This document shows, piece after piece, positions 1 to 64,000 of a stretch of 64,000 nt of DNA. Location: NCBI GenBank assembly GCA_026014595.1, contig JAOZHY010000029.1:7135-71134 (forward strand). The letters are read 5' to 3'. The notes under the pieces were generated by a model. It was not told where the DNA came from. It did no database searches and worked only from the letters and a program-made list of their open reading frames with translations. Made by a program: the position numbers and the translations under genes. This DNA comes from Candidatus Bathyarchaeota archaeon. GTDB lineage: Archaea; Thermoproteota; Bathyarchaeia; Bathyarchaeales; Bathycorpusculaceae. Within the stretch, counting starts at the first letter, position 1, and each line of letters begins with the position of its first letter.

Positions 1-380
1 TCTACCCTGAACAGTTTGAACTTTGCTTCTTCTTCACTAATCGGATTAAGCATCAACCCTTTATGTGAAGGCATAACTCTGTAGAACTTCTTCATGTCAG
101 GCATTGAAATGACATCCATCAAACCGACTGGGAAATCATCTTTCCGCCTGACTTTTCCATCAACGTAAACTTTGCCTTGCGCGACTATCATTTTGGCTTC
201 TTTTCTAGTTTTAGCTACTCCAACGATGTCGCGAAGCACAAGAGCCAAAGGTAAACACTTGTCCATAGAATGTGGTCCACATGAAGGTTTAACTATCCAC
301 TGGAACTCTTTTCGGTGAACTGGCCAAAATCTTGGTGCTGGCTTTCGTTTCAACCGGTTTGTTTTTCCCTTCTTACCCAA
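1..380 (-). CDS. rps4e: 30S ribosomal protein S4e (3'-truncated by window edge; not in ORF track)
   Basis: Manual translation from TTG at 380: MGKKGKTNRLKRKPAPRFWPVHRKEFQWIVKPSCGPHS...VYVDGKVRRKDDFPVGLMDVI; expected position after rpl24. Confidence 0.95.
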   Translation of the reverse strand, partial: MGKKGKTNRLKRKPAPRFWPVHRKEFQWIVKPSCGPHSMDKCLPLALVLRDIVGVAKTRKEAKMIVAQGKVYVDGKVRRKDDFPVGLMDVISMPDMKKFYRVMPSHKGLMLNPISEEEAKFKLFRV

Positions 381-381
381 A

Positions 382-1116
382 TCATGTTCCTCCTTCTTTC
401 TTCTCAGAAGCCGCCACAGACTTCCGCTTCGCCAGTGTTTTCTTCGCTACTTTTGGTTTAGTTTCTTTTTCAGCGGGTTTCTCTTCTGCTACAAGTGCGG
501 TTTCTTTCTTCTTTCTCGCCGCGGGTTTCTTTTCAGTTAACGGTGCTTCCTCTTTCTTTTTGGCAACGCGCTTTTTAGGCGCTGCTTTGGGTTTAGCTTT
601 CGGCTTCTCTTCGGAAGGTTTCTCCTCTGCCGCAGCTGCAACTGTCGGCTCTTCGACTAATTCTTCCTTCTTTACTTCAGCGGCTTTCTTAGCAGGCTTC
701 GGCGCCGCTTTCTTCACTTTTTCTTCTTTCTTGGACTGCTCAGCCAGCTCCTGCTTTCTTTCAACAATCGCTTTTCGCCATTTGTCATCAAGATTCAGGC
801 TTTTTATCATAACCTTTGATGGGTGCACGGAAACGAATATGTTTGTCCCGTCAACTTTTTCGCGTGTTAAGCCTTCGACAAAGATGCGGTAGCGTTTCAG
901 GTCCACACGTGAGACTTTTCCTTCAAAGCCCGCGTTGTCTCCACGGACTATGCGTATCGTGTCGCCCTTTCTGACTGGGAGCGTCTTGATGCCTCTCGAC
1001 GCAGCAAGCTCATTTGAAAGCGGAGCCCCCATGAACTTGTGCCTCAGGTGAGCTGGCGCGTTGTAAAGCATTTTCCGCTGCTTGCGCGGGTTTTTCACGG
1101 GTTTGGTTGCTTGCAT
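382..1116 (-). CDS. rpl24: 50S ribosomal protein L24 with long Lys/Ala/Glu-rich C-terminal extension
   Basis: PRKQRK..YNAPAH.RHK, KOW motif VRKGDTIRIVRG, HPSKVMI; probable start ATG 1116 (MQATKP). Confidence 0.95.
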   Translation of the reverse strand: MQATKPVKNPRKQRKMLYNAPAHLRHKFMGAPLSNELAASRGIKTLPVRKGDTIRIVRGDNAGFEGKVSRVDLKRYRIFVEGLTREKVDGTNIFVSVHPSKVMIKSLNLDDKWRKAIVERKQELAEQSKKEEKVKKAAPKPAKKAAEVKKEELVEEPTVAAAAEEKPSEEKPKAKPKAAPKKRVAKKKEEAPLTEKKPAARKKKETALVAEEKPAEKETKPKVAKKTLAKRKSVAASEKKEGGT

Positions 1117-1127
1117 TCTTTTGCCAC

Positions 1128-1568
1128 CTACACTATTATGCTTGAGGCACTTGCTATTCGAGGCCACCTTTCAGCAGCCTCTCTTGCCACGGGTCCACGG
1201 ATTTCTGAACCCTTCATTTCGCCGTCAGGAGTGATAATAACGGCGGCGTTGTCTTCAAACTGAACCCAGATGCCGTCGATTCTTCTGTAAGCTTTTTTCT
1301 GCCGTACAATCACTGCTTGGAAAATCTTTTTTCTCATGTCCGGTGACCCTTGTCTCACGGAAACCGTGACCTTGTCGCCGACTGTGGCTGAGGGATAACG
1401 TCTCAGTCTGCCTTTGTAGCCCATGGCTTGAACTAAACGCAGTACACGAGCGCCAGTGTTATCCGCGCATCGCAGAGTTGAACCTGCAAGGAGGCCTCTG
1501 GAGATTTTCTGTCCATGGCTAAGCATCCCTTTTGCAACGAGTGCTCTCTGTTTTGCTTTAGCTGCCAT
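1128..1568 (-). CDS. rpl14: 50S ribosomal protein L14
   Basis: [31 protein letters not shown]. Confidence 0.97.
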
Positions 1569-1569
1569 G

Positions 1570-1893
1570 TTACTTCTCCTCCAGCTTCTCTACTACGACG
1601 AAGGCTACGGTTTTGCTGATGGGGCGGCATTCGGCTATTCGCACGCGGTCGCCTTCTTTTGCGTCTATGCATGGCGGGTTGTGGGATGGTATGTGGCCGC
1701 GTCTGCGCTCGTACCTGACGAATTTGGGTGAGAACTGCAGGTACTCGCGTTCCACCACAACGGTTTTTTCCATCTTTGCGGTGACGACGACGCCGTCCAG
1801 CACTCGTCCTCTTACGGAGAGGGTGCCGTGGAACGGGCAGTTCCTGTCGTCGCATGATTTTTTGGGTTTCTTAAACGTTAGGGACATTACCAT
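1570..1893 (-). CDS. rps17: 30S ribosomal protein S17
   Basis: [26 protein letters not shown]. Confidence 0.97.
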
Positions 1894-2168
1894 AACCTCT
1901 TCACGTTTTTTTTAAGGCGGTCTTCAGGTCTGCCGACCAAGAGGTTGCCGTCGATTTCAACGATGGTGCCGTCGGAAAACTTGAAGTTGAAAACAGCTTG
2001 GTCTTTTATTATGCTTTTGGCTTTTCCTCCATGCATAATCGTGAAGGTGTTTTTTGTTTCGCCAATTATTTCGCCGTGTAATCCAACGTAGTCAGCGTGT
2101 GGACTTTTGACTATTTTTGCTTCGGTGCCGACGAATTCGCCGCGTATGATGTCTGTGGTCACTTTCAT
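1887..2168 (-). CDS. rnp1: ribonuclease P protein component 1 (Rpp29/Pop4)
   Basis: EFVG..G.IIGETKNT...IDG..LVGRPEDRLKK; conserved position between rpl29 and rps17. Confidence 0.93.
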   Translation of the reverse strand: MKVTTDIIRGEFVGTEAKIVKSPHADYVGLHGEIIGETKNTFTIMHGGKAKSIIKDQAVFNFKFSDGTIVEIDGNLLVGRPEDRLKKNVKRLW

Positions 2169-2431
2169 TGGGCTTTTTTCTCCTTCTTCGGTTTCGCCTT
2201 CTTCTCAGGCTCCTCTTTTGTCTCTCTGAGTCCCAGTTTGCTCTCGTTTTCGATGGTAAGTATCTTGGCGATTGTTTTGCGCAGTTCCCTGACTCTGGCG
2301 GGGTTTTCCACGGCGCCGCCTGCGCGGATCATGGTTTTCAGTCGGGCTAATTCGGTTCTGAGTTCGGAGAGTTTTTTGGCTCGGTCTTCAGGGGACATGC
2401 TGCGGATTTCTTTGACTCTGAGTAAGGGCAT
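2165..2431 (-). CDS. rpl29: 50S ribosomal protein L29
   Basis: LRVKEIRSM..ENPARVRELRKTIAKILT. Confidence 0.96.
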   Translation of the reverse strand: MPLLRVKEIRSMSPEDRAKKLSELRTELARLKTMIRAGGAVENPARVRELRKTIAKILTIENESKLGLRETKEEPEKKAKPKKEKKAQ

Positions 2432-3196
2432 TTACTCTTTTGCCTCCTCGTTTTCGCTTTCGCTTGCTTCCAGAGTTTCCTGTTCAGCTGGTTCTTCGGC
2501 TTCTGGTTCCGAAGGTGCTTGCTCTGGTTCTGGCTGTTCCGTTGCTGTCTGCTTCTGTGGTGCTTCCGCTTTCATTTCTTCTGTTTTCTCTTCTGGCGGT
2601 AGTTCTGAGATTATTTGGATTTTGTCGGGGAACTGGGCGTCTGGAGGCATTATTTTGACTCTGACGCCGATTATGCCGGGTTTGAGTTGAACGTGAACCT
2701 CGGCTTTTTTCATGTACTTCAACGCGGGTTCACCGCATCTTGGGAAGTATCCTGCGCGGAACTTTTCGAATCTGGCGCGTTCGGTGCGCAGTTTGCCGCT
2801 TATGACTATTTCGGCGCCTAGTGCGCCTGCGTCCATGACTTGGTTTAATGCCCAGAATCCTGCGCGTCTGAAGTGTACGCCTCGTTGTAGGGCTGAGGCG
2901 ATGCGGGATGCGACGACGTATGCGTTGAATTCTGGGACTTCGATTTCTGAAACTGAGATTTGGGGGTTTGTGATTTTGAAGTTTTCTTCTAGGGATGTGG
3001 CTAGGTCTTTTATGGTTTCTCCGCCGCGTCCGATTACTAAGCCGGGTCGCATGGCGTAGATGACCACGTGCGTGCCTAGCGGGGTTTTGGATATGGTTAC
3101 TCCGCCGTATCCGGCGCGTTCCAATTTCCTCTGCAAAAATTCGTCGATTTCGGTTTTTTTGATGGATTCGGTTATGAAGCGTTTGACTATGGACAT
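2432..3196 (-). CDS. rps3: 30S ribosomal protein S3 with acidic C-terminal tail
   Basis: RAGYGG, KH motif RPGLVIGRGG, EIVISGKL, GIIGVRVKIMPP. Confidence 0.97.
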   Translation of the reverse strand: MSIVKRFITESIKKTEIDEFLQRKLERAGYGGVTISKTPLGTHVVIYAMRPGLVIGRGGETIKDLATSLEENFKITNPQISVSEIEVPEFNAYVVASRIASALQRGVHFRRAGFWALNQVMDAGALGAEIVISGKLRTERARFEKFRAGYFPRCGEPALKYMKKAEVHVQLKPGIIGVRVKIMPPDAQFPDKIQIISELPPEEKTEEMKAEAPQKQTATEQPEPEQAPSEPEAEEPAEQETLEASESENEEAKE

Positions 3197-3691
3197 TTAC
3201 GGGGTTTCTCCTGGGGCGGGTTTTTCGTTTAGTACGATTTCGATGTGGGTGGTGGTTTCGTATTTCGGTGAGGCTCTGCCGTGTGCTCGGGGCGTGTAGC
3301 GTTTGATTTTCATGCCTGGGTACGCTGCAGCATGCGTGATTTGTAGGCGGTCTAGGTCTAAGCCTTTGTTTTCAGCGTTGGATTCAGCTGACTGGAGGGT
3401 GTTGAGGATTTGTTTGGCGGCTTTTACGGGGTAGCGTCCTGCGGCGGTTTTTGGTGTGGCGTGGCGGTGTCCGAGTTTTTTCTTGTATCTGCGGTATGGG
3501 ACTGCTTTTTTCTTGTCGATTACGTCTCTGAGATATTGCTTGGCTGTGTCAAGCATCATGCCTTTGATGGTTCTGCAGATTTCTCGGGCGTGTTTGTGGG
3601 ATACTCTGACTTCTCTTGCGCTGGCTTTCGCTGTTTTTTCTGGGTCGAGTTCTTCTGCGATTATGGAGTATCCCCATTTTGGCATGTTCAA
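3197..3691 (-). CDS. rpl22: 50S ribosomal protein L22
   Basis: VSHKHAREIC, GRYPVKAA, PRAHGRASP. Confidence 0.97.
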   Translation of the reverse strand: MNMPKWGYSIIAEELDPEKTAKASAREVRVSHKHAREICRTIKGMMLDTAKQYLRDVIDKKKAVPYRRYKKKLGHRHATPKTAAGRYPVKAAKQILNTLQSAESNAENKGLDLDRLQITHAAAYPGMKIKRYTPRAHGRASPKYETTTHIEIVLNEKPAPGETP

Positions 3692-4013
3692 TTTCTCCGA
3701 CTGCGCTTTTCAACAGCGTAATGGCGATTTATATGGCTTTCCGTATCAAAACTAGTTTGGGCTAGTTCGAATTGTTGCAAAGTCCCGTTTTGAGGGACCG
3801 TTCGGAACGTGAGGTGCTGAGAATTCTGGAGCGCGAGAGTCTTTTATAGTTTTCCAAAAGCAGTTTGCTGCTTTTGCAAATTGGTGCTTTCTAGTAGTGG
3901 TTAGGTGCAGTTGGCTACGCGGAGACAGATGCGCGATCCTTCATCTATGCGATGCTTGCACGTAAAATTGTTCACAGAATGTTCAAAATGGCGTCAGTTT
4001 ATGAATAATTGGA

Positions 4014-4439
4014 TTATTCTGTGAGCATTTGAATGTCCTTGAATTCATTGAAGTCTCTGTCAAAAGAGTAGATTCTGTTTATCCCTGCGTCTTTCATCAG
4101 CACGTATGCAAGAGCGTCGTTGGCTCCGACTTGAAGGTCTTCAGATATGGCTAATGCTTTTAGATAATGTTCTTCAGAAACTTCCTTGACCGCTATGTTC
4201 TCTAAGAGAAGTAAGCCTTTTTCCAGCGTGCACGCCTCTTTGAGGGGAAGGTTGTCTTCGAGGATGTTACAGATTTCGCTAAAATGAACAACTGAGGTTA
4301 CGGTTTCTTCGCCTTCGTTGATTCTTGTGACAATTTTCTTTGCACCCTCCTTGATTTTTTGTTCGTGCGGCTGAAGCTTCCTTTTCGGTTTCAAGAAGGC
4401 GTAGACAAATACATTGGCGTCTACAAAGGTTGCTGTCAA
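4014..4439 (-). CDS. vapC: PIN-domain toxin (VapC family)
   Basis: FVDANVFVY, conserved E, NDAL, IYSFDRDF acidic PIN motif. Confidence 0.9.
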   Translation of the reverse strand: MTATFVDANVFVYAFLKPKRKLQPHEQKIKEGAKKIVTRINEGEETVTSVVHFSEICNILEDNLPLKEACTLEKGLLLLENIAVKEVSEEHYLKALAISEDLQVGANDALAYVLMKDAGINRIYSFDRDFNEFKDIQMLTE

Positions 4440-4441
4440 GT

Positions 4442-4675
4442 CTACATGCCTCGCAGTTCTTTCCGAACCTTGTGCCAGTCAGAAAGATCTGACTTCAAAT
4501 CTACCTCGACCTTGTCAAAGTATTTTGTTAGGTCAGACTTTTTGAATGGTCTTATCTCAACAACATCGCCTTTGTACACTATTATCGCCTTTTTTCCCTT
4601 CAGATACCTGTCTCTCCATTCTTTTGGGAGCAATATTCGACCTTGGTCATCTACGGCTTTAATTTCCACTTCCAA
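4442..4675 (-). CDS. AbrB/MazE-fold antitoxin (VapB-like)
   Basis: VDDQGRILLPKEWR swapped-hairpin motif; 2 bp upstream of the PIN gene. Confidence 0.88.
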   Translation of the reverse strand: MEVEIKAVDDQGRILLPKEWRDRYLKGKKAIIVYKGDVVEIRPFKKSDLTKYFDKVEVDLKSDLSDWHKVRKELRGM

Positions 4676-4865
4676 TTGATGCCACCAATTAGATGGATGT
4701 TCAACAGGTGATATAAAGAATTTGGTAAATCAGCGGAGCCGTTTCAAAGGATTAAACTGAATATTGATTGTAACGTTAATAGAAAGCCAGGAAAAGCAGA
4801 TACGATGATTCTTGTAATTCTCTGCGATTTGTTTATGTTTCACCTTTTAAGTTACTTATCGAGAA

Positions 4866-5942
4866 GTGACTGAAGTGACCGATAAGAAAGACGCAATCAC
4901 TATGCTGCATGGCGCTGGTGGCACCGTCATGCACGACCTCGTCAAGAACTACATCGTAAAATACTTCGCGGGTTTCAGCAACGCGGAGGTGCCGCTGGAA
5001 GCTATGGACGACGCCGCCGTAGTCGGCGACACCGTGCTCAAGAGCGACTCGCACGCGGTCAAGCCCATCTTCTTCCCGGGCGGCGACATCGGGCGCTTAG
5101 CCGTCTCCGGCACCGTCAACGACATCGCGTGTTTGGGCGCGGAGCCTTACGCTTTGGCGTGCGGGCTGATTCTGGAGGAGGGGCTGGCGCTTTCTGACCT
5201 TGAGCGGATTCTGGCGAGCATGCGGCAAGCGTGCGCGGAAGCGGGCGTGGGCATAGTCACGGGCGACACCAAAGTGGTCGAGAAGGGCAGCTTGGGCGGC
5301 TGCGTCATGAACGTGTCGGGAATCGGCAAACGAACACAAGCGCTGGAACACAACCTGAAAATCGTCAAGCAGCACCACAGCGGCTTCGCGGCGCGGTGGG
5401 TTCTTGACTCCAACCTCAGCGTCGGCGACAAAATAATCCTGTCAGGCACCATAGGCGACCACGGCTTGGCAGTGCTGTCCGCGCAGCAAGGCTTAACGTT
5501 CGGAAGCGAAATCAAAAGCGACGTTAAACCCCTGAACCGCTTAATCCAGCGCTTGCTGGGCGAAGTCGGCGGAGTCGTCGCCATGAAAGACCCCACAAGA
5601 GGCGGCTTAGCCGACGCCCTGAACGAGTTCAGCGAAAAATCCAAAGTCGGCATACTCATCCACGAAGACAAAATCCCCATCCGCCAAGACGTGCGCGTCG
5701 CCTCCGAAATGCTCGGGCTAGACCCGCTGGAAGTTGGCAACGAAGGAAAAATCATCATCGGCACCGTACCAGCCAAAGCCGAACAAGTGCTAAACCTGCT
5801 GAAGCAGACGCATGAAGGCAGGAACGCGGAACTCATCGGCGAAGCCACAGGCGACTTCAAGGGCGTAGCCATGCAGACAGCAGTAGGCGGCAAACGCATA
5901 ATCACGCGTCCCGTGGGCGACCCCGTTCCAAGAATCTGCTGA
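4866..5942 (+). CDS. hypE: hydrogenase maturation protein HypE
   Basis: HGAGG, FFPGGDIG.LAVSGTVND, GDTKVV, DPTRGG, C-terminal PRIC. Confidence 0.97.
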   Translation: MTEVTDKKDAITMLHGAGGTVMHDLVKNYIVKYFAGFSNAEVPLEAMDDAAVVGDTVLKSDSHAVKPIFFPGGDIGRLAVSGTVNDIACLGAEPYALACGLILEEGLALSDLERILASMRQACAEAGVGIVTGDTKVVEKGSLGGCVMNVSGIGKRTQALEHNLKIVKQHHSGFAARWVLDSNLSVGDKIILSGTIGDHGLAVLSAQQGLTFGSEIKSDVKPLNRLIQRLLGEVGGVVAMKDPTRGGLADALNEFSEKSKVGILIHEDKIPIRQDVRVASEMLGLDPLEVGNEGKIIIGTVPAKAEQVLNLLKQTHEGRNAELIGEATGDFKGVAMQTAVGGKRIITRPVGDPVPRIC

Positions 5943-6001
5943 CCCTTGCAAACCCCTGATTTTTGAAATGTTTAAATAAACAGCAACCAAATTTCTCGGC
6001 T

Positions 6002-6607
6002 ATGAACTCCCGCAAACCAAGCAAACACAAAGGCAAATCCCGCAGAAGCAGGAAGCTGCCGCTTGCGATAGGCTTATTGACCATAGTCGCAGTAGCGGTC
6101 GTGGTGATTTACGTGTTCGGCATGAGCAACGCGCCAGCGGGAAAGGTTCTCCTCCACACCAGCATGGGAGACATCACCATCCAACTCCGAGACGACAAGC
6201 CCATAACCACCAGCAACTTCAAAAACCTAGTCAAACAAGGCGTGTACGATGGCACAATTTTCCACCGAGTAATCGCCGATTTCATGATTCAGGGAGGAAT
6301 GAACATAACCGCGTCGGTCGCCACCATACCAGACGAAATAGGCAACGACAACCACAACGTCATAGGCACCGTAGCCATGGCGAAAACCAGCCAGCCCAAC
6401 TCGGCAACCAGCCAGTTCTTCATCAACGTGGCAGACAACAGCAAAATCGTGTACCAAGACGGCACCAAATTCGACGAGACTTACACGGTATTCGGCACCG
6501 TAATCTCAGGCATGGATGTTGTCAACGCAATATCCAAAGTGGCAACCGACGCGAACGACAAGCCTCTGACCGACGTGACCTTAATCAAAGCAGAAATAAT
6601 AGGCTAA
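6002..6607 (+). CDS. membrane-anchored cyclophilin-type peptidyl-prolyl isomerase
   Basis: FHRVIADFMIQGG, GTVAMA, SATSQFFIN; basic N-terminus then one TM helix; start uncertain (ATG 6002 chosen). Confidence 0.92.
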   Translation: MNSRKPSKHKGKSRRSRKLPLAIGLLTIVAVAVVVIYVFGMSNAPAGKVLLHTSMGDITIQLRDDKPITTSNFKNLVKQGVYDGTIFHRVIADFMIQGGMNITASVATIPDEIGNDNHNVIGTVAMAKTSQPNSATSQFFINVADNSKIVYQDGTKFDETYTVFGTVISGMDVVNAISKVATDANDKPLTDVTLIKAEIIG

Positions 6608-7686
6608 GTCGCCGCCGACCTCGCCCAGACACTGCACGTGCCTTCGCTGCTAACCATGCAAGCGCCCACAGGCTTCGTTGGAGTGCAAGCCTTCATGAAC
6701 ATAGGGCACTCGTTGGGCTTGATTTTGCCGATAATCACAAGGTGACATTCGCAGCCAAGCAGAATGTCCTTGCCCTGCGCCACGTGAACATCATATTTTT
6801 CGCGGGCGTCAAACGCCGCAAGTTCTTCGCGAAGCTTCAACGCTGAGCCAGGCAGCCTGCCGATGCCCCGCCAGTTCCCGCCCGTGACCGCAAACGCCTT
6901 GTTCATCACTTCCAGCGCCCGAGTGTTGCCTTCCCACTTCACGACACGAGAGTACTCGTTCTCCAGCCGCGCCGCCCCTTCGCTAAGCTGCTTCAGAATC
7001 ATATAAACTGCCATCAACACGTCGATGGGCTCGAAGCCAGCCACCACCGTCGGCATCCGATAAACCCGCGGAAACAGCTCATAAGGCTTCATGCCAATTA
7101 TGGCGCTGACGTGCCCCGGCGCGATGAAACCGCTGATGTTCAAGTCGCCCACACCCAGCAACAGCTCCATAGCAGGCGGAATCAAACGGTGCGACACCAA
7201 GAAACCAAAGTTTTCAGGCGGATTGCCGAGCGCTTCCACCGCCGTCGAAGGCGCCGTGGTCTCGAAACCCATCGCGAAAAACACAAACTCCTTATCCTGC
7301 TCGCGCCTTGCCATCCCAACCGCGTCCGACACGCCGTAAACCACGCGCACGTCCGCGCCAGCCGCCTTTGCCTCCAACAAGCTCATCTCGCTGCCCGGCA
7401 CACGCAACGCATCACCGAAACATGTCACGACGGCGCCTTTCTGCGCCAGCTGCACCGCCTCGTCGATCTCCGCCGCGGGCACGATGCAAACTGGGCAGCC
7501 TGGACCTGCGATGACCTCCACATTCTTGGGCAGGAGGCTGCGCAAGCCGTAATGCGTAATAGTCCATTCATGTGTACCGCACACGTGACAAAGCTTAACG
7601 GTGCCATCTTTCGGCGCGAGTTTCTGGATTTGTTGGGCTATGCTTTTTGCGAGTTCAGGGTCTCTGAACCTAAGTTTTTCAGCCAT
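6604..7686 (-). CDS. hypD: hydrogenase maturation protein HypD
   Basis: CGTHE, GPGCPVC, GFETT, PGHVS, GACMVSSEGTC. Confidence 0.97.
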   Translation of the reverse strand: MAEKLRFRDPELAKSIAQQIQKLAPKDGTVKLCHVCGTHEWTITHYGLRSLLPKNVEVIAGPGCPVCIVPAAEIDEAVQLAQKGAVVTCFGDALRVPGSEMSLLEAKAAGADVRVVYGVSDAVGMARREQDKEFVFFAMGFETTAPSTAVEALGNPPENFGFLVSHRLIPPAMELLLGVGDLNISGFIAPGHVSAIIGMKPYELFPRVYRMPTVVAGFEPIDVLMAVYMILKQLSEGAARLENEYSRVVKWEGNTRALEVMNKAFAVTGGNWRGIGRLPGSALKLREELAAFDAREKYDVHVAQGKDILLGCECHLVIIGKIKPNECPMFMKACTPTKPVGACMVSSEGTCSVWARSAAT

Positions 7687-7702
7687 CCCCTTCAGCCCAG
7701 CG

Positions 7703-7927
7703 TTACTGTTTTCCAGCCGCGAGAATCTCGTTCCAGAGGCTCAGGGTCTCAAGCGCTTCCTTCTCATCCACAGTCTGAATCGCGTAGCCCGCGTGCACCA
7801 AAACGTAGTCGCCCACTTTCGCCTCGACAAGCGTCACGTTGACCTCTCGCAGGACGCCTTCGCCGAAGTCCACTTGGGCTTTGCTGCCATCTACGCGCAC
7901 GACCCGCGCTGGAATCGCCAAACACAT
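7703..7927 (-). CDS. hypC: hydrogenase chaperone HypC
   Basis: MCLAIPA N-terminus, GDYVLVHAGYA. Confidence 0.97.
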   Translation of the reverse strand: MCLAIPARVVRVDGSKAQVDFGEGVLREVNVTLVEAKVGDYVLVHAGYAIQTVDEKEALETLSLWNEILAAGKQ

Positions 7928-7976
7928 GCGTAATCAACCATTAAACGGAAAGGAACCACGATAAAAAGAGTATGGT

Positions 7977-10256
7977 CTAAAACCGCCAAAACCCACCAAC
8001 AACCGCCTGCCCGAACGAGACGCCGCCGTCGCCCGCCGGAACCGCCTCGTGAACCAGAAAACGCAAACCAGCTGCCTCCACCGCCCCACGCATCTCCTTT
8101 GCCAGTATCTGGTTGCAGGCAGCACCGCCCGAAAAACCCACCGCCCCAACGCCGAGTTCCCACGCTTTCTGGATGGCTATGGACGCTAAGCCTCTGGCGA
8201 GGTAAGCGTGGGCGGAGTAAGCCAAATCAGTCACAGACACCTTGCCAATGTTCTCGAAGACGGCGTGAACCAGCTCGGTCGTGCCCAGCACGTCTCCGCT
8301 TATCGCAGGCTGCAGGTTCAACACGTCTCTGCCCCTAACCGCGGCAGACTCCAACTTCATTGCTGGCTCGCCCTCGTAGCTGCGCTCGTAACAAACGCCC
8401 AAGACCGCTGCGACCGCGTCCAAGAGCCGTCCGCAACTCGTGGTCTCGGCGATGCCGACGCCTCTTCTTAACTGGTCAAGGACTAATCGGGCTTCGGTTT
8501 CGCCGTGAGGCAGGTGCTCGCTGTTGTGCAGAAGCCAATTCTCCAGGTTAATCGTCTTGCCGAGTATAGCCGCTGCCATGCGCACGGGATAACGCGTAGC
8601 CATGTCCCCGCCGACTAACGGTTGAGGTTCCAAGTGCCCCACACGCTGGAAATCGGCTGATTCGCGGGTGCAGAACAGGATTTCTCCGCCCCATGCCTGA
8701 CCGTCGGCGCCGTAGCCATAGCCGTCGCATATCACGCCTACAACTTCGTCAACGGCGTGCTCCATCATCAGGGCTGCGGCGTGCGCGTGGTGGTGCTGCA
8801 CCTGAATGAGGTCCCAGCCGTTCTGCTCCGCCATCTCCCTCGCAAGCGCCGTCGTGGTGAATTTGGGGTGCAGGTCGCATGCCACGGCTTCGACGCGGCT
8901 GTTAGTCAAGCGAATCAGATGTGCAGTGGCGTCCTTGAGGAATGTTCGGGTTTCGAGGTTTTCGACGTCGCCGATGTGTTGGCTGAGGAACGCCTTGTTA
9001 TCAAGCAGGACGCAGGCGGTGTTGTTGAGTTCGCCGCCTAAACCCACCACGCAACGTGCTGCTTCTGCTTTGAGCATTATGGGTGCGGGCGCGTAGCCCC
9101 TGCTTCGTCTGAGGAACACGTTGCGGCTGCCGTGGACGCGGAGGACCGAGTCATCACAGCGGTGTGCAATGCGGCGGTTGTGAAACAGGAAGTAGTCAAC
9201 GGTGCTGCCCAGCGTGCGCAAAGCCTCGTCGTTATCGTTTACGATTGGCTGGTTGGGCGGGTTCGCACTGGTCATCACAAACGCCGCGTCATCCACACGG
9301 TCGAAAAGCATGTAGTGCATGGCGGTGTAGGGCAGCATGACGCCCACATTGTGCAGGCCCGGCGCCACCAAAGGCGAAAGAGCGTAGCTTTCGCTCTTGT
9401 TGAGGAGCACGATGGGGCGGGCAGGCGAAGTGAGCAGGGCTGCCTCCTTAGAGTTTATTTCGGCGAAGGATTTTGCAGCTTCAAGGCTTCTTGCCATGAT
9501 GGCAAAGGGTTTGGCGCTGCGGTGCTTCGTTCTTCGAAGCGCCTGCAACGGCTCGTCGCGGGTTGTGGATGCGGCTATGTGGAAGCCGCCGTAGCCTTTC
9601 ACTGCTAAAATCGCGCCTTCAGAGAGCAAGCGCCCCGCTTCACGCACTGGGTCTTTATGCTGGATGAGCTCGCCGTTGCTTGTTGTCAAGTAGGCTTTGG
9701 GTCCGCATTCTGGGCACGCCACGGTCTGCGCGTGAAAGCGCCTGTTGAGCGGGTCGCTGTATTCTTTTTGGCATATGCCGCAGAGTGGGAACTCTCGCAT
9801 GGTGGTGTTTTCGCGGTCGTACGGCAGGCGCTCGATAATGGTGAAGCGTGGCCCGCAGTTGGTGCACGTGATGAAGAAATACGCAAACCTGTGGTCTTTG
9901 GGGTCGCGGAGCTCTCGGAGGCAGTCGTCGCAGATGGCGATGTCAGGCGGCACCACGGAGCCTGAGTGCTCGGCTTCCTCAGAGCTTTTGACGATGATGA
10001 ATTTTGCGTGTTCGTTCTTGCCCTTGAGCGTCGTCGTGGTGACGCTGTGGATTTGGGCTAAGGGCGGCTTCTTCTCTTTCAAGTCCCGCAGAAAACTCTG
10101 GATGCCTTGCGTCTTGCCTTCCAGCAGGATTTCTACTCCTGCATCGCCACGGTTCCGCACGTAACCCGCCAACCCGTTTTGCACTGCTATGCGGTAAACG
10201 AAGGGGCGGAAGCCAACGCCTTGAACGATGCCCGTAACATTGATTTTAACTCGCAA
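7977..10256 (-). CDS. hypF: carbamoyltransferase HypF
   Basis: GIVQGVGFRP acylphosphatase domain, four CxxC zinc-finger motifs, QHHHAH, GDGGVSFGQ; likely start TTG 10256 (track ORF extends to 10304). Confidence 0.96.
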   Translation of the reverse strand: MRVKINVTGIVQGVGFRPFVYRIAVQNGLAGYVRNRGDAGVEILLEGKTQGIQSFLRDLKEKKPPLAQIHSVTTTTLKGKNEHAKFIIVKSSEEAEHSGSVVPPDIAICDDCLRELRDPKDHRFAYFFITCTNCGPRFTIIERLPYDRENTTMREFPLCGICQKEYSDPLNRRFHAQTVACPECGPKAYLTTSNGELIQHKDPVREAGRLLSEGAILAVKGYGGFHIAASTTRDEPLQALRRTKHRSAKPFAIMARSLEAAKSFAEINSKEAALLTSPARPIVLLNKSESYALSPLVAPGLHNVGVMLPYTAMHYMLFDRVDDAAFVMTSANPPNQPIVNDNDEALRTLGSTVDYFLFHNRRIAHRCDDSVLRVHGSRNVFLRRSRGYAPAPIMLKAEAARCVVGLGGELNNTACVLLDNKAFLSQHIGDVENLETRTFLKDATAHLIRLTNSRVEAVACDLHPKFTTTALAREMAEQNGWDLIQVQHHHAHAAALMMEHAVDEVVGVICDGYGYGADGQAWGGEILFCTRESADFQRVGHLEPQPLVGGDMATRYPVRMAAAILGKTINLENWLLHNSEHLPHGETEARLVLDQLRRGVGIAETTSCGRLLDAVAAVLGVCYERSYEGEPAMKLESAAVRGRDVLNLQPAISGDVLGTTELVHAVFENIGKVSVTDLAYSAHAYLARGLASIAIQKAWELGVGAVGFSGGAACNQILAKEMRGAVEAAGLRFLVHEAVPAGDGGVSFGQAVVGGFWRF

Positions 10257-10296
10257 GGATAAGCGCCATCTCTGAAAAAGAAAGAACGGATTTCTC

Positions 10297-11964
10297 TTAT
10301 ACATTTCGACAATGCAATGCAGCTTTCTCTTCTTCTTGAAGTAGTCGCCTGAGCACTTTGCCAGCTGAGCTTATCGGCAACTCTTTTCTGAACGCCACCT
10401 CTCGAACTGCCTTGTACGGAGCGACCTTGTCTCTGACAAACTCCATAATTTCCTCTGCCGTGGCGTCCGCGCCTTCCTTCAACACTATAAACGCCTTCAG
10501 AATCTCGCCCACCATAGGGTCGGGTTTGCCAACGACAGCGCAGAGTTTCACGGCTGGATGCTCATAAATCACGTCTTCCAGTTCGCGCGGGTAAACGCTG
10601 TAGTCCTTGTATTTGATGAGGTCTTTCTTGCGGTCGGTGATGTAGAAGTAGCCATCCTCGTCCATGCGTGCGATGTCGCCCGTTAAGAGCCAGCCGTCGC
10701 GGAGGACAAGCGCAGTTTCTTCTGGGTTCCGCCAGTAACCCCGCATCACCTGTGGTCCCCTGACAGCGAGCTCACCCGTTTCGCCCGGCGGAAGCGTTTT
10801 TTCGCCCGTTTCCAAGTCCACTATTCGAGCGTCTGTGTCGGGCAACGGCAGCCCAATCGAGCCGACTTTCACGGTTTTCATACTCCTGTCCACTGGATTG
10901 CAGTGCGTAACAGGTGACGCTTCGGTTAAGCCGTAGCCTTCGGCGAGGAAGCCGCCCGTGATTTCCATAAACCGTTTCTGGACCTGTGGCGGCAGCGAGG
11001 AGGCGCCTGAAATGCAGACGCGGATGCTGGTTAAGTCATAATTGCAGAGCGCAGGGTTGGCGAGCAGTACCGAGTACATGGTGGGGACGCCGCAGAACAC
11101 CGTGACCCTGTGCCGCTGAATCGCCTCCAGCGCCGCCTGCGGGTCGAAGCGGGGAAGCAGCACCATCTTCGCGGCAAGGCTGATGGGCACGTTCATGCTT
11201 GTGGTCATGCCGTAAATGTGGAACAGCGGCAGCGCCGCCAGAAACGTCTCCTCTGCCAAGGCGCCTCGCATCCAAGCTGCAAAGGCGACGGCGTTCGAAA
11301 CCAGATTCTCGTGCGTTAGCATGGCACCTTTGGCTGTGCCTGTGGTTCCGCCCGTGTACTGGAGCGCCGCCAAATCCTCTCGCGGATCAATCGCCACTTG
11401 AGGCGGGTTTGCATCTCTGTTTTCCTCAAGCATGTCCTGGAAGGAGTAGACACTGCTTCTGTCCGATGATGGTTTAGTTTTGGGAGCGTAGTCTTCTAGG
11501 CTGGTGACCACCGCATGCTTGAGCTTGGTTTTCGCCCAGACCTTTTCCACGATTGGGTAGAGCGAGTCCAACGTGACTATGGCTTCGGCTTCTGAGTCGT
11601 TTAGCTGCTGCTCCACCTCGCGTTCCCGGTGCAACGGGCTTACGGTTGTCAAGACGGCGCCCACTTTGAGGATGCCGAAGTACGCTATGGGGAACTGGGG
11701 GATGTTGGGCAGAAAAACCGCAACTCTGTCACCTTTCTTAACTCTTAAAGCCGTAAGTGCCGCGGCGAAACTGGTGGCATAGTCGTTCAGTTCTCGGTAA
11801 GTGGTTTCCTTTTCAAAACAGGCTAAGGCAGCCTTGTGAGGGTGCAGTTGCGCGGTTTTCTCCAGAAGCCCATGCAACGGAATAGGCGGATACTCGATGT
11901 GATGGGGCACGTCTTTGGGATATGAGCGTAACCATGGCTTGTTTTGTGCTTGCAAAGATGACAC
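10297..11964 (-). CDS. long-chain fatty acid--CoA ligase (AMP-binding, FadD-like)
   Basis: YTGGTTGTAKG, EGYGLTEASP, TGDIA, DRKKDLI, GKVLRR. Confidence 0.93.
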   Translation of the reverse strand: MSSLQAQNKPWLRSYPKDVPHHIEYPPIPLHGLLEKTAQLHPHKAALACFEKETTYRELNDYATSFAAALTALRVKKGDRVAVFLPNIPQFPIAYFGILKVGAVLTTVSPLHREREVEQQLNDSEAEAIVTLDSLYPIVEKVWAKTKLKHAVVTSLEDYAPKTKPSSDRSSVYSFQDMLEENRDANPPQVAIDPREDLAALQYTGGTTGTAKGAMLTHENLVSNAVAFAAWMRGALAEETFLAALPLFHIYGMTTSMNVPISLAAKMVLLPRFDPQAALEAIQRHRVTVFCGVPTMYSVLLANPALCNYDLTSIRVCISGASSLPPQVQKRFMEITGGFLAEGYGLTEASPVTHCNPVDRSMKTVKVGSIGLPLPDTDARIVDLETGEKTLPPGETGELAVRGPQVMRGYWRNPEETALVLRDGWLLTGDIARMDEDGYFYITDRKKDLIKYKDYSVYPRELEDVIYEHPAVKLCAVVGKPDPMVGEILKAFIVLKEGADATAEEIMEFVRDKVAPYKAVREVAFRKELPISSAGKVLRRLLQEEEKAALHCRNV

Positions 11965-12016
11965 GACTTTATCTGTAGGCGATGAACAGCTAATAACATT
12001 TCTTCAGCGTTGCGCG

Positions 12017-12718
12017 TTAGAAGAAAGTGATGCTTATCCAGTAAAGCAGTGCCAAGTGCAGCGGATAATAAGCATAGAAGGAGTATTTCCTCAGCGAGTA
12101 CAAACGCGAGTCGTCGGAGATGGCGATTTCCATTTTCAGCACGTTCTTCACGTGGAGAAGAATCAGCGGCACCGCGAGCAGCGCAAGCACCTGAATGTCA
12201 GGCAAAAGTACAAGGTTCAGAGCTAAGAGTGCGATAACACCGAGTTCAGGCTTGCTCCTCAGCAGTTTCATGGCACCCACCGTGAGTACCACGTAGAAAG
12301 TGCCTTCCATGTTGAAAAGGATTGAAGACAGAACCGACAGGGATAAGACGGGAACGAAAACCTGCATGTTGCCCCTGTTAAAAAAGTAAAGCGACAGAAC
12401 GCTTAGGAAAAGCGGAAACAGAATGTTGAGCCGCTCAAACGGCTGGATTCTGAAGGCAAGAAAATACGGAACCTGTGAGACAACGGCGAAAGTTAAAAGC
12501 GTCGCCAAGTACGTGCGCGGTTTCTTGGTGCTCTCAACCCCCAAGGTTATAAGGTAGGCGAACAGGGGAAACGCAAGCCTTCCGACAGCGTGAAGAAACA
12601 GCAGGTCAGGATAGAGAATCATGCCAATATGGTCTGCCGTCATCGTTACAAGAGCGACTATTTTAAGCAGCTCTCTGCCGAAATCAAACGTCCTCACGAT
12701 CGAAGCACGGCTAAACAT
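12017..12718 (-). CDS. TraX-family integral membrane protein (putative acyltransferase)
   Basis: LKIVALVTMTADH...GRLAFPLF...FAVVSQVP...YAYYPLHL pattern typical of the TraX family; multi-TM. Confidence 0.8.
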   Translation of the reverse strand: MFSRASIVRTFDFGRELLKIVALVTMTADHIGMILYPDLLFLHAVGRLAFPLFAYLITLGVESTKKPRTYLATLLTFAVVSQVPYFLAFRIQPFERLNILFPLFLSVLSLYFFNRGNMQVFVPVLSLSVLSSILFNMEGTFYVVLTVGAMKLLRSKPELGVIALLALNLVLLPDIQVLALLAVPLILLHVKNVLKMEIAISDDSRLYSLRKYSFYAYYPLHLALLYWISITFF

Positions 12719-12792
12719 ACCACGTTGCAGATATAGCTTTTACCGTATTCTGGCAGACAGCAAAGCGAACGCTTCAAAAAACAAAACCAGCA

Positions 12793-12882
12793 TATTTGGA
12801 GCCTAATAGTGGTTCTATGCAGAAACCTATAGAGGGATAGGTCCGTATTCGCGTTTTCAGACGCCAAAACCATGCAGAAAAC
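12793..12882 (+). repeat. dispersed ~90-bp intergenic repeat, copy A
   Basis: TATTTGGAGCCTAATAGTGGTT...GCAGAAACCTATAGAGGGATAGG...GCCAAAACCATGCAGAAAAC; aligns with 33251, 44607 (rc) and 63899. Confidence 0.92.
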
Positions 12883-12985
12883 AGCAGAGAGGAGGGGCTA
12901 TCCACCGAGAAGTAAATCACAAGCGCCAGCAGTCCTAACAATAGTCACTTGAAACAAACAGAACCAAATTACCAAAACACAAACC

Positions 12986-13456
12986 TTAACCCGGCGTTGT
13001 CGGCGTCGTTGTTCCAGTTGAAGCAGGCTGAACGGCGGGTTGCCCAGGAGTTGCAGGCGGCGGCACTGAAGATTGAGGTGGAGGCTGTCCCGTCACGGAC
13101 TGCTCTTGAACCTCCGGCTCTTCTTGTTGAGGTTGCGTCTGGGGGGTGCTGGGTAAAATCTGGATTTTCTCAGCCATCGGATGCAGCAAGTCAGGCGGCG
13201 GATAAGGTGTGTTCAGTATTGAGGCGAGGATGTAGATTGAGTTAAAAACATGCTGGTAGACTGTGAAAAGAACTTGGGGAATGTTCGTTTTCGGGTTCGG
13301 TTCCAACCGTTTCTTAATGTCCGCTGGGTCACCCTCTAACGTCACCACGCCCAACGTCGAATACTTCACGACATTCGGCTTGGTCGTTATAGAAAGATTA
13401 AAGCTAAGCACAACTTTATCTGTGCCCTTTTTCTGCTCGTCAAGCTTGGCGTTCAC
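12986..13456 (-). CDS. hypothetical protein, possible SecB-like fold with P/Q/T-rich tail; true start probably further upstream
   Basis: Alternating beta-strand pattern, then helix and YPPPDLL; frame stays open ~45 codons upstream of GTG 13456 with no ATG/GTG/TTG. Confidence 0.7.
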   Translation of the reverse strand: MNAKLDEQKKGTDKVVLSFNLSITTKPNVVKYSTLGVVTLEGDPADIKKRLEPNPKTNIPQVLFTVYQHVFNSIYILASILNTPYPPPDLLHPMAEKIQILPSTPQTQPQQEEPEVQEQSVTGQPPPQSSVPPPATPGQPAVQPASTGTTTPTTPG

Positions 13457-13650
13457 TTCGAAAAAAAGCTCTTCACCTGGCGCGTGCTGCCCTGTTCTTT
13501 CAGCTTGGAGGCTGTCAATACGAACCGTGACTGTGACGCCTGAAACAGAATATTTCGGGCAGATGATTGATTCCCCTAATCTATTTTGGCTATTTCATAT
13601 TTAACTTTTGTAGATGCTGAATTCATCGCCTCTGTATAATAGAAACTTGG

Positions 13651-14220
13651 CTAGCTGTTGCCGAAATCGGTGTAAACAGCGGGAACTGAAAGCAGCGTCT
13701 CAAACTTGAACGCTCCCGCACCTGCCACGTCGCCCTTCGTATGCAACACTACCTTCTTGGGGATGTCATCCTCGATGTAAACAATAAACTCAACGTTTTT
13801 CCCCAAACCCATACGCTCAAGCTGCTGGGCGCTATCTTTAAACTTCTCAAGCTCTTGAATCTTGCTTCCGATTTTCTCAATCGCCTCAAACAGTATTTCA
13901 GCCTGTCCCTGATCCGTGGAAGAAAGCAAAATGTTGCCTGATTCAACCCAAATCGAAGGCTCGCCTTTCTTCCCCTTGCTCTTTTTCCCAACGGTTTTAT
14001 TCTCAGGAGCATTTTTCTTGGGCGGCCCCCGCACATTTTTCTGCATAGCAGCCGACTTCTGGTACCAATCCTCGTTTTTATGGGCTTCTTCGCAGCTTCG
14101 TAAGAGCGAGCCCAACCATTGGCTGTAATCTTCAAACAAGGCTCGATGCTGCTCCAGTTGGTCAGCTATGTACTCAGCCATTTCCTTTAATGTGGTGAAA
14201 GTTCGAATCTCAGTTCCCAA
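13651..14220 (-). CDS. hypothetical protein (helix-hairpin-helix/coiled coil)
   Basis: 189-aa ORF with GAGGTGA SD-like sequence before TTG start. Confidence 0.75.
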   Translation of the reverse strand: MGTEIRTFTTLKEMAEYIADQLEQHRALFEDYSQWLGSLLRSCEEAHKNEDWYQKSAAMQKNVRGPPKKNAPENKTVGKKSKGKKGEPSIWVESGNILLSSTDQGQAEILFEAIEKIGSKIQELEKFKDSAQQLERMGLGKNVEFIVYIEDDIPKKVVLHTKGDVAGAGAFKFETLLSVPAVYTDFGNS

Positions 14221-14418
14221 GCTATCACCTCATCCTGTATTAATTGGAAGTAATCGAATGCGCTGTTCCAATTTCAACATCATAGGAAAGATAAAATCAG
14301 TTTTTGAAATAATAGGATTTGTGTATTAACTCTGCTACATACTATTCAGTTATGCCTAAGCAGTCACATTGCAAATAATTATAAGGGTAACCTGACAATT
14401 TAGCGGTAGTCTGCAGCT

Positions 14419-14865
14419 TTGAAGAAGCGGAACAGACAACTTTCCCTTATTCAAACTGCGACAAACGACAAAGCAAGAATGACCAGCCTCAAAACGAAGG
14501 TTACAAATTTGAATAGTACAAGCGAATTTGACACGCTGCTATTACAGGCAATCGACGAAACAATACGATATTGCTTAGGCGACATAAACGCGCAGTTAAT
14601 CTACAATTACCTAGAAAGAAAAGGCATTCTCAAACAAGAAATCCCGAAAAAGTTAGACGACTTCGCGATGGAGTTTGAAAATGTGGTGGGTTTTGGAAGA
14701 GGACAAGTTTTGGGAGCAGCCCAGATTATCGAAGAGGCTATCCTTAAAGCGTTTTGCAATAAACTGAAAATTAACTATGTTGAGACCGGCTCACGATATT
14801 TTCCTGAGCAAATCAAAATGATAAAAGAAACCTACCGTAAAGGTTCCTTAAAAAAGGTTAAATGA
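14419..14865 (+). CDS. NitrOD5/DUF3227-like small helical protein
   Basis: LLQAIDETI..LG....IYNYLE..GI...EIP.KLDDF...ENVVG...IIEEAILK pattern; start uncertain. Confidence 0.6.
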   Translation: MKKRNRQLSLIQTATNDKARMTSLKTKVTNLNSTSEFDTLLLQAIDETIRYCLGDINAQLIYNYLERKGILKQEIPKKLDDFAMEFENVVGFGRGQVLGAAQIIEEAILKAFCNKLKINYVETGSRYFPEQIKMIKETYRKGSLKKVK

Positions 14866-14920
14866 TCTGTTGCAGCCACGTCTTTGCTCGCTCATAGAAA
14901 TTCGACCAATAAAGGCGTTC

Positions 14921-15442
14921 CTAAGTGCCTTGCGAAATCACCGAAGCTATCCTTTGTATCTCCTTTGTTATTTGTGACAAGAACTGGATTCGGTTCTCAA
15001 TTTTCCGTTTCTGGGATGCACTGAACTGTTTGAATTTAGGAACAATGTCTCCTATGACTGCTATCAGGAGGTCCCTATTTTTCGGGTCGCTCAGGTCGAT
15101 GAGTTTGAAGCGACCATCCCGGAAAAGTAGTGCTAAGTGTCCTGTGGGATCGACGTTTGCTTGGGCGACGTTTGCCATTTCAGGCGGAAGCACGGATGGT
15201 GAGATGGAAATGGCTGGCACCCATGACTGCATTAGTTTGAGGAGCGAGGCGAAGAACTCGGAAACCAACAGTGCTTCTTCTGACGTCAACTCGCTTATCT
15301 GTCCAACATCATCCGCTACAGCGTTTAGTGCGTCGATGAGTTCTTGGAGGGTGATTTGTTCTTTGTTCGCGGGTGGAGATGGAGTTGCCGTGTAAGATTG
15401 TTCCACTGCCGCCTTCTCTACAATGTTGGTCTCTTGGCTCAT
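14921..15442 (-). CDS. hypothetical protein
   Basis: 173-aa ATG-start ORF with terminal amphipathic helices. Confidence 0.75.
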   Translation of the reverse strand: MSQETNIVEKAAVEQSYTATPSPPANKEQITLQELIDALNAVADDVGQISELTSEEALLVSEFFASLLKLMQSWVPAISISPSVLPPEMANVAQANVDPTGHLALLFRDGRFKLIDLSDPKNRDLLIAVIGDIVPKFKQFSASQKRKIENRIQFLSQITKEIQRIASVISQGT

Positions 15443-15744
15443 TGTTGGTCAATCTTGTTTAGTATGGCTGGAAGAGAAAAATGCTTGTATGTTTCAGGAT
15501 TTACGCACATGGAAATTTTAGATTCTGTTTTCGTTTGGCGCGTGTGCGTTTGTGGTTAAGCGTTTGCGGTTAAGGTATATAATATAACAAGTCGTAATAC
15601 ACAATATTTATATCAGTTTTAAACGAAACAATAAACGGACATACGAGGTGATGCACTCTGAGTTATGGACATCAAGGTCTAAGAGAAAAAACTGAAGTCA
15701 CCAAAATTCAAGAGGTTTCTTCCCTTAGACGAGAAAAATTCAAA

Positions 15745-16680
15745 GTGATGGTGTCTCTGAACAAAGAGCGCCCCATGTCGAAATCACCTCTGTATGAAAA
15801 ATATGATATACAGCGGTACGACCTCCACCCAAACTACAGCTTCGCACATTTGGAAGACATGATTCCCAAGAACACTCCAGAATACCTCGACCACGGGCAG
15901 CACTACGTAGAACGCATCGTAAGAGCACTGTACTACTTTAAACAATGCGCGCTCATCGGTCCTTCAGGGACAGGCAAAACCCATATTGTCTATCTTGTAG
16001 CCGAACTAACGGGCTTGCCTCTCTGGGAAGTAAACTGCGGATTATCAACCTCTTCCTTCGACCTCATCGGGCGGTTCATCGGTCTCGGCAAGGAAAACTG
16101 GGTAGACGGTCTGCTCACTCAGTGGCTCAGGAAAGGCGGCATAATGTACCTCGACGAAGCCAACATGATGAAACAAGACGTCGCCACCAGACTCAACCCC
16201 GTGCTGGACACGCGAGGCCACCTCGTGCTAAACGAGAAAGACAGCGAAGTAATCGAACGCCACAAATACGGCTACATGATCATCAGCATGAACCCCGCCA
16301 CAGCCGAATTCTCAGGAACAAAACCTCTGAACGCCGCCATGCGCAGACGAATGGCTGTTTGGATAAACTTTGACTTCCTCAGCATCGGAGAAAACATTTC
16401 ACCTCACGAAGTAGAGATGCTTCAAAAACGAACCCGAATAGATGAAGACACGGCATACAAAATCATACAGGCTGGTGCAGAGCTGAGGAGACAGTACAAG
16501 GTGGGCGATTTGCCTTACGGTCCGTCTTTAGGTGACTTGATAAACTGGGCTACTTTGGTGCATGACGGAAACACGCCGCTTGCCGCCGCGGAGGAAACGA
16601 TAATCGGGTTAACCAGCGACAACGTCGAAGTTCAAGCTGACGTGAGGCGAGTCATCGAAGCAGTTTTCAACAAACAATAG
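15745..16680 (+). CDS. MoxR-family AAA+ ATPase (CbbQ/NirQ/NorQ-like)
   Basis: Walker A GPSGTGKT, Walker B MYLDEAN, SMNP, PLNAAMRRR; start may be ATG 15775. Confidence 0.92.
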   Translation: MMVSLNKERPMSKSPLYEKYDIQRYDLHPNYSFAHLEDMIPKNTPEYLDHGQHYVERIVRALYYFKQCALIGPSGTGKTHIVYLVAELTGLPLWEVNCGLSTSSFDLIGRFIGLGKENWVDGLLTQWLRKGGIMYLDEANMMKQDVATRLNPVLDTRGHLVLNEKDSEVIERHKYGYMIISMNPATAEFSGTKPLNAAMRRRMAVWINFDFLSIGENISPHEVEMLQKRTRIDEDTAYKIIQAGAELRRQYKVGDLPYGPSLGDLINWATLVHDGNTPLAAAEETIIGLTSDNVEVQADVRRVIEAVFNKQ

Positions 16681-16703
16681 CCATTAACTGCAAGGGAAGC
16701 GGC

Positions 16704-18422
16704 ATGGGATTTCTTGACTATGCATGGAACATCTCAGTTCAAAAAGACAACACTAAAGTGAAGATACTGCAGGATTCAGCCTTAGACCAGCCTACTTTAG
16801 AGCAAGACAGTTACGGGTTTACCGTAAAACTCCCTGCTATTCGCTTCCGCGAAGACGGAAAAATTTCGTATCTTCGGGAAACTTTTCCTCTGAATACGAC
16901 AGGCAGAATTAAAGTAGGGCGCTTGTTCAGGGCGGCGGTCTTGCACCTAACGACACATACGCTGGTTCCACTGCCTGAGGAAAAAATTGCTCCAAAAGCA
17001 TCAGACTCGTTCACCGAGGCATTCGCAAAATCGCTGGTTCGAGATGTTTACGTAAACGCTTGTCTTCAATCGTTATGTCCAGAACGGTTCGTTGATATAG
17101 CGTACGCAAACGCGCTGGCTTTTCATAAACTTAAGCGTGCCGAGAGAATTTTTGCGCCTTCCACACGGGTCATGTCGGCTATACTTTCAAAAGTTAACGT
17201 TGGCATGGTTAAAGGTTCCTTAACAAGGAAGGAGGAGCAAACCGTCAATGCACTGTTTAACGATCTGCTTCAGCTTAAGCAACCGTTCTCCGCGTCTTTG
17301 GCAGGCGAACAAATTAATGTTGAAGAAGTGTTCGATGAAAAAGTCAAAAACATACTGCGCTTGCTTGAGCCATTTGGTCCTTTCTTAGAAGCGCCATCGC
17401 TAAGTTACACTGAGCAGTTGGGGCGTTGCAGTATTTTCACAGAAACTGAAAAGCTCAATGACGCGGAAGTTGAACATGCATTCAAAACATCCATTGAAGC
17501 TCTGGGCGGTTCTGTCCCTCCAGAAGCAGGTATGGAATCTTGTTGGAGGAAAGAGCAAGATGCCGAAGCCCTGCAAGCGTTCGATTCAGAACAGCATGAT
17601 AAAGAGCGCCGAGAAAAAATCCTAGCCAAAATTACGCCATACGTCTCCGCAACGAGGTTTAAGTCTGTAAGTTTTCCGGAAGAAGATTATTCTCAATATC
17701 TAAGGGCAAGACGTTTGGTGCAGGGCGCAAGTCGCAGGCTTCTAGATATTCTACGAAGCGCTTTTAATTATTTAGATGAAAATCCACGGCAAGAAATGGG
17801 TCAGCTGGACCTGCCAGCTGTTATTCAATCGATTGCGAGTAACAAACCAGCCACGGACGTTTTTACTTTGGAAGAGTATCTTAAACCCAGTTTCGCTTGG
17901 TCTATAATCTTTGATGTGAGTCGAAGCATGGGAGTGAAGGGTGAATATGGCCGTGCCCTCGCCATAGCAGTAGCTGAGGCTGCGAAGGAGTTGATGACGG
18001 ATTCTTCTTCATGGACTTTCTTCGCCTTCAGCAATCACTTCTACATCCTTAAGGACAGCAATGAGTCTTACTCCAAAAGAGTAAGAGCTAGAATAGGCGG
18101 ACTCAGGTTTGACGGGCTCACTTACATTCCAGACGCGATTCAGGTGGCTGGAAAGATGCTGGCAAAAAGATTCGAAGAGCAACGATGCTTGATTGTTATT
18201 TCTGACGGCTGGCCACATGGCTATCCGAAAATACCTGCAGTGCTAAAAGAAAGCGTGGACGCCTTGTTAAGGAAAGGCGTTATAGTAATAGGTATAGGTG
18301 TGGAAACCGAGAGGATGGGAGATTTCTTCAGGCTGCATTCCTCGATCTACACGCAAAAGGACCTGATTAACCGGTTCGGCGGCTTGTATGTGGATGCGTC
18401 AGCAAAGGCGCTTGAGACTTGA
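16704..18422 (+). CDS. VWA-domain protein (CbbO/NorD-like MoxR partner)
   Basis: C-terminal MIDAS DVSRSM...T...SDG; 23 bp downstream of the MoxR gene. Confidence 0.88.
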   Translation: MGFLDYAWNISVQKDNTKVKILQDSALDQPTLEQDSYGFTVKLPAIRFREDGKISYLRETFPLNTTGRIKVGRLFRAAVLHLTTHTLVPLPEEKIAPKASDSFTEAFAKSLVRDVYVNACLQSLCPERFVDIAYANALAFHKLKRAERIFAPSTRVMSAILSKVNVGMVKGSLTRKEEQTVNALFNDLLQLKQPFSASLAGEQINVEEVFDEKVKNILRLLEPFGPFLEAPSLSYTEQLGRCSIFTETEKLNDAEVEHAFKTSIEALGGSVPPEAGMESCWRKEQDAEALQAFDSEQHDKERREKILAKITPYVSATRFKSVSFPEEDYSQYLRARRLVQGASRRLLDILRSAFNYLDENPRQEMGQLDLPAVIQSIASNKPATDVFTLEEYLKPSFAWSIIFDVSRSMGVKGEYGRALAIAVAEAAKELMTDSSSWTFFAFSNHFYILKDSNESYSKRVRARIGGLRFDGLTYIPDAIQVAGKMLAKRFEEQRCLIVISDGWPHGYPKIPAVLKESVDALLRKGVIVIGIGVETERMGDFFRLHSSIYTQKDLINRFGGLYVDASAKALET

Positions 18423-18494
18423 GCCGCTTAACGACCATTTTTCTTTCGTGTAAAACATCTTTATGACGGGAGCCTTCGAGAAGTTAACATGGAT

Positions 18495-18506
18495 TCTGGA
18501 TTCAGA
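18495..18506. promoter_or_regulatory. candidate palindromic operator TCTG-N4-CAGA upstream of the trmB-like gene
   Basis: TCTGGATTCAGA just upstream of TATA-like TTATAAAA (18521); related copies at 18567, 21014 and 29551. Confidence 0.4.
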
Positions 18507-18580
18507 TTGACAGGTCGTAATTATAAAATATATATTCAGTCAGAATCAGTGGCACTGCGGTTCGGATTTGGAATCAAAAG

Positions 18581-19522
18581 GTGAAAACTGACATGGAGCT
18601 TGCTATGGAAAAACCCACGGACCTGATAAGGGTTTACGATGGAAAGGCTGATGCATGCAAATTCGTCAAACGAGACAAGGGCTTCAACAAACAACTATCG
18701 GTTGTCGAGGAAACGCTGGCAAGGTTTGGGCTGCTTAAGAACGAGATTAAAGTGTACCTCTATCTAGCCAGAGCATCAGAAAAGAAAGCTGGCGAAATAG
18801 CTGAAGCAATCTCGCTTCACAGGACCGAAACATACCGCATACTGCGCGATTTGGAAAAGAAGGGCATAGTTTTCTCAATTTTTGCAAAACCTTTGAAATT
18901 CACAGCTGTTCCACTGGATAAAGCCATAGATATACTCTTAGATGCCCAAAAAATGAAAATCAAGCTTTTAGAGAAAGAAAAAGCAAGCCTAGTGGAGCTC
19001 TGGCTCTCAATACCTCAGCAGAAAGCGGTGCAGACGAAAAAGGAGCTCTTCCAAATGCTGCAAGGTGAACAACAGGTAGCTCTCAAAGCTGACGAACTGC
19101 TCGAGGGTACAAAAGAGGAGTTTCAAATTTTCGCTCCAGACGACTACTTAGCGCAGTTGTACTACAGCGATTTCACTGACAAGCTGAAAGAGAAACTGGA
19201 CAAAATTAACATAACGCTGCTGACCGAAGATTCGCAGAAAAGCGCATATTTCCTTGAGCAAATGCAATGGCCTCGGAACAAGCGTTACATAGTGAAAACA
19301 CAGAACTTGCCGTGTTTCATGATTTCAGACCGAAAAGAGTTGCTAATCGCCTTCCACGAGAACGAGGCTTCGAACGAAGACGGCGACAAAAAGAAAGACC
19401 GAACCGCAGCAATCTGGACAAACTACACCGCTTTTATCTGGACTTTGCAGATGCTCTTCTCAAAACTTTTAGAAACAGGAGAAGACGCTCATGAAGCAGG
19501 CTCCAAAAAGCAAGCCCGTTAA
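18581..19522 (+). CDS. TrmB-family transcriptional regulator
   Basis: FGLLKNEIKVYLYL...AGEIA...HRTETYRILRDLEKKG wHTH; C-terminal domain FMISDRKEL..AAIWTN. Confidence 0.9.
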   Translation: MKTDMELAMEKPTDLIRVYDGKADACKFVKRDKGFNKQLSVVEETLARFGLLKNEIKVYLYLARASEKKAGEIAEAISLHRTETYRILRDLEKKGIVFSIFAKPLKFTAVPLDKAIDILLDAQKMKIKLLEKEKASLVELWLSIPQQKAVQTKKELFQMLQGEQQVALKADELLEGTKEEFQIFAPDDYLAQLYYSDFTDKLKEKLDKINITLLTEDSQKSAYFLEQMQWPRNKRYIVKTQNLPCFMISDRKELLIAFHENEASNEDGDKKKDRTAAIWTNYTAFIWTLQMLFSKLLETGEDAHEAGSKKQAR

Positions 19523-20877
19523 ACGCTGCACATCGAAGTTGTGTCCGCATTTAGTTTTGAAATTCTTCGATTGACGTGTCTCCTGATAAGGAAGAACGAG
19601 ACCGCAAGCACGCTCACAGCCACGACCAGCACTAGCGCAAAAAACAAGAACGTTGAAAGAACGTTGTCTCTGTTCGTGACGTTTATTTTCACAACGTAGT
19701 AGTCGTAGTGCCCCATGCTCAGCGAGTTGGTCCAGCCCGCCATGACGAACTCGTTATCCGCCGTTTCCAACACTGCATATGCCTCTTCGTACTCACTTCT
19801 GCCCACCGTGCAGCTCCACTGAATGCTGCTTGAATCGTCGATTTTGAAAAGCCAGAAATCTCTCTGCCCGCTGCCGAAAGAGAACGTGAAACCGCCGACG
19901 ACGTACCCGCCGCTGCCGGAACCAGTAATGCAAGAGGGCATATCAAAGCCGCTACCGCCCGCTGTCCTATCCCACACCAAATTGCCGTTCAAATCAACTT
20001 TTATCACCCATGCATCGTTGTCACCTGCGCCTTTTGAACGCGTGTCGCCAGCAACCACGCATCCGCCTGAAGCTGCAACGACGGCGTAGGCTTTGTCGCT
20101 TTGTGTTCCCCCGTACGTTTTGTTCCAAACCATGTTCCCGTCCGCGTCAATTTTCAGCAGTAGGAATTCGTAGTCTCCGTTTCCCATTGAATCCGTGTAG
20201 CCTGCCACGACAAAGTTGTTATCCTCCGTCTGCGCGATGGCTCTGCCCACGTCATCCAGCGGCCACCCGTAGTTTTTACTCCAAGCAACGTTGCCGTTCA
20301 AGTCGATTTTGATGACCCAAACGTCAGACTCGCTGCTGCTGAACGAGTATGTCAAGCCGGCAAGCATGAAGCCGTCTTGGGTCTTCGTTGCTGAAAAGAG
20401 CTTGTCCACTTCTGCGCCACCCACCGTAACATTCCATTTCATGGTGCCGTTATCATCAATTTTCACCACGTACCCGTCCGTGTCACCTGAAGGCAGGAAC
20501 ATGTTTCCGACAAGCAGGAAGCCATCCGTTAAGCCGAGGGCGTATCTGAATTCACTGTCTGCATCCTCGGAGTAGGTGCGGTTCCAGAGGACATTTCCAT
20601 CGCGGTCAAGCCGCAGAACCCAGCCCAGCGTTTTTCCCTGTTCAAGTGAGGCTGAGGAGCCGACCACCAAGTAGCCATCTCCGGCGGTCGTTGCATAAAA
20701 GGCTCTGTCGTCGCCTGTTCCGCCGTAGGTTTTTTCCCAGAGCACGTTCGCCTTCTGCGGATTCGAAGTGCCAGAACTTGACGCTGCCAAGGCAACGGAA
20801 TCAGCATTGACCGTTGAAACTAAAATGATGGTCGCTATGAGCAGAAAGAGCAGAGCGTGTTTTCTTTCATCTTCCAT
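19519..20877 (-). CDS. secreted, C-terminally membrane-anchored beta-propeller repeat protein
   Basis: Signal peptide; ~7 repeats of ~50 aa (W.KTYGG..D....G.V.AG...D.W..K.D..G); TM helix plus basic tail. Confidence 0.85.
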   Translation of the reverse strand: MEDERKHALLFLLIATIILVSTVNADSVALAASSSGTSNPQKANVLWEKTYGGTGDDRAFYATTAGDGYLVVGSSASLEQGKTLGWVLRLDRDGNVLWNRTYSEDADSEFRYALGLTDGFLLVGNMFLPSGDTDGYVVKIDDNGTMKWNVTVGGAEVDKLFSATKTQDGFMLAGLTYSFSSSESDVWVIKIDLNGNVAWSKNYGWPLDDVGRAIAQTEDNNFVVAGYTDSMGNGDYEFLLLKIDADGNMVWNKTYGGTQSDKAYAVVAASGGCVVAGDTRSKGAGDNDAWVIKVDLNGNLVWDRTAGGSGFDMPSCITGSGSGGYVVGGFTFSFGSGQRDFWLFKIDDSSSIQWSCTVGRSEYEEAYAVLETADNEFVMAGWTNSLSMGHYDYYVVKINVTNRDNVLSTFLFFALVLVVAVSVLAVSFFLIRRHVNRRISKLNADTTSMCSV

Positions 20878-21293
20878 CTTCCATGAACTCCTTTTCAGGT
20901 TTATTCAGAGCCTTTCGGATTGAATGAGAAATAGAGTCTAAGTCAGGGCTATTTATTCTTATATAAGGTCTGAGCGCTTTGCTCTAAACATAATGAGACT
21001 TATCTGAGGCGGATCTGGAATCAGACCACGTATTGGATGTTTTCGCTTCTCGTGTCCACATTGGTGTCTTTGGCATGCTTCAATAGCCAGCGCGAAAGCC
21101 TTTCGCACTTGTTGGGGTCGCAGGAGAAACGCTTGTTTTCTTGGTTCCACAACAGGCATGTTGAGCATGGAATTTCCGCGTCAGGTTCCATTTTTCAGTC
21201 GCGCTAATGTCGGCATAAAGTTAATTTATCACTTGTGAATTGCAATTAATGCACAAACGTAATGATTACAGATACATCCCAGTGGGCAAAGAA

Positions 21294-22073
21294 CTAACCT
21301 CGAACGCAGGTTGCGTTCGCGCGGATTAATATGCCCCGCAAGTCCTGGCAATAAACTGAAACTAACATCGGGTCATCTGGGTTCGCGGTTTCAGCGGTGA
21401 AAGACATGGCGTACGTTCCGTTTCCGTAGTCAGTGACGCTTGGCGACATAACTTGAATCCATTCTTCGGTCAAAAGGGAGCCGTCCTGTTCATAGAACAC
21501 CGTGAAGTTTTGCGCTAGAGCAGGTTTGCCTTCGTTAAAGAGGCTGCAGGTCAAGTTGACTTGCTTAAGCGACCCAGTCAACACCGTATAAAACCCGCTC
21601 ACTTTGAGCTCCGAGGTCAAGTTTACTGCATATGCGGCGCGGCAGGTTGCTGAGGTTCCAGTAGAATTTAAGTAAACGTTGACGTATGCGCTTGAGACTC
21701 CCCTCCCCTCGGTGCTCCAGTCAATCCAGATTCCGTTCTGATAAGGCGCCGCGTTCAAAGGCGCGAACTGCATTTTAATGATCGCTGTGTACGAGTGGCC
21801 TTCCACCACAGATTGGAACTGGTTCAAATCTGCGACGAGGGTGCCTGTTTCTCCGCCGTTGGAGATGTTAGCCAACGCACTTAACACGGTGTGCATTATA
21901 CCCAGTTTAACGGCTGAGAAATCAGCGTCCGTTCCTGAATCGTAAGCGGGCGCTTCTTTCTCGGTCTCGGCAACGTACAGCGCCGTGGAAAGCAACAGCA
22001 TGGTTATTATCAAAGCCGCGATGATTAGCACTTGACCAGAGTTGCGGCGCCGAGTCGTCTGGAAGGTTTGCAT
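21294..22073 (-). CDS. minor pilin-like protein (class III signal peptide)
   Basis: RRRNSG|QVLIIAALII hydrophobic segment. Confidence 0.75.
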   Translation of the reverse strand: MQTFQTTRRRNSGQVLIIAALIITMLLLSTALYVAETEKEAPAYDSGTDADFSAVKLGIMHTVLSALANISNGGETGTLVADLNQFQSVVEGHSYTAIIKMQFAPLNAAPYQNGIWIDWSTEGRGVSSAYVNVYLNSTGTSATCRAAYAVNLTSELKVSGFYTVLTGSLKQVNLTCSLFNEGKPALAQNFTVFYEQDGSLLTEEWIQVMSPSVTDYGNGTYAMSFTAETANPDDPMLVSVYCQDLRGILIRANATCVRG

Positions 22074-22074
22074 G

Positions 22075-22500
22075 TCAATCCACCATCGCGAGCTGCAGCC
22101 TGACTATGTAAATCGCGTAGTTGCTACTTGTGGCTGCGCACACGTAGTCTGTGGACACTATGTTGTCGCTGACCGCGCTTCCGCTGCAAATCGGCGTGTT
22201 GTTGATGCTGGTCATGTTTTCGTTGAATACGGTTAGGTTAAACCACATGGCAGGGCTGACTGCGGATTGAATGGAGCTTTTGAGTTCGGTCCAGTTGCCG
22301 CTGCTTATCAGTTCCGCTAAATGCCCGTTGCTATCTAGGCTAAGGAGAATGTTCTGGGCTGTAGAAGAGAGCATGTCAAAGGAGCCACCTGGTCTGTTCT
22401 GTGCCGCCGGAATCAGGGTAAGCGATGCAAGCAGAAGCATGGACGCGAAGAAAGCTTCGATGGTGCGGATTTGCCCTTTTTTGTCTTTCAGCAGCCTCAT
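22075..22500 (-). CDS. minor pilin-like protein (class III signal peptide)
   Basis: KDKKG|QIRTIEAFFASMLLL. Confidence 0.78.
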   Translation of the reverse strand: MRLLKDKKGQIRTIEAFFASMLLLASLTLIPAAQNRPGGSFDMLSSTAQNILLSLDSNGHLAELISSGNWTELKSSIQSAVSPAMWFNLTVFNENMTSINNTPICSGSAVSDNIVSTDYVCAATSSNYAIYIVRLQLAMVD

Positions 22501-23540
22501 TGAGCCACATCTCCAAAGGTCAACGTCAGCTTGTAAAAGGCGCCGTTGATGGTTACCACGTAGACGAACACGTTTTCCTCAGAGTTCTCGAAATCTGCCC
22601 CAAACTGCAGCGGAACATCTGGATAAGCAACCCACTCCACGAAAGACGCAGCGCTGGTTTGACCTGAAATGACGGTGACTGTGGGACTTTTGTCCACAAA
22701 CGCGGGAATGGCATAGATGCTGTTTGAGGTTGCTGTGAGGTTTGCTTGGTAAGAGTAAGAGAAAACGTAGCCATCGTTCACGGTTATGTCGAGAACGTTC
22801 TGGCTTACGTTAAGCGTGTGGTTCAGGGAACTTAACCGCAGAAAGGTTTGGTTGGGAGCCGGCGTCTCCGACAAATGAGCAAACGAGTATACCTCATAAG
22901 CAGTCAGTCTTTCATCAGATGTGGCGCGTGCGAACACAATCAGCAGCGCAGGTCCATTAGCCGAGTTTGGAATTTCAAAAGTTGCGTATCCAACGCCTGA
23001 GCTTGACGTGGTGCTGTAAACGTCAGCCAGAAAATCCGTGGCGACCATGTAGCAGTGCAGTCCTGCGCTGACTGACCCTTGCGCTTGACTGACTTGAATC
23101 ATAAAAGTGTACGTTGTGGCGGCTCCTGTGGTGGTGTTGGCGGAGAGCATGACGGCTATTGCCAGCATCTTTGATAGTTTTATGCCCAGCGCCAAGTTGT
23201 TGAGTCGTGCAGCATTGGAAACTTCACCGTAAGAGAGCGCATAACTGCTTTGGCTGTTCAATCGCGTGACTTTATCCACATCAAGGTCGTATGGGTATGA
23301 AGCTTCTCCGCTGTGTAAACCGAAGCTGCTTGGGACAGCGGCACCTGAACCCCAATCTGTTGGACTGCCAAGACTGAACACTATTTGGTCAGCTATCGCT
23401 CTGAGATAGTTTTGCTTGTTCAGGTCCTGCATGCTGTCAATGCGGGTTTGCATGGTTCCAACTAGCGAAGCCGTTGCCAACAGGGCGACTGAGACCAGCA
23501 ATGCACACGCGAAGTAGGTGTCTATGGAAACGGTGGGCAT
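22497..23540 (-). CDS. pilus-associated membrane-anchored protein
   Basis: N-terminal hydrophobic helix, GSPTDWG motif, coupled to next gene by ATGA overlap. Confidence 0.7.
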   Translation of the reverse strand: MPTVSIDTYFACALLVSVALLATASLVGTMQTRIDSMQDLNKQNYLRAIADQIVFSLGSPTDWGSGAAVPSSFGLHSGEASYPYDLDVDKVTRLNSQSSYALSYGEVSNAARLNNLALGIKLSKMLAIAVMLSANTTTGAATTYTFMIQVSQAQGSVSAGLHCYMVATDFLADVYSTTSSSGVGYATFEIPNSANGPALLIVFARATSDERLTAYEVYSFAHLSETPAPNQTFLRLSSLNHTLNVSQNVLDITVNDGYVFSYSYQANLTATSNSIYAIPAFVDKSPTVTVISGQTSAASFVEWVAYPDVPLQFGADFENSEENVFVYVVTINGAFYKLTLTFGDVAQ

Positions 23541-23556
23541 GTTTTCCTCCCTCGGG

Positions 23557-25071
23557 CTATCCTGCCATAGACGCCATAGATATGCCGAACATGCCTGAGA
23601 GCAGCTGCTGAGATGCTATCAGAGACAGGTACGCGGTTGCGGTCAGCAATGCAGCGTACTGGAATCCGGCGCCGAAGTTGCCTTCGCTTATCTTTCCGAT
23701 GAAGAAGCCTGAGATCCAGCACTGGAGAATTATGCCCACGGAAAACATTCTTATCTGGTCCTGCATGGCCATGAAAGCGACTTCGGACAGGCTTGTTGTC
23801 ACCACCGTGGTCATCATGTACGTGGTTAAAGACACAATCGTCGTTGTCACGGCTATGAGAATGCTCCATATGAACGCTAAAACGATGTAGGGTCTGAGCA
23901 GCCCGCGCCTGTTGATTTGCAGTTCGCGTTCTTTCTCGCTGTACTCAGAGAGTATCTCAAGCGACTCTGTCGAATTTCCGCCAACCTCGACGGTTTCAAC
24001 CATCATAGCGAAGTTTAAGGTGACGAACCAGCTTCGTATCTCCCGACGTATGTTGCTGAAAGTTTTTCTAAGCGGAACACCCCACTCGATTTGGCTGCGC
24101 ATGAGTTCTAGGAATTTTGAGAATGGGCCGTAATCTTTGCGTTTTGTGGCTTGGATGATGCTTTTTTCAGGAGAAAGCCCTATTTTTTGCGATTCGGTGA
24201 CGTCTCGGATGAAGCTTGGAATCGAGTCTTCAGCGTTATAGTTGATTTTTGCGATTCTTCTGTACTGGATGGCGGGCAGCAAAGAAGCAGCTACCAGTCC
24301 TATCGTGACGATTTCTGGCAGACCCACAGGCTTCATAGCCTCGGATAAGGATGGTACCAGAACGAAGACTAATAACACTACGCCGACTGCTGCTATGATG
24401 ACTGCTGCTTTTTTGTACAGGTCCTGCAGGTTTTCGAAAGCGCTTCTCTGCATGTTGTGTGCAACCATTATGAAGATGAGCGACAGCACGGGCATGAAAA
24501 GGAACGCTATTAGATACGAGATGATGGGCGATACCGATAGGGAGCTCTGGGACATGACATCCATCACGTTGGTTGAGGAGAAGACCACAAAGAGAATGTA
24601 CGTGCACAGCACCACGATAAGCATGACCGTGTAAGCTTCAACCAGCGTGGCTATTTTCTCGACGGAGCGGGTTAACGCGTTGTGCCTAAGCTCAAAAATG
24701 GCTTTCAGCTCGCTTCTCATGTAGTCCACTATCTTTCCCCCGCTTCGCACGGATGAGATGAACCCGCCAAGGAAGTTTCTGTACAGCTTCGAGTTTGTTT
24801 TCTCCGCCCGCTGGTACATGACGGTCAAGGGGTCTTTGCCCAAGACTTCCACTTGCCTTACGACTTCGTCAGCTTCCTTTCTAAAAGTGGGTAGGAACGA
24901 GAGTTTCCGCATTTTCTTCCAACTCTCATATGGTGAGACTCCGCTTGCCGCCATCAGCGTGAAAATCATAACCACGAAGGGCAGTTCATGCTCGATTTTC
25001 TCCTTCTCCTCACTGGTGGCTCTCGACAGAAAACCTAAAGCTTTGCCGAAGAAGCCGCCTTGCGTCTTCAT
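23557..25071 (-). CDS. type IV pilus/archaellum membrane platform protein (TadC/FlaJ-like, two T2SS-F domains)
   Basis: ELPFVV..LMAASGVSP and IPSFIRDV..SQKIGLSP duplicated T2SSF domains, multi-TM. Confidence 0.9.
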   Translation of the reverse strand: MKTQGGFFGKALGFLSRATSEEKEKIEHELPFVVMIFTLMAASGVSPYESWKKMRKLSFLPTFRKEADEVVRQVEVLGKDPLTVMYQRAEKTNSKLYRNFLGGFISSVRSGGKIVDYMRSELKAIFELRHNALTRSVEKIATLVEAYTVMLIVVLCTYILFVVFSSTNVMDVMSQSSLSVSPIISYLIAFLFMPVLSLIFIMVAHNMQRSAFENLQDLYKKAAVIIAAVGVVLLVFVLVPSLSEAMKPVGLPEIVTIGLVAASLLPAIQYRRIAKINYNAEDSIPSFIRDVTESQKIGLSPEKSIIQATKRKDYGPFSKFLELMRSQIEWGVPLRKTFSNIRREIRSWFVTLNFAMMVETVEVGGNSTESLEILSEYSEKERELQINRRGLLRPYIVLAFIWSILIAVTTTIVSLTTYMMTTVVTTSLSEVAFMAMQDQIRMFSVGIILQCWISGFFIGKISEGNFGAGFQYAALLTATAYLSLIASQQLLSGMFGISMASMAG

Positions 25072-25075
25072 TTGT

Positions 25076-26656
25076 TTACGGCTCCTGAACGGTTTCTTTG
25101 TCTTCTAAGTCTTGCACGTTAAGCGAGCTGTTCAATGCTTTATGCACGCTTCTGAAGTCGCGGAGGTTCTTTTCAACCATTTTCAGCAGGATATGCTTCC
25201 GTCTCTCCAGTTCTTGAATGACTACGCTTAATGGTACGTCGAGGTTTTTGGCTATTTTATTCAGCAGATAGCTCTGGTCCACTTTCTGCTGGAAAGTTTC
25301 CGCTGACGGGTTCCACAAGAACACATCGTTAATCGCGCCGTTTGGGTCTATTTCTGAGACTCTGACGAATTTGCGGCTTGAAACCTTCTTATCCAGTGCT
25401 GCGAAGCCTGGGGTTTTCACCTGTTTGACAACTATGACGCAGTTCATTAGTGGCAAGATTCCTTGGGGGATGTTCATGGGAGGCTGGGTTAAACGTTTCA
25501 TAACTGATTCAACGTCTTCAGCGTGCATGGTGCAGAGCCCGCCGTGTCCCGTGGCTAAGGCTTGGAAGAGCACGTAGGCTTCTTCACCTCTGATTTCTCC
25601 GACTAGGATAAGTGCAGGGCGGTGTCGCACTGCTGATTTGATGAGGTCATACAGGGTTACTTCGCCTTCGCTGTCGCCGCCGAATCCTGGTCTGGCGATT
25701 GTTGATACCCAGTTTTCCTGCGGGAGGTTTACCTCAGCAACTTCTTCAACCGAGATAATTTTGAAGTCGGGTCTTACGAGGCATGCGATGGCGTTTAGCG
25801 CGGTAGTTTTTCCTGCGCCTGTTGGACCGACTATCATCACTGACATTTTGCTTTCCATCAGCATCCACAGGTAAGCGCCGATTGCCTCGTCTATGGTTTC
25901 GTTCATTATCAGGTCCACGATGGTCATGGGGTCTTCTTTGAATTTCCTGATGGTGAAGCTGGTTCCGGCGGGTGTTGTTTCTTTTCCGAAAGATACGGCG
26001 AGTCTGTGTTTTCCCGGGAGCGTCACGTCTACGATTGGGTGGGCGATGCTGACGTGTTTGCCTTGCCTGTGCACTATCCTCGTTATGAAGTCGTCTAGTT
26101 CCTCCTCGTCAGTGAAGATTATGTTGGTTCTTGCGTTCTCGTATTTTCTGTGCCACAGGTAGACGGGCTTGTTTACGCCTAGGCAACTGATGTCTTCGAT
26201 GAAGGGGTCGCAGATTAAGGCGTCGATTTTTCCGTAGCCAATCAAGTCTCGTTCGAGATAATGGCGGATTTTTCTCAGTCCAATCTGGTCGATTCCCTCA
26301 AGCGCTGTTTGGTGCTCTTCGATTATGCCGGGCAACTGTCTGTGGAATGACTCGGCGAGGGTTTCGTCTGACCGTGGCGCCTTCAACTCGTATTCCAGAA
26401 TGTTCTTCAACCGCTTGTAGGCATCTCTTTCCTCTCTAGACATCGTGAGTTCGTCGACGACGTAGAAGTAGCTGCCGTCGGATTCGTCTTGGAATATCCA
26501 CGCGTATGAATAGGGCGGTTTAAGAGGGTAACTTTCGACTTGAACGTATCCTTCGGGAACTCGGCAGCCTTGGATGCCCAGGTACCCGATTATTTCTTCT
26601 TCCGAAATTTTTTCTTCTTCTTCAATTTCTTCTTTTTTCTTTTTTCCAAACGGCAT
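25076..26656 (-). CDS. type IV pilus assembly ATPase (VirB11/TadA/FlaI family)
   Basis: DPFIEDISC, FTIRKF, GPTGAGKTT, SVEEVAE, VGEIRGEEA, TGHGGLCTMHA. Confidence 0.95.
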   Translation of the reverse strand: MPFGKKKKEEIEEEEKISEEEIIGYLGIQGCRVPEGYVQVESYPLKPPYSYAWIFQDESDGSYFYVVDELTMSREERDAYKRLKNILEYELKAPRSDETLAESFHRQLPGIIEEHQTALEGIDQIGLRKIRHYLERDLIGYGKIDALICDPFIEDISCLGVNKPVYLWHRKYENARTNIIFTDEEELDDFITRIVHRQGKHVSIAHPIVDVTLPGKHRLAVSFGKETTPAGTSFTIRKFKEDPMTIVDLIMNETIDEAIGAYLWMLMESKMSVMIVGPTGAGKTTALNAIACLVRPDFKIISVEEVAEVNLPQENWVSTIARPGFGGDSEGEVTLYDLIKSAVRHRPALILVGEIRGEEAYVLFQALATGHGGLCTMHAEDVESVMKRLTQPPMNIPQGILPLMNCVIVVKQVKTPGFAALDKKVSSRKFVRVSEIDPNGAINDVFLWNPSAETFQQKVDQSYLLNKIAKNLDVPLSVVIQELERRKHILLKMVEKNLRDFRSVHKALNSSLNVQDLEDKETVQEP

Positions 26657-26657
26657 T

Positions 26658-27104
26658 TCAACTGCCTCCAGAAAGCGTAAGGTAAACGCCTGAACCGTCA
26701 GAGTAGCATTCCAATTTGGCTGCGCCTAAGCCACTCGTGTAGGTGCCAGATGCGAAGACTTCAGTAGGTATGTAGGCTCGTTGTTGGTTGACCGTGGGCG
26801 TGGTGCCGAAGCCTGCTTCAACCCATGCTCTTGATGAGTCGTTCTTGATTTGAATCCAGTATCTTTGGTCTCCGATTGAGGGTGGCAGCGTTAAGCTCAG
26901 GGTTGCGGTCAAGTTGTCTGCTTTCGCGCGTGAGGTGAGTTCTAAGCTTTCTGTTGCAATGTACTCCGCTATGTTTGCAAGCTGCTGTTGCTTAGCCTCA
27001 TTCTTCACGCTGAGCGTTGAAAGCCCGCACGCGCAGATGACGATGGAGCCCACGATGAGTGAGGCGAAGAGCGTGTACATGTAGCTTGGGATTATTGACG
27101 GCAA
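26658..27104 (-). CDS. pilin-like accessory protein
   Basis: Likely TTG start 27104 after GAGGT; N-terminal hydrophobic helix, then amphipathic helix and beta domain. Confidence 0.7.
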   Translation of the reverse strand: MPSIIPSYMYTLFASLIVGSIVICACGLSTLSVKNEAKQQQLANIAEYIATESLELTSRAKADNLTATLSLTLPPSIGDQRYWIQIKNDSSRAWVEAGFGTTPTVNQQRAYIPTEVFASGTYTSGLGAAKLECYSDGSGVYLTLSGGS

Positions 27105-27106
27105 CT

Positions 27107-27943
27107 TTACCTCAGCCACCTTTGGATTCTGACGTTGCAGAGCACTGTTTCCACGTTTACTATTGCGCCGTTGCTGGTGCTTGAAACTGGGATGGTGACT
27201 TGCCCGCTGGCGCCATCCAAGTTCGCGGTTAACGTTAAGCTTTCAGGTTCGTATGAGAGGTCGTAGGTTGTGGTTGATATTTGCGTGGCGACGCATGAGA
27301 TTTTCAGCGGCACCTTTCCGTACAGCGCGATTGCGTCTGAAGCGTTCAGGTTGATGATGTAAACGCGGATGTTGTTGACGGTCTTGCCGTTTTCAGTGCC
27401 CGCGGTTGCGTAAGACACGGTTGGGCGGTAGCGCAGCAGGATTTCGGGATGTTCAGCGCCGTGAACGATGTAGAGCTGTGTCATTACAGAGCCGCTTTGG
27501 CTGACTATGGTTCGGCTGTCGCCTTTTAGGAAAAGTCCTGTGTCAGGCGACTCGGAATATGGAAGGACGTAGCTGACTTGACCTATGGTTTCGTTGCAGA
27601 CGGTCGCGGCGATGTCTCCGCCGTCACCGATGCTAATTGCCAGGGTGTTGGCGGATGGCTGAATGTTTACTTGTCCGCCTGAATCGCTGAACTCGAACGT
27701 GCGGGCTGCGCCAGGCTGCCCTATGACCTGCATCAAGGCATCGTCTAAAGACAGCATGTCCTGTTTCGCCGTGGCTATCTTGAGCGTGGTGCTTCGGGTG
27801 TTAACTTTTTCCACCGCGAAGTAGTAGGTGATGGAAATTACGCCTAGCATGGATACGAATAGTAGTAGGAAAGTTATTGGAATGGCAATTGCTCTCATGG
27901 ATCGACGAAGTTTTGCTAAGCGATAGTCGTTTGGGGCAGTCAT
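27107..27943 (-). CDS. minor pilin-like protein (class III signal peptide)
   Basis: Likely start ATG 27943; LRRSMRA|IAIPITFLLLF. Confidence 0.72.
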   Translation of the reverse strand: MTAPNDYRLAKLRRSMRAIAIPITFLLLFVSMLGVISITYYFAVEKVNTRSTTLKIATAKQDMLSLDDALMQVIGQPGAARTFEFSDSGGQVNIQPSANTLAISIGDGGDIAATVCNETIGQVSYVLPYSESPDTGLFLKGDSRTIVSQSGSVMTQLYIVHGAEHPEILLRYRPTVSYATAGTENGKTVNNIRVYIINLNASDAIALYGKVPLKISCVATQISTTTYDLSYEPESLTLTANLDGASGQVTIPVSSTSNGAIVNVETVLCNVRIQRWLR

Positions 27944-28185
27944 CAATTTGTGGTCTCTTCCGTGAGCCATTCGCTGAGAAAATGTTGGGAGAAATGAATT
28001 AAGTTGTTTGTGTGTAACATCAAAATACATATTGTACGGGGAAATCCAGCTTGTGAACAAGTTTCTCGAGATTGTAACCATTTATTAATTCAACTTCATC
28101 TTGCTGAGAGGTCATCTATCCTCATGTCTTGTTTTTGCAAAAGAAAAAGAGAAAAAAATATTCAGAGCTGCTTTTGCTTCTAAGC

Positions 28186-28749
28186 TTACACTACTGCTTC
28201 GACGTTGGTCTCTTTGTAGTGGATTGCCTGCGAAGTGAACACCGTGATAGCAACAGTCAAGCCTATGTCGTTGACGTTAATGCTGTCAGGGTTGTTGAGG
28301 TATATGGCCATTGTTGAGCCTGAAGTCAGCACCAGGGTATTTGTTCCTAATGCCGTAAGGCCATCGCTGGTAATACCTCCAACAATGTCATCACCAGCTA
28401 TTTTCGCAGCGCCTGTCCAGTTGAGGTCTGTCGTTAGGACATCGCCAGTTCCAGCAACAACGTAGAATATGTCAGCTGCGGCGGCAGCCTGTCCACGCAC
28501 CGCAATTTTGCTGATGACGACGTCTCTACCACCAGTGTTTGTGACCATTATTGCAGCTACTGCTGTCCCGGCTTGATTTACCCAGATATGTTGTTTCGAC
28601 AGCGACAAATTTTCTTCCTGAACTCTGGTGCTAGTGACGTTGATGGCGAAGTATGTTACGACTCCGGCTAAGAGCACTGAAACCACTAGAATTATCAGCG
28701 TTGTTACGACGGTGCTAAGAGCCAAACGATTCTTCAGTATGTTTTTCAT
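28186..28749 (-). CDS. major type IV pilin/archaellin-like protein 2
   Basis: KNRLA|LSTVVTTLIILVVSVLLAG; paralog of 28874..29434. Confidence 0.88.
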   Translation of the reverse strand: MKNILKNRLALSTVVTTLIILVVSVLLAGVVTYFAINVTSTRVQEENLSLSKQHIWVNQAGTAVAAIMVTNTGGRDVVISKIAVRGQAAAAADIFYVVAGTGDVLTTDLNWTGAAKIAGDDIVGGITSDGLTALGTNTLVLTSGSTMAIYLNNPDSINVNDIGLTVAITVFTSQAIHYKETNVEAVV

Positions 28750-28873
28750 TTTTTTGTCTCCTGAAAAAACAAGAAAGACGGCTTTGGATAAGTGAATTTG
28801 TGTGTAGAACAGAGCTACACATAAATTATGGAAAAAACTAATTGCGCAAATAGAAGGAAAATAAGCGGTGGCT

Positions 28874-29434
28874 TTATGGCATTACGGTTGCTTCGACATT
28901 AGCTTCTTGGTAGTGAACGGCGTTAGACGTGTAGATGGCTATGCTTACAGTCAAGCCCACATCATTAATCGATATGCTGTCCGGGTCATCAATGTAGATT
29001 ATTACGGTGTAGCCTGACTTCAATATGAGGTCGGTGGATGCTGCGCTGAAGGCGTATGATGTTCCACCAATGGATATGTCCCCTGCTCCCAAAGTTGACG
29101 ATGAATTATACGTGAGGTCAGCGGATATTGCACCTGTTGTAATATTGTAGCACACCTTGGCCCATGGTGATTCCTGTCCTCTGACGCTAATTTTGTCTAA
29201 GACTACGTCTCGTCCGCCCGTGTTTATTATCATTATAGCCGCTTGTCCTCCGTTTACGGGATCATACCATACATGTTGTTTTGTCAAGTGCAGACTTTCT
29301 TCCTGCACTCTAGTGCTGACGACGTTTGTGGCGTAGTATACGACCACGGTTGCTAACAGTACTGAAACGACTAGAATGATTAGTGTGGTTACGACTGTGC
29401 TTAGAGCTAGGCGATTCCTTAGCAGTTTGTTCAT
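28874..29434 (-). CDS. major type IV pilin/archaellin-like protein 1
   Basis: RNRLA|LSTVVTTLIILVVSVLLAT; GGTGA SD; TATA-like TTTATAA near 29474-29480. Confidence 0.88.
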   Translation of the reverse strand: MNKLLRNRLALSTVVTTLIILVVSVLLATVVVYYATNVVSTRVQEESLHLTKQHVWYDPVNGGQAAIMIINTGGRDVVLDKISVRGQESPWAKVCYNITTGAISADLTYNSSSTLGAGDISIGGTSYAFSAASTDLILKSGYTVIIYIDDPDSISINDVGLTVSIAIYTSNAVHYQEANVEATVMP

Positions 29435-29633
29435 TGTTTTTATTTCACCTTTGATGTAGCAAACGGTAACTTCTTATAAATGTCTTCTGTCATACGATTC
29501 AATATTGTTTTTACAGTTTAAACCTTAAAAACATCACTTCATCTCAACCATCTGAATCCACACTAAACTCCAAATCAGAACCTAAAACACACAAAAACAA
29601 AAATGCCATTCCAAGACCATAAAATAACCCTTT

Positions 29634-29738
29634 AAATAAGGGATGTGCCGTCACCTCATACAGGCACCAAGCAACGCAAATCTACCCCCCAATTAAGCTC
29701 TATTTATAAAGGGAGATAATCCAAAAATCGCACAACAG
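29634..29738 (+). repeat. degenerate copy of the dispersed repeat core plus 39-bp second module
   Basis: AGGGAT.TGCCGT...CAGGCACCAAGCAACGCAAA resembles the core 3' half; 29700-29738 matches 39797-39835 at 29/39 ungapped. Confidence 0.55.
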
Positions 29739-29764
29739 TGCACAAGAGGAAAAAAGAAAAAAGG

Positions 29765-30997
29765 TTAGATTTTTTTGGTTTTGACCGCGTTTTCCAAGGC
29801 AACGACGCCTGGAAGCTTCTTGCCCATCAAGAACTCAATTAGTGCTCCGCCAGCAGTGCTAATGTAGCCAATCTTTTTGGACAAGCCGTACTCCTGCAGC
29901 GCCGCGATGGTGTTTCCGCCACCTGCAAGCGAAAAGCCCTTCGACTCCGCGATAGCTTCGAATACTTTTCGTGTGCCGTAGTTGAATTCCTTGTTTTCGT
30001 AAACTCCCATTGGACCGCTAACCACGATGGATTTTGCCTTGGCAATCAGTTTCGCGTAGTTCTCCGCTGTTTTGGCGCCGATGTCGAAAATCGAATGTTC
30101 CGTAGGCAGTTTGCTCACTGGAATTTCCTTCCGCTTTCCGTCCACGTCTATGGCAACGTCAACTGGCACCACGATACTCTGAGGATACTGCTTCATCAAC
30201 GCTTGAATTCCCGGAATCAGCCCTGTCAACTCCTTCTTCTCTAGGAAAGCCATGTTTCCCTTGCCCAAATCAACGCCTTTCGCCGCAAGAAACAGCTGCG
30301 CCGTCACACCGCCCACAACCACGTAATCGGCTATGCCGTTGCCCAGCACGTACTTGCTGATTTCAAGGCTGTCATCTGCTTTCGCACCACCCATCACGTA
30401 AACGCACGGTTTCTCAGGCTGCTCCAACGCCTTGCTTAGCGACTTCAGTTCGCGCTCCATTATGCGACCCGCAACGCTGGGCAAGGCAGCCGTGAAACCC
30501 ACCATAGATACATGCCCACGATGCGCTGCGGCGAAAGCGTCATTAACGAACAAGTCTGCTAACGGCGCAAGGTTCTGCACCAGCTCAGTTTTCGCTTGCT
30601 GTTCAGGTGTTCCGCTCTTGGTTTCTCCATCCCAGCTGCGCACATTCTCCAAAACTAGGATTTCGCCAGCCTGCAGATTGCGAATCGCTTTTTTTGCTTT
30701 TTCGCCGAAAACGTCGTCAACGTATTTGACTGGGCACCTGAGGATTTTGCCAAGAATCTCAGCGTGCTGCTTCAGCGGTGTAAAGTCTGGGTCACCTTTG
30801 CGTCCCTGATGTGCTAGGACGACGACTTTGGCGCCTTTTTCCGCAAGCTCCTTGATGGTTGTTTCTGCATGCGCTCGTATGCGTACGTCGCTGGTGACTT
30901 TTTTCGTTTCTGGGTCAATTTCCGAGTTGAAGTCTACTCTTACGAGTACGACTTTGTTTTTAACTTGGACATCGTCTAAGGTTAGGTACTTTGCCAT
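29765..30997 (-). CDS. pgk: phosphoglycerate kinase
   Basis: VRVDFNS, AHQGR, LLENVR-like VLENVR, NDAFAAAHR, GGAKADD, STAGGA; start ATG 30997. Confidence 0.97.
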   Translation of the reverse strand: MAKYLTLDDVQVKNKVVLVRVDFNSEIDPETKKVTSDVRIRAHAETTIKELAEKGAKVVVLAHQGRKGDPDFTPLKQHAEILGKILRCPVKYVDDVFGEKAKKAIRNLQAGEILVLENVRSWDGETKSGTPEQQAKTELVQNLAPLADLFVNDAFAAAHRGHVSMVGFTAALPSVAGRIMERELKSLSKALEQPEKPCVYVMGGAKADDSLEISKYVLGNGIADYVVVGGVTAQLFLAAKGVDLGKGNMAFLEKKELTGLIPGIQALMKQYPQSIVVPVDVAIDVDGKRKEIPVSKLPTEHSIFDIGAKTAENYAKLIAKAKSIVVSGPMGVYENKEFNYGTRKVFEAIAESKGFSLAGGGNTIAALQEYGLSKKIGYISTAGGALIEFLMGKKLPGVVALENAVKTKKI

Positions 30998-31070
30998 GTT
31001 TATCTCACTCTCGTGTTTGATTGACAAAGAAAAAGTATGGAAGGGTTTTTAAAGTTTTAATGTTGCAGTT

Positions 31071-32099
<1,029 letters not shown>

Positions 32100-32331
32100 C
32101 TATGTTTCAGAGTCTATCAACAATTCTTTCCTAATTAATTTTCCGACCAAAAAAGAAGAAACATTTACATGCGCTCTGACACGTGAAAAAAGACTAATAG
32201 TCCTTTTTATATAGATTGAACTCTTGTTAGCTTGTTGCGTGTAAAAAATTGATGTCTACCTTTGCACACAGTGTTTTGATGCATCCGTTAACTTATTGTT
32301 TAAAGACGCTAGAAAAAAGGAAGTTACGAGG

Positions 32332-33189
32332 CTATTTTGCATATGCCTCGACGAGGTCGCGTGCTGTGATGATGCCTACCAGCTTATTTCTTACGGCTAT
32401 GGGCAGTCTTCTAATTTTCTTCAACGCCATTGTGGCAGCAGCTCTGTGAACGCTTATTCCAGCCGGAGCAGTGATAAGCGGCGACGAAGCTTCTTTACCC
32501 ACTTCTACGATTAACTGCTTGCCCTTAGCCAGAAAAGCGGTGAGCAAGTCTCGCTCCGTAAAAATCCCAAAAGGCTTTTCTTTGCGGGTGACTATGACGC
32601 TTCCGATGCGTCTCTCGCCCATAATCTTGGCAATTTCGGCTACGGATGTTTTCTCGTCGGCAGTTACAACTTCCTTAGTCATAAAATCATCGACTTTAAC
32701 CTCGGTTTCAGGAACTTCGGGCAAGCTCCTAATAAGGTCAGAAGCGGTTATGACTCCCACAAGCTTTCCGCTGTCAAAAACTGCAAGTCTGCCCTTCTTC
32801 TGAATCATCATCTGAGCGGCTTCCTTTATCTTGGCAGTTGGGCTTATCGTAATAAGCGGATACGACATTACCGCCTCAACTTTTTCCTCCATAGGGTCTT
32901 TCCCCAGAGCCAAAACTTTGCTGAGCAAGTCCCTCTCGGTGACTATACCCACAGGCGTCGCATACTTCGTAACGATCAGGCTTCCGATGTGCTTCTCGCC
33001 CATGACTCCCGCTGCCTCAGCCATCGACGCTTCAGGAGCGATGGTAGCAACGTCTTGGCTCATGATGTGCTTGACTTCTTTGTAACGTGAAAGGTCGCGG
33101 AGGTACTGTTTATACGCGCTGTCGAGGACGCTTGGAAACTCTTTTTTCAAGTCTTTAGGTGTCCTCATAAAATCCAATCCTCTCAGCAT
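32332..33189 (-). CDS. CBS-domain protein (four CBS repeats)
   Basis: Repeated GIVTERDLL, GVITASDL, GIFTERDLL, GIITARDL. Confidence 0.93.
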   Translation of the reverse strand: MLRGLDFMRTPKDLKKEFPSVLDSAYKQYLRDLSRYKEVKHIMSQDVATIAPEASMAEAAGVMGEKHIGSLIVTKYATPVGIVTERDLLSKVLALGKDPMEEKVEAVMSYPLITISPTAKIKEAAQMMIQKKGRLAVFDSGKLVGVITASDLIRSLPEVPETEVKVDDFMTKEVVTADEKTSVAEIAKIMGERRIGSVIVTRKEKPFGIFTERDLLTAFLAKGKQLIVEVGKEASSPLITAPAGISVHRAAATMALKKIRRLPIAVRNKLVGIITARDLVEAYAK

Positions 33190-33250
33190 AAATATTAGTC
33201 GCGATGCCTAATTAAGGCTTATTTTTCCCTCAGTTAACTTGTGTGCAATG

Positions 33251-33340
33251 TATTTGCTGCCTATTAGTGGTTGGTTGCAGAAACTATAGAGGGGTAGGGT
33301 CGCTATTGGCGCCGAAAACAGCCAAAACCATGCAGAAAAC
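33251..33340 (+). repeat. dispersed ~90-bp intergenic repeat, copy B
   Basis: 3' 43 nt identical to copy C (rc). Confidence 0.93.
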
Positions 33341-33460
33341 TGGAAGGGAAACTATCTGCAGGTCACAAAATAGTTTTGTTAAAACTTTCACGTATCGTAT
33401 ATCGTAGAAAGGTTTAAATAAACTCTTACGGTGACGTTGGTTGTTTTTCGAGAGGGGAAT

Positions 33461-33718
33461 GTGTTGCAAAGATTGGGCAGGGTGCAGAGTTACACGCCGT
33501 CCCAGAACATCATTGTCAAAGTCGCCGATAATTCCCCTAAGATAGGCACCTCGGTGGTTGACGAAAACCTGAAAGTTGTTGGAAAAGTCTTCGATTTGAT
33601 AGGTCCAGTGTCTTCGCCGTACGTGGTGATAAAACCCGCAGTCAAGGAACCTGAAAAACTGGCAGGCAAACGGTTGTATCTGCTCCTCTCGAAAAAGCAA
33701 CGGAGCATAAGAGAATGA
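33461..33718 (+). CDS. gar1: H/ACA RNP component Gar1
   Basis: RLGRV...[28 protein letters not shown]; conserved position upstream of tfb; start approximate. Confidence 0.88.
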
Positions 33719-34689
33719 GTGGAGATAGCGAGCTGCGTGAAGACCCAACCTCTTCATCGGCAGCACAACGCGCTGAATCCTTTCGAGTTCAATCATGCCC
33801 TGAATGCGGCAGCACCAGGCTGATGCGCGACTACGAATGCGCCGAAATAGTCTGCATGGACTGCGGCTTCGTGGTCGCCGCTAAAATAGCTGATAGAGGA
33901 CCTGAATGGAGAGCCTTCGACGACGAGCAAAGATCAAAACGCACCCGAGTCGGCGCGCCTTTAACATACACCATCCATGACAAAGGCTTGTCCACAACTA
34001 TTGACTGGCATGACCGAGACATCTACGGAAAGAGCCTCTCTCCGGGGCAGAAGGCGCAGGTGTATCGCCTCAGGAAATGGCAGCGGCGCATAAGGGTTTC
34101 AGACGCCACGGAACGCAACTTGGCTTTTGCTTTGTCAGAAATCACAAAAATCTCGAATAACCTGAATCTTCCCAAGAACATTCTGGAAACTGCGTCGGTG
34201 ATTTATAGGAAAGCCGTGAAGGAACGCTTGATACGTGGACGCTCGATTCAGGGAGTAACCTCAGCAGCGATATACTTGGCATGCAGACAATGCGCACTTC
34301 CACGCACGTTAGACGAAATATCTCAAGCTTCAACAGTGAACAAGAAAGAAATAGGTCGCAGTTACCGTTTCCTCATCAAAGAACTAAACTATTCCATTCC
34401 CCCGCTAAGACCCAGCCAGTACATAACCAAATTCTCCAATCAACTGACAATGCAGGGTAAAGTCGAAGAAATCGCACACAAGATTCTGGCAGCGGCGAAA
34501 GAGCTCAAACTTACGTCTGGCCGCGGTCCCACAGGCATTGCTGCGGCTGCAAGCTACGTGGCTTCGGTTTTGACTGGTGAAAGAAAAACACAGCGGGAAA
34601 TCGCGGAGATTGCGCAGGTTACTGAGGTTACTATCCGTAATCGGTACAAAGAACTTGTTGAAAGGCTAATGTTCCAAATAAGCATTTAA
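33715..34689 (+). CDS. tfb: transcription initiation factor IIB
   Basis: Zn ribbon CPECG..CMDCG, GPEWRAF, two cyclin repeats, [12 protein letters not shown]. Confidence 0.98.
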
Positions 34690-34879
34690 TCACGCCATCC
34701 TCTCCCCCTTTCTTTTTACGTCTTAAAGTCCTGCAGTTTACTAGTTTGCCCCTTTTTTTAACTGAAAGCCATAGACACGAAAAGGATGATTCAGGCGAGC
34801 AATGCAAAATGTTATAGCTTGATCGCGAGAAAATAATTACAGAAGCAGATGACTCAACCGTGAAGGGAGAATAAAATAG

Positions 34880-35308
34880 TTGGTTAAATGCCCGAAATGC
34901 GGAACAGAAGCAGCCACTCCGATTAAATGCTGGACAGTGTCCCCTGAGAAACGGACTGCAAGCGGGGTCATGCCTGAGTTTCACGTTGGATTTTTCATGT
35001 GCCCCAAATGCGGGTCAAAATTCAGAAAAAAGGTGGCCCCCGCAGCGAAAACTGTGCAGGCCGCAAATATCAAGGAATTGGCTGAAAGGGTCAAGGGCAT
35101 ACATGAAGGGTTAACGCAGACCTTGAGGACTCTGCGGGAAAGAATAGGCATCTTGGAAACTGAACGTTCAAGCGTGCTGATGGAGATTGAGAGTCTCAAA
35201 AAAGCCGCGGAGTCTCGTGCCAAAGCCCTTGAAAACGAAGTTAACACACTACGGCAGGAGATTCAGTCTCTCAAGGAACTCTTGGGGTCTACTGAAAAAG
35301 CAATGTAG
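34880..35308 (+). CDS. Cren7-like Zn-ribbon domain fused to coiled coil
   Basis: CPKCG..P.K.W..SP...VGFF.CPKCG..FR matches the Cren7 pattern; heptad-rich C-terminus. Confidence 0.65.
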   Translation: MVKCPKCGTEAATPIKCWTVSPEKRTASGVMPEFHVGFFMCPKCGSKFRKKVAPAAKTVQAANIKELAERVKGIHEGLTQTLRTLRERIGILETERSSVLMEIESLKKAAESRAKALENEVNTLRQEIQSLKELLGSTEKAM

Positions 35309-35377
35309 CCCGCGGCAAGCGTGTTTTTGGCTTAAGACGCAGTTATTCTTTTAAGCGTGTCTATCGCTATTTAGGAC

Positions 35378-35992
35378 ATGCCCTACAAGTTCACTTTCGA
35401 CCTTTCGAAAGTTCCACGTTTCTTCTTCACTGAGATAGCCGTGGTTGGTTACCACAGGGGCATGCATAAGACGCTTCTTAACACGCTGCAGGAGATTATA
35501 AGAAAATTCAAAATCCAAGAAGCCACGGGGCTTAATCTTTCTGACGCCGTCGTTCTTCTTCAAGACCTCATAGAAATGCAGGCGGTAAACCTTATGGAAA
35601 GAGGTCGATTCCTGCAGACCAAGAAGAGAGCGCTTTTCCTGCCGCATTGCGCCCGAAAATTTATGGACAGCCGCTGCAAGGCAAACTTTGATCCTTCGAT
35701 TCCCTCGTACACCTGTGCTCACTGCTCCGCTGATTGCTTAGTTAACAAGGCGGACACTTTAGCCAAGAAGAAAGGCTATGACGTGTACATACTGCCCGGC
35801 GGCTCATGCGTCCCCAAGATTCTGAAGACAAATCAGTACGAGGGCATTGTCGGCGTGGCTTGCGGGGAAGAAGTGAAGATATCTAAGGAACTCTTAACCA
35901 GCATGGACGTTGCTGCTCAGGCTATACCGTTGATAAAGAACGGGTGTGCCAACACAATCTTCAACATGGATACGCTAGTTAACACTCTTTGA
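35378..35992 (+). CDS. DUF116-family protein
   Basis: FLPHC.R..C.A...C.HC..C, YILPGGS, GIVGVAC, IPL...GC. Confidence 0.85.
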   Translation: MPYKFTFDLSKVPRFFFTEIAVVGYHRGMHKTLLNTLQEIIRKFKIQEATGLNLSDAVVLLQDLIEMQAVNLMERGRFLQTKKRALFLPHCARKFMDSRCKANFDPSIPSYTCAHCSADCLVNKADTLAKKKGYDVYILPGGSCVPKILKTNQYEGIVGVACGEEVKISKELLTSMDVAAQAIPLIKNGCANTIFNMDTLVNTL

Positions 35993-35997
35993 AAAGC

Positions 35998-36159
35998 TTA
36001 CTTTACGAGTTCCCGTTTCTTCCATCTGAGGTTCTTGCTCTTGCATTTTCGGCATTTGGTGGCGGTTGCGGCGTTTCTGGCTCCGCAGTCCCTGCAGATT
36101 TTCATGTAGAGCCTGTGCTTCTGCGCTATGGCTTTCTTAACTGGGTCTAATATTGGCAT
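35998..36159 (-). CDS. rpl40e: 50S ribosomal protein L40e (below ORF-track cutoff)
   Basis: Manual translation MPILDPVKKAIAQKHRLYMKICRDCGARNAATATKCRKCKSKNLRWKKRELVK. Confidence 0.95.
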   Translation of the reverse strand: MPILDPVKKAIAQKHRLYMKICRDCGARNAATATKCRKCKSKNLRWKKRELVK

Positions 36160-36275
36160 GTGGTGCTCCTCTTTAAGTGCTTAGAGCAAGATGGTTCCCT
36201 GTCAAATATACCTTTTGCCAAAAAACTTTCAGACGCCAATCTCGAAGCCTTCCTGTCTCAATAAGCGCTTGCGCC

Positions 36276-36734
36276 TCATTTGAGAACTTCAATCGTGACG
36301 TAAGACCTTGTGTCTTCAATGCCGTCTATGGCGTATAGTTTTTTGAGGAATGCGTCCAAGTTTTCTCTTTCAACCATTATGAGGGCGTCAACTTCGCCGG
36401 CGATTCTGAAGGCTCTTATCACCGGCAGTTCCCTTATTTTCTCGTACACCTGTAGGCGTTTGACTGGGGAGACTTTGAGGAGGATGAACGCTGGCGTTGA
36501 TGATATGCCGAGTGCGCTTAATCCTTTTTCCGTGACGTCTATGAAGCCTCGGCCAGTGCGGATGTAGTTTCTGTCCTTAAGCTTCTTGAGGTGCACGTTC
36601 AATGCTTGTCTGCTTATGCCTAACTGTTCGCTTAATTCGTCTTGTTTAACGTCTAAGGTGTAGGTGGTTGCGGATTTGCTTTTCTCGTAGAGTTTCCTTA
36701 AGAGCTGGACAGAGCGTTTTGTGAGGGGTTCCAT
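36276..36734 (-). CDS. Lrp/AsnC-like transcriptional regulator
   Basis: HTH QDELSEQLGISRQALNVHL plus RAM-like IAGEVDAL..GIEDTRSYV. Confidence 0.85.
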   Translation of the reverse strand: MEPLTKRSVQLLRKLYEKSKSATTYTLDVKQDELSEQLGISRQALNVHLKKLKDRNYIRTGRGFIDVTEKGLSALGISSTPAFILLKVSPVKRLQVYEKIRELPVIRAFRIAGEVDALIMVERENLDAFLKKLYAIDGIEDTRSYVTIEVLK

Positions 36735-36961
36735 GTTTTCACTTTCACTTTTATGCGGTTTTGTTAAGGTAATCCTTTACAATTATCGCGTTATTTAAGA
36801 CTTTAGCTAGAAGAAAACTTGTTTATTGACCTATCGCCTAAAATTCTTTATTTTCCGCATGTTTAAGTCAAATTTGCTCGGTCAAACCACAATCTATTTA
36901 TTTGCCGACAAAAAAACTAATGAACCATCACCAAGAAAGGGACACTAGGAGTGAAGCGGCA

Positions 36962-37243
36962 ATGTCTGAAAACAACAACGCAGTGTTAATCGGAACTAAA
37001 CCAGTTATGAACTACGTGCTTGCTTGCATAACCTTCTTTCATGGCGGGGCAAAAGAAGTACGCATCAAGGCACGTGGGCGCTCGATAAGCCGGGCAATTG
37101 ACGTCGCCGAAGTCGTGAGGCGCCGATTCCTACCTGACGTGAAAGTCAAGAGCATTGGCATCGGAACAGACCAAATCACATCCACGGAAGAGGGCAACCA
37201 GCTGACTAACGTCAGCACCATAGAAATAACGCTGGAACGCTAA
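36962..37243 (+). CDS. albA: chromatin protein Alba
   Basis: [36 protein letters not shown]. Confidence 0.96.
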
Positions 37244-37314
37244 GCGGGCACTTCCAACCTTAAGCACCGCGCAGTTGCTCCCCTTGTGTTTGCGGGAGGG
37301 CGTCTTCCCTAAAA

Positions 37315-37824
37315 ATGAAGACTGAACTATGTAGCTTCTGTCTAAAGAGTGGCATACTGTGCCAAAAATGCTCAGCAAAAGTCAAAGCTGGCGAGATAAG
37401 CGAGTTAGACCTGAGAATCGCCCGCCTGCTGCTGTCTCTTGAAGAGAAGTATCCTTCCCTCCAAAACGTCTGCTTCTACAAGGCGGTCAGCGTCGAGAAG
37501 ACTTTAGCCATAATCGTGGGACACGGAGATGTGCCGCGTCTTTTAGGTTACGGCGGCAAAATCATCAAAGCGATAGGTGACGAAACAAACAAGTCTGTCC
37601 GCATCTTGGAATACGGGGTTGACGATCGCAAGTTCCTCGAAGACTTGTTCATCCCTCTCAGTATATTAACCATAAACACTATATGGTTGCCTGACGGCTC
37701 CACTGAAACCCGGGTAATTTTGAAGAAAAAGCGCGGTACGCCGTTGCCCTTCGACCTGAAGGCTTTAAAGGAAATCGCCCGTAAAGTACGTAAAATGTCG
37801 TTACGCGTCGAGTTTGCTGAGTGA
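37315..37824 (+). CDS. NusA-like KH-domain protein with N-terminal Cys motif
   Basis: CSFC.KSGILCQKC; KH motif LLGYGGKIIK. Confidence 0.75.
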   Translation: MKTELCSFCLKSGILCQKCSAKVKAGEISELDLRIARLLLSLEEKYPSLQNVCFYKAVSVEKTLAIIVGHGDVPRLLGYGGKIIKAIGDETNKSVRILEYGVDDRKFLEDLFIPLSILTINTIWLPDGSTETRVILKKKRGTPLPFDLKALKEIARKVRKMSLRVEFAE

Positions 37825-39161
37825 AGGAGCGCACTGGACTCATGAAGTTGGATGCTTTAGGCGATTGGGTTAGAACAGCTTATTCTGCGAACGTTACGCC
37901 TGAAATGGATGGACAAGAGGTCACACTTTTGGGTTGGGTTCAGGAAGTACGTGACCTAGGTGGAATCCGCTTCGTTATACTTCAGGACAGGGAAGGCACC
38001 ATCCAAATTACCATTCCAAAGAAAAAAGTCAGCCCCGAAGTACTGTCGAAGTCCGATAAGCTGCAGAAGCGCTTCAGCATCGGCGTAAAAGGCACCGTGA
38101 AAAAGACCAACATGACGCCGAGAGGCGTCGAAGTGATGCCGAAGGAGATAAAAGTTTTCAGCACAGCCACTGAGCAGCTGCCCATAGACATCACGGGCAA
38201 AACACCAGCACTCATCGAAGCCCGCTTGGACGCGAGGGCATTAGACCTCTGCCAAGAACAAAACCTTGCGGCATTCAAGATTCAACACCACGCCCTTGCG
38301 GCGATACGCGATTTCCTGTTCGAAAAAGGTTTCTTGGAAGTTCACACGCCCCGCATCATCGCCTCAGCAACTGAAGGCGGCGCAGCACTGTTCACCGTGG
38401 ACTACTTCGGCGAAAAAGCGTTTCTCGCCCAGAGCCCACAACTGTACAAGGAACAGCTTGTAATGAGCCTCGAAAAAGTTTTTGAAGTTGGCCCTTTCTT
38501 CAGGGCAGAAGCGTCACACACGCGCAGACACCTGAGCGAGTTCGTTTCAGTAGACATCGAACAAGCATTCGCGGATGCCAAAAGCGTTATGGAGCTTCTT
38601 GAGCAGACAATACACCACGCATGCAAAGCGGTGAACGAAAAATGCTCCAACGAGTTAACATTACTCAAGCACAAAGTCGAGGTTCCCACACTACCTTTCA
38701 AGCGGTTGACTTACGACGAAGTGCTCCACGACTTGAAAAAGAAAGGCGTGGAGGTGCCGTGGGGCGAAGACATACCAACCGAGGCTTTCAGGGTTCTGGG
38801 CAAGCTGTACCCGCATTTCTATTTCATAACGGATTGGCCCACGCACTCTAAAGCGTTCTACATAAAACCGCGAGAGGACAAGCCTGAACTTTGCGAGGGG
38901 TTTGATTTGATGTGGCGCTGGATTGAGCTGGTTTCGGGTGGAACCAGAATCGCTGACAAAGCCCTCCTGGTGAGCCGATTGAAGGAGCAGGGCTTAAACC
39001 CAGAAGCGTTCAAGTATCATCTTCAAGCATTTGATTATGGGATGCCGCCTCACGCGGGCTGGGCAATCGGGTTGGAGCGGCTTACCATGATTTTGACCGG
39101 CAAAAAGAACATTCGCGAAGTGACGCTGTACCCGAGAGATAGGTCCAGATTGACACCGTAG
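37821..39161 (+). CDS. aspS: aspartyl-tRNA synthetase (archaeal type)
   Basis: RDLGG, LAQSPQLYKE, FRAE, GMPPHAGWAIGLER. Confidence 0.96.
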   Translation: MKERTGLMKLDALGDWVRTAYSANVTPEMDGQEVTLLGWVQEVRDLGGIRFVILQDREGTIQITIPKKKVSPEVLSKSDKLQKRFSIGVKGTVKKTNMTPRGVEVMPKEIKVFSTATEQLPIDITGKTPALIEARLDARALDLCQEQNLAAFKIQHHALAAIRDFLFEKGFLEVHTPRIIASATEGGAALFTVDYFGEKAFLAQSPQLYKEQLVMSLEKVFEVGPFFRAEASHTRRHLSEFVSVDIEQAFADAKSVMELLEQTIHHACKAVNEKCSNELTLLKHKVEVPTLPFKRLTYDEVLHDLKKKGVEVPWGEDIPTEAFRVLGKLYPHFYFITDWPTHSKAFYIKPREDKPELCEGFDLMWRWIELVSGGTRIADKALLVSRLKEQGLNPEAFKYHLQAFDYGMPPHAGWAIGLERLTMILTGKKNIREVTLYPRDRSRLTP

Positions 39162-39256
39162 ATTGTTTCTTCTTTAACTGTTTTATAGAAGTTATTTTCA
39201 GAATGAATATAACTGGGTGCACGCGTAAGTGTTTGAGAAAGGAGTTGTAAAAGGGA

Positions 39257-39691
39257 GTGGCGAGAAAAAAATACGCTCTACTATTGTTGGCGGTTATGCT
39301 GGCGGTTCTAGTCATTAACTTTTCGGCAACAAACGCAAGCAGCACGTTGACCTGCTCAAGCGACAATGACGGAGTGGTGAACAAAGCTCCGGGCGACGCG
39401 TTCACGGTTAAAATCACGTTTAAGAACACGGGAAAAACTGAAGGCAACTGGAGCATAAATATCGCTTTCGAAGGCGACTCATGGTCTCAAACTGGAACGG
39501 CAATAAACCTTACACTGAAACCTGGAAACTCCAAGACCTTGACGTGGAATGGCAACGTTCCAGCCAACGCAACCGTCAATTCGATAGCGCGGCTTGTAGT
39601 GTACTATAACGACTCGTTCAAAGCGCTTGACTGGTGGATTCTGGTGGTTCCTGGCGCAGAACTGAGCATAACATCAAGCACCGTAGAATAA
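39257..39691 (+). CDS. secreted Ig-like domain protein
   Basis: Signal peptide; PGD..TVKITFKNTG..L.PG.S CARDB/Ig-like pattern. Confidence 0.7.
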   Translation: MARKKYALLLLAVMLAVLVINFSATNASSTLTCSSDNDGVVNKAPGDAFTVKITFKNTGKTEGNWSINIAFEGDSWSQTGTAINLTLKPGNSKTLTWNGNVPANATVNSIARLVVYYNDSFKALDWWILVVPGAELSITSSTVE

Positions 39692-39796
39692 TCCAACAAC
39701 CATCAAACGGCAAAGATTAACCCATTTTCCACACGAGAGTTTAGTCGCCCCATAAAACAAAGACGCGCCAGAAGCAAGTCTTCAGGTTAAGCCAAA

Positions 39797-39835
39797 CTAT
39801 TTATAGAGGGGTATCAGTCAAAAATTACACGCCAG
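39797..39835 (+). repeat. solo 39-bp repeat module
   Basis: CTATTTATAGAGGGGTATCAGTCAAAAATTACACGCCAG; shares TATAGAGGGGTA with the core repeat. Confidence 0.55.
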
Positions 39836-39880
39836 AAAGTTTGGACCCAAAAAAAGAACTGAAAAAGGTGCACGATATGG

Positions 39881-40549
39881 TTATTCTCTGCTTGAGAGCA
39901 CAAGAATGTAGTCTGCAGTGTCCGCGCACATGTCCGCAGCATGTTCAATGAACTCGATTAAGTCATCGAATATTACCATGGTTCCGCAGTTGACTTGTTC
40001 TCCATACTTTACGAACAACGTCTTCGCTTTAAGGTACTCCGCATCAATATCGTGCTCAATTTCTCCCACCTTCCTTGCCTGCTCAATCGCTTCAGAAGGG
40101 TTGAAAGAAATCTTTTCGATGCTGCTGCGCAAAGTTTGAGCAGTATCCACCAGCTTTGAAGTCATGTAAACGGTTTTAGTGCACAGTTCCTCAGGGATTT
40201 TCGCTTCTCCCAACATCTCTAGGCAGCGTGCAGCGTCTTTAGTGTGGTCCGCAAGCGTGTCCAGTCTTTTCACGAGATGCAGTAAGTCTTCCCGGTAATC
40301 CGCCACTAACGCTGCACCTTTGGAGAGTTCCATGAAAACGTCCGTACGCAAACGGTCCACTTCTTCTTCCGCCTTGTACAGGTTCTCGATGTACTTCTTG
40401 GCTTCCTTAATGTTACCTTCTGAAAAGCTTTTCATGGCTTTGTTGAGCCACGTCACTGTGTCAAAGGCTTTCGTTATCTGTTCATGGGCTAGTTCCAGCC
40501 CCTTTGTTCTACGACGTTTCTCAAACCAACCGTAGCTTCTCTTTTCCAT
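39881..40549 (-). CDS. DUF47/PhoU-like phosphate transport regulator
   Basis: EEEVD..R...REDL..L...LD.LAD and E.DID...E.AAD..AD.AD duplicated acidic helices. Confidence 0.88.
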   Translation of the reverse strand: MEKRSYGWFEKRRRTKGLELAHEQITKAFDTVTWLNKAMKSFSEGNIKEAKKYIENLYKAEEEVDRLRTDVFMELSKGAALVADYREDLLHLVKRLDTLADHTKDAARCLEMLGEAKIPEELCTKTVYMTSKLVDTAQTLRSSIEKISFNPSEAIEQARKVGEIEHDIDAEYLKAKTLFVKYGEQVNCGTMVIFDDLIEFIEHAADMCADTADYILVLSSRE

Positions 40550-40940
40550 CCAAGCGCATCTCCGTCTTTACTACTTATTTAGAATGGTTCACATATAACC
40601 CTTCTCTTACAGCACGAACAGGTGCTGAATGAACTTTGCCTCCGTGCTGCTGATTGTTACGCCAGGCATGCGTCAATCGCCAAAAACCAATCCACAAGGT
40701 CCATCCCATCCACGTGAACCTGTTTCTTTCCTTTCCTCTTATCGCCCATAGCCCTTGCCGCCACATAAATCTCCTCGACAAACTATTTCACACGTGAATG
40801 AAGTACCACGGCTCCGTGTTTGTGTTAGCCGCTTTTTTCCTCGCTTTTAGTCGCTGCATTTCAATCTCCACTACCACTAATCTGTTCCACTTTATTTAGA
40901 ATCTCCACATATTATATAGAAGCCAATTTAGCCTATATAG

Positions 40941-41858
40941 TCAGTTGCCCAGAACCACCCTTGCCAACGCAACCTTGTCCTCCAAGCTCCTCATTAAAGT
41001 GTTAGCAACTTTAACCTCAATCCCCAATCTCTCAATCCTGCTCCTCTCTGCAGCATCCGCAGCATCCAAAACGAAAGTGTCCAAGAAGTCAGCGTACAGC
41101 TTCGCCACCGCGAACGCGGAAACCTCAAGCCCCAAACCCCGCATAATCTTATCTGCTGGACCCTTAATCGGTGCGCCAGCAACAATCGGAGTTATCGCTA
41201 TTTTTCTCGCCTCTGTGTGCCGCAATGCGTCTCTTACGCCGTCGACAGTCAAAATCGTGCCGATGCTGACCACAGGGTTGCTGGGGCAAACAATCACCAA
41301 CTCAGCATCCATAATCGCTTCCAGCACACCAGCAGCAGGCTTCGCAGTGTCCGCTCCGAGAAATTCGACACCTAACACATCGTCTCTTGAACCGTTTTTG
41401 ACATAATATTCTTCAAAATGAACCGACCCTTCCGCCGTGATGATTCGTGTCTCAAACTTGTCATCTGTCATGGGCAGAATCCTCACGCCAAGCCCGAAAG
41501 CCTCAGTTATTTTCGCGGTAATCTCGGAAAGCTTCCAGCCCCTTTTCAGCAGACTTGTCCGAAACAGGTGCGTCGCCAAATCCCTGTCGCCCAGAGCAAA
41601 CCAAGATTCGCCACCCATTTTCCTAAGCGCTTCGAGACAATGGAAAGTGTCGCCTTTGAATCCCCAACCCTTCTCCTCATCAACCACCCCTGCCAACGTG
41701 TACGTGACGATGTCCAAGTCTGGGCTTATGTGCAAGCCGAAAAGTTCTATGTCGTCGCCTGTGTTCACGATTACGGATAAGCTCTTTTCGTCAACAAGTT
41801 TCACGAGTCCTGTTAGAAATCTGGCTGCTCCAACTCCACCTGCCAACGCCGTAATCAC
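40941..41858 (-). CDS. cofD: 2-phospho-L-lactate transferase
   Basis: LAGGVGAA, VNTGDD, SPDLD, LGDRDLATH, PSNPVVSI, GPADK. Confidence 0.95.
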   Translation of the reverse strand: MITALAGGVGAARFLTGLVKLVDEKSLSVIVNTGDDIELFGLHISPDLDIVTYTLAGVVDEEKGWGFKGDTFHCLEALRKMGGESWFALGDRDLATHLFRTSLLKRGWKLSEITAKITEAFGLGVRILPMTDDKFETRIITAEGSVHFEEYYVKNGSRDDVLGVEFLGADTAKPAAGVLEAIMDAELVIVCPSNPVVSIGTILTVDGVRDALRHTEARKIAITPIVAGAPIKGPADKIMRGLGLEVSAFAVAKLYADFLDTFVLDAADAAERSRIERLGIEVKVANTLMRSLEDKVALARVVLGN

Positions 41859-41934
41859 GGTTTTCCACTCTCAAGAGTCCATGTGCTCAAAGCATTTAAG
41901 GAATTTTCGACTCGAAAGCCACGCGATTTCCTTG

Positions 41935-42414
41935 CTACGTTGTGTGGCTTTCTCTTTCCGAAACCCAGTATTCGCTGCTTGCACCTTTCGCGCTAATTAT
42001 GCGTTCTTTCTTGAACACAGGCGCTTCGCTCTTGTACCGCTCCACGGCTTCCTTCAGAACTGGAAAAACATCCGTTCTATGCGAACCCGCAACAGAAACG
42101 TAAACCAAGTCTTCGCCAACTTTAAATTCGCCGAGCAAATGGTGAATCTGAACGTCAACTATGCCAGGTTTCTTGGAGAGATCCGTGCAGATTTTCTCAA
42201 GAACCTCGTTGGCTTTCTCCTCATACGCTTCCAGCGTGAGTTTCTCCACTTTTTCCCCTTGTAGGGTTTCGCCCCGAGCTACACCGATAAAAAGCGCTAT
42301 GGCCCCTGCTTTGTCGAAGTTCTGACTTTTTTTGGTTTTGTTTATCACATCTAAAATGGAAAAGGTTCCTTTTTTATGGACTCCTGCGTGCTGGGTCAAA
42401 TTTTTCACCTTCAT
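41935..42414 (-). CDS. moaE: molybdopterin synthase catalytic subunit
   Basis: GAIALFIG.AR, EAY, H..G...VGE, HR, K..APVFKKE. Confidence 0.92.
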   Translation of the reverse strand: MKVKNLTQHAGVHKKGTFSILDVINKTKKSQNFDKAGAIALFIGVARGETLQGEKVEKLTLEAYEEKANEVLEKICTDLSKKPGIVDVQIHHLLGEFKVGEDLVYVSVAGSHRTDVFPVLKEAVERYKSEAPVFKKERIISAKGASSEYWVSERESHTT

Positions 42415-42512
42415 GCTACTGCCGAAGAACTGGTTTACATGTAAGCAGTCACGGCTCTAAAGACGTTTCGCATAAAACGATGAGAAATAATGAAACGCTG
42501 GCGCCAGCGTGT

Positions 42513-43127
42513 TTAAGCCGCTTTCGCTTCTTGCACAGGCACCTGTGCTGGCTGCGCTATCAGCTTCGATTTTCTTATGCCCACATGTCTAAGCGGCGCA
42601 ACTTTCTTGGCTTGGTTGTAAACGTCAGAAGCTATTTTTCCAAGCACCATTTCTTGCACAAAACTGTCCAAGTTCAGCGTAGAAGCCTTTTCGGTGGTGA
42701 TTTTCTCCATGATGTCGCGGATAAGCTTCTCCTGAGATGTCTTTATCCGTGAAAGCGTGAGGGCCGAAACCGCAATTCTCAATTTGTAGCCGTCTTTGGT
42801 GGTCAAGTTGAAAAGCCCATCAACCTTCGTGGTTCGTCTTCGCACAAGACTGCGAAGGTAGTCACGGCTGTACTCGTGTCCTTTGAACATCGTGTGAGCG
42901 GTTTTGCCTTCGATTTCGCTGATTTGGAAGAACATCTTCAAGTACTGGTGGGAAAAGTCCCCAGTTATGTCATAAAGCGTTGCTTCGACAACTCTTCCAA
43001 TGAGCTGTTCAGGTTCTTCCGCTGGCACTGCGCCTAACTCAACGTTTCCGAAGAATGGTGGCGCTATCACCATGTACCAGGCTTTTCCTCGCCATTTATC
43101 GCGTAAATGCTTTGTTTTTGAAGACAC
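42513..43127 (-). CDS. rps3ae: 30S ribosomal protein S3ae
   Basis: DKWRGKAWY, GRVVEATL.D.TGD, RDYLRSLVRR, PLR.V.IRKSK. Confidence 0.96.
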   Translation of the reverse strand: MSSKTKHLRDKWRGKAWYMVIAPPFFGNVELGAVPAEEPEQLIGRVVEATLYDITGDFSHQYLKMFFQISEIEGKTAHTMFKGHEYSRDYLRSLVRRRTTKVDGLFNLTTKDGYKLRIAVSALTLSRIKTSQEKLIRDIMEKITTEKASTLNLDSFVQEMVLGKIASDVYNQAKKVAPLRHVGIRKSKLIAQPAQVPVQEAKAA

Positions 43128-43183
43128 GTTGATCCTCCGAATGCGCCTTCATCATTCTCGGGGATATAAATAAATGTTTACCG

Positions 43184-44476
43184 CTAAGGGCTTATCTTCT
43201 CGATGCTGCCCATGTACTTTCGCAGCGCTTCAGGAACCGTGATTGTGCCGTCTTCTTGCTGATAGTTCTCCAATAATGCTACGATGGTTCTGCCAGTTGC
43301 TATGGCCGTTGAGTTCAAGGTGTGCACGAAGCCCTTTGTGGGTGCACCTTCTTTTTCTCTGTACCTTATGTTTAATCGCCTCGCTTGGTAATCTGTGCAG
43401 TTGCTGCAGGAGATGATTTCTCGGTATGAGTTTTGCGCGGGCATCCAGGCTTCGATGTCGTATTTTTTAGCTGCCACTGTGCCGATGTCGCCTGTGCACA
43501 CGTTGACAACGCGGTAAGGCAAGCCAAGTTTCTGGACAAGATCTTCCGCGTTTTGAAGAAGCTCTTCATGAAGTTGCCAAGACTGCTCGGGCGTGCAGAA
43601 GATGAACTGTTCTATCTTATTAAACTGGTGAGTTCGGAATATACCGCGTGTGTCTTTGCCGTGTGCACCTGCTTCTTTCCTGAAGCACGCGCTTACGCCT
43701 GCAAGTTTAAGAGGAAGGTCCTCTTCTTTGAAGACTTCGTTCATGTACATGGCTGCCATGGGATGTTCCGATGTGGCGATAAGGTACAGGTCTTCGTTCT
43801 CAATTTTGTAAAGCACATCCCCGAAGTCGCTGAGCGCTGTGACTCCTTCGTAGGGTTCTCGTTTCATCAGGTATGGCGGTTCCACAGGTTGATAGCCTTT
43901 CTTCACGAGCTCTTCCATGGCGAAGCTCATCAGCGCCATATCCAAGAGAACGCCTTGTCCTTTTAGGAAGAAGAATCTTGCGCCAGCGACTTTGCTTGCC
44001 CTTTCAACGTCAACTATGCCCAAGTTTACGGCTAGATCAATGTGGTTTTTTGCTGTGAAGCCGAATTTTGCCGGTTTGCCCCATGTTTTGATTTGAACGT
44101 TGTCGTTTTCATCTTTCCCGAACGGCACGGTTTCATGAAGCAGGTTCGGAAGCCTCATCAGGTAATAACGTGTTTTCTCTTCCTGCTCGATGACCTGTTT
44201 TTCGATTGTTGAGATTTCAGCGTCGATTGCCTTTGCTTTTTCAACTTCTTCAACTGCGTTTTTCCCTGCCTTCTTTAACTTGGCGATTTCAATGGTTACG
44301 AGTTTTCTTTCGTGACGAAGGTCATTGAGCTTTGTCAAGTTCTGCCGCCATTCCCTGTCAACCCTGATGAGTTCATCAAGCATCATGTCGTTTTCAGGGT
44401 TTCCTCTCTTGGCCAAGTTTTCCTTCACGAACTGAGGGTTTTCCCGGATAAGTTTGATGTCCAACATTTTATTCAC
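43184..44476 (-). CDS. serS: seryl-tRNA synthetase (standard type)
   Basis: MLDIKLIRE, LIATSEHP, FRKEAG, SCSNCTDYQARR, HTLNST. Confidence 0.97.
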   Translation of the reverse strand: MNKMLDIKLIRENPQFVKENLAKRGNPENDMMLDELIRVDREWRQNLTKLNDLRHERKLVTIEIAKLKKAGKNAVEEVEKAKAIDAEISTIEKQVIEQEEKTRYYLMRLPNLLHETVPFGKDENDNVQIKTWGKPAKFGFTAKNHIDLAVNLGIVDVERASKVAGARFFFLKGQGVLLDMALMSFAMEELVKKGYQPVEPPYLMKREPYEGVTALSDFGDVLYKIENEDLYLIATSEHPMAAMYMNEVFKEEDLPLKLAGVSACFRKEAGAHGKDTRGIFRTHQFNKIEQFIFCTPEQSWQLHEELLQNAEDLVQKLGLPYRVVNVCTGDIGTVAAKKYDIEAWMPAQNSYREIISCSNCTDYQARRLNIRYREKEGAPTKGFVHTLNSTAIATGRTIVALLENYQQEDGTITVPEALRKYMGSIEKISP

Positions 44477-44606
44477 GGAAGCGCTCTGTAATTTTAGATT
44501 GCCTGATTATTTAAACTTGCGATAACGGTTCAGTCTATTTTCTGCCCCTTTCATATACTATAAGTAGCGTTGAAGATCTGTTGCTCTACGGCTAATCTCT
44601 TTTCTC

Positions 44607-44694
44607 GTTTTCTGCATGGTTTTGGCTGTTTTCGGCGCCAATAGCGACCCCCCTCTATAGGTTTCAGCAACCAACCACTAATAGGCTCCAAATA
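44607..44694 (-). repeat. dispersed ~90-bp intergenic repeat, copy C (reverse orientation)
   Basis: Reverse complement reads TATTTGGAGCCTATTAGTGGTTGGTTGCTGAAACCTATAGAGGGGGGTCGCTATTGGCGCCGAAAACAGCCAAAACCATGCAGAAAAC. Confidence 0.93.
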
Positions 44695-44877
44695 GGTTGG
44701 TCAAAAAATGCATGCGTTAAGCGGGTCGGGTTTTCTGCTTATTGTTGTTTCCTTTTATTTGTTTAGGGTTTTAGGTGTCTTGACTGGAACAATGCAGCCT
44801 ATGCTCCATGTGTTGAGGGTATGGCAAGATTAAAAGGGAACCCAGTACAATAGCGTATTAGCTCGGTGAAACGGTTT

Positions 44878-45252
44878 ATGAGCAAACGCGAAAGCGAAGT
44901 CACAGTTAGGTATGAGCCTTTCAAAGAAATCGTCATAATGGAACGTACCCTCTTCTCCACGCCTGAAGAAATCGCTCGCTTCACTTCCGTCATCGCAGGT
45001 GGCAAACTTGCTGGACTCTACTGGGTTGACGGCGTCGTCTTCCTCTACTTCCCGCTTCCCGCGTCCACAGCGGCAGTTGCCAAGATGCTTATCGAATCAG
45101 GCAAAGTTTACTGGACGTTTGTTGGCTATGCACTGATGCCGAAGTACGCGCCAACCATAGAAACCAAGGAGAAAATGATTGTCCCAGTCATAGACATATC
45201 CGCTGATACGGTCCTCGCAAAAGTCGCAAAATGGCTCAAAGAACAAACGTAA
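44878..45252 (+). CDS. hypothetical protein
   Basis: ATG 44878 after GGTGA SD; globular composition. Confidence 0.8.
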   Translation: MSKRESEVTVRYEPFKEIVIMERTLFSTPEEIARFTSVIAGGKLAGLYWVDGVVFLYFPLPASTAAVAKMLIESGKVYWTFVGYALMPKYAPTIETKEKMIVPVIDISADTVLAKVAKWLKEQT

Positions 45253-45304
45253 ATAATCTCTAACGCGTCAAAGACTGGCGGTTCCAGAGGGGTTCCTGCC
45301 TTAA

Positions 45305-45691
45305 TTGAAAAGAATAAAACTTACGGGCAAAGTTTTCTCTGGTACAGGAGAGGGTAGAAAGTACCTCACGTTGCCATGGGTTAAACAGCAAATCGAGAAG
45401 AAACTCGGCTTCACACCATACCCCGGGACCCTGAACATACTGCTTTCTGAAGAAAGCGCAAGGCGCAAAAAACTGCTTGAGATAGCAGACGCCATGAAGA
45501 TTCACCCTGCCGATGGCTATTGCAGCGGATTGCTCCACAAAGCAAGCATAGAGGATGTGGAATGTGCTATTGTGATTCCAGAGGTTGCAGGCTACCCGCG
45601 AGATTATCTGGAAGTCATCGCCGCCGACTATCTTCGGGCGAGGCTTCAGCTCAAAGACGGCGACACCGTCACGGTCACAGCAAACCTATAG
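45305..45691 (+). CDS. ribK: CTP-dependent riboflavin kinase
   Basis: GKVFSGTGEG..Y, LGFTPYPGTLN, EVIA...LR..L.L.DGD. Confidence 0.92.
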   Translation: MKRIKLTGKVFSGTGEGRKYLTLPWVKQQIEKKLGFTPYPGTLNILLSEESARRKKLLEIADAMKIHPADGYCSGLLHKASIEDVECAIVIPEVAGYPRDYLEVIAADYLRARLQLKDGDTVTVTANL

Positions 45692-47200
45692 CGACTGTTG
45701 AGTTTTGCTTCTTCGCTTCAGAAAATCGCACAGGTACTCATCTGCACAGCCGTTTTTCTTCAAGTATGCACCGTAACTTGCGAGCGCCCGCATGGCTCTG
45801 GCTGCGTCTTCCGGCGAGGGAAACGACGGAATCCCTAACTTGTCAAACCTGAAGCGAGTGTACAGTGCCATTTCGGTTTCGCCGATGTCGCACATGACGA
45901 TGGGCTTGGTGTATTTAGCGGCAACCTTCGCGACACCTTCTATGTATTTTTCACGCAAGCCCGGCAGATGATGTAGACCGAGCAGTAGTATGCCGTGAAC
46001 TTCGGGCGCCCTGAACATCAAGTCCGCTGCCACTTCGAACATGTCGTCGGTAACTGAGCCCGTGAGGTCAACAGGGTTCCCGGTGGCTGCAAACTTGGGA
46101 AGCACGCCTTGGTCTTTGAGCTTCTGGAACTCCTGCAGCGTGGCATCCGAGAACCGCTCCACGGTCAAGCCGTTGCTTGCCAACTCGTCCACCGCCATTA
46201 TGCCCGGTCCACCTGCGTCCGTGAGGACTCCGATGTTCTTGCCCATTGCCGGCGGTTGCATGGATAACGCTTTTCCAGTGTCGAAGAATTCTTCCATGTC
46301 TCTGGCGCGGATGACTCCGGTCTGCTCGAACGCTGCATCATAGATTTTGTCGGAGCCTGCGATGGCGCCCGTGTGCGAAGCTGCGGCACGGGCTCCCGCC
46401 TCACTTCTCCCTGCTTTAAGTGCCACTATGGGCTTTTTCAACGTGACTTTTTTGGCAATGCGGAGAAATTCTCGCCCGTGCTTTATGTCTTCCACGTACA
46501 AGAGTATGACTTTCGTCTCCTTGTCGTAGAGCAGGTAATGCATCATTTCTGATTCGGTTACGTCGCACTTGTTGCCGAAGCTCACGAATTTGCTGATTCC
46601 AATCTGACGTCCCGCCAAAAAGTCGAGTGCAGCGACCCCGAAGGCTCCGCTCTGCGTGACTATAGCTATGTCTCCTGACAGCGGTCTCGGGGTGGCGACC
46701 ACTTCGTCGCCTGTAGTCAGCACCTTGGTTTCCGGGAGGAAAAGCGTGTCCACGCCTGTTTTGGAGTAGTACACGCCAAGGCAGTTGGGTCCTAGGACGC
46801 GGATTCCGGCTTTTTTGGCTGTGGCTGCGATTTGATCTTCGGGCGCGGCGTTTCCGATTTCCCTAAAGCCTGAAGTGATAATTATGGCAGTCTTAACCTT
46901 CTTCGCCGCGGCTTCTTCCATGATGGTTGGCACGACGTTGGCTGGAACCACAACCACTATAAGTTCCAGCTCTCCTGGGATCTCGGTGATTGATGGGTAG
47001 CATTTGAAGCCCAGGATCGAGTCTTCGTGGGGATTCACGGGGTAAACCTCTCCTTTGAAGACTCCGCGGTTCTTGTTGGTGGCGAAGTTTCTGAAAATTA
47101 CGTGTCCAGCCTTGTCTATTTTTTTGGTGGCTCCGATGATGGCGGCTGAGCAGGGCTTGAAGAAGGCGCCTAGCTTCTCAGTTTCTTCCATAAGCGTCAC
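45686..47200 (-). CDS. acdA: acetate/acyl-CoA ligase (ADP-forming) alpha subunit
   Basis: CoA-binding domain, LGPNCLG, QSGA, phospho-His SHTGA, AGGPG, NPVDLTG. Confidence 0.9.
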   Translation of the reverse strand: MTLMEETEKLGAFFKPCSAAIIGATKKIDKAGHVIFRNFATNKNRGVFKGEVYPVNPHEDSILGFKCYPSITEIPGELELIVVVVPANVVPTIMEEAAAKKVKTAIIITSGFREIGNAAPEDQIAATAKKAGIRVLGPNCLGVYYSKTGVDTLFLPETKVLTTGDEVVATPRPLSGDIAIVTQSGAFGVAALDFLAGRQIGISKFVSFGNKCDVTESEMMHYLLYDKETKVILLYVEDIKHGREFLRIAKKVTLKKPIVALKAGRSEAGARAAASHTGAIAGSDKIYDAAFEQTGVIRARDMEEFFDTGKALSMQPPAMGKNIGVLTDAGGPGIMAVDELASNGLTVERFSDATLQEFQKLKDQGVLPKFAATGNPVDLTGSVTDDMFEVAADLMFRAPEVHGILLLGLHHLPGLREKYIEGVAKVAAKYTKPIVMCDIGETEMALYTRFRFDKLGIPSFPSPEDAARAMRALASYGAYLKKNGCADEYLCDFLKRRSKTQQSL

Positions 47201-47233
47201 AGCGTTCCTTAAAGGCGATGACAGGTTTATTCT

Positions 47234-48079
47234 TTACTCTTGCTTGAGCCTCACGAGGACGATGGGCCTATGCTCTAACCGCGCGAGCATTTCCCAGCTT
47301 ACATCGGTCACAGGCACGTTGAACCTTGCAGCCATGTCCCAAACCGTGGCGCCTGAACCTGGGCCTCTAACCCTGTCGGCTATGTTCGCGATTTTCAACG
47401 CTTCAGTTGCCTGCAGCCTGCACCCAGCGACAGCTAGCGGTGTCGAGCTTCTCTTAAGTCTGAATGTGCGGCCAATGATGTACGTGGTAAAGCCCGGGGC
47501 GAAGTGAATGCCTTTCATCGGTCTTGGTCGGGGCGTGAAATGGAAGTTACTGAACGTATAAGTCTTGTCCGTGTCCACGATTACCACACACACACGCTTT
47601 CCAAGCGTTCGCAGCACGTGTCGCTGGATTTTCTCCGCCACTTCCGAAGCGTCGCTTAAAGGCAAACTCACGTAAGAATATGGTAGATTGGAGCCGTCGA
47701 TTCCGCCCTCCGACCCGAACATCAACGACTGCAAGACCCCCGCGTGCTCTAGAGCAACTTGTTTGTGGCGGCTTCCCGTCTCCAGCGGGTATTCGCGGAG
47801 CCGATGCTGCAGCCGTTGCCCGAAGCGGCAGAGCACGCCGAGGAAGTATCCCCATGCAACCCGCATCCACAGGCGAGAGAGGAGCTTCGCGTTTAGGCTG
47901 GGCTGGACGGTGCTTTCGTCGAGAATTCTGCCGAGTGCGGTTGAAATCGCCTTCTCAGAAATAACTAGGAAATCGCCGTCGTCCACTTTTGTTTTTATGG
48001 CGGCGGTGATTCTGTTTAAGTAGTTCTCGCCGGGCTTCCAGAACCCTGTTTTTACAGCCAACGCACGATACTTGGTCAT
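47234..48079 (-). CDS. CofE-family (F420-0:glutamate ligase-like) protein
   Basis: GDFLVISEKAISTA.G, GIDGSN, V.IVDTD; exact substrate uncertain. Confidence 0.75.
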   Translation of the reverse strand: MTKYRALAVKTGFWKPGENYLNRITAAIKTKVDDGDFLVISEKAISTALGRILDESTVQPSLNAKLLSRLWMRVAWGYFLGVLCRFGQRLQHRLREYPLETGSRHKQVALEHAGVLQSLMFGSEGGIDGSNLPYSYVSLPLSDASEVAEKIQRHVLRTLGKRVCVVIVDTDKTYTFSNFHFTPRPRPMKGIHFAPGFTTYIIGRTFRLKRSSTPLAVAGCRLQATEALKIANIADRVRGPGSGATVWDMAARFNVPVTDVSWEMLARLEHRPIVLVRLKQE

Positions 48080-48148
48080 GGCATAGCCTTTCGAAGAGGT
48101 TTGTTTAGCTCATAATTTGTCAACTTTAGCCTTAAGAACTATCGTGCT

Positions 48149-48300
48149 CTGTGGAGCCACCTTTATTTAAGGCATAGGGATTTTTGGCAGTCTTTGCTTC
48201 AGTTTTCATTTTGTGTCGCTAATTCAATTCATAATATGAATGAGTGCGTAACAGGTTTTCTTGAAATTGTTCCAGTGTCATTTAAAGGTGGGCTCCACAG
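48149..48300. repeat. 152-bp intergenic segment bounded by 17-bp imperfect inverted repeats
   Basis: CTGTGGAGCCACCTTTA ... TAAAGGTGGGCTCCACAG (one indel); AT-rich interior. Confidence 0.7.
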
Positions 48301-48372
48301 GAATGTCTCGAGAAAACTGTGGTCCCCTGAAAAACATTCTAAGATAACAAAAAAGGAAAAAGAGTTGGTGTT

Positions 48373-49980
48373 TTATTCTAGAATTTTTTCTATGGCGTCT
48401 TTCTCGACTTCGTCTGCCAGCGGTATACCAGTGACCTTCGTTGCCAGCTCCGACAGGCTCATGAGGTCGCCTCTGCCGAGGAGGTTCAGCTTCCACTTCC
48501 TGTTGCCCGCCATAAGCTGCTTCAGTCCCACGCCGACTCTGTCAGTTAGGTAGGTGTAGACGCCTATGCTTTCTGCGGGTATGTCGCTGAAACGTCTGCC
48601 GTATTTCGCCTTCAACTCTGGCGTGGCGATGAAGAATTTGTCGGGTGTGGTGCCGAATCGCTCTGCGAAGGCTCTGGGCAGCTTCCCTTCCTGCGCCAGT
48701 TGTTTGAAGTAGCTTGCTTTCATGGCTGCTGTTATGGGTGAGCGACCCATCAGAACCGCCTTTACCAGCGGGCCCTGTCCGAAGTTGCTCATGGCTATGG
48801 TTTTGAAGATGGAGGTTTCCTCGATGAAGCCGCCTGCCATCACGAGGTCTGGCACGTATCGTCCTTTTTTCTTGAGTATCTGCGCACAGCGTAACACTAT
48901 GGCTTCTAAGTATACGGTTGGGATGCTCATCTCGTCCATCATGGGCACGGGGCTCATGCCTGTGCCGCCTCCTGCCCCGTCGAAGCTTAACGCGTCGATT
49001 TTGGCTTCTGAAGCGAACTTCATGGTGTAGGCGACTGCTGACGGTCGGTAGGCGCCTGTTTTGAGGAATACGCGTTTTGCGCCTTGTTTGCGTAGCCACT
49101 CGATGTCTTCGATGAACGGTTTCTCTTTGGGTACGCCGACTCTGCTGTGACGTTCGAAGGTTTGGAAAACGCCCTCTTTGAATGCTTGCTGCACCACCGG
49201 GTCTTCTGGGTCTGGAATGACTATGTAACCTCTTTTCTTGAGCAGGATGGCTTTCTGCAGATCTTTCAGGCGGACTTCGCCGCCGATAGCTTTGGCGCCT
49301 TGCCCCCACTTCCGTTCGATAACATTCACTTCCAACTTGGACAGCGCGTAAACGTCTATGCCTAGTTTCTGGTCTTCCACGTTAGTCTGGACTATGACAT
49401 CGCCGTGTTTTCCGTCCCAGAACTTTCTGAACGAGTCGACTCTGCGTTTCAGTTCTGGAGAATGTGTGACTTTGCCGTTTTCCAGCTTGGCGTCAACGTC
49501 CATGCCGCAAACGTTTTCTCCGATTGTTATACTTACTCCTGAAAGTGCCGCTCCGATTGCTAGTCCGTCCCAGTTTACGCGTGCGACGTCTGTTGAGCCG
49601 AAGGCACCTGTGAGTATGGGCAGTTTCAGCGGCATTCCGCCGACTGTGGTTTCCACGTTCACGTTTGGAAATATGGCTTCTTCTGAGCTTTCTTTGATGC
49701 CTTGAACTTCGAAGAGTCCTGCTTGGATGCTGAAGTGTGACCAGTCTAAGCCAAAGTTTTTGAGTGCTCCAGCAGTGCTTGTTCCGAATTGGGCTGGTTC
49801 CGGGTACAATGCTTCTCGTCCTCTGAACGCTGAAAGGCTGATTTCGCACAGCACTGGGCAGTCGCGAATGCATATTGGGCACATTCCACTTATGGTGCTT
49901 GTGTCTTTAACGCGTGTTGACGTCCCAGAAGTTGATTTTCCATTCAAGTATGAACCGTTCTTATGTACACGTTCACTCAT
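48373..49980 (-). CDS. FMN-binding glutamate synthase family protein (stand-alone)
   Basis: IGENVCG, ERKWGQGAK.IGGE, LKTGAY, DGAGGGTG, MAGG; N-terminal CxxCxxxCxxxC. Confidence 0.88.
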   Translation of the reverse strand: MSERVHKNGSYLNGKSTSGTSTRVKDTSTISGMCPICIRDCPVLCEISLSAFRGREALYPEPAQFGTSTAGALKNFGLDWSHFSIQAGLFEVQGIKESSEEAIFPNVNVETTVGGMPLKLPILTGAFGSTDVARVNWDGLAIGAALSGVSITIGENVCGMDVDAKLENGKVTHSPELKRRVDSFRKFWDGKHGDVIVQTNVEDQKLGIDVYALSKLEVNVIERKWGQGAKAIGGEVRLKDLQKAILLKKRGYIVIPDPEDPVVQQAFKEGVFQTFERHSRVGVPKEKPFIEDIEWLRKQGAKRVFLKTGAYRPSAVAYTMKFASEAKIDALSFDGAGGGTGMSPVPMMDEMSIPTVYLEAIVLRCAQILKKKGRYVPDLVMAGGFIEETSIFKTIAMSNFGQGPLVKAVLMGRSPITAAMKASYFKQLAQEGKLPRAFAERFGTTPDKFFIATPELKAKYGRRFSDIPAESIGVYTYLTDRVGVGLKQLMAGNRKWKLNLLGRGDLMSLSELATKVTGIPLADEVEKDAIEKILE

Positions 49981-50170
49981 TTTCCACGTTCCCCTCTTTA
50001 CATTTGAGCATTTTATGTTGTTCTAAGAGTTGGGAAATTGTACAGTTATTCGATATATATTGCTATTCACAATTATTTGTATGTAAGAAAATGATTTTCT
50101 GGTTTGGTAAATGAAACATTTGTTAAGCTTGGGCGTAACATGAATAAAAACATCATTATCCGTTGAATAC

Positions 50171-50539
50171 TTAACCGAACAAGTCTAAAGTCCCCTGCCC
50201 CACTATCTTATGACCTGATTTCTGCGTTTTGTTTCCTTCTTTCAGGCACCTCGGACACACGCAGCGAAAAGGCAGGTCTTTTGTGGCGCACATCTCGTAA
50301 TACTTGCAGTCTTGGCAGGGGAAATCTCCGCCGCAGATGATGCAATTCTGCAGAAACTTCACTTCCTCGTTTAGAACGCCAGAGATCGCGTCAACGAGCT
50401 TTTCAACATTGTTGTAACTGCTTATGGAGAAGACGCCTTGCTCTCGGTTGTACTCCAAACCAAGTCTTAGCAGAAGGACGAACTTTTCTTTTTCAACACG
50501 GGGAAGTTTGAAAGCTTTCTTGTTAAGAACCGCCAACAT
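50171..50539 (-). CDS. Cys-rich hypothetical protein
   Basis: CIIC..C.DC....C......CVCPRC; GGTGA SD, 6 bp after rfcL. Confidence 0.75.
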   Translation of the reverse strand: MLAVLNKKAFKLPRVEKEKFVLLLRLGLEYNREQGVFSISSYNNVEKLVDAISGVLNEEVKFLQNCIICGGDFPCQDCKYYEMCATKDLPFRCVCPRCLKEGNKTQKSGHKIVGQGTLDLFG

Positions 50540-50545
50540 CTCACC

Positions 50546-51775
50546 TTAGAACTTACTCATTTTAACTAAGTAATCGACCTCTTCAGGCTCCAGCTTAAGC
50601 CAAGAGATTATCTGGCTTGCCTTGCGCTTCTCCAACATGACCTTGAGGAAAGGAACAAAATCGTTTTTAGCAACTGCCCGCGAAACGTGACATCGCATTG
50701 CTATTTTGGCGCAAATCGTATCCAGCATTGTCCTTTTTCCCTTTGTCCAGAACAAAGTCATTATCCTAATCGGCGGCGAAATAAACTCAAAAGGCTTGTA
50801 CGATTCAGGCGAGACCGCTGCGGCTTCCGCCATGGAATTGTAGAAGTATCTGAGAAGATGCCAGTTTTCCGTGCCGATCCTTCCCCTAAACATGTCTGCG
50901 CGCGAAACAAAGTCGTAAGCCTCAGCAAGTTCCACTGGGTCGGGGTATCGTCGCGGAAGATTATCGCTTACAGACATCAGCAACTCGTCATGATCCACGC
51001 TCGAATGCCTCAGCAAATTCTCAGCTTCTGCGAGGGATTTCACTGAGAAGAAGCTTCTAAGCGTCTCTTCCATGCCGATGTCCTTGTTTCGGGAGCTCAG
51101 CACCATAGTGTCTTGGAGCGTGAGAACCTTGCCCGCCTCCGCTAAGCTTTGCAGGTCGTTTATGGCTGAACGCACGTCACCTCTGCTGTTTTGGGCAATC
51201 CTCTCCAGCGCTTCAAACTCAGCTTCAACGTGTTCCATTCGACAAATTCTCCGCAGCGTTTCAATTATCAAGGGGATGCGCACTTGATGAAACCTTATCA
51301 GCAAGCTGACCTTTTTCAAGGGTCTAATTTTCTCCAAGTCAGGATCGTTCGCAGCCATAATGACTGGCACACGTGACTCTTCAACTATCTTCACTATCGC
51401 TCCTATTCCACCCCTGTCCTCTTTGCCAGCCACGCCGTCAACCTCGTCCAGAAACACGAGGTTTCCTTTGCCACCAGTTGAAAACGTGTCCAATCCCACA
51501 AAAGAAGTTGCTGGTCCAGCCACCTTGTTTATCGCCTTCTCCGTCCGCGTATCACTCGCGTTCATCTCAATAATTCTGAAGCCAAACTCGTTGGCGGCTG
51601 CGTTGACCAGCGCCGTTTTCCCCACGCCTGGCGGTCCATAAAGCAAAACTGCATTTTTCTTGCGGCGCTTGCTCTTTAACCATTCGACAAAAGTGGCTTT
51701 GGCTTCTTCATTTCCGATGACGTCATCTATTTTTTTGGGGCGGTACTTTTCAACCCACAGCACGTCATGTTTCAA
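50546..51775 (-). CDS. rfcL: replication factor C large subunit
   Basis: WVEKYRP, GPPGVGKT, EMNASD, LDEVDG, GDVRSAIND. Confidence 0.95.
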   Translation of the reverse strand: MKHDVLWVEKYRPKKIDDVIGNEEAKATFVEWLKSKRRKKNAVLLYGPPGVGKTALVNAAANEFGFRIIEMNASDTRTEKAINKVAGPATSFVGLDTFSTGGKGNLVFLDEVDGVAGKEDRGGIGAIVKIVEESRVPVIMAANDPDLEKIRPLKKVSLLIRFHQVRIPLIIETLRRICRMEHVEAEFEALERIAQNSRGDVRSAINDLQSLAEAGKVLTLQDTMVLSSRNKDIGMEETLRSFFSVKSLAEAENLLRHSSVDHDELLMSVSDNLPRRYPDPVELAEAYDFVSRADMFRGRIGTENWHLLRYFYNSMAEAAAVSPESYKPFEFISPPIRIMTLFWTKGKRTMLDTICAKIAMRCHVSRAVAKNDFVPFLKVMLEKRKASQIISWLKLEPEEVDYLVKMSKF

Positions 51776-52770
51776 CTATTTTCCCCTTTTGACTTCCCAA
51801 CCTTGCCGAACTGTGCCAGCAACGCGCTTAGCTGTATGTCGCTGTTTGCGCCTTGGGTCAGGCGAAAATCATACTCGCCGATTATGTCGCTCAGTTCAGC
51901 CTTTTGCTCGGGGGAGATGTAGGAGAGTTTGAGCAGTTCTCTCTGCATCTGGCGGACTATTTCTGAACCGGAAAAACCGTAAGAGCCAATCAAGTCGTAC
52001 ATTATCTTTCGCGCTTCAATGAAGTCGCCATTCAACGCTTTGTTTAGCATCATTTGAACCTGCTTCGGGCTGGCTTCGCCAACAACCTGAAGAACCGTTT
52101 TCTCATCCACCACGCCGTCGCGGTACACGGCAGCCGTCTGCAGCGTATTTATGGCGTGTCTCAAGTCGCCTTCTGAGTATTCAACAATCATTTCGGCTGC
52201 TTCAGGTGAAAGCTTCACGTTCTCCTTTTCCGCGATATCTTCCAGATGTTTTACCATCGCTTTTGTGTCCAGTTTTGAGAAGCGGAATATGGCGCATCGG
52301 CTCTGAATCGGCTCGATGATCTTGGATGAATAGTTGCATATGAGGATGAATCGGCTCGTTCGAGAACTAGTTTCCATTATCCTCCTCAGTGCCGTCTGTG
52401 CCGGCCCAGTCATCTGGTCGCTCTCATCAAGAATAATGAGCGCAAAAGGCACATTGCCGAAAGCTGCCCTGCTGTAACGTGAGAAATCTTTAATCCTTTC
52501 CCGCACCGTGTCGATTCCCCTCTCGTCAGACGCGTTCAACTCTAGCGTGAAGGCTCGCCAGTTTTCACCGAACAGTTCGCGGGCAATGCAAAGCGCGACC
52601 GTTGTCTTTCCAGTTCCAGGTATGCCCGCCAGAAGCAGGTGCGGCATCGTCTTGGGGTTTTTCAAGAAAGCCTTCAGGCTGTCCACGATGTCTTTCAAAT
52701 CCACTATCTCGTTCAGGTTTTTCGGGCGGTACTTTTCAACCCACATCAACGCTTCTTCGTTAGCTGCCAT
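51772..52770 (-). CDS. rfcS: replication factor C small subunit (no intein)
   Basis: WVEKYRP, G.PGTGKTT, LELNASDERG, AQTALRR, PIQSRC. Confidence 0.97.
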   Translation of the reverse strand: MAANEEALMWVEKYRPKNLNEIVDLKDIVDSLKAFLKNPKTMPHLLLAGIPGTGKTTVALCIARELFGENWRAFTLELNASDERGIDTVRERIKDFSRYSRAAFGNVPFALIILDESDQMTGPAQTALRRIMETSSRTSRFILICNYSSKIIEPIQSRCAIFRFSKLDTKAMVKHLEDIAEKENVKLSPEAAEMIVEYSEGDLRHAINTLQTAAVYRDGVVDEKTVLQVVGEASPKQVQMMLNKALNGDFIEARKIMYDLIGSYGFSGSEIVRQMQRELLKLSYISPEQKAELSDIIGEYDFRLTQGANSDIQLSALLAQFGKVGKSKGENS

Positions 52771-52919
52771 AAATCCCCTTCACCCTCACTGTCAAGGTCA
52801 CAGTCTAACTTGTTTTGTATTCTTAATTTACTTTTCCATGATGGCTCTCATAGTCGTCCACCAATCGTAGTTGCTGTCTTAAACCAGAAATATTTGAAAA
52901 CGTTCGAAGTTCTACAGCG

Positions 52920-53246
52920 TTAGTGGATTCTGCTTCCTTCCGCAATGTCCTTGTCCGGCTGCAACACTACAACATTGCCCTTGCCGTCCTCAGCCGCCAA
53001 TATCATGCACTGCGACTCAACGCCCATCACTGTGCGCCTTTTGAGGTTGAGGATGAAAGCGCATTTCTTGCCGACAAGGTCTTCCGGCTTGTACCATTGG
53101 AGCAGTCCCGCCACTGCTTGCCTTTTCTCCGCGCCAAAATCCACCATTACCCTGATGAGGTTTCTGGAGCCCGGAATCTGGTTTGCCTCAGTTATTTTCC
53201 CTATGCGTAGGTCGAGTTTTTGGAATCCTTCGAATGGAATTTCCAT
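52920..53246 (-). CDS. tRNA-binding protein (Trbp111/CsaA/MetRS C-terminal-like)
   Basis: FQKLDLRIGKI, DFG..KRQ.VAG, NLK.R..MGVESQ.MILAA. Confidence 0.9.
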   Translation of the reverse strand: MEIPFEGFQKLDLRIGKITEANQIPGSRNLIRVMVDFGAEKRQAVAGLLQWYKPEDLVGKKCAFILNLKRRTVMGVESQCMILAAEDGKGNVVVLQPDKDIAEGSRIH

Positions 53247-53324
53247 TTTTAAGCGCCTCACTGAGTTTCTCATGTTGTGAAAGTATAAAGGTTTTGAGGC
53301 TCCCGCGTCTGGTTCTTATGCGAT

Positions 53325-53990
53325 TCAGCATAGCAGTCTTTGCTTTTCTTTCGTCGCAATTTCATGTGCAAGACTAAGTGGCTCTGGAATTCGGCTATTG
53401 CGTACGGAGTGTTTCACGATTTTCACGGCTGTTCCGAGCGAAACCATGTGCCCTACGCTAACGAATACGGGTTTCGCGCCCTTTTTCGTCGTCACAACCG
53501 AACCAACCGTTTCGCCATCGTGAACCAGAAATATTTCTCCCGCCGCTTCCAAGGGTGTGCCGACAAGCTTGCTCTTGGCCACTCCAACCGTCGGCTTTCC
53601 AACTGCTAGCCCCAGATGGCTGGCGAACCCGCAGCGATAAGGATGAGCGATTCCCTGTCCGTCAGCGAGGAAAACGTCTGGTTGCGACTTCAGCTTCCTG
53701 ATGCATGACATGGAAGGCGGGATTTCCCTGAATGAAAGCAGGGTTGGAATGTAGGAAAATTTGACTGTGCACACGGCGGTCTGGGATTCCATTAGTTCGA
53801 GAGAATCGTAGTTTAAAACTGCCACGACGCCTATCGCCAAGTTGTCAAGGTACGCGACGTCAACCCCGGCGATGCAGACAATTTTTTGGGGCAGTCTGTC
53901 TTCCGTAATGATTTTTCGCGATAGGCGCGTTTGCGCTTCATGAGCTTTGGCGACTGAAAAGTTATGCAACTTGGCGAGAGGGGGCTTCAT
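53325..53990 (-). CDS. nfi: endonuclease V
   Basis: AGVDVAY, YIPTLLSFRE, DGQGIAHP, GVAKS, VSVGH, IPEP. Confidence 0.95.
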   Translation of the reverse strand: MKPPLAKLHNFSVAKAHEAQTRLSRKIITEDRLPQKIVCIAGVDVAYLDNLAIGVVAVLNYDSLELMESQTAVCTVKFSYIPTLLSFREIPPSMSCIRKLKSQPDVFLADGQGIAHPYRCGFASHLGLAVGKPTVGVAKSKLVGTPLEAAGEIFLVHDGETVGSVVTTKKGAKPVFVSVGHMVSLGTAVKIVKHSVRNSRIPEPLSLAHEIATKEKQRLLC

Positions 53991-54628
53991 CGATTAACCT
54001 TTTTGCGGACGCACTCAAACTGCTTCAAATAGTCCTCTAACGCTTTTCTCCGCACTTCTTGGGTGACGTCTCCCCGCGTCGTTTCGATGATTTTGCGTGC
54101 GACGTCGCATTTTCTCCTGAGCCCCGGCACTAGCATGTACGCCTCGTCCAACGCCATCAACTCGACGTAGACCTCGTCCATGACCTTCAGGTATTCTTCG
54201 CCTTTTTCTGCGTCTCCCTCGCGAAGTGCATCTAAAACCGCGCGTCTGTATTCGCCTATCACGTCAGCCAGACCCAACGCATAATCCACTGATGGCACGT
54301 TGATTTCTCGCGGCGTAACGAAACGCGATTCTTTAATCAGGGTTAGAAAAATATTAGCTTCTGCGTACTCCTGAAGCGCTGCGCTGAACATACCGCCGTA
54401 GATTATGTCTGGGTGCTCTTTCGCCAAGCCTTGAAGTTCCAAGATTATGTTTCTTGCGTTTTCTATCAGTTTTTCGGCTTCTTCCTGTTTTTTCTGGTGA
54501 ACTAGGAGTATTGCTCGTTTGGAAAGACTCGTTGCCTTCCGCATGTTTTCATGCGTGGTTTCTCGGATTTTGTCTTTTTCCGTAAGCTCCCTCTTCACTT
54601 CTTCCAGAATAGGCTTCAAAGTTGACAA
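53987..54628 (-). CDS. translin/TRAX family protein
   Basis: LQEYAEA, YALGLADVIGE.RR, LRRKCD. Confidence 0.9.
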   Translation of the reverse strand: MSTLKPILEEVKRELTEKDKIRETTHENMRKATSLSKRAILLVHQKKQEEAEKLIENARNIILELQGLAKEHPDIIYGGMFSAALQEYAEANIFLTLIKESRFVTPREINVPSVDYALGLADVIGEYRRAVLDALREGDAEKGEEYLKVMDEVYVELMALDEAYMLVPGLRRKCDVARKIIETTRGDVTQEVRRKALEDYLKQFECVRKKVNR

Positions 54629-54726
54629 CTTGCATCACACTCTATCAGAATAGAAGGCACCTAGTTATTTATTGATTCGTAAAAAAAAGGAAAAACTGGG
54701 CTTGAACTTGTTAGCCCAATTTATGT

Positions 54727-54924
54727 TTATGCTTGTTCAGGCTCAGGTGCTACCCATCTTTCAACCAAAAGCTTGTCATCTTTCAGCTTGAAGCTTACTT
54801 TAACGAATATGCTGTCGGCTCCCTTGAACGGGAACATACTGTCCTCAGCCAAGTCCTTGGGTAAGTAAATCAGGTATTTGCCGTCCTTTCTCCTGAACAA
54901 ACGTCCCCTTCCCTCGCTTACCAT
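54727..54924 (-). CDS. small AbrB-like DNA-binding protein
   Basis: G.L.RR..KYLIYLPKDLAEDSMFPF; GGTGA SD. Confidence 0.7.
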   Translation of the reverse strand: MVSEGRGRLFRRKDGKYLIYLPKDLAEDSMFPFKGADSIFVKVSFKLKDDKLLVERWVAPEPEQA

Positions 54925-55078
54925 TTATTCACCACCGCTTAAATTAAATTCTCAGTTCCATATATTCGGTCATGGGAATGTCTATTTAAGCTTATCATTC
55001 ACATTGCCCATTAGCCTCTTATTAATTATCTTTAATATAATTAAAAATTGAATTAAATAATGTACATATTTTGTTGTT

Positions 55079-56059
55079 TTAAAAAGATTCAAAACGTATA
55101 GGCTTCTTATGTTTGCTCAATAATACAACTCGACTTTCGATCGACTCATCAATAATACCGTAGCCTGTCAGCTCCGCCAACCGCTCCGCAAAAGCACAAA
55201 CCTCATCATGCTCAGGCATATCCTCGAAACGCAAGCGAAGGGTTGAGAATCCAACATGCATGTATGCCTTAGCCTCAATATACGTGGGATTTGCCTTCTC
55301 AACAAGTTCAGCATATCCATCAACAGGCTCCATGTTATGCCCCTTCACCAAGGTCATGCGAATCACAGTGGGACATCGGAAACTCGGCAGAAAACCAAGC
55401 GTCTCACGCAACTTCGCCCAGGCGCTTGGCAACTGAGGGCGGCAAACACGTTTGAACGCCTTCTCATCTGGAGCGCAGACGGAAATGTATAGTTGTGTCG
55501 GCTCTTCGCTTAGTTCAGCAAGTTTCGAGGGCATTGTGCCGTTTGACACCAAAAACGTGGTGAACCCTTTTTGATGGAATGCACGAATTAGCTCTCCGAG
55601 ATTTTCGTAAAGTGTAGGTTCACCGGTCAAGCTTATGGCAACATGCCTTGGTCTAAGAGCCTCCGTGAGTTTCTGCCAATCCACTTCAGGGTTTCCCATG
55701 TAACCGCTGAGGATTCTATCCTGTGCCCGCAGGCTTCCGCTTACGATTTCCTCAACGGAGTCCCAGTCTGGCAGTTGCATCTCGTTCCACATGACTTGCA
55801 GGTCTCCGCTCTGTGCTCTCCAGCAAAACAGGCACTGCTGCGTGCAGTAAAAAAGCGCAGGCGTCATCTGAATGCATTGGTGGGATTTTATGCCATAAAA
55901 CTTCTGCTTGTAACATGGCCTTCCATGAACTAGGGCTTCGTGAAGCCACTTGCACTTTTTGACCGCTGAATGTTTGCCCACAAGATGATATTTTTGTTTC
56001 TTGAGCGCTTGCAGCAGTGAGGGCGAAATCGGATTTTCCATCGTTTCAGGCAGACCCAT
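55079..56059 (-). CDS. taw1: 4-demethylwyosine synthase (radical SAM, TYW1)
   Basis: HSAVK.C.W, CYKQKFYGI.SH.C.QMTP, CTQQCLFCWR, ISLTGEPT. Confidence 0.96.
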   Translation of the reverse strand: MGLPETMENPISPSLLQALKKQKYHLVGKHSAVKKCKWLHEALVHGRPCYKQKFYGIKSHQCIQMTPALFYCTQQCLFCWRAQSGDLQVMWNEMQLPDWDSVEEIVSGSLRAQDRILSGYMGNPEVDWQKLTEALRPRHVAISLTGEPTLYENLGELIRAFHQKGFTTFLVSNGTMPSKLAELSEEPTQLYISVCAPDEKAFKRVCRPQLPSAWAKLRETLGFLPSFRCPTVIRMTLVKGHNMEPVDGYAELVEKANPTYIEAKAYMHVGFSTLRLRFEDMPEHDEVCAFAERLAELTGYGIIDESIESRVVLLSKHKKPIRFESF

Positions 56060-56261
56060 AAACTTTGTTTTTGAACATCACTATTAAACATCGCGCTCAG
56101 ATGAGACCTTACAGCCAATCCTTCGCTGATTTTGTTTCCCATTTATGTTTAAATGTCTCAGCCATTGCAGCGCTGCTTTCTCGATGGAAAGGCAAAGTTT
56201 AAAATGGTCTCTTTATAGTAAATGTCATTCACGATTAGAGTATCTTCCAAAATCAGGGGAA

Positions 56262-58364
56262 ATGTGGTTGAACAAAAAAGCCGCCACCTTCATACTCATA
56301 GTTATGATGAGCGCTGCAATTCTTTTCATGCCGCTCACGATGGTTGCTGGTCAACTTGGCGTGTCTATAATTCAAGTCACTCCTTCAAGCCTCTCTGGAA
56401 CGGTTGGCCAAACGGTTCATGTTGAAGGCACTATAAACACTTCGAATGGTACATATCAACTGTTTTTCGGCAGCAATCTCGTCGCTGACAAGACAGCGGA
56501 AGGGTTCTACGTGAACGCTACTTTCGCGGTACCTGAACTCCCTGGCGGAAGCTACACGTTAACGCTGAGAGATGTGAAACAAAACGTCAACGACACTAAA
56601 GAGTTTAATGTGCAAACCACATATTCTGTGAAAGCGCTTGTCCCTTCAGCACCCACGCTGTTGCAAGAGGGAAGCACCGTAACCTTGAATGTCAGCGTCA
56701 CAGGAGGACCGGCGAGTACAGCCGTGAACCCTGAGATAACCGTTATGCTTCCAGATCCTTTGAACACTAACTATTCGAAGGTAATCCCGCTTACAACTAG
56801 CGCGAAGGGAACAGCCCAAACAGAGTTAACTTTTCCAGACCCCAGTTTTCAACCTGAAGGCTCACTTACCAATTACGCAGGCACATACCGAGTCTATTTC
56901 AACCAGACTCAGCAGCTGGCATCAGACCAATTTTTCATAGGTTTCACAGCCTTAAACTCTTATCACAGAGGACAGTCCGTGGCAATGCGCGCAATCGGTT
57001 ATGTGCCGAACCAGGAAGCAACCATAACAATCACATCCGTTGAGACTAGTTCTGTTGTTCATTCAGCAGCAGCGACTGCTTCAAGCGACGGCATAATCAC
57101 CTCCTCTTGGACCGTCCCATCAAACGCTGTGATAGGCGACTACAACATAACCATAACTCCCCAGAACACGCCTAAGCTTGTACCCGACAGCCAGCTTATC
57201 ACTGTTCCAGGCTACACAGTCACTATCAAGGCTCTAAACCTAGCCAGCGAGCCAGTACCCGAAATAGCGCTTGAAGCACTTGATGAAGCCACAAACAAGA
57301 TATACGACGCAACAACTGGGTTTGATGGAAAAGCCTCGGTAAACCTTGAAAGCGGCAACCACACAGTAACCGCGTTCTGGAACGATGTTCAAGTCGGCGA
57401 AATAAAGGTGTCAGTAACAGGCGAGAACTCATTCACCTTGACTTGTGAATTAACCAACCTCAAAATAACCGTTCAAAACGAAGATGGCTTTACGCTTCCA
57501 TTTGTCCAAATAGACGTAACGTATCAATACGTGACAACGAAGAACGGTCAGACAAAAACTGGAAGCGCCTCGGGGCAAACGGGTCTTTCAGGAACCTATG
57601 TCTTAAACTCAACCCTTCCAGGGATAAGCTACACCGTCAACGCTTCTCTCTACGGCATAGTTTTCAACGCTGGCAACAAAACCATCCCCAATCTTCCAAC
57701 GCAACCAGTTTCCGAAGCAGTGGTGATATGTCCAAGCTATGCCTTTGCGTTAAAGGTGACAGGTTACACGCGAGCAGCCATTCCAAATGCACGATTGGAG
57801 CTTGTAGAAGTCACTAACGGGTTATTCCATGGCGGTGCAACCGACAATTCAGGAAACGCAAACGTTAACGTTACTTTCGGCAAGTACAGGGTACGGGTTT
57901 ACGCAGAAAACGTCTTATTGAACGAGACAGTCATCGAAGTTTTCGGCAACACCCAAAGCGAAATACGCTGCACTCTGTACGATATTCAGGTATCGGTTAA
58001 AGTGGTTGACTACTTCGGGCAACCCATCTCTAACGTACATGTCATAATTAATGGTCCTGGAACGGAGAAACTGTCAGCCAACACTCAAGCTGGCGGAATA
58101 GCAACCTTTAACAACATCATAGGAGGCAGCATGCAGGTGATCGCTTATCCAGCAGGGATGGAGAATTCCTACGAAGCCGTGAACGTTAAAGTTGAAGCGC
58201 CAACGACTATACAGATCAAAATGGCAAAGTACATCCTTTTGGGGCCATTCCTGATGGAAGCAAGCGTCCTCGTAACTATACTTCTGATTGCCGCAGCAAT
58301 AGTCCTGTTTCTCCTCATTGAAGTTTACCGTCGAAGAAAAGCCAAATCTCGTAAAACGAGCTAA
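56262..58364 (+). CDS. large surface protein with Ig-like/carboxypeptidase-regulatory-like repeats and C-terminal TM anchor
   Basis: Signal peptide, Thr/Val-rich beta repeats, many N-x-S/T sequons, TM plus RRRKAKSRK; start approximate. Confidence 0.8.
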   Translation: MWLNKKAATFILIVMMSAAILFMPLTMVAGQLGVSIIQVTPSSLSGTVGQTVHVEGTINTSNGTYQLFFGSNLVADKTAEGFYVNATFAVPELPGGSYTLTLRDVKQNVNDTKEFNVQTTYSVKALVPSAPTLLQEGSTVTLNVSVTGGPASTAVNPEITVMLPDPLNTNYSKVIPLTTSAKGTAQTELTFPDPSFQPEGSLTNYAGTYRVYFNQTQQLASDQFFIGFTALNSYHRGQSVAMRAIGYVPNQEATITITSVETSSVVHSAAATASSDGIITSSWTVPSNAVIGDYNITITPQNTPKLVPDSQLITVPGYTVTIKALNLASEPVPEIALEALDEATNKIYDATTGFDGKASVNLESGNHTVTAFWNDVQVGEIKVSVTGENSFTLTCELTNLKITVQNEDGFTLPFVQIDVTYQYVTTKNGQTKTGSASGQTGLSGTYVLNSTLPGISYTVNASLYGIVFNAGNKTIPNLPTQPVSEAVVICPSYAFALKVTGYTRAAIPNARLELVEVTNGLFHGGATDNSGNANVNVTFGKYRVRVYAENVLLNETVIEVFGNTQSEIRCTLYDIQVSVKVVDYFGQPISNVHVIINGPGTEKLSANTQAGGIATFNNIIGGSMQVIAYPAGMENSYEAVNVKVEAPTTIQIKMAKYILLGPFLMEASVLVTILLIAAAIVLFLLIEVYRRRKAKSRKTS

Positions 58365-58480
58365 ATGGACAATCCTGAGTTTGGAATAAAAAAGTTTATA
58401 TGGATTCCTCGAGAAATAGGTTTTCTGGGAATGCAACGCAAATCAATTGAATTTTGACAAGTAAAATAGAGGTGTATCTG

Positions 58481-58768
58481 TTGGCTCAAGCAAAAGCTTG
58501 TTCTCCCACATGTCCATCGTTCAAATGCGCAAAAAACTCTGCTTTCTTCCGCCGCGATACAGTGTGGTGCAGGTGGACTGAAGAAATGTGCAACGTAGCA
58601 AACTGCAGCTACGCCTTATGTGTCAAGAGGCGATTGCTGCCGAGAGGAATATGCGGAGAAACCGTAAGACGCCAAACTATCGAAAGAGCCCCAGAAGAGG
58701 TTATCGGACAACCAGTGAGGCTTCGGGGAAAAGCGCTGCGCAAAATTGGAGACCGAGAAATATTCTAA
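58481..58768 (+). CDS. Cys-rich hypothetical protein
   Basis: C.PTC..FKC...WCRW...C....CSYA.C......G.C; GAGGTG SD before TTG 58481. Confidence 0.75.
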   Translation: MAQAKACSPTCPSFKCAKNSAFFRRDTVWCRWTEEMCNVANCSYALCVKRRLLPRGICGETVRRQTIERAPEEVIGQPVRLRGKALRKIGDREIF

Positions 58769-58827
58769 AATAGCACACGCAAAATTGAGAAACACTCGTG
58801 AATTGTGGGGTTTTCTTTAACCCCTCT

Positions 58828-58989
58828 TTATCTAGCTTGCACCCGTTTAACCACTGGCGGCTTTACCTTTTTCAGAATCCTGTAGCCGCAGATTATGCAT
58901 TTCGTTTCTCCACCGCGCATTTCCAGCTCTTCAGCCGGAACCCTCGCGCCGCACCTCATACATTCATAAACAATTCCAGACTTTTCCAT
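58828..58989 (-). CDS. rpoP: DNA-directed RNA polymerase subunit P (Rpo12; below ORF-track cutoff)
   Basis: Manual translation MEKSGIVYECMRCGARV...KCIICGYRILKKVKPPVVKRVQAR. Confidence 0.93.
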   Translation of the reverse strand: MEKSGIVYECMRCGARVPAEELEMRGGETKCIICGYRILKKVKPPVVKRVQAR

Positions 58990-59069
58990 GGAAACTACCT
59001 GCCCTACAAAGAAAAAGGTATTTTGCTTTTAAACGTTTCCAATAATCTTCAGTCAGCGAAGGATGAAAT

Positions 59070-59933
59070 TTGAGGAAACGGTTACGCAAAACGCTTTCCA
59101 GTATTCTTTCTTCTGGAGACCTGAGCAATGTTTACAATTCCTTTGACGTCGTAGGCGACATTGCAATAATCAAATTGCCTTGCGCTTCGTCCGTAGAGGC
59201 TCAAACCGCCGCAAAAGCAATAATGAGCGTCCACAGGAACGTGAAGACGGTTTTGCTTCAAGCAAGCCCTGTGGCTGGAGAACTCAGACTCCGCGGCTTA
59301 ACTCATGTGGCTGGTGAGAACAAAACACGCACGGTTCACAGGGAATTCGGCTGCCTCTTCTCTGTTGATGTGGCAGAATGCTATTTTTCGCCCAGGCTTT
59401 CCCATGAAAGAATGCGCATCGCAAGATTGGTCAAGCCCGATGAGACCGTCGTTAACATGTTCGCGGGCGTCGGTTGCTTCTCCATAATAATCGCCAAACA
59501 CTCGAAGGTAGCGAAGGTGTTTTCCATAGACCTCAACCCCGCGGCTGTCAGGTTCATGCAGGAGAACATCAGGCTGAACCGAGTTTACGACAAGGTGACG
59601 CCGCTGCTGGGTGACTCAAAAGACATCATCAACCGCCAACTGCGGCACGTGGCTGACCGCGTTCTGATGCCTCTGCCCGAGAAAGCCCTCGCGTATTTGC
59701 CCTGCGCTGTTTCCGCGCTGAAGTCGTCGGGAGGATGGATACACTACCACGGTTTCGAGCATGCTGCCAAAACCGAAAGCCCCACCGAGAAGGTTAAGCT
59801 GAAGGTGGCGGCGACTCTTGACTCTTTGGGTGTGGCGTTTGAGGTGCCCTTCGTCTGCATCGTGAGAAGTACAGGTCCAAACTGGTACCAGCTCGCCGCT
59901 GACATACATGTTATGTTTTCCCAAGTTAAATAG
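59070..59933 (+). CDS. Trm5/TYW2-family tRNA methyltransferase
   Basis: DVVGDIAII, YFSPRL..ER, MFAGVG.F, DLNP, ADRVLMPLP. Confidence 0.88.
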   Translation: MRKRLRKTLSSILSSGDLSNVYNSFDVVGDIAIIKLPCASSVEAQTAAKAIMSVHRNVKTVLLQASPVAGELRLRGLTHVAGENKTRTVHREFGCLFSVDVAECYFSPRLSHERMRIARLVKPDETVVNMFAGVGCFSIIIAKHSKVAKVFSIDLNPAAVRFMQENIRLNRVYDKVTPLLGDSKDIINRQLRHVADRVLMPLPEKALAYLPCAVSALKSSGGWIHYHGFEHAAKTESPTEKVKLKVAATLDSLGVAFEVPFVCIVRSTGPNWYQLAADIHVMFSQVK

Positions 59934-59979
59934 GAATGCTGATAAGGAAAAGCGCATACTTAGACAGAAGGCGAAAAAT

Positions 59980-61000
59980 CATGTCCAAAACTTACAACAT
60001 CGCGGTGCTCAAAGGCGACGGCATAGGACCCGAAGTCACGGACGCAGCCGTGAAGGTTCTCCAAGCCGCACAGGACGCCACAGGAATCAAACTTAACTTT
60101 CTCTACGGCGAAGCAGGCTACCACTGTATAGCCGAGTCCGGCACCAACTTGCCCAAAGAAACGATTGAGATGCTGAAGAAAACCGACGCTTGCCTCAAGG
60201 GACCCATGACTACTCCCGAGGAACCGGGCGCACCAGTCAGCGTAGCCGTGCAGATACGGAAAACCTTCAACCTGTATGCCAACGTTAGGCCCTGCAGAAC
60301 TTACCCGAACGTGGAAGCCCTGAAGCCCGACATCGACTTAGTGGTGGTGCGGGAAAACACGGAAGGCATGTACTCTGGAGTTGAGTACGAGGTCTCTCCG
60401 GGCGTCGGCGTGGCGATGCGCATAATCACGCGAGAAGCCTCGTTGCGGGTTGCGGAGTATGCGTTTAAGCTAGCGGAGAAACGGAGAAGACACCTTACCT
60501 ACGTGCATAAGGGCAACATCCTGCGGTTGACAGACGGCATATTCAAAGATGCTGTGAAAGCCACTGCACAGCGGCATCCAAACGTCACGGTCGACGACAT
60601 CCACATCGACGCGGCAGCTATGCATCTCATCAAAAAACCCGAAACCTTCGACGTCATAGTCACCACCAACCTCTTCGGCGACGTGCTCTCCGACGAGGCA
60701 GCGCAGGTCACGGGAAGCTTGGGCTTGGCGGCAGGCGCAAACATAGGCGACAATTACGGCATGTTCGAGCCCGTCCACGGTTCGGCGCCGAAGTACACGG
60801 GCATGAACCGCGTGAACCCAACCGCCACCATACTGGCATCGCAGATGATGCTTGATTATCTTGGCGAGAAGGAAGCGGCAGGGAAAATTGAGGAAGCAGT
60901 GCTTGCTGTGCTGCGGAAAGGGAAAGTGCGGACTGCTGATTTGGGCGGTTCATCCACCACCCGCGAGATGAGCGACGCCATAGCAGCCAAAATCCGCTAA
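59980..61000 (+). CDS. isocitrate/isopropylmalate dehydrogenase family protein (LeuB/AksF-like)
   Basis: GDGIGPEV, VRENTEG, HKGN, NLFGDVLSD, FEPVHGSAP. Confidence 0.92.
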
Positions 61001-61833
61001 GCGATTTTGACGAATGTGGACGAATCTACGTGAACTTCGAAGCCGCCGTTCTGGGCTGCCTTAACCCTCGCATTCACCAACTGCACAACAGCGTTCACCT
61101 TCAAGGTTTTTTCCAGTTCTTCCGCCTTCTCGTTCCAAGCAACCACGGCAACTTCGCCCGTGTCATCCGCAAGCGTGAACCGCAGCACCATTCCCGTGCT
61201 ATCGTCGCTTCTCGTGAAGGTTGACAAGGAAAAAACCGCCTTCACCCTGCCCACAAGATGGATGCCGTTCTGGGTTTCGGATACATCACGGATTTTCGTG
61301 GCGAACCTGCCGAGGCAGGGGTAATCTTCAGCGTTTACGCCTTCGGGGTCGATCTGGATGGAGCTTTTGCTGCCCATGTGCAACTCCACTTTGCCAGCGC
61401 GGTCTTCACGCGTGTAACCATGCGCGAACCGTGCGACCTGTCCAGCCTTCAGCGCGCCTGACTCGACAGGGCTGACCTTGTCGTTCCACAACATAACGCG
61501 CAGCACGCCACTTGCGTCGGCGATCATCAGGCTGGCGTATTTTCCCGATGTTTTTCCCTCAAAAGTTCTTGGCGGAAAAACCGCGATTATGCGCCCTGCA
61601 ACGGTGACGTCGTTCAAGCCCGCAATCAGGCGGTTGATGGGCAGTTCGCGGCTGTGTGCTTTAGCATTGGAGGTTTCGACACCGTATTTGGCGGCGACCA
61701 GCCGCAGCAGCGTGGCGTCGGCTATCAGTCCGCCTGTCCTGTCTCGCTCAGTTGCCAGCGCTTCAAGTATCTGTTCTCGGCTGATTTCTGGACGTTTCTG
61801 CAGGATTTGCTGGATTATCTGGTCGGTGCTCAT
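60997..61833 (-). CDS. replication protein A-like ssDNA-binding protein (two OB folds)
   Basis: N-terminal GGLI helical domain; two AD.TG...V..W OB folds. Confidence 0.85.
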   Translation of the reverse strand: MSTDQIIQQILQKRPEISREQILEALATERDRTGGLIADATLLRLVAAKYGVETSNAKAHSRELPINRLIAGLNDVTVAGRIIAVFPPRTFEGKTSGKYASLMIADASGVLRVMLWNDKVSPVESGALKAGQVARFAHGYTREDRAGKVELHMGSKSSIQIDPEGVNAEDYPCLGRFATKIRDVSETQNGIHLVGRVKAVFSLSTFTRSDDSTGMVLRFTLADDTGEVAVVAWNEKAEELEKTLKVNAVVQLVNARVKAAQNGGFEVHVDSSTFVKIA

Positions 61834-61954
61834 CCTTTCGGCGCCGTCTCGATTTAGGATGAGGCGTGTTTTAAGTTTTTGCGTTGGGCACGCTTAGGCT
61901 GCAGGTTTATTAAAAACAGCGTTCACCATTCATAAGTGAGCGTGGACTGAGAAA

Positions 61955-62224
61955 GTGACTGGCGCGGAGGCTCTTTACGCTGTCGGCTTCGCGTTGATTT
62001 TCATCGGAGTACTCGTAATCATCGTCGCGATTATTGCCGCGTCGGTTTTGGGCGCTAAGAAAGGGAAAAGCAAGGTGAAGGCTGGTGGCGCAGTGATAAT
62101 CGGTCCTGTTCCCATAATTTTCGGCACCGACAAAAAGTCGCTTAAGACTGTTCTGCTGCTTTCCATGGCGCTTACCGTGCTGCTTATAGTTGCCATGGTT
62201 GTTTACTACTTTCTGTTCAGGTGA
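61955..62224 (+). CDS. DUF131-family membrane protein
   Basis: GGAVIIGPVPIIFGTD. Confidence 0.85.
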   Translation: MTGAEALYAVGFALIFIGVLVIIVAIIAASVLGAKKGKSKVKAGGAVIIGPVPIIFGTDKKSLKTVLLLSMALTVLLIVAMVVYYFLFR

Positions 62225-62230
62225 CGCGCG

Positions 62231-62548
62231 ATGGCGTATGCATTTGAGAAATCGGATGAAACTGCCGCGGAAAAAGGAGTCACGATTTATAGCAGGCTTT
62301 TCCTGTTCCTGATTCTGGGCTTTGCAATGATTTTCATCGGCGTACTGCTCATAGTTGTTGCTTCGGTGCTTTCCGGCGGCGCTGAGGCGGCGAGCGTTGG
62401 CGCGGTTATTTTTATCGGTCCGTTTCCGATAGTAATTGGTGCTGGTCCCGACATGACCTTTTTGATTGTTGTCGGCGTGGTCCTCGCGGTTCTGAGCGTC
62501 GTGATTCTTCTGATTTTGTGCAGAAAGGTTGGGCGGTACGTCTTTTAG
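62231..62548 (+). CDS. DUF131-family membrane protein (second copy)
   Basis: GAVIFIGPFPIVIGAG. Confidence 0.82.
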   Translation: MAYAFEKSDETAAEKGVTIYSRLFLFLILGFAMIFIGVLLIVVASVLSGGAEAASVGAVIFIGPFPIVIGAGPDMTFLIVVGVVLAVLSVVILLILCRKVGRYVF

Positions 62549-62676
62549 GTTTTCGGAGCTGTTGCTTGCTCTTCTTCTTTGCCGTAGAAAGAGTACAGGA
62601 ATATAAGAATCAGAGCTACGAAGGTTGATGCCATGAGGACGTATTCCAGTGTTATGAAGTATGCAGTTAAGTCCAT
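62545..62676 (-). CDS. 43-aa single-TM small protein (not in ORF track)
   Basis: MDLTAYFITLEYVLMASTFVALILIFLYSFYGKEEEQATAPKT; GAGGAG 7 nt upstream of ATG. Confidence 0.65.
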   Translation of the reverse strand: MDLTAYFITLEYVLMASTFVALILIFLYSFYGKEEEQATAPKT

Positions 62677-62718
62677 TGCGGTTCTCCTCTGTGTTTGCTT
62701 ATTGTATGGTTTTAATAT

Positions 62719-63129
62719 TTAAGCAGTAGGTTTTTTCCACTCATCCATCAACGTGTTGTAGAGTTCGTCGTTTTCTTCGAGGGTTTCGTACCAGCCGAGG
62801 TTGCGGGCGATTTTCTGCGCGATGAGGTGGTAGCAGAGGTGGATTTTCTTATCTAGGACGCGGAAGTAGAAGTCGTCACAGGAGCAGAATTCGGCTTCGG
62901 GCATGATGAGGTAGTCTCGTTCTCTGCCGATGACTATCCAGACTGTTCTGCCGCTGGGCTTGAAAACATACTTCTTAACCCTGTTTTCTTTTAGTGCAGC
63001 AAGGGCTTTTGTGAATCGTTGACCGAAAAGCTCGTAGAGTTCCGTCAGGTTCTTGCCGGAAAGCTTGCCCTCTGCTTTTGCTTCGCGGCAGATTGCGTTT
63101 AGCGTGTCGATTTCGTTGATGTCAGCCAT
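62719..63129 (-). CDS. SWIM zinc-finger protein
   Basis: FCSCDDF...CYHLIA (CxC-xn-CxH). Confidence 0.88.
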   Translation of the reverse strand: MADINEIDTLNAICREAKAEGKLSGKNLTELYELFGQRFTKALAALKENRVKKYVFKPSGRTVWIVIGRERDYLIMPEAEFCSCDDFYFRVLDKKIHLCYHLIAQKIARNLGWYETLEENDELYNTLMDEWKKPTA

Positions 63130-63164
63130 TTTGAGGGCACGAGCTTTCCAAAAAAACGCGTGGT

Positions 63165-63764
63165 TTAGCCTATGTCGATTCGTTCGCCTTTAGGCTGTTT
63201 GGGGGCTTCGGCTTTGGGGAAGACGACTTCCAAGACGCCGTTCTTGTATGTTGATTTTGCTTCTTTCACCTTGACTTTGACAGGCAACGCGACATCCTTA
63301 TAGTACTTGTACTGGGGTGTGTCCACAGAAATCGTGAGCGAGTCTTCTGTGCCGTGAAGTTTGATGTCTGTTTTCTCCACGCCCGGCAGCTCCGCGACCA
63401 CGCGTACTTCGCTGTCTGTTTCAACAATGTCCACGAGCGGTTCACGCTCCTCTTTAACCTCAGGACCTTTAAGCGATTTTTTGATGTTGCCAAACTCTTG
63501 GATTTCAGGTTTGCCGTCAGGTCCAATTCTCATGCTATAGCCGTACACGAAAGGCCCAAATTCCTTGACGGTGCTACCGTCTGGAAGCTTGCGTTCTTTC
63601 ACGTAGTCTTTGGGGACATTTTCTGAGAACTTCTTGAACTCTTCCTCCATCATTCTCTCCATTTCGCTGAACATGCGGTCGATGTCGCCGAAAAACGGGT
63701 CGCTACTGAAAGGTCTGCGTCTTCGCTTGTACCATTCTGGATAATCTTCATCGTCTGATGACAT
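63165..63764 (-). CDS. hsp20: small heat shock protein Hsp20
   Basis: GPFVYGYS..IGPDGKP, AELPGV, YKNGVLEV, C-terminal IxI. Confidence 0.94.
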   Translation of the reverse strand: MSSDDEDYPEWYKRRRRPFSSDPFFGDIDRMFSEMERMMEEEFKKFSENVPKDYVKERKLPDGSTVKEFGPFVYGYSMRIGPDGKPEIQEFGNIKKSLKGPEVKEEREPLVDIVETDSEVRVVAELPGVEKTDIKLHGTEDSLTISVDTPQYKYYKDVALPVKVKVKEAKSTYKNGVLEVVFPKAEAPKQPKGERIDIG

Positions 63765-63898
63765 AATTCTTCACCTTGTAATGTTGACTTGACGGCTTTC
63801 TATAAATTTTGTGCTCACCTCTGACTCCTACAAACTATGAACTTAAACGCTTAATCGATAGAAGCACCTTTTTGAGAACTACTATACATATCGCAGTC

Positions 63899-63988
63899 TA
63901 TTTGCCGCCTATTAGTGGTTGGTTGCAGAAAACTATAGAGGGGTAGGGTCGTATTCGCTTTTTCAGGCACCAAAAGCATGCAGAAAAC
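63899..63988 (+). repeat. dispersed ~90-bp intergenic repeat, copy D
   Basis: TATTTGCCGCCTATTAGTGGTTGGTTGCAGAAAACTATAGAGGGGTAGGGTCG...CCAAAAGCATGCAGAAAAC. Confidence 0.92.
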
Positions 63989-64000
63989 AGTAGAGACCTA

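Follow-up and report, generated by a model that had tools for sequence, protein, structure and literature searches.

Repeat copies in the window and in the genome

The analysed window, a stretch of 64,000 nucleotides, belongs to the 2.06-Mb Bathyarchaeia MAG G000 and carries four copies of a short non-coding repeat, at the places where the earlier note had located them. nhmmer extended their coordinates slightly and recognised each as full length. Copy A (12785..12883, plus strand; C32:19919-20017), with both the 5′ core and the 3′ hairpin half, lies between a TraX-family gene (12017-12718, minus strand) and small ORFs. Copy B (33247..33342, plus strand; C32:40381-40476) is flanked by a CBS-domain gene (32332-33189, minus strand) and a small ORF/TFB operon (33431-34689, plus strand). 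Copy C (44605..44701, minus strand; C32:51739-51835) separates the seryl-tRNA synthetase gene (43184-44476, minus strand) from a gene for a 128-aa hypothetical protein (44866-45252, plus strand), and copy D (63893..63990, plus strand; C32:71027-71124) is 128 nt away from the start of an hsp20 gene (63165-63764, minus strand). As had been claimed, the neighbouring genes (TraX, CBS, SerRS, TFB and Hsp20) are unrelated to one another. A four-way alignment gave a mean column identity of 75% with long invariant blocks. The internal direct repeat TGCAGAAA was confirmed, and so were the roughly 43–44 identical 3′ nucleotides that copies B and C were said to have in common.

The prediction that the genome would hold many more copies was borne out by 80–86 nhmmer matches, of which 61 are full length, 14 consist of the 5′ half alone and 3 of the 3′ half alone. 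The family size is far above chance: a reversed control pattern had no match in four complete chromosomes and only four single matches across 401 genomes. All G000 copies are strictly intergenic, as those of the window had been described, and they are dispersed, approximately 24 kb apart. Contigs end at copies. Nothing recognisable is encoded by the copies, and no recurrent neighbouring gene was found beside them.

The fixed orientation to the adjoining gene, seen in 4 of 4 window copies, did not survive the genome-wide count. Among the 61 full-length copies the 5′ end points toward a gene start in 32 cases and toward a gene end in 28, and the four possible flank configurations are about equally frequent. 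The probability of finding 4 of 4 in the same orientation by chance is approximately 0.08, and the pattern in the window is a small-sample accident. Its loss takes away the chief reason to assume that the repeat has a gene-linked function.

Modular build of the element

Comparison of the copies revealed that the element is modular: its basic unit is a 5′ core some 62 nt long, and all other modules are optional. The core is made up of an imperfect 18-bp palindrome, CTATTTGG-NN-CCTAWTAG, a spacer of roughly 7 nt that is hypervariable, the box WTGCAGAAAC-CTATAGRGGG and a short arm that can pair with CCTATAGA; it contains two imperfect palindromes and the GCAGAAAC/CTATAGAGGG box. The sequence AACCAGC in the 5′ flank is semi-conserved, at only 50–70%. 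Most G000 copies have a 3′ half in addition, which contains a small GC-stemmed hairpin with a flipping loop and ends in AAACCATGTTGAAAAC. In the window, the loop is of the T-type in copies A (CGCGTTTTCAGACGCC) and D, and of the A-type in copy B (GGCGCCGAAAACAGCC).

A third, semi-conserved module is a purine-rich extension that follows many copies, such as copy A (AGCAGAGAGGAGGGGCTATCC..., 12884..12929, plus strand), and some copies have a TATA-like module in addition. The latter also occurs on its own in the window, at 29700..29745 (plus strand, TATTTATAAAGGG..AAAAATCGCACAACAG) and at 39797..39842 (plus strand), where about 340 nt are present directly upstream in the sister species G002 that are missing from G000. 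At about 18 other loci the TATA-like module is found 60–160 nt downstream of the main element; in 11 copies a composite of about 215 nt has it at a fixed 165–175 nt. The complete Bathy-6 chromosome shows additional modules. The palindromes (CTATTTGG-NN-CCTAWTAG, CCTATAGA-GGG-TCTAT/TAGG and GGCG-loop-CGCC) are thus combined in mosaics whose module content differs among copies, and this is the arrangement of extragenic imperfect palindromes that characterises REP/BIME elements.

The same boxes could be read as a promoter cassette scattered over the genome or as a small-RNA gene in many copies, a reading that we regard as unlikely. CAGAAAC-CTATAGAG would then be a BRE and a TATA box, with the upstream palindrome as operator, and transcription toward the 3′ side would produce short non-coding RNAs or expression of the downstream gene. 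The G000 tRNA promoters GAAAATG-CTTATAGG and GAGAATG-CTTATTAGG are close to the element's boxes, the optional 3′ module holds the genome's consensus TATA box TTTAAATA, and several copies of the complete Bathy-6 chromosome are directly preceded by T/A-rich sequence and soon followed by a run of T. Additionally, in other Bathyarchaeia genomes a co-oriented gene lies on the 3′ side in 59 of 94 cases (59 versus 35), whereas the figure for the 5′ side is 48 of 100 (P=0.017).

In G000, however, gene starts (32 cases) and gene ends (28 cases) are met on the 3′ side almost equally often. Ordinary upstream regions show no enrichment of CTATAG, T-runs do not outnumber A-runs downstream of the core, and the element is absent altogether from congeneric species. 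RNAalifold, applied to 29 diverse copies, returned −0.04 kcal/mol and 0 compensatory pairs, which leaves the small hairpins noted in the window unsupported as a conserved RNA structure. Rfam 15 produced no match at the gathering score in the window, and for copy B none at E up to 10. The multicopy small RNA suggested earlier thus gains no support from the Rfam search or from covariation, and a known structured RNA was rejected on the same two grounds.

Rearrangement and sequence exchange at the copies

We compared G000 with G002 (about 90% identity) over 346.5 kb of the latter. A copy was present at 11–13 of the 20 rearrangement junctions, where about 10% would be expected (P about 1e-7 to 1e-9), and all 5 of the clean junctions fall exactly at a copy. 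One example lies in the window: the 11.3-kb segment between copies B and C, which point in opposite directions, (33343..44604) is colinear but inverted in G002 (G002:C1:2649-11451, minus strand), and its left and right ends are copies B and C, respectively. When 7 copies (B, C, D, C35:146969, C36:96196, C36:98748 and one more) were checked against element-free congeners, every one stood at an end of synteny. Homology with two of these congeners, G004 and G001, ceases just before copy D.

Two reservations apply to these counts. Some of the breaks might in principle be due to MAG mis-joins at repeats; however, the same breaks are visible in element-free congeners, and several junctions agree in two independent assemblies. 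Additionally, sites that bear the element and sites that tolerate breakpoints are both inter-operonic, and part of the association is therefore expected without causation. With these reservations, the junctions indicate that the copies are substrates of frequent ectopic recombination, in which crossovers between copies invert and translocate chromosome segments.

A second kind of evidence comes from 8 pairs of copies, each at one locus that G000 shares with G002. Their flanks are 71–88% identical where syntenic. The copies themselves agree at 93% of the family-conserved columns and at 59% of the variable ones, compared with 52% at variable columns for unrelated cross-genome pairs, and the module content at the same locus differs between the two species. 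That same-locus copies are barely more alike than random ones indicates that copies exchange sequence with one another, by which the boxes would be kept uniform and the variable positions shuffled. Alternatively, the boxes at shared loci could have stayed intact under purifying selection because they serve the host, and not through homogenisation.

The tight coincidence of element and synteny break, even against distant congeners, might also mean that a dedicated site-specific recombinase uses the element as its target (an att-, dif- or attC-like site), with rearrangements driven by the enzyme and not arising as by-products of homology. Palindromic boxes flank the hypervariable spacer, partial copies of both kinds retain the GCAGAAAC-CTATAGAGGG box, and tRNA genes are mildly enriched near copies (6 of 31 versus 7.6% expected). 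Nevertheless, the crossover position varies among the five clean junctions (the 5′ end, the 5′ half and the 3′ extension), the arms on either side of the spacer do not form an inverted repeat, and the copies have no linked recombinase gene. Reciprocal exchange would not give the 14 versus 3 ratio of 5′-half-only to 3′-half-only copies. We therefore consider this explanation quite improbable. A broader version, in which a putative archaeal recombinase or transposase recognises the 62-nt core, near-invariant and with two palindromes on either side of the hypervariable spacer, and both copies the element and catalyses exchange, strikes us as rather unlikely; the pervasive reshuffling of these chromosomes and the same-locus scrambling would in that case be enzyme-driven and not the outcome of passive homologous recombination.

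Distribution, origin and significance

The core motif was detected in 35 of the 103 genomes of the source's own family, in 0 of about 64 genomes from other families of the order, and as one single match among about 230 other members of the class. Judged by these searches, it appears limited to one Bathyarchaeia family, and within it the distribution is patchy. The element is missing from 3 of the 4 other species of the same genus and from 24 of the 40 species of one well-sampled genus, and the element-free species of the survey include genomes that are 100% complete. Each element-bearing genome has its own dominant variant. The earlier note knew of no description in this lineage, and this was borne out, as we found no paper that describes the repeat family.

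This pattern bears on the idea that the element is a binding-site array for a host DNA-binding protein (nucleoid, segregation or regulatory), whose CTATWWGG half-sites would be selected at each locus. Four to five CTAT(T)WGG half-sites, palindromic or direct, are packed into 75 nt, the boxes are 93% identical at loci common to G000 and G002 with neighbouring positions near saturation, and in one complete chromosome the copies are spaced slightly more evenly than random (CV 0.785 versus 0.975, P ~0.03). Yet many species lack the element, some of them with 100% complete genomes, and neither a recurrent neighbour gene nor a candidate protein was found. Genome-specific variants common to all copies are more easily explained by amplification or conversion. 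There is also no strand polarity along the chromosome: the 61 copies of a complete 3.04-Mb chromosome are 23 plus and 38 minus, intermixed, with 36 strand runs versus 29.7 expected. A polar chromosome-organising motif (KOPS/Chi-like), which would call for a strand bias that switches with replication direction, was rejected on this ground. We find the binding-site array unlikely; for the chromosome-organising site proposed in the earlier note, the slightly even spacing remains a weak hint, while the missing polarity and the element-free congeners speak against it.

An ordinary MITE, or a PATE of the IS200/IS605 type that stems from some known insertion sequence, would be small, multicopy and intergenic and would show lineage-specific bursts, as the repeat does. 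There are subterminal palindromes at both ends, the semi-conserved AACCAGC of the 5′ flank resembles a target site, and CAGCAT in the 5′ flank is weakly complementary to ATGTTG at the 3′ end. However, among 61 copies with flanks the match between 5′ flank and 3′ end is weak, contains indels (about 13/16) and is absent in many copies, and no consistent direct repeat was seen at the boundaries, the 3′ one being modular and not sharply defined. This agrees with the earlier note, in which no TIRs or TSDs had been seen.

The missing transposase was corroborated as well. G000 contains no match to PF07282 (TnpB) or PF01797 (Y1 transposase), although the named control genomes do respond; a PATE or a TnpB omega-RNA scaffold was rejected on this ground. 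The REPIN-RAYT system was dismissed with 0 matches to PF01797 in G000 and G002. Across the family, Y1 transposases occur mostly in element-free genomes (G014, G020, G052, G132, G382 and G390), and only G074 has both. The G000 assembly holds no transposase-like multicopy ORF family that might represent an autonomous parent IS. In 109 loci from other genomes no ORF lies between inverted copies, and the proteins beside the copies are ABC transporters, surface proteins, kinases and similar. A MITE or PATE is thus very improbable. A CRISPR repeat or leader was also discarded: the genome's single array, on contig C46 (repeat CTTTCAATTCCCTTTACT...), shows no relationship to the element, and the copies are dispersed at distances of about 24 kb.

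Of the four options offered in the earlier note, the REP/BOX-like interspersed or non-autonomous element fits best, as the repeat is multicopy, intergenic, modular, patchy and recombinogenic. We favour, with a probability of roughly 60%, a REP/BIME/BOX-like modular non-coding mosaic repeat whose copies are substrates of ectopic recombination and which was amplified in the past by a trans-acting enzyme. Amplification would have been of the copy-and-paste type within lineages, by an enzyme that recognised the palindromic boxes and that may now be lost or unassembled; the present copies would for the most part be passive, as are the REP/BIME or BOX mosaics of bacteria. A search for filled-versus-empty sites, target duplications and autonomous copies found none, so that mobility itself is something we only infer. 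Recombination and segmental duplication alone could in principle give the amplification.

BOX elements of Streptococcus pneumoniae and BIMEs of E. coli are mosaic intergenic repeats. Like them, the Bathyarchaeia repeat is short, non-coding and strictly intergenic, with copy numbers from tens to roughly a hundred in a genome of 2 Mb, several modules in varying combination and number, small palindromes, either orientation and no coding capacity of its own. Unlike them, it resides in an archaeon and has no sequence relationship to either, and its link to breakpoints and near-random same-locus similarity are stronger than usually reported. BIMEs, moreover, are composed of REP palindromes that go together with RAYT transposases, and no such transposase was found in G000. 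With the REP/REPIN elements of Proteobacteria and their RAYT (Y1) it shares imperfect palindromes, extragenic location, lineage-specific amplification and patchiness, but the RAYT partner is missing, Y1 presence does not track the element across the family, and the unit is longer (62–215 nt) and mostly non-palindromic. Archaeal and bacterial MITEs (e.g. Sulfolobus SM elements) are likewise small, non-autonomous, multicopy intergenic elements and recombination substrates; for the repeat, by contrast, no TIR, target-site duplication or related autonomous IS was found. In IS-mediated reshuffling (Bordetella pertussis, Yersinia pestis, Thermococcales inversions) junctions also lie at a dispersed repeat and inverted copies bound inverted segments, whereas here the repeat is about 100 nt long, its copies are 80–90% alike and it has no transposase.

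Bathyarchaeia are among the most abundant archaea of anoxic sediments and soils, and to our knowledge almost nothing is known of how their genomes change. Mosaic REP/BOX-like repeats are classic in bacteria, and we know of hardly any description in archaea. The repeat studied here appears to be the principal site of chromosome breakage and rejoining in one Bathyarchaeia family, with consequences for synteny-based annotation, MAG assembly and the inference of gene transfer. As no RAYT- or IS-type partner accompanies it, the question arises of what amplifies the copies, and the conserved palindromic boxes offer a bait for finding the protein involved.

Modular anatomy of the repeat family

The element is present in the window as four copies, delimited by an HMM at 12785-12883 (copy A, plus strand), 33247-33342 (copy B, plus), 44605-44701 (copy C, minus) and 63893-63990 (copy D, plus). 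About 100 nt of these copies can be aligned, with a mean column identity of 75% and long invariant blocks, and a repeat finder joined them into one direct family with inverted matches to the minus-strand copy. A search of the assembly containing the window (G000; 2.06 Mb, 51 contigs, 89% complete) with an HMM built from the four copies gave 80 matches, and 86 after one iteration. This bears out the earlier note, which had claimed a repeat family with further copies in the genome. Sixty-one of the 86 matches are full length, ~14 lack the 3′ half and 3 lack the 5′ half. Two contigs begin with an identical sequence that includes a copy (C8:69-150 and C10:68-148), which shows that the assembly tends to break at copies. 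Copy numbers obtained from MAGs are therefore lower bounds.

C(A/C)TATTTGG and GTTGAAAAC delimit the conserved body, and a comparison of copies from many genomes showed that the part conserved across the whole family is the 5′ ~62 nt (the core). Its four pieces are an imperfect palindrome of 18 bp (CTATTTGG-NN-CCTAWTAG; the GGNNCC at its centre is often palindromic too), a hypervariable spacer of ~7 nt, the box WTGCAGAAAC-CTATAGRGGG, and a short arm, TCTATC or TAGG, with complementarity to a part of CCTATAGA. Most G000 copies also carry a 3′ half, made of GCTATTGGCG, a 3-4-bp GC stem with a loop, and AAACCATGTTGAAAAC. The loop exists in two mirror-image forms, of GAAAAC type and of TTTTC type, and even at one locus two species can differ in form; this agrees with a separate remark on micro-inversion made earlier. 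Many copies continue into a purine-rich, semi-conserved stretch (AGCAGAGGAGAGGGG..CGCAGAGC), and 11 copies have a TATA-like module (CTTTAAATAAGGGGCTATAGAC-AAAAATCGCACAYCAGTTC) at a fixed 165-175 nt. This module of ~45 nt is composed of a TTTAAATA-type box, a GGGG-CTATAG-like block and AAAAATCGCACA-CAG. It occurs ~45 times in G000, ~18 times just downstream of the main element, and the window holds two solitary examples (29700-29745 and 39797-39842). Additionally, a GTCAAG-N4-CTTGAC palindrome precedes some copies, further inserted and upstream modules are found in a complete Bathy-6 chromosome, and GCAGAAAC has three occurrences: one in the 5′ flank, one inside the element and one at its 3′ end. 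Since modules are variably present, solitary or differently combined, the family is a mosaic without one fixed unit.

We rejected the possibility that the element encodes a structured RNA. No Rfam family reached its gathering score in the window, and none matched copy B up to E=10. RNAalifold on 29 diverse copies gave -0.04 kcal/mol with 0 compensatory pairs, and the G000 copies yielded no structure. Folds of single copies were mutually inconsistent, a mutual-information scan detected subfamily signals only, and the 3′ hairpin, which contains several A-C mismatches, was modestly more stable than shuffled sequences (mean -2.2 vs -1.0 kcal/mol). A promoter or small-RNA role is possible at lower odds, and the best argument for it is that CAGAAAC-CTATAGAG resembles local tRNA promoters. 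A terminator function was rejected, as T-runs 3′ of the core are not enriched over A-runs. So was a relation to CRISPR: the sole array detected in G000 (C46:33239-34903, ~23 repeats, CTTTCAATTCCCTTTACT...) is unrelated to the element.

Patchy distribution across Bathyarchaeia

In BLAST searches against 40 relatives, the sister species G002 gave at least 65 candidate matches to the element, and three other congeneric species (65-88% complete) gave none. The core pattern was present in 35 out of 103 genomes of the same family, was not found in ~64 genomes from other families of the order, and gave one single match among ~230 other members of the class; a reversed control pattern produced four single matches among 401 genomes. 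Within well-sampled genera the distribution is patchy (15/40, 5/12 and 4/4 genomes carry the element). Both 0 and 45 copies were seen in 100%-complete genomes, and complete chromosomes had 61, 38, 30 and 6 pattern matches. The sole copy in G007, a genome of another genus, is terminal on a short contig (C42:3631-3727) and has the same nhmmer score, E-value and span as the G002 copy beside the TFIIB-family gene TFB (C1:12871-12967); it probably reflects a mis-binned contig and not a genuine presence in G007.

A different variant dominates in each genome (CTATAGAGGG in G000; CTATAGGGGG, CGATAGGGGG or CCGATAGAGGG elsewhere), which points to amplification or homogenisation within lineages. Along a complete chromosome, the strands of copies are intermixed (36 runs vs 29.7 expected) and the spacing is slightly more even than random (CV 0.785 vs 0.975, P ~0.03).

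Rearrangement and sequence exchange at copies

The DNA of G002 is ~90% identical to that of G000. Window positions 34705-43200 are contiguous with G002:C1:11451-2649 on the opposite strand. In G002 the CBS gene adjoins the seryl-tRNA synthetase gene across one copy, and TFB adjoins another. It follows from this mapping and the changed gene neighbours that the 11.3-kb segment bounded by copies B and C, which have opposite orientations, is inverted in one species relative to the other (33343-44604). The block holds TFB (33715-34689), the Cren7-like gene and the Alba region through to SerRS. As a TFIIB-family gene, TFB identifies the organism as an archaeon. A second rearrangement was observed at the same copy: the gene for a 128-aa hypothetical protein (44866-45252) lies ~19 kb away in G002.

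When 346.5 kb of G002 contig C20 were compared with G000, a copy was found in either or both genomes at 11-13 of 20 rearrangement junctions, with ~10% expected (P ~1e-7 to 1e-9). Five junctions had a gap of <300 nt, and each of them falls exactly at a copy; the comparison of two more 20-kb regions led to the same result. Crossover points within copies vary from junction to junction. We therefore rejected a fixed site-specific crossover; general homologous recombination fits better than a fixed core site, and site-specific recombination is left at lower odds. In comparisons with the element-free congeners G004, G001 and G003, all copies examined mark the end of homology.

When G000 and G002 copies from one locus are aligned, the 51 family-conserved columns show 93% identity and the 49 variable ones only 59%, compared with 52% for non-orthologous pairs; syntenic flanks show 71-88%. 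The two species can also have different modules at one locus. The copies therefore trade sequence among themselves.

Gene context and mode of spread

Genes were called simply as longest ORFs (2153 ORFs, 89% coding); on this basis all G000 copies are intergenic or overlap only short, doubtful ORFs. The fixed orientation to the neighbouring gene proposed in the earlier note does not hold genome-wide: across 61 full-length copies, the gene next to the 5′ (TATTTG) end presents its start in 32 cases and its end in 28, with identical counts (32 and 28) at the 3′ end. The four flank configurations are represented by 16, 16, 15 and 12 copies, and the 4/4 pattern in the window has a chance probability of ~0.08. 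At 109 loci in other Bathyarchaeia the 3′-side gene is co-oriented 59 vs 35 times (48 vs 52 on the 5′ side), a weak bias in the direction opposite to that claimed.

Several neighbours are worth listing. Six of 31 tRNA genes in G000 lie within 300 nt of a copy (C10:216, C12:67303, C17:209907, C30:121615, C36:5486 and C42:519), vs 7.6% of ORFs (P ~0.03). Six paralogous secreted or surface proteins also flank copies (C17:45773-47752, C17:369047-370285, C32:84024-85481, C42:44203-45699, C3:15106-16077 and C17:62923-63858), and a homologue from another genome matched NosD. Their genes may be variable surface genes located at sites prone to recombination, or just members of a large family. Directly upstream of TFB, and overlapping its start, is a 95-aa ORF (33431-33718, plus strand). 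Since DNA from window position 33403 onward is ~82% conserved in element-free congeners, the ORF is probably a genuine small gene that shares a transcript with tfb.

Neither terminal inverted repeats nor target duplications could be convincingly identified at copies. TnpB and Y1 TnpA had no match in G000, with control genomes positive, and within the family it is mainly element-free genomes that carry Y1 transposase, so that its distribution does not track the element. An all-against-all ORF search of G000 revealed no IS and no multicopy transposase-like ORF, and no gene family recurs beside copies in G000 or at the 109 other loci, except for the abundant ABC-transporter and surface-protein families. 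These gene searches led us to reject a transposase partner. Both candidate pairs of filled and empty sites proved to be complex indels. In one, a ~590-nt block with a copy and an hsp20-like small gene (C17:168647-169500) is missing from the same G002 site; in the other, the G002 site matching the TATA-like module at 39797-39842 has ~340 extra nt. An hsp20 gene also adjoins window copy D, and a third paralog flanks a copy at C35:149658.

A viral origin was rejected too, as only 2 of 13 pattern matches in IMG/VR are true copies. One lies on a contig that has ~83%-identical DNA in common with G000 and thus may be host DNA. The other (2282-2366 of IMGVR_UViG_3300021603_001028) is on a 10.8-kb viral or proviral contig that encodes tail proteins (phrog_290, E=1e-16) and might carry the element from one lineage to another.

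Our literature search found no description of Bathyarchaeia intergenic repeats or MITEs of this kind, and the complete Bathy-6 genome paper does not mention repeats, transposons or synteny. The patchy distribution and genome-specific variants suggest that the element would be amplified in a copy-and-paste manner by a putative trans-acting enzyme. Among the options raised at the outset, small-RNA and host-binding-site roles are possible at lower odds and the REP/BOX-like one is best supported: the element is best read as a REP/BIME/BOX-like mosaic repeat family that acts as the principal substrate for ectopic recombination in these genomes.

Follow-up and report, generated by a model that had tools for sequence, protein, structure and literature searches.

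The window, a stretch of 64,000 nucleotides from a Candidatus Bathyarchaeota archaeon, carries a Bathyarchaeial pilus locus whose orthologues, as judged from sequence comparison, are the 'subclade 4A' pili of Thaumarchaeota, which have the same accessory module. That it encodes a type IV pilus (T4P) of this thaumarchaeal kind is highly probable, and the module is very likely coupled functionally to the pilus. The block at 12986-29434 is proposed to form a single functional unit of two transcription blocks. The explanation as a whole, in which pilus and module act as one unit and a MoxR/VWA pair remodels the pilus machine, stands in our estimate at an even chance. The new part is the Bathyarchaeial occurrence; the kind itself is catalogued and uncharacterised.

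Pilus operon and accessory module

The first transcription block would be a non-archaellum type IV pilus operon, read on the minus strand from 29434 to 19519 and encoding two major pilins, five minor pilin-like proteins, an assembly ATPase, a platform protein and an anchored surface protein:

28874-29434, minus: g18, major-pilin candidate, paralogue of g17, 186 aa (Pilin_N)
28186-28749, minus: g17, major-pilin candidate, 187 aa (Pilin_N)
27107-28081, minus: g16, pilin-like, 324-aa ORF, single N-terminal hydrophobic helix; upstream of the ATPase
26658-27119, minus: g15, pilin-like, 153 aa, single N-terminal hydrophobic helix; upstream of the ATPase
25076-26656, minus: g14, pilus assembly ATPase, VirB11/GspE-type, T2SSE (PF00437, E 4e-34)
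23557-25071, minus: g13, polytopic platform protein, TadC/PilC, T2SSF (PF00482, E 1e-22, two stretches); multiple membrane segments
22497-23540, minus: g12, pilin-like, 347 aa, single N-terminal hydrophobic helix
22075-22500, minus: g11, pilin-like, 141 aa, single N-terminal hydrophobic helix; weak DUF7288 match
21294-22073, minus: g10, pilin-like, 259 aa, single N-terminal hydrophobic helix
20959-21168: g09, doubtful ORF, 69 aa
19519-20877, minus: g08, surface protein, 452 aa, with signal peptide, about seven ~50-aa repeats and C-terminal membrane anchor

The Pilin_N matches of g17 and g18 are weaker than the cut-off (E 4e-4 and 3e-3); phmmer matches both proteins to arCOG03871-type pilins of Nitrosopumilaceae (E 1e-9 to 5e-19). 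Their N-termini read MKNILKNRLA|LSTVVTTLIILVV..., and a 174-nt direct repeat is common to the two genes at 74% identity. Among the pilin-like proteins, g10 and g11 present G|Q class-III-like cleavage motifs, and the order g10-g11-g12 is kept across all Bathyarchaeial relatives compared. Conservation of g16 begins near residue 55, and the g15/g16 region (26658..28081) has a weak DUF7266 match. The surface protein g08, whose repeats appear propeller-like, corresponds to the anchored beta-propeller of the first-pass annotation: signal peptide, repeats and C-terminal anchor were all found. In most arrangement-A loci it is placed between TrmB and the pilus genes.

The second transcription block would be a cytoplasmic accessory module (12986-19522), with g04-g02-g01 and MoxR-VWA-TrmB on opposite strands:

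18581-19522, plus: g07, TrmB-family transcription regulator, arCOG02037 type (PF01978, E 2e-14); convergent with the pilus operon
16704-18422, plus: g06, VWA partner, NorD-like, 572 aa, arCOG02900 (PF13519, E 4e-7)
15745-16680, plus: g05, MoxR-class AAA+ ATPase of NorQ/CbbQ type, AAA_5 + CbbQ_C (PF07728, E 1e-20; PF08406, E 6e-13)
14921-15442, minus: g04, cytoplasmic, 173 aa, distantly related to arCOG11534
14419-14865, plus: g03, 148 aa, low GC (0.389)
13651-14220, minus: g02, cytoplasmic, 189 aa, homologue of arCOG11968
12986-13456, minus: g01, cytoplasmic, 156 aa, homologue of thaumarchaeal arCOG05517

None of the seven proteins g01 to g07 has a predicted membrane segment, including the four small ORFs at 12986-15442. 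Collectively, profile searches with membrane-segment and signal predictions bear out the gene content first listed for the block. As was also observed then, the block itself holds neither a FlaH/ArlH (KaiC/ArlH) gene nor a prepilin peptidase. When the contigs of the genome were searched, a prepilin peptidase gene was located on another contig (C12), and the best KaiC-like matches on C17, on C8 and at C32:75114-75614, the last one outside the window.

Other features of the first-pass annotation did not hold. The repeat copies thought to bracket the block (12793 and 29634) have no partner at 29634: a ~90-nt repeat lies at 12801-12890, with further copies at 33259, 44607 (minus strand) and 63907, and local alignment of 12781-12940 with 29601-29765 scored 11, when shuffled sequences averaged 10.6. 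The block is more AT-rich, as described, than its 5-12 kb flank (GC 0.571), but not than the genome (0.480 in the block, 0.484 in the genome); since the two latter values are equal, it is the flank that is the outlier, and block, flank and genome GC give no compositional sign of an island. The 'NitrOD5-like' g03 did not match PF11537 even at E<=1; two genomic paralogues (C36, C27; 35-38% identity) have sub-threshold NitrOD5 matches. Relatives of g03 are few among the loci compared (L032/L159, L118 and L199 only). It stands outside the conserved module and has probably been inserted recently.

Relationship to thaumarchaeal subclade 4A pili

At the thaumarchaeal pilus loci of subclade 4A, Makarova, Koonin and Albers (2016) found a "strongly linked" MoxR/GvpN–vWA pair; the T4P there come with a GvpN-like ATPase (arCOG00441, to which g05 belongs) and a vWA protein (arCOG02900); their table includes TrmB plus three small proteins, which are homologues of g01, g02 and, distantly, g04 (PMC4858521). 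The MoxR–pilus pairing in ammonia-oxidising archaea has been catalogued since that work, and the system, initially taken for undescribed, falls in a clade already catalogued there with nearly the same accessory content. The record for that clade comes from comparative genomics only.

The g14 protein matches A. fulgidus GspE (2oap, E 2e-100) and FlaI (E 3e-64) among PDB entries and is 46% identical to the Nitrosopumilus AR2 ATPase. In an IQ-TREE phylogeny, the MoxR-linked ATPases of 10 Bathyarchaeial loci form one clade (100/98), sister (98/97) to four MoxR-linked Nitrosopumilaceae ATPases (100/100), and paralogous ATPases from the same genomes fall outside these clades. On this evidence g14 is taken as the orthologue of the MoxR-linked Nitrosopumilaceae ATPase. 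MoxR is the best conserved of all system proteins, at 59-61% identity between g05 and the Nitrosopumilaceae proteins vs 46% for the pilus ATPase, and g07 is 34% identical over its full length to the TrmB of the Nitrosopumilaceae locus.

Linkage and co-occurrence of the module with the pilus

The linkage of MoxR/VWA and TrmB to pilus genes recurs in many genomes of Bathyarchaeia and in Nitrosopumilaceae, in several rearranged gene orders, as seen at loci seeded with either VWA or the ATPase. At least five different gene orders hold g01, g02, g04, MoxR, VWA, TrmB and the pilus genes together; in Nitrosopumilaceae the order is TrmB-g02-g04-[pilin-like]-g01-MoxR-VWA-pilin-ATPase-platform, and in a third family (G389) 8 kb separate the ATPase from the module. 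On the other hand, in roughly one half of the nearest Bathyarchaeial species g04-MoxR-VWA lies more than 10 kb from any pilus gene. In a MoxR-seeded sample with full flanks, 27 loci were linked to pilus genes and 25 were not, and at least six genomes have the gene sets split over different long contigs. The two sets therefore need not be transcribed together, and linkage by itself is weaker evidence than it first appears.

In a Bathyarchaeial order sample, all 21 VWA-positive genomes carry an ATPase orthologue at >=62% identity and the 20 VWA-negative ones (92-100% complete) only paralogues, with a best match of <=47% in 20/20, while among 81 Nitrosopumilaceae genomes 20 have both genes, 2 VWA only, 2 the ATPase only and 57 neither; these counts overstate the number of events, because related genomes are not independent. 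The four Nitrosopumilaceae exceptions are half-deleted loci (G012, G060) and fragmented assemblies (G415, G425). Furthermore, co-occurrence persists in genomes that have the two gene sets on separate contigs, and both VWA states are found within single genera (g4, g21). These comparisons support a functional affiliation of the AAA+/VWA pair and TrmB with the pilus, which stands up to the refutation by unlinked genes named in the first-pass annotation.

TrmB and a candidate operator

TrmB adjoins the pilus genes in nearly all relatives, and a palindrome recurs upstream of three genes:

18495-18506: palindrome TCTGGATTCAGA, candidate operator, 75 nt upstream of trmB
21014-21025: palindrome TCTGGAATCAGA, 137 nt upstream of g08, inside the doubtful ORF g09
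29551-29562: palindrome copy (TGTGGATTCAGA on the minus strand), 117 nt upstream of the first pilin gene

A scan of 27 loci (507 kb, <=1 mismatch) gave 15 sites, of which 9 precede trmB, g08 or the first pilin gene by a fixed distance. Copies with at most one mismatch lie at the same distance from trmB (-67 to -75) in L006, L043 and L046, and the first-pilin site is found at -116 to -121 in L002, L006 and L113; the exact motif was seen in closer relatives only. Conservation of the palindrome at these promoters gives indirect support to TrmB control, in which TrmB binding to TCTGGAWTCAGA at its own, the first-pilin and the g08 promoters would set expression.

Proteins of the module

The Walker A (GPSGTGKT) and Walker B (YLDEA) motifs of g05 do not vary in 37 homologues, and its PDB matches are NorQ (E 1e-23) and CbbQ (E 4e-21). 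In g06, a ~370-aa N-terminal region outside known families precedes a C-terminal VWA domain with intact MIDAS; D404, S406, S408 and D501 are invariant in 39 homologues, and position 473 is T or S. The profile of g06 matches NorD (9qhd_G, E 9e-11) across the VWA domain.

The small proteins g01, g02 and g04 have no recognisable family. A ~90-aa beta/alpha core in g01 (AF2 pLDDT >90, residues 1-90), with weak SecB-like fold matches (Z 5.4 and 4.9), is followed by a disordered P/T/Q-rich tail; homologues adjoin MoxR in Bathyarchaeia and Nitrosopumilaceae (phmmer). In g02, an alignment of 28 sequences from both classes delimits a helical N-terminal part (invariant G37 and R41) and a C-terminal alpha/beta part, joined by a Lys-rich linker that varies in length, and its ESM Atlas matches are only hypothetical clusters from Bathyarchaeota and Nitrososphaerota. 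The predicted fold of g04 (AF2 mean pLDDT 86.5) runs long helix, small 4-stranded sheet, long helix, and a fold search gave no significant match. No gene is linked more tightly to MoxR-VWA in Bathyarchaeia than g04, which remains beside MoxR even at loci without pilus genes.

Possible role of the MoxR/VWA pair

We infer that the pair most likely works as a chaperone that uses ATP to remodel the pilus machine. From homology and intact Walker and MIDAS motifs, the MoxR hexamer and its VWA adaptor would form a NorQ/NorD-like or CbbQ/CbbO-like remodelling machine. Its client would be a cytoplasmically exposed part of its own pilus machine (ATPase, platform protein or assembly intermediate), which the pair may mature, activate or dismantle, with g01, g02 and g04 as possible adaptors or co-clients. 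Direct action of the pair on the machine, as opposed to regulation of expression, is a tentative view, to which we give slightly less than an even chance.

A regulatory device is a less probable option: VWA, MoxR, g01, g02 and g04 would then act as a post-translational switch on TrmB, pilin-mRNA or protein levels. This agrees with the 'alternative regulatory pathway' of Makarova et al., who suggested a regulatory role for the thaumarchaeal vWA, which shares arCOG02900 with ArnB (PMC4858521). TrmB is constantly found in the neighbourhood, a second TrmB and a KaiC-like ATPase are present in addition at Nitrosopumilaceae loci, that of N. koreensis AR1 also has CheY-like and histidine-kinase genes, and the long Lys-rich linker of g02 could bind nucleic acid. 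However, g06 is nearer to NorD than to any ArnB entry, with no ArnB chain among its matches at E<=1, and domain searches of the block found no FHA partner (ArnA). At unlinked loci, moreover, TrmB remains beside the pilus genes while g04-MoxR-VWA move elsewhere, and the invariant ATPase/MIDAS motifs, like the very strong conservation of MoxR, are in keeping with a mechanical enzyme that has a structural client.

It is improbable that the pair is instead a missing force generator or disassembly factor that brings about filament retraction by extracting or dismantling subunits or the motor. We know of no PilT homologue in archaea. In favour of this reading, Aap pili of archaea are able to retract although no ATPase is dedicated to that step (PMC11178785), and they are placed in subclade 4A (PMC4858521). 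The pair strictly co-occurs with one ATPase clade, whose members have in common an N-terminal 'GKKK-acidic-L..(F/Y)L' peptide, absent from paralogues, that could be a docking site. To our knowledge, however, no MoxR-class ATPase works in this way. Moreover, Aap pili retract even though the passages of PMC4858521 used here state no MoxR/VWA pair for the Sulfolobus aap locus.

Finally, a purely historical association, with the pair and small proteins serving another client such as a metallo-enzyme, would fit the loci lacking nearby pilus genes and the characterised relatives NorQD and CbbQO, which mature enzymes according to PDB titles, but is very improbable given co-occurrence per genome that holds in two classes, inside genera and where the gene sets are unlinked, linkage that survives at least five rearrangements, loci that decay as a unit, no such pair at the other T4P loci of the genome and no RuBisCO large subunit found in it (89%-complete).

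One point speaks against remodelling of the pilus machine by the MoxR/VWA pair: the known NorQ/CbbQ-type pairs have metallo-enzymes or RuBisCO as clients, not secretion machines.

Organization of the pilus locus

The block at 12986-29434 contains a pilus operon and a convergent group of MoxR, VWA and TrmB genes, and the ORF map and Pfam scans of the block reproduced the gene list of the first-pass annotation:

12986-13456, minus strand: g01, small cytoplasmic protein
13651-14220, minus strand: g02, small cytoplasmic protein
14419-14865, plus strand: g03, small cytoplasmic protein, inserted among g01, g02 and g04 on the opposite strand
14921-15442, minus strand: g04, small cytoplasmic protein; g04, g02 and g01 are divergent from MoxR
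15745-16680, plus strand: g05, MoxR ATPase with AAA_5 and CbbQ_C domains
16704-18422, plus strand: g06, VWA protein of 572 aa
18581-19522, plus strand: g07, TrmB regulator; g05 to g07 are convergent with the pilus operon
19519-20877, minus strand: g08, 452-aa protein with a signal peptide, about seven repeats of about 50 aa and a C-terminal anchor
between g08 and g13, minus strand: g10, g11 and g12, pilin-like proteins
23557-25071, minus strand: g13, platform protein
25076-26656, minus strand: g14, pilus ATPase
between g14 and 29434, minus strand: g15 and g16, pilin-like proteins; g17 and g18, paralogous pilins and major-pilin candidates, whose genes have a 174-nt direct repeat in common

Reading from 29434 to 19519, the order of the minus-strand operon is g18, g17, g16, g15, g14, g13, g12, g11, g10 and g08. 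The ATPase g14 is of the VirB11/GspE assembly type (PF00437, T2SSE, E 4e-34; PDB 2oap, E 2e-100) and adjoins g13, a polytopic TadC/PilC platform protein with multiple membrane segments (PF00482, T2SSF, E 1e-22, two stretches). Each of the seven pilins and pilin-like proteins has a single hydrophobic helix, located at the N-terminus, in keeping with archaeal type IV pilins (putative class III signal peptide and hydrophobic N-terminal helix); the Pilin_N matches of g17 and g18 are below the cut-off (E 4e-4 and 3e-3). No membrane segment was found in any of g01 to g07, and Pfam searches at E<=5 gave nothing usable for g01-g04, g08, g10-g12 and g16. The source genome (Bathyarchaeia, 2.06 Mb, 89% complete) encodes a single prepilin peptidase, outside the block (PF01478, contig C12, 11232-11594, 53 bits), and three secretion ATPases, with the MoxR/VWA pair near only g14.

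Like the archaellum, the locus is part of the type IV filament superfamily, and its Nitrosopumilaceae relatives have KaiC-like and response-regulator genes nearby. However, the block has no ArlH, ArlCDE/X, ArlF/G set, prepilin peptidase or che genes, no block ORF has an archaellum domain and PF06745 (KaiC-like) is absent from both block and window, in agreement with the earlier statement that this is not a canonical archaellum. Its composition of ATPase, TadC and pilins, without ArlH or ArlCDE/X, is instead that of the Sulfolobus Aap pili (subclade 4A) and of archaeal adhesion pili, but the Aap locus is described as simple, whereas the present clade has a six-gene cytoplasmic module consisting of g01, g02, g04, MoxR, VWA and TrmB.

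Two points of the first-pass description did not stand. The block is not an AT-rich island (GC 0.480 against 0.484 for the genome), and the supposed bracketing repeats do not bracket it: the approximately 90-nt repeat at 12801-12890 (+) has copies at 33259-33340 (+), 44607-44694 (-) and 63907-63996 (+), and none at 29634. These four intergenic repeats of about 80-90 nt are 85-89% identical across the shared core and correspond to no Rfam family at gathering scores. A separate 39-nt similarity, unlike the repeat at 12.8 kb, occurs between 29700-29738 and 39797-39835 (29/39 ungapped). The compositional outlier is the flank at 5001-12000, with a GC content of 0.54-0.61 against the genome mean of 0.484. 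Scans for tRNA genes and Rfam families across the window returned no matches. Of the sequencing runs listed for 15745-25700, all were DNA runs with small shares of it, with no RNA run among them. The TraX-family gene bordering the block at 12017-12718 was considered as a member of the unit and rejected; it is beside the module in no relative examined, and the A05DMB-2 contig, at 98% identity, is no exception.

The locus is a Bathyarchaeial branch of a catalogued pilus clade

The association of a MoxR/vWA pair with pilus genes has been reported in Thaumarchaeota by Makarova, Koonin and Albers (2016, Front Microbiol 7:667; PMC4858521), with example loci in Nitrosopumilus sp. AR2 (NC_018656, 769749-783231) and N. 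koreensis AR1. In its Supplementary Table S4, the AR2 locus runs from TrmB (arCOG02037) through arCOG11968, arCOG11534, pilin-like genes and arCOG05517 to a MoxR-like GvpN (arCOG00441), a vWFA protein (arCOG02900), a pilin and a FlaI-family ATPase; the discussion in the paper concerns the MoxR/vWA pair only, TrmB and the small proteins being table entries (PMC4858521). The Nitrosopumilaceae loci retrieved with our VWA query match the AR2 locus gene length for gene length, and one of them (L087) matches it gene for gene. The module proteins find their counterparts there: phmmer gave E values of about 1e-135 for MoxR and about 1e-40 for VWA, and g01, g02 and, distantly, g04 are related to arCOG05517, arCOG11968 and arCOG11534, respectively, which are also their positional counterparts (E 1e-13 to 1e-3, phmmer and family alignments A1-A3).

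The first-pass annotation had suggested an ATPase phylogeny as a check. In the maximum-likelihood tree, the MoxR-linked Bathyarchaeial clade (100/98) is sister (98/97) to the MoxR-linked Nitrosopumilaceae (100/100), and the other ATPases from the same genomes, in both lineages, fall outside these clades. Besides the orthologous assembly ATPase, the loci of the two classes have in common the same module (MoxR, VWA, TrmB and homologues of the three small proteins), a layout with a small gene divergent from MoxR-VWA, and related pilins of the arCOG03871 type. In Nitrososphaera gargensis, the archaellum genes FlaB/D/G/F/H/J/I and che genes form a separate locus, according to the 2016 paper (PMC4858521), and g14 matches A. 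fulgidus GspE more closely (E 2e-100) than it does FlaI (E 3e-64), so the two classes share an adhesion-type pilus clade.

The two sets of loci differ in their accessory parts. The Bathyarchaeial locus has its own minor pilin-like set (g10-g12, g15, g16), no homologue of which was detected in the thaumarchaeal loci, and where these loci encode the arCOG11936 surface protein of ~880 aa it has g08; it lacks the KaiC-like ATPase, the second TrmB and the prepilin peptidase, and its pilus operon is convergent with the module whereas the thaumarchaeal one is co-directional. When the surface protein, peptidase and KaiC-like ATPase of one Nitrosopumilaceae locus (L124) were used as tblastn queries, none had a match in the window, and the only match in the Bathyarchaeial loci was a peptidase in L008; elsewhere in the source genome, C12 carries the peptidase and C17 a KaiC-like gene of 24% identity. 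These three proteins are accessory parts that do not define the kind. In L124 (1346-2083, minus strand) and 16 other Nitrosopumilaceae loci, a 245-aa, ArlH-sized KaiC-like ATPase is constantly beside the first TrmB, and it has no counterpart in the Bathyarchaeial loci.

The module was already present in the common ancestor of the two classes, or was exchanged early. The description of the system as undescribed does not hold, since the association was published for the sister class in 2016 (PMC4858521); the clade is already catalogued, but the catalogued kind is experimentally untouched, and a full-text literature search found no later papers on these arCOGs or on the MoxR/vWA-pilus association. 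The locus is a real and coherent Bathyarchaeial addition to that kind. What is added here is the Bathyarchaeial branch, the six-gene membership, a genome-wide co-occurrence and a candidate TrmB operator.

Linkage and co-occurrence of the module and the pilus genes

Linkage was examined from three independent seeds, namely the ATPase, VWA and MoxR. Among the ATPase-seeded loci, the pilus core from g16 to g10 is kept in all Bathyarchaeial relatives; TrmB adjoins it, as do VWA and MoxR where contig extent permits. In locus L004, the MoxR/VWA pair is found 7-9 kb upstream on the same contig (loci L112/L174). The VWA-seeded loci carry g04-MoxR-VWA with g01, g02, TrmB and pilus genes in at least five different gene orders, among them the convergent order of the window, one with g02 between VWA and TrmB, and one with the pilus operon inverted and TrmB directly before the pilins. 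Linkage of MoxR/VWA and TrmB with pilus genes in other genomes, and in several orders, means that the first-pass inference survives the refutation test proposed with it. The MoxR-seeded sample consisted of the 79 closest species representatives, and linkage was scored where the 10-kb flanks were complete: pilus genes were present in 27 loci and absent in 25. When the flanks were extended, at least six genomes were seen to carry the module and pilus sets on separate long contigs. Therefore, physical linkage is frequent and ancient but not obligatory. Three loci in MAGs with unrelated labels, L171 (Nanoarchaeia), L190 (Limnocylindrales) and L005 (Krumholzibacteriaceae), have MoxR/ATPase genes 67-92% identical to the Bathyarchaeial ones and are probably mis-binned contigs.

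The phyletic pattern is stronger evidence than linkage. The VWA gene was found in 41 of the 401 sampled genomes of the phylum. All 21 VWA-positive Bathyarchaeial genomes have a g14 orthologue (62-100% identity, at least 645 bits), whereas the 20 VWA-negative genomes tested from the same order (92-100% complete) have paralogues only (at most 47% identity and 496 bits). Both states are seen inside single genera, and the co-occurrence holds even where module and pilus genes are unlinked. Among 81 Nitrosopumilaceae genomes, 20 have both genes (19 without genome G449, on which no conclusion rests), two VWA only, two the ATPase only and 57 neither. The four exceptions are cases of decay or assembly artefacts: a half-deleted locus in G012 (L153) keeps only the ATPase, the platform protein, a broken surface protein, the peptidase and TrmB2; another in G060 (L080) is reduced to a pilin, the VWA gene and a MoxR with a frameshift; the module of G415 sits on a 3.9-kb contig; and G425 is an 80%-complete assembly of 280 contigs. 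Since related genomes are not independent, all these counts describe the pattern and do not prove it.

A candidate operator for TrmB

The palindrome TCTGGAWTCAGA (at most one mismatch) has four copies in the 64-kb window, three of them within the block, at these distances upstream of a gene:

trmB: 75 nt
g08: 137 nt
first pilin gene: 117 nt

Across 27 Bathyarchaeial loci (507 kb), 9 of 15 sites are located within 300 nt upstream of trmB, the first pilin or g08, in related loci and with the motif seen in closer relatives only. The spacing is similar between loci, from -67 to -75 before trmB and from -116 to -121 before the first pilin (four loci each). This distribution fits a candidate TrmB operator with autoregulation.

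Proteins of the module

Conservation within the system is highest in MoxR, which has more than 100 invariant columns between Bathyarchaeia and Nitrosopumilaceae (alignment A5) and Walker A and B motifs invariant in 37 homologues. Identity between the two classes is 59-61% for MoxR, 46% for the pilus ATPase, 34% for TrmB and 19-26% for the VWA protein; a value for MoxR above that of the pilus ATPase is unusual for an accessory factor. Its PDB matches include NorQ (E 1e-23) and CbbQ (E 4e-21). Midasin (E 8e-57) was discarded as the closest relative because its score sums four AAA stretches, NorQ being nearer per domain. In the VWA protein, the VWA domain is C-terminal as in NorD, which the family profile matches with E 9e-11, and the MIDAS motif (DxSxS...T/S...D) is conserved in 39 homologues, D404, S406, S408 and D501 being invariant and position 473 being T or S.

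The three small proteins of the module belong to no described family, and the ESM Atlas returned only hypothetical clusters. The confident part of the g01 model has three strands and two helices, followed by a disordered tail. Its VIA-align matches to the SecB-like Rv1957 (Z 5.4, 84 residues, rmsd 3.5) and to SecB (Z 4.9) are weak and below the meaningful level of the tool, and Foldseek found nothing at E<=0.001 (SecB-like match, E 0.07), so this resemblance serves as a lead only. The g04 model (pLDDT 86) has a small sheet of four strands between a first helix of 43 residues and a second of 53, with no significant structural neighbour in Foldseek and with long coiled coils only in VIA-align (Z<=5.7); a prefoldin-like helix-sheet-helix topology was dropped since the fold searches did not recover it. 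Some Bathyarchaeial loci carry g04 genes of two subfamilies, one divergent from MoxR and the other adjoining g02 (for example, L116, 3940-4593 and 8969-9499; L119, 7348-7860 and 11990-12607), and Nitrosopumilaceae have only the latter. In g02, the N-terminal part is helical and conserved, and a Lys-rich linker, which varies in length, connects it to an alpha/beta part at the C-terminus. Complex prediction for g04 with g02 (alignments A3 and A2) scored 0.00 against a mark of 0.32 and is uninformative either way.

The fourth small protein, g03, is not a module member: its gene has a GC content of 0.389 and few relatives carry a homologue. It had been called NitrOD5-like, but has no PF11537 match at E<=1; its paralogues in the source genome, at C27:178465-178695 and C36:104403-104636, score 23 and 17 bits, respectively, where the cut-off is 27. 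The C36 copy is between the two other secretion-ATPase loci of the genome.

Possible role of the MoxR/VWA pair

The pair is of the NorQD/CbbQO class, with its AAA+ and MIDAS motifs intact, is cytoplasmic and is co-inherited with one pilus clade. NorQ/NorD is a nitric oxide reductase maturation pair and CbbQ/CbbO a RuBisCO activase pair. As in both, an AAA_5 and CbbQ_C ATPase with intact Walker A and B motifs adjoins a partner of about 570-650 aa with a C-terminal VWA/MIDAS domain, and the solved chains that match best are NorQ for g05, judged by single domains, and NorD for g06. Unlike in those systems, no solved structure matches the first ~370 residues of g06, and the genomic partner is a pilus system with three family-less small proteins. 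The MoxR/VWA pair would remodel a cytoplasmically exposed part of its pilus machine, g01, g02 and g04 may be its adaptors or co-clients, and TrmB would set transcription. We favour such direct action on the pilus machine, giving it close to an even chance.

The main alternative is a regulatory switch like ArnB, which acts in archaellum repression in Sulfolobus acidocaldarius. ArnB is likewise a vWA protein of the cytoplasm with a tie to a type IV filament, and the 2016 paper assigns it to the same arCOG02900; according to that paper, ArnB acts together with kinases and an FHA protein, its gene lies outside type IV pilus loci and it has no MoxR partner (PMC4858521). No FHA domain of the ArnA type is present in the block, and no ArnB structure matched g06 at E<=1 among the PDB sequence matches. 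Direct action is preferred over this switch, which we regard as rather unlikely, because the solved relatives of the pair are remodellers of protein complexes, because NorD is closer to g06 than any ArnB entry is, because MoxR is under unusually strong constraint and because, where the sets are separated, TrmB stays with the pilus genes while g04-MoxR-VWA move away.

To our knowledge, archaea have no PilT. Since Aap pili nevertheless retract (PMC11178785), a retraction or disassembly role, as a special case of direct action, is attractive but improbable. It is also favoured by the N-terminal peptide "GKKK-acidic-L..(F/Y)L", which is common to the ATPases of the linked clade and absent from their paralogues in the same genomes; the peptide is a possible docking site. 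The N-terminus of g14 is encoded at 26570-26656. That the MoxR/VWA pair serves an unrelated client is very improbable. No RuBisCO large subunit was found in the block or in the 89%-complete genome.

Direct action can be formulated more boldly, though we hold this version to be doubtful: g04, g02, g01, MoxR and VWA, a strictly co-inherited set, could constitute a new kind of cytoplasmic accessory machine for a type IV filament, with an AAA+/MIDAS remodeller acting directly on the pilus motor. Such a machine would be needed for the ATPase-platform complex to be assembled or activated, or would dismantle it and thus drive retraction without PilT. If true, MoxR ATPases would gain a class of client that has never been shown for them.

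We know of no accessory motor or retraction ATPase for archaeal type IV pili, and of no cytoplasmic partners for most archaeal pilus machines. Bathyarchaeia and ammonia-oxidising Nitrososphaeria are abundant classes that are uncultured or hard to grow, and in both of them one pilus clade is always accompanied by an intact AAA+/MIDAS pair plus three proteins of no known family. These proteins form a sharply defined, testable candidate set for the assembly, control or take-down of these pili, and they suggest a wider range of clients to look for among MoxR-VWA systems.
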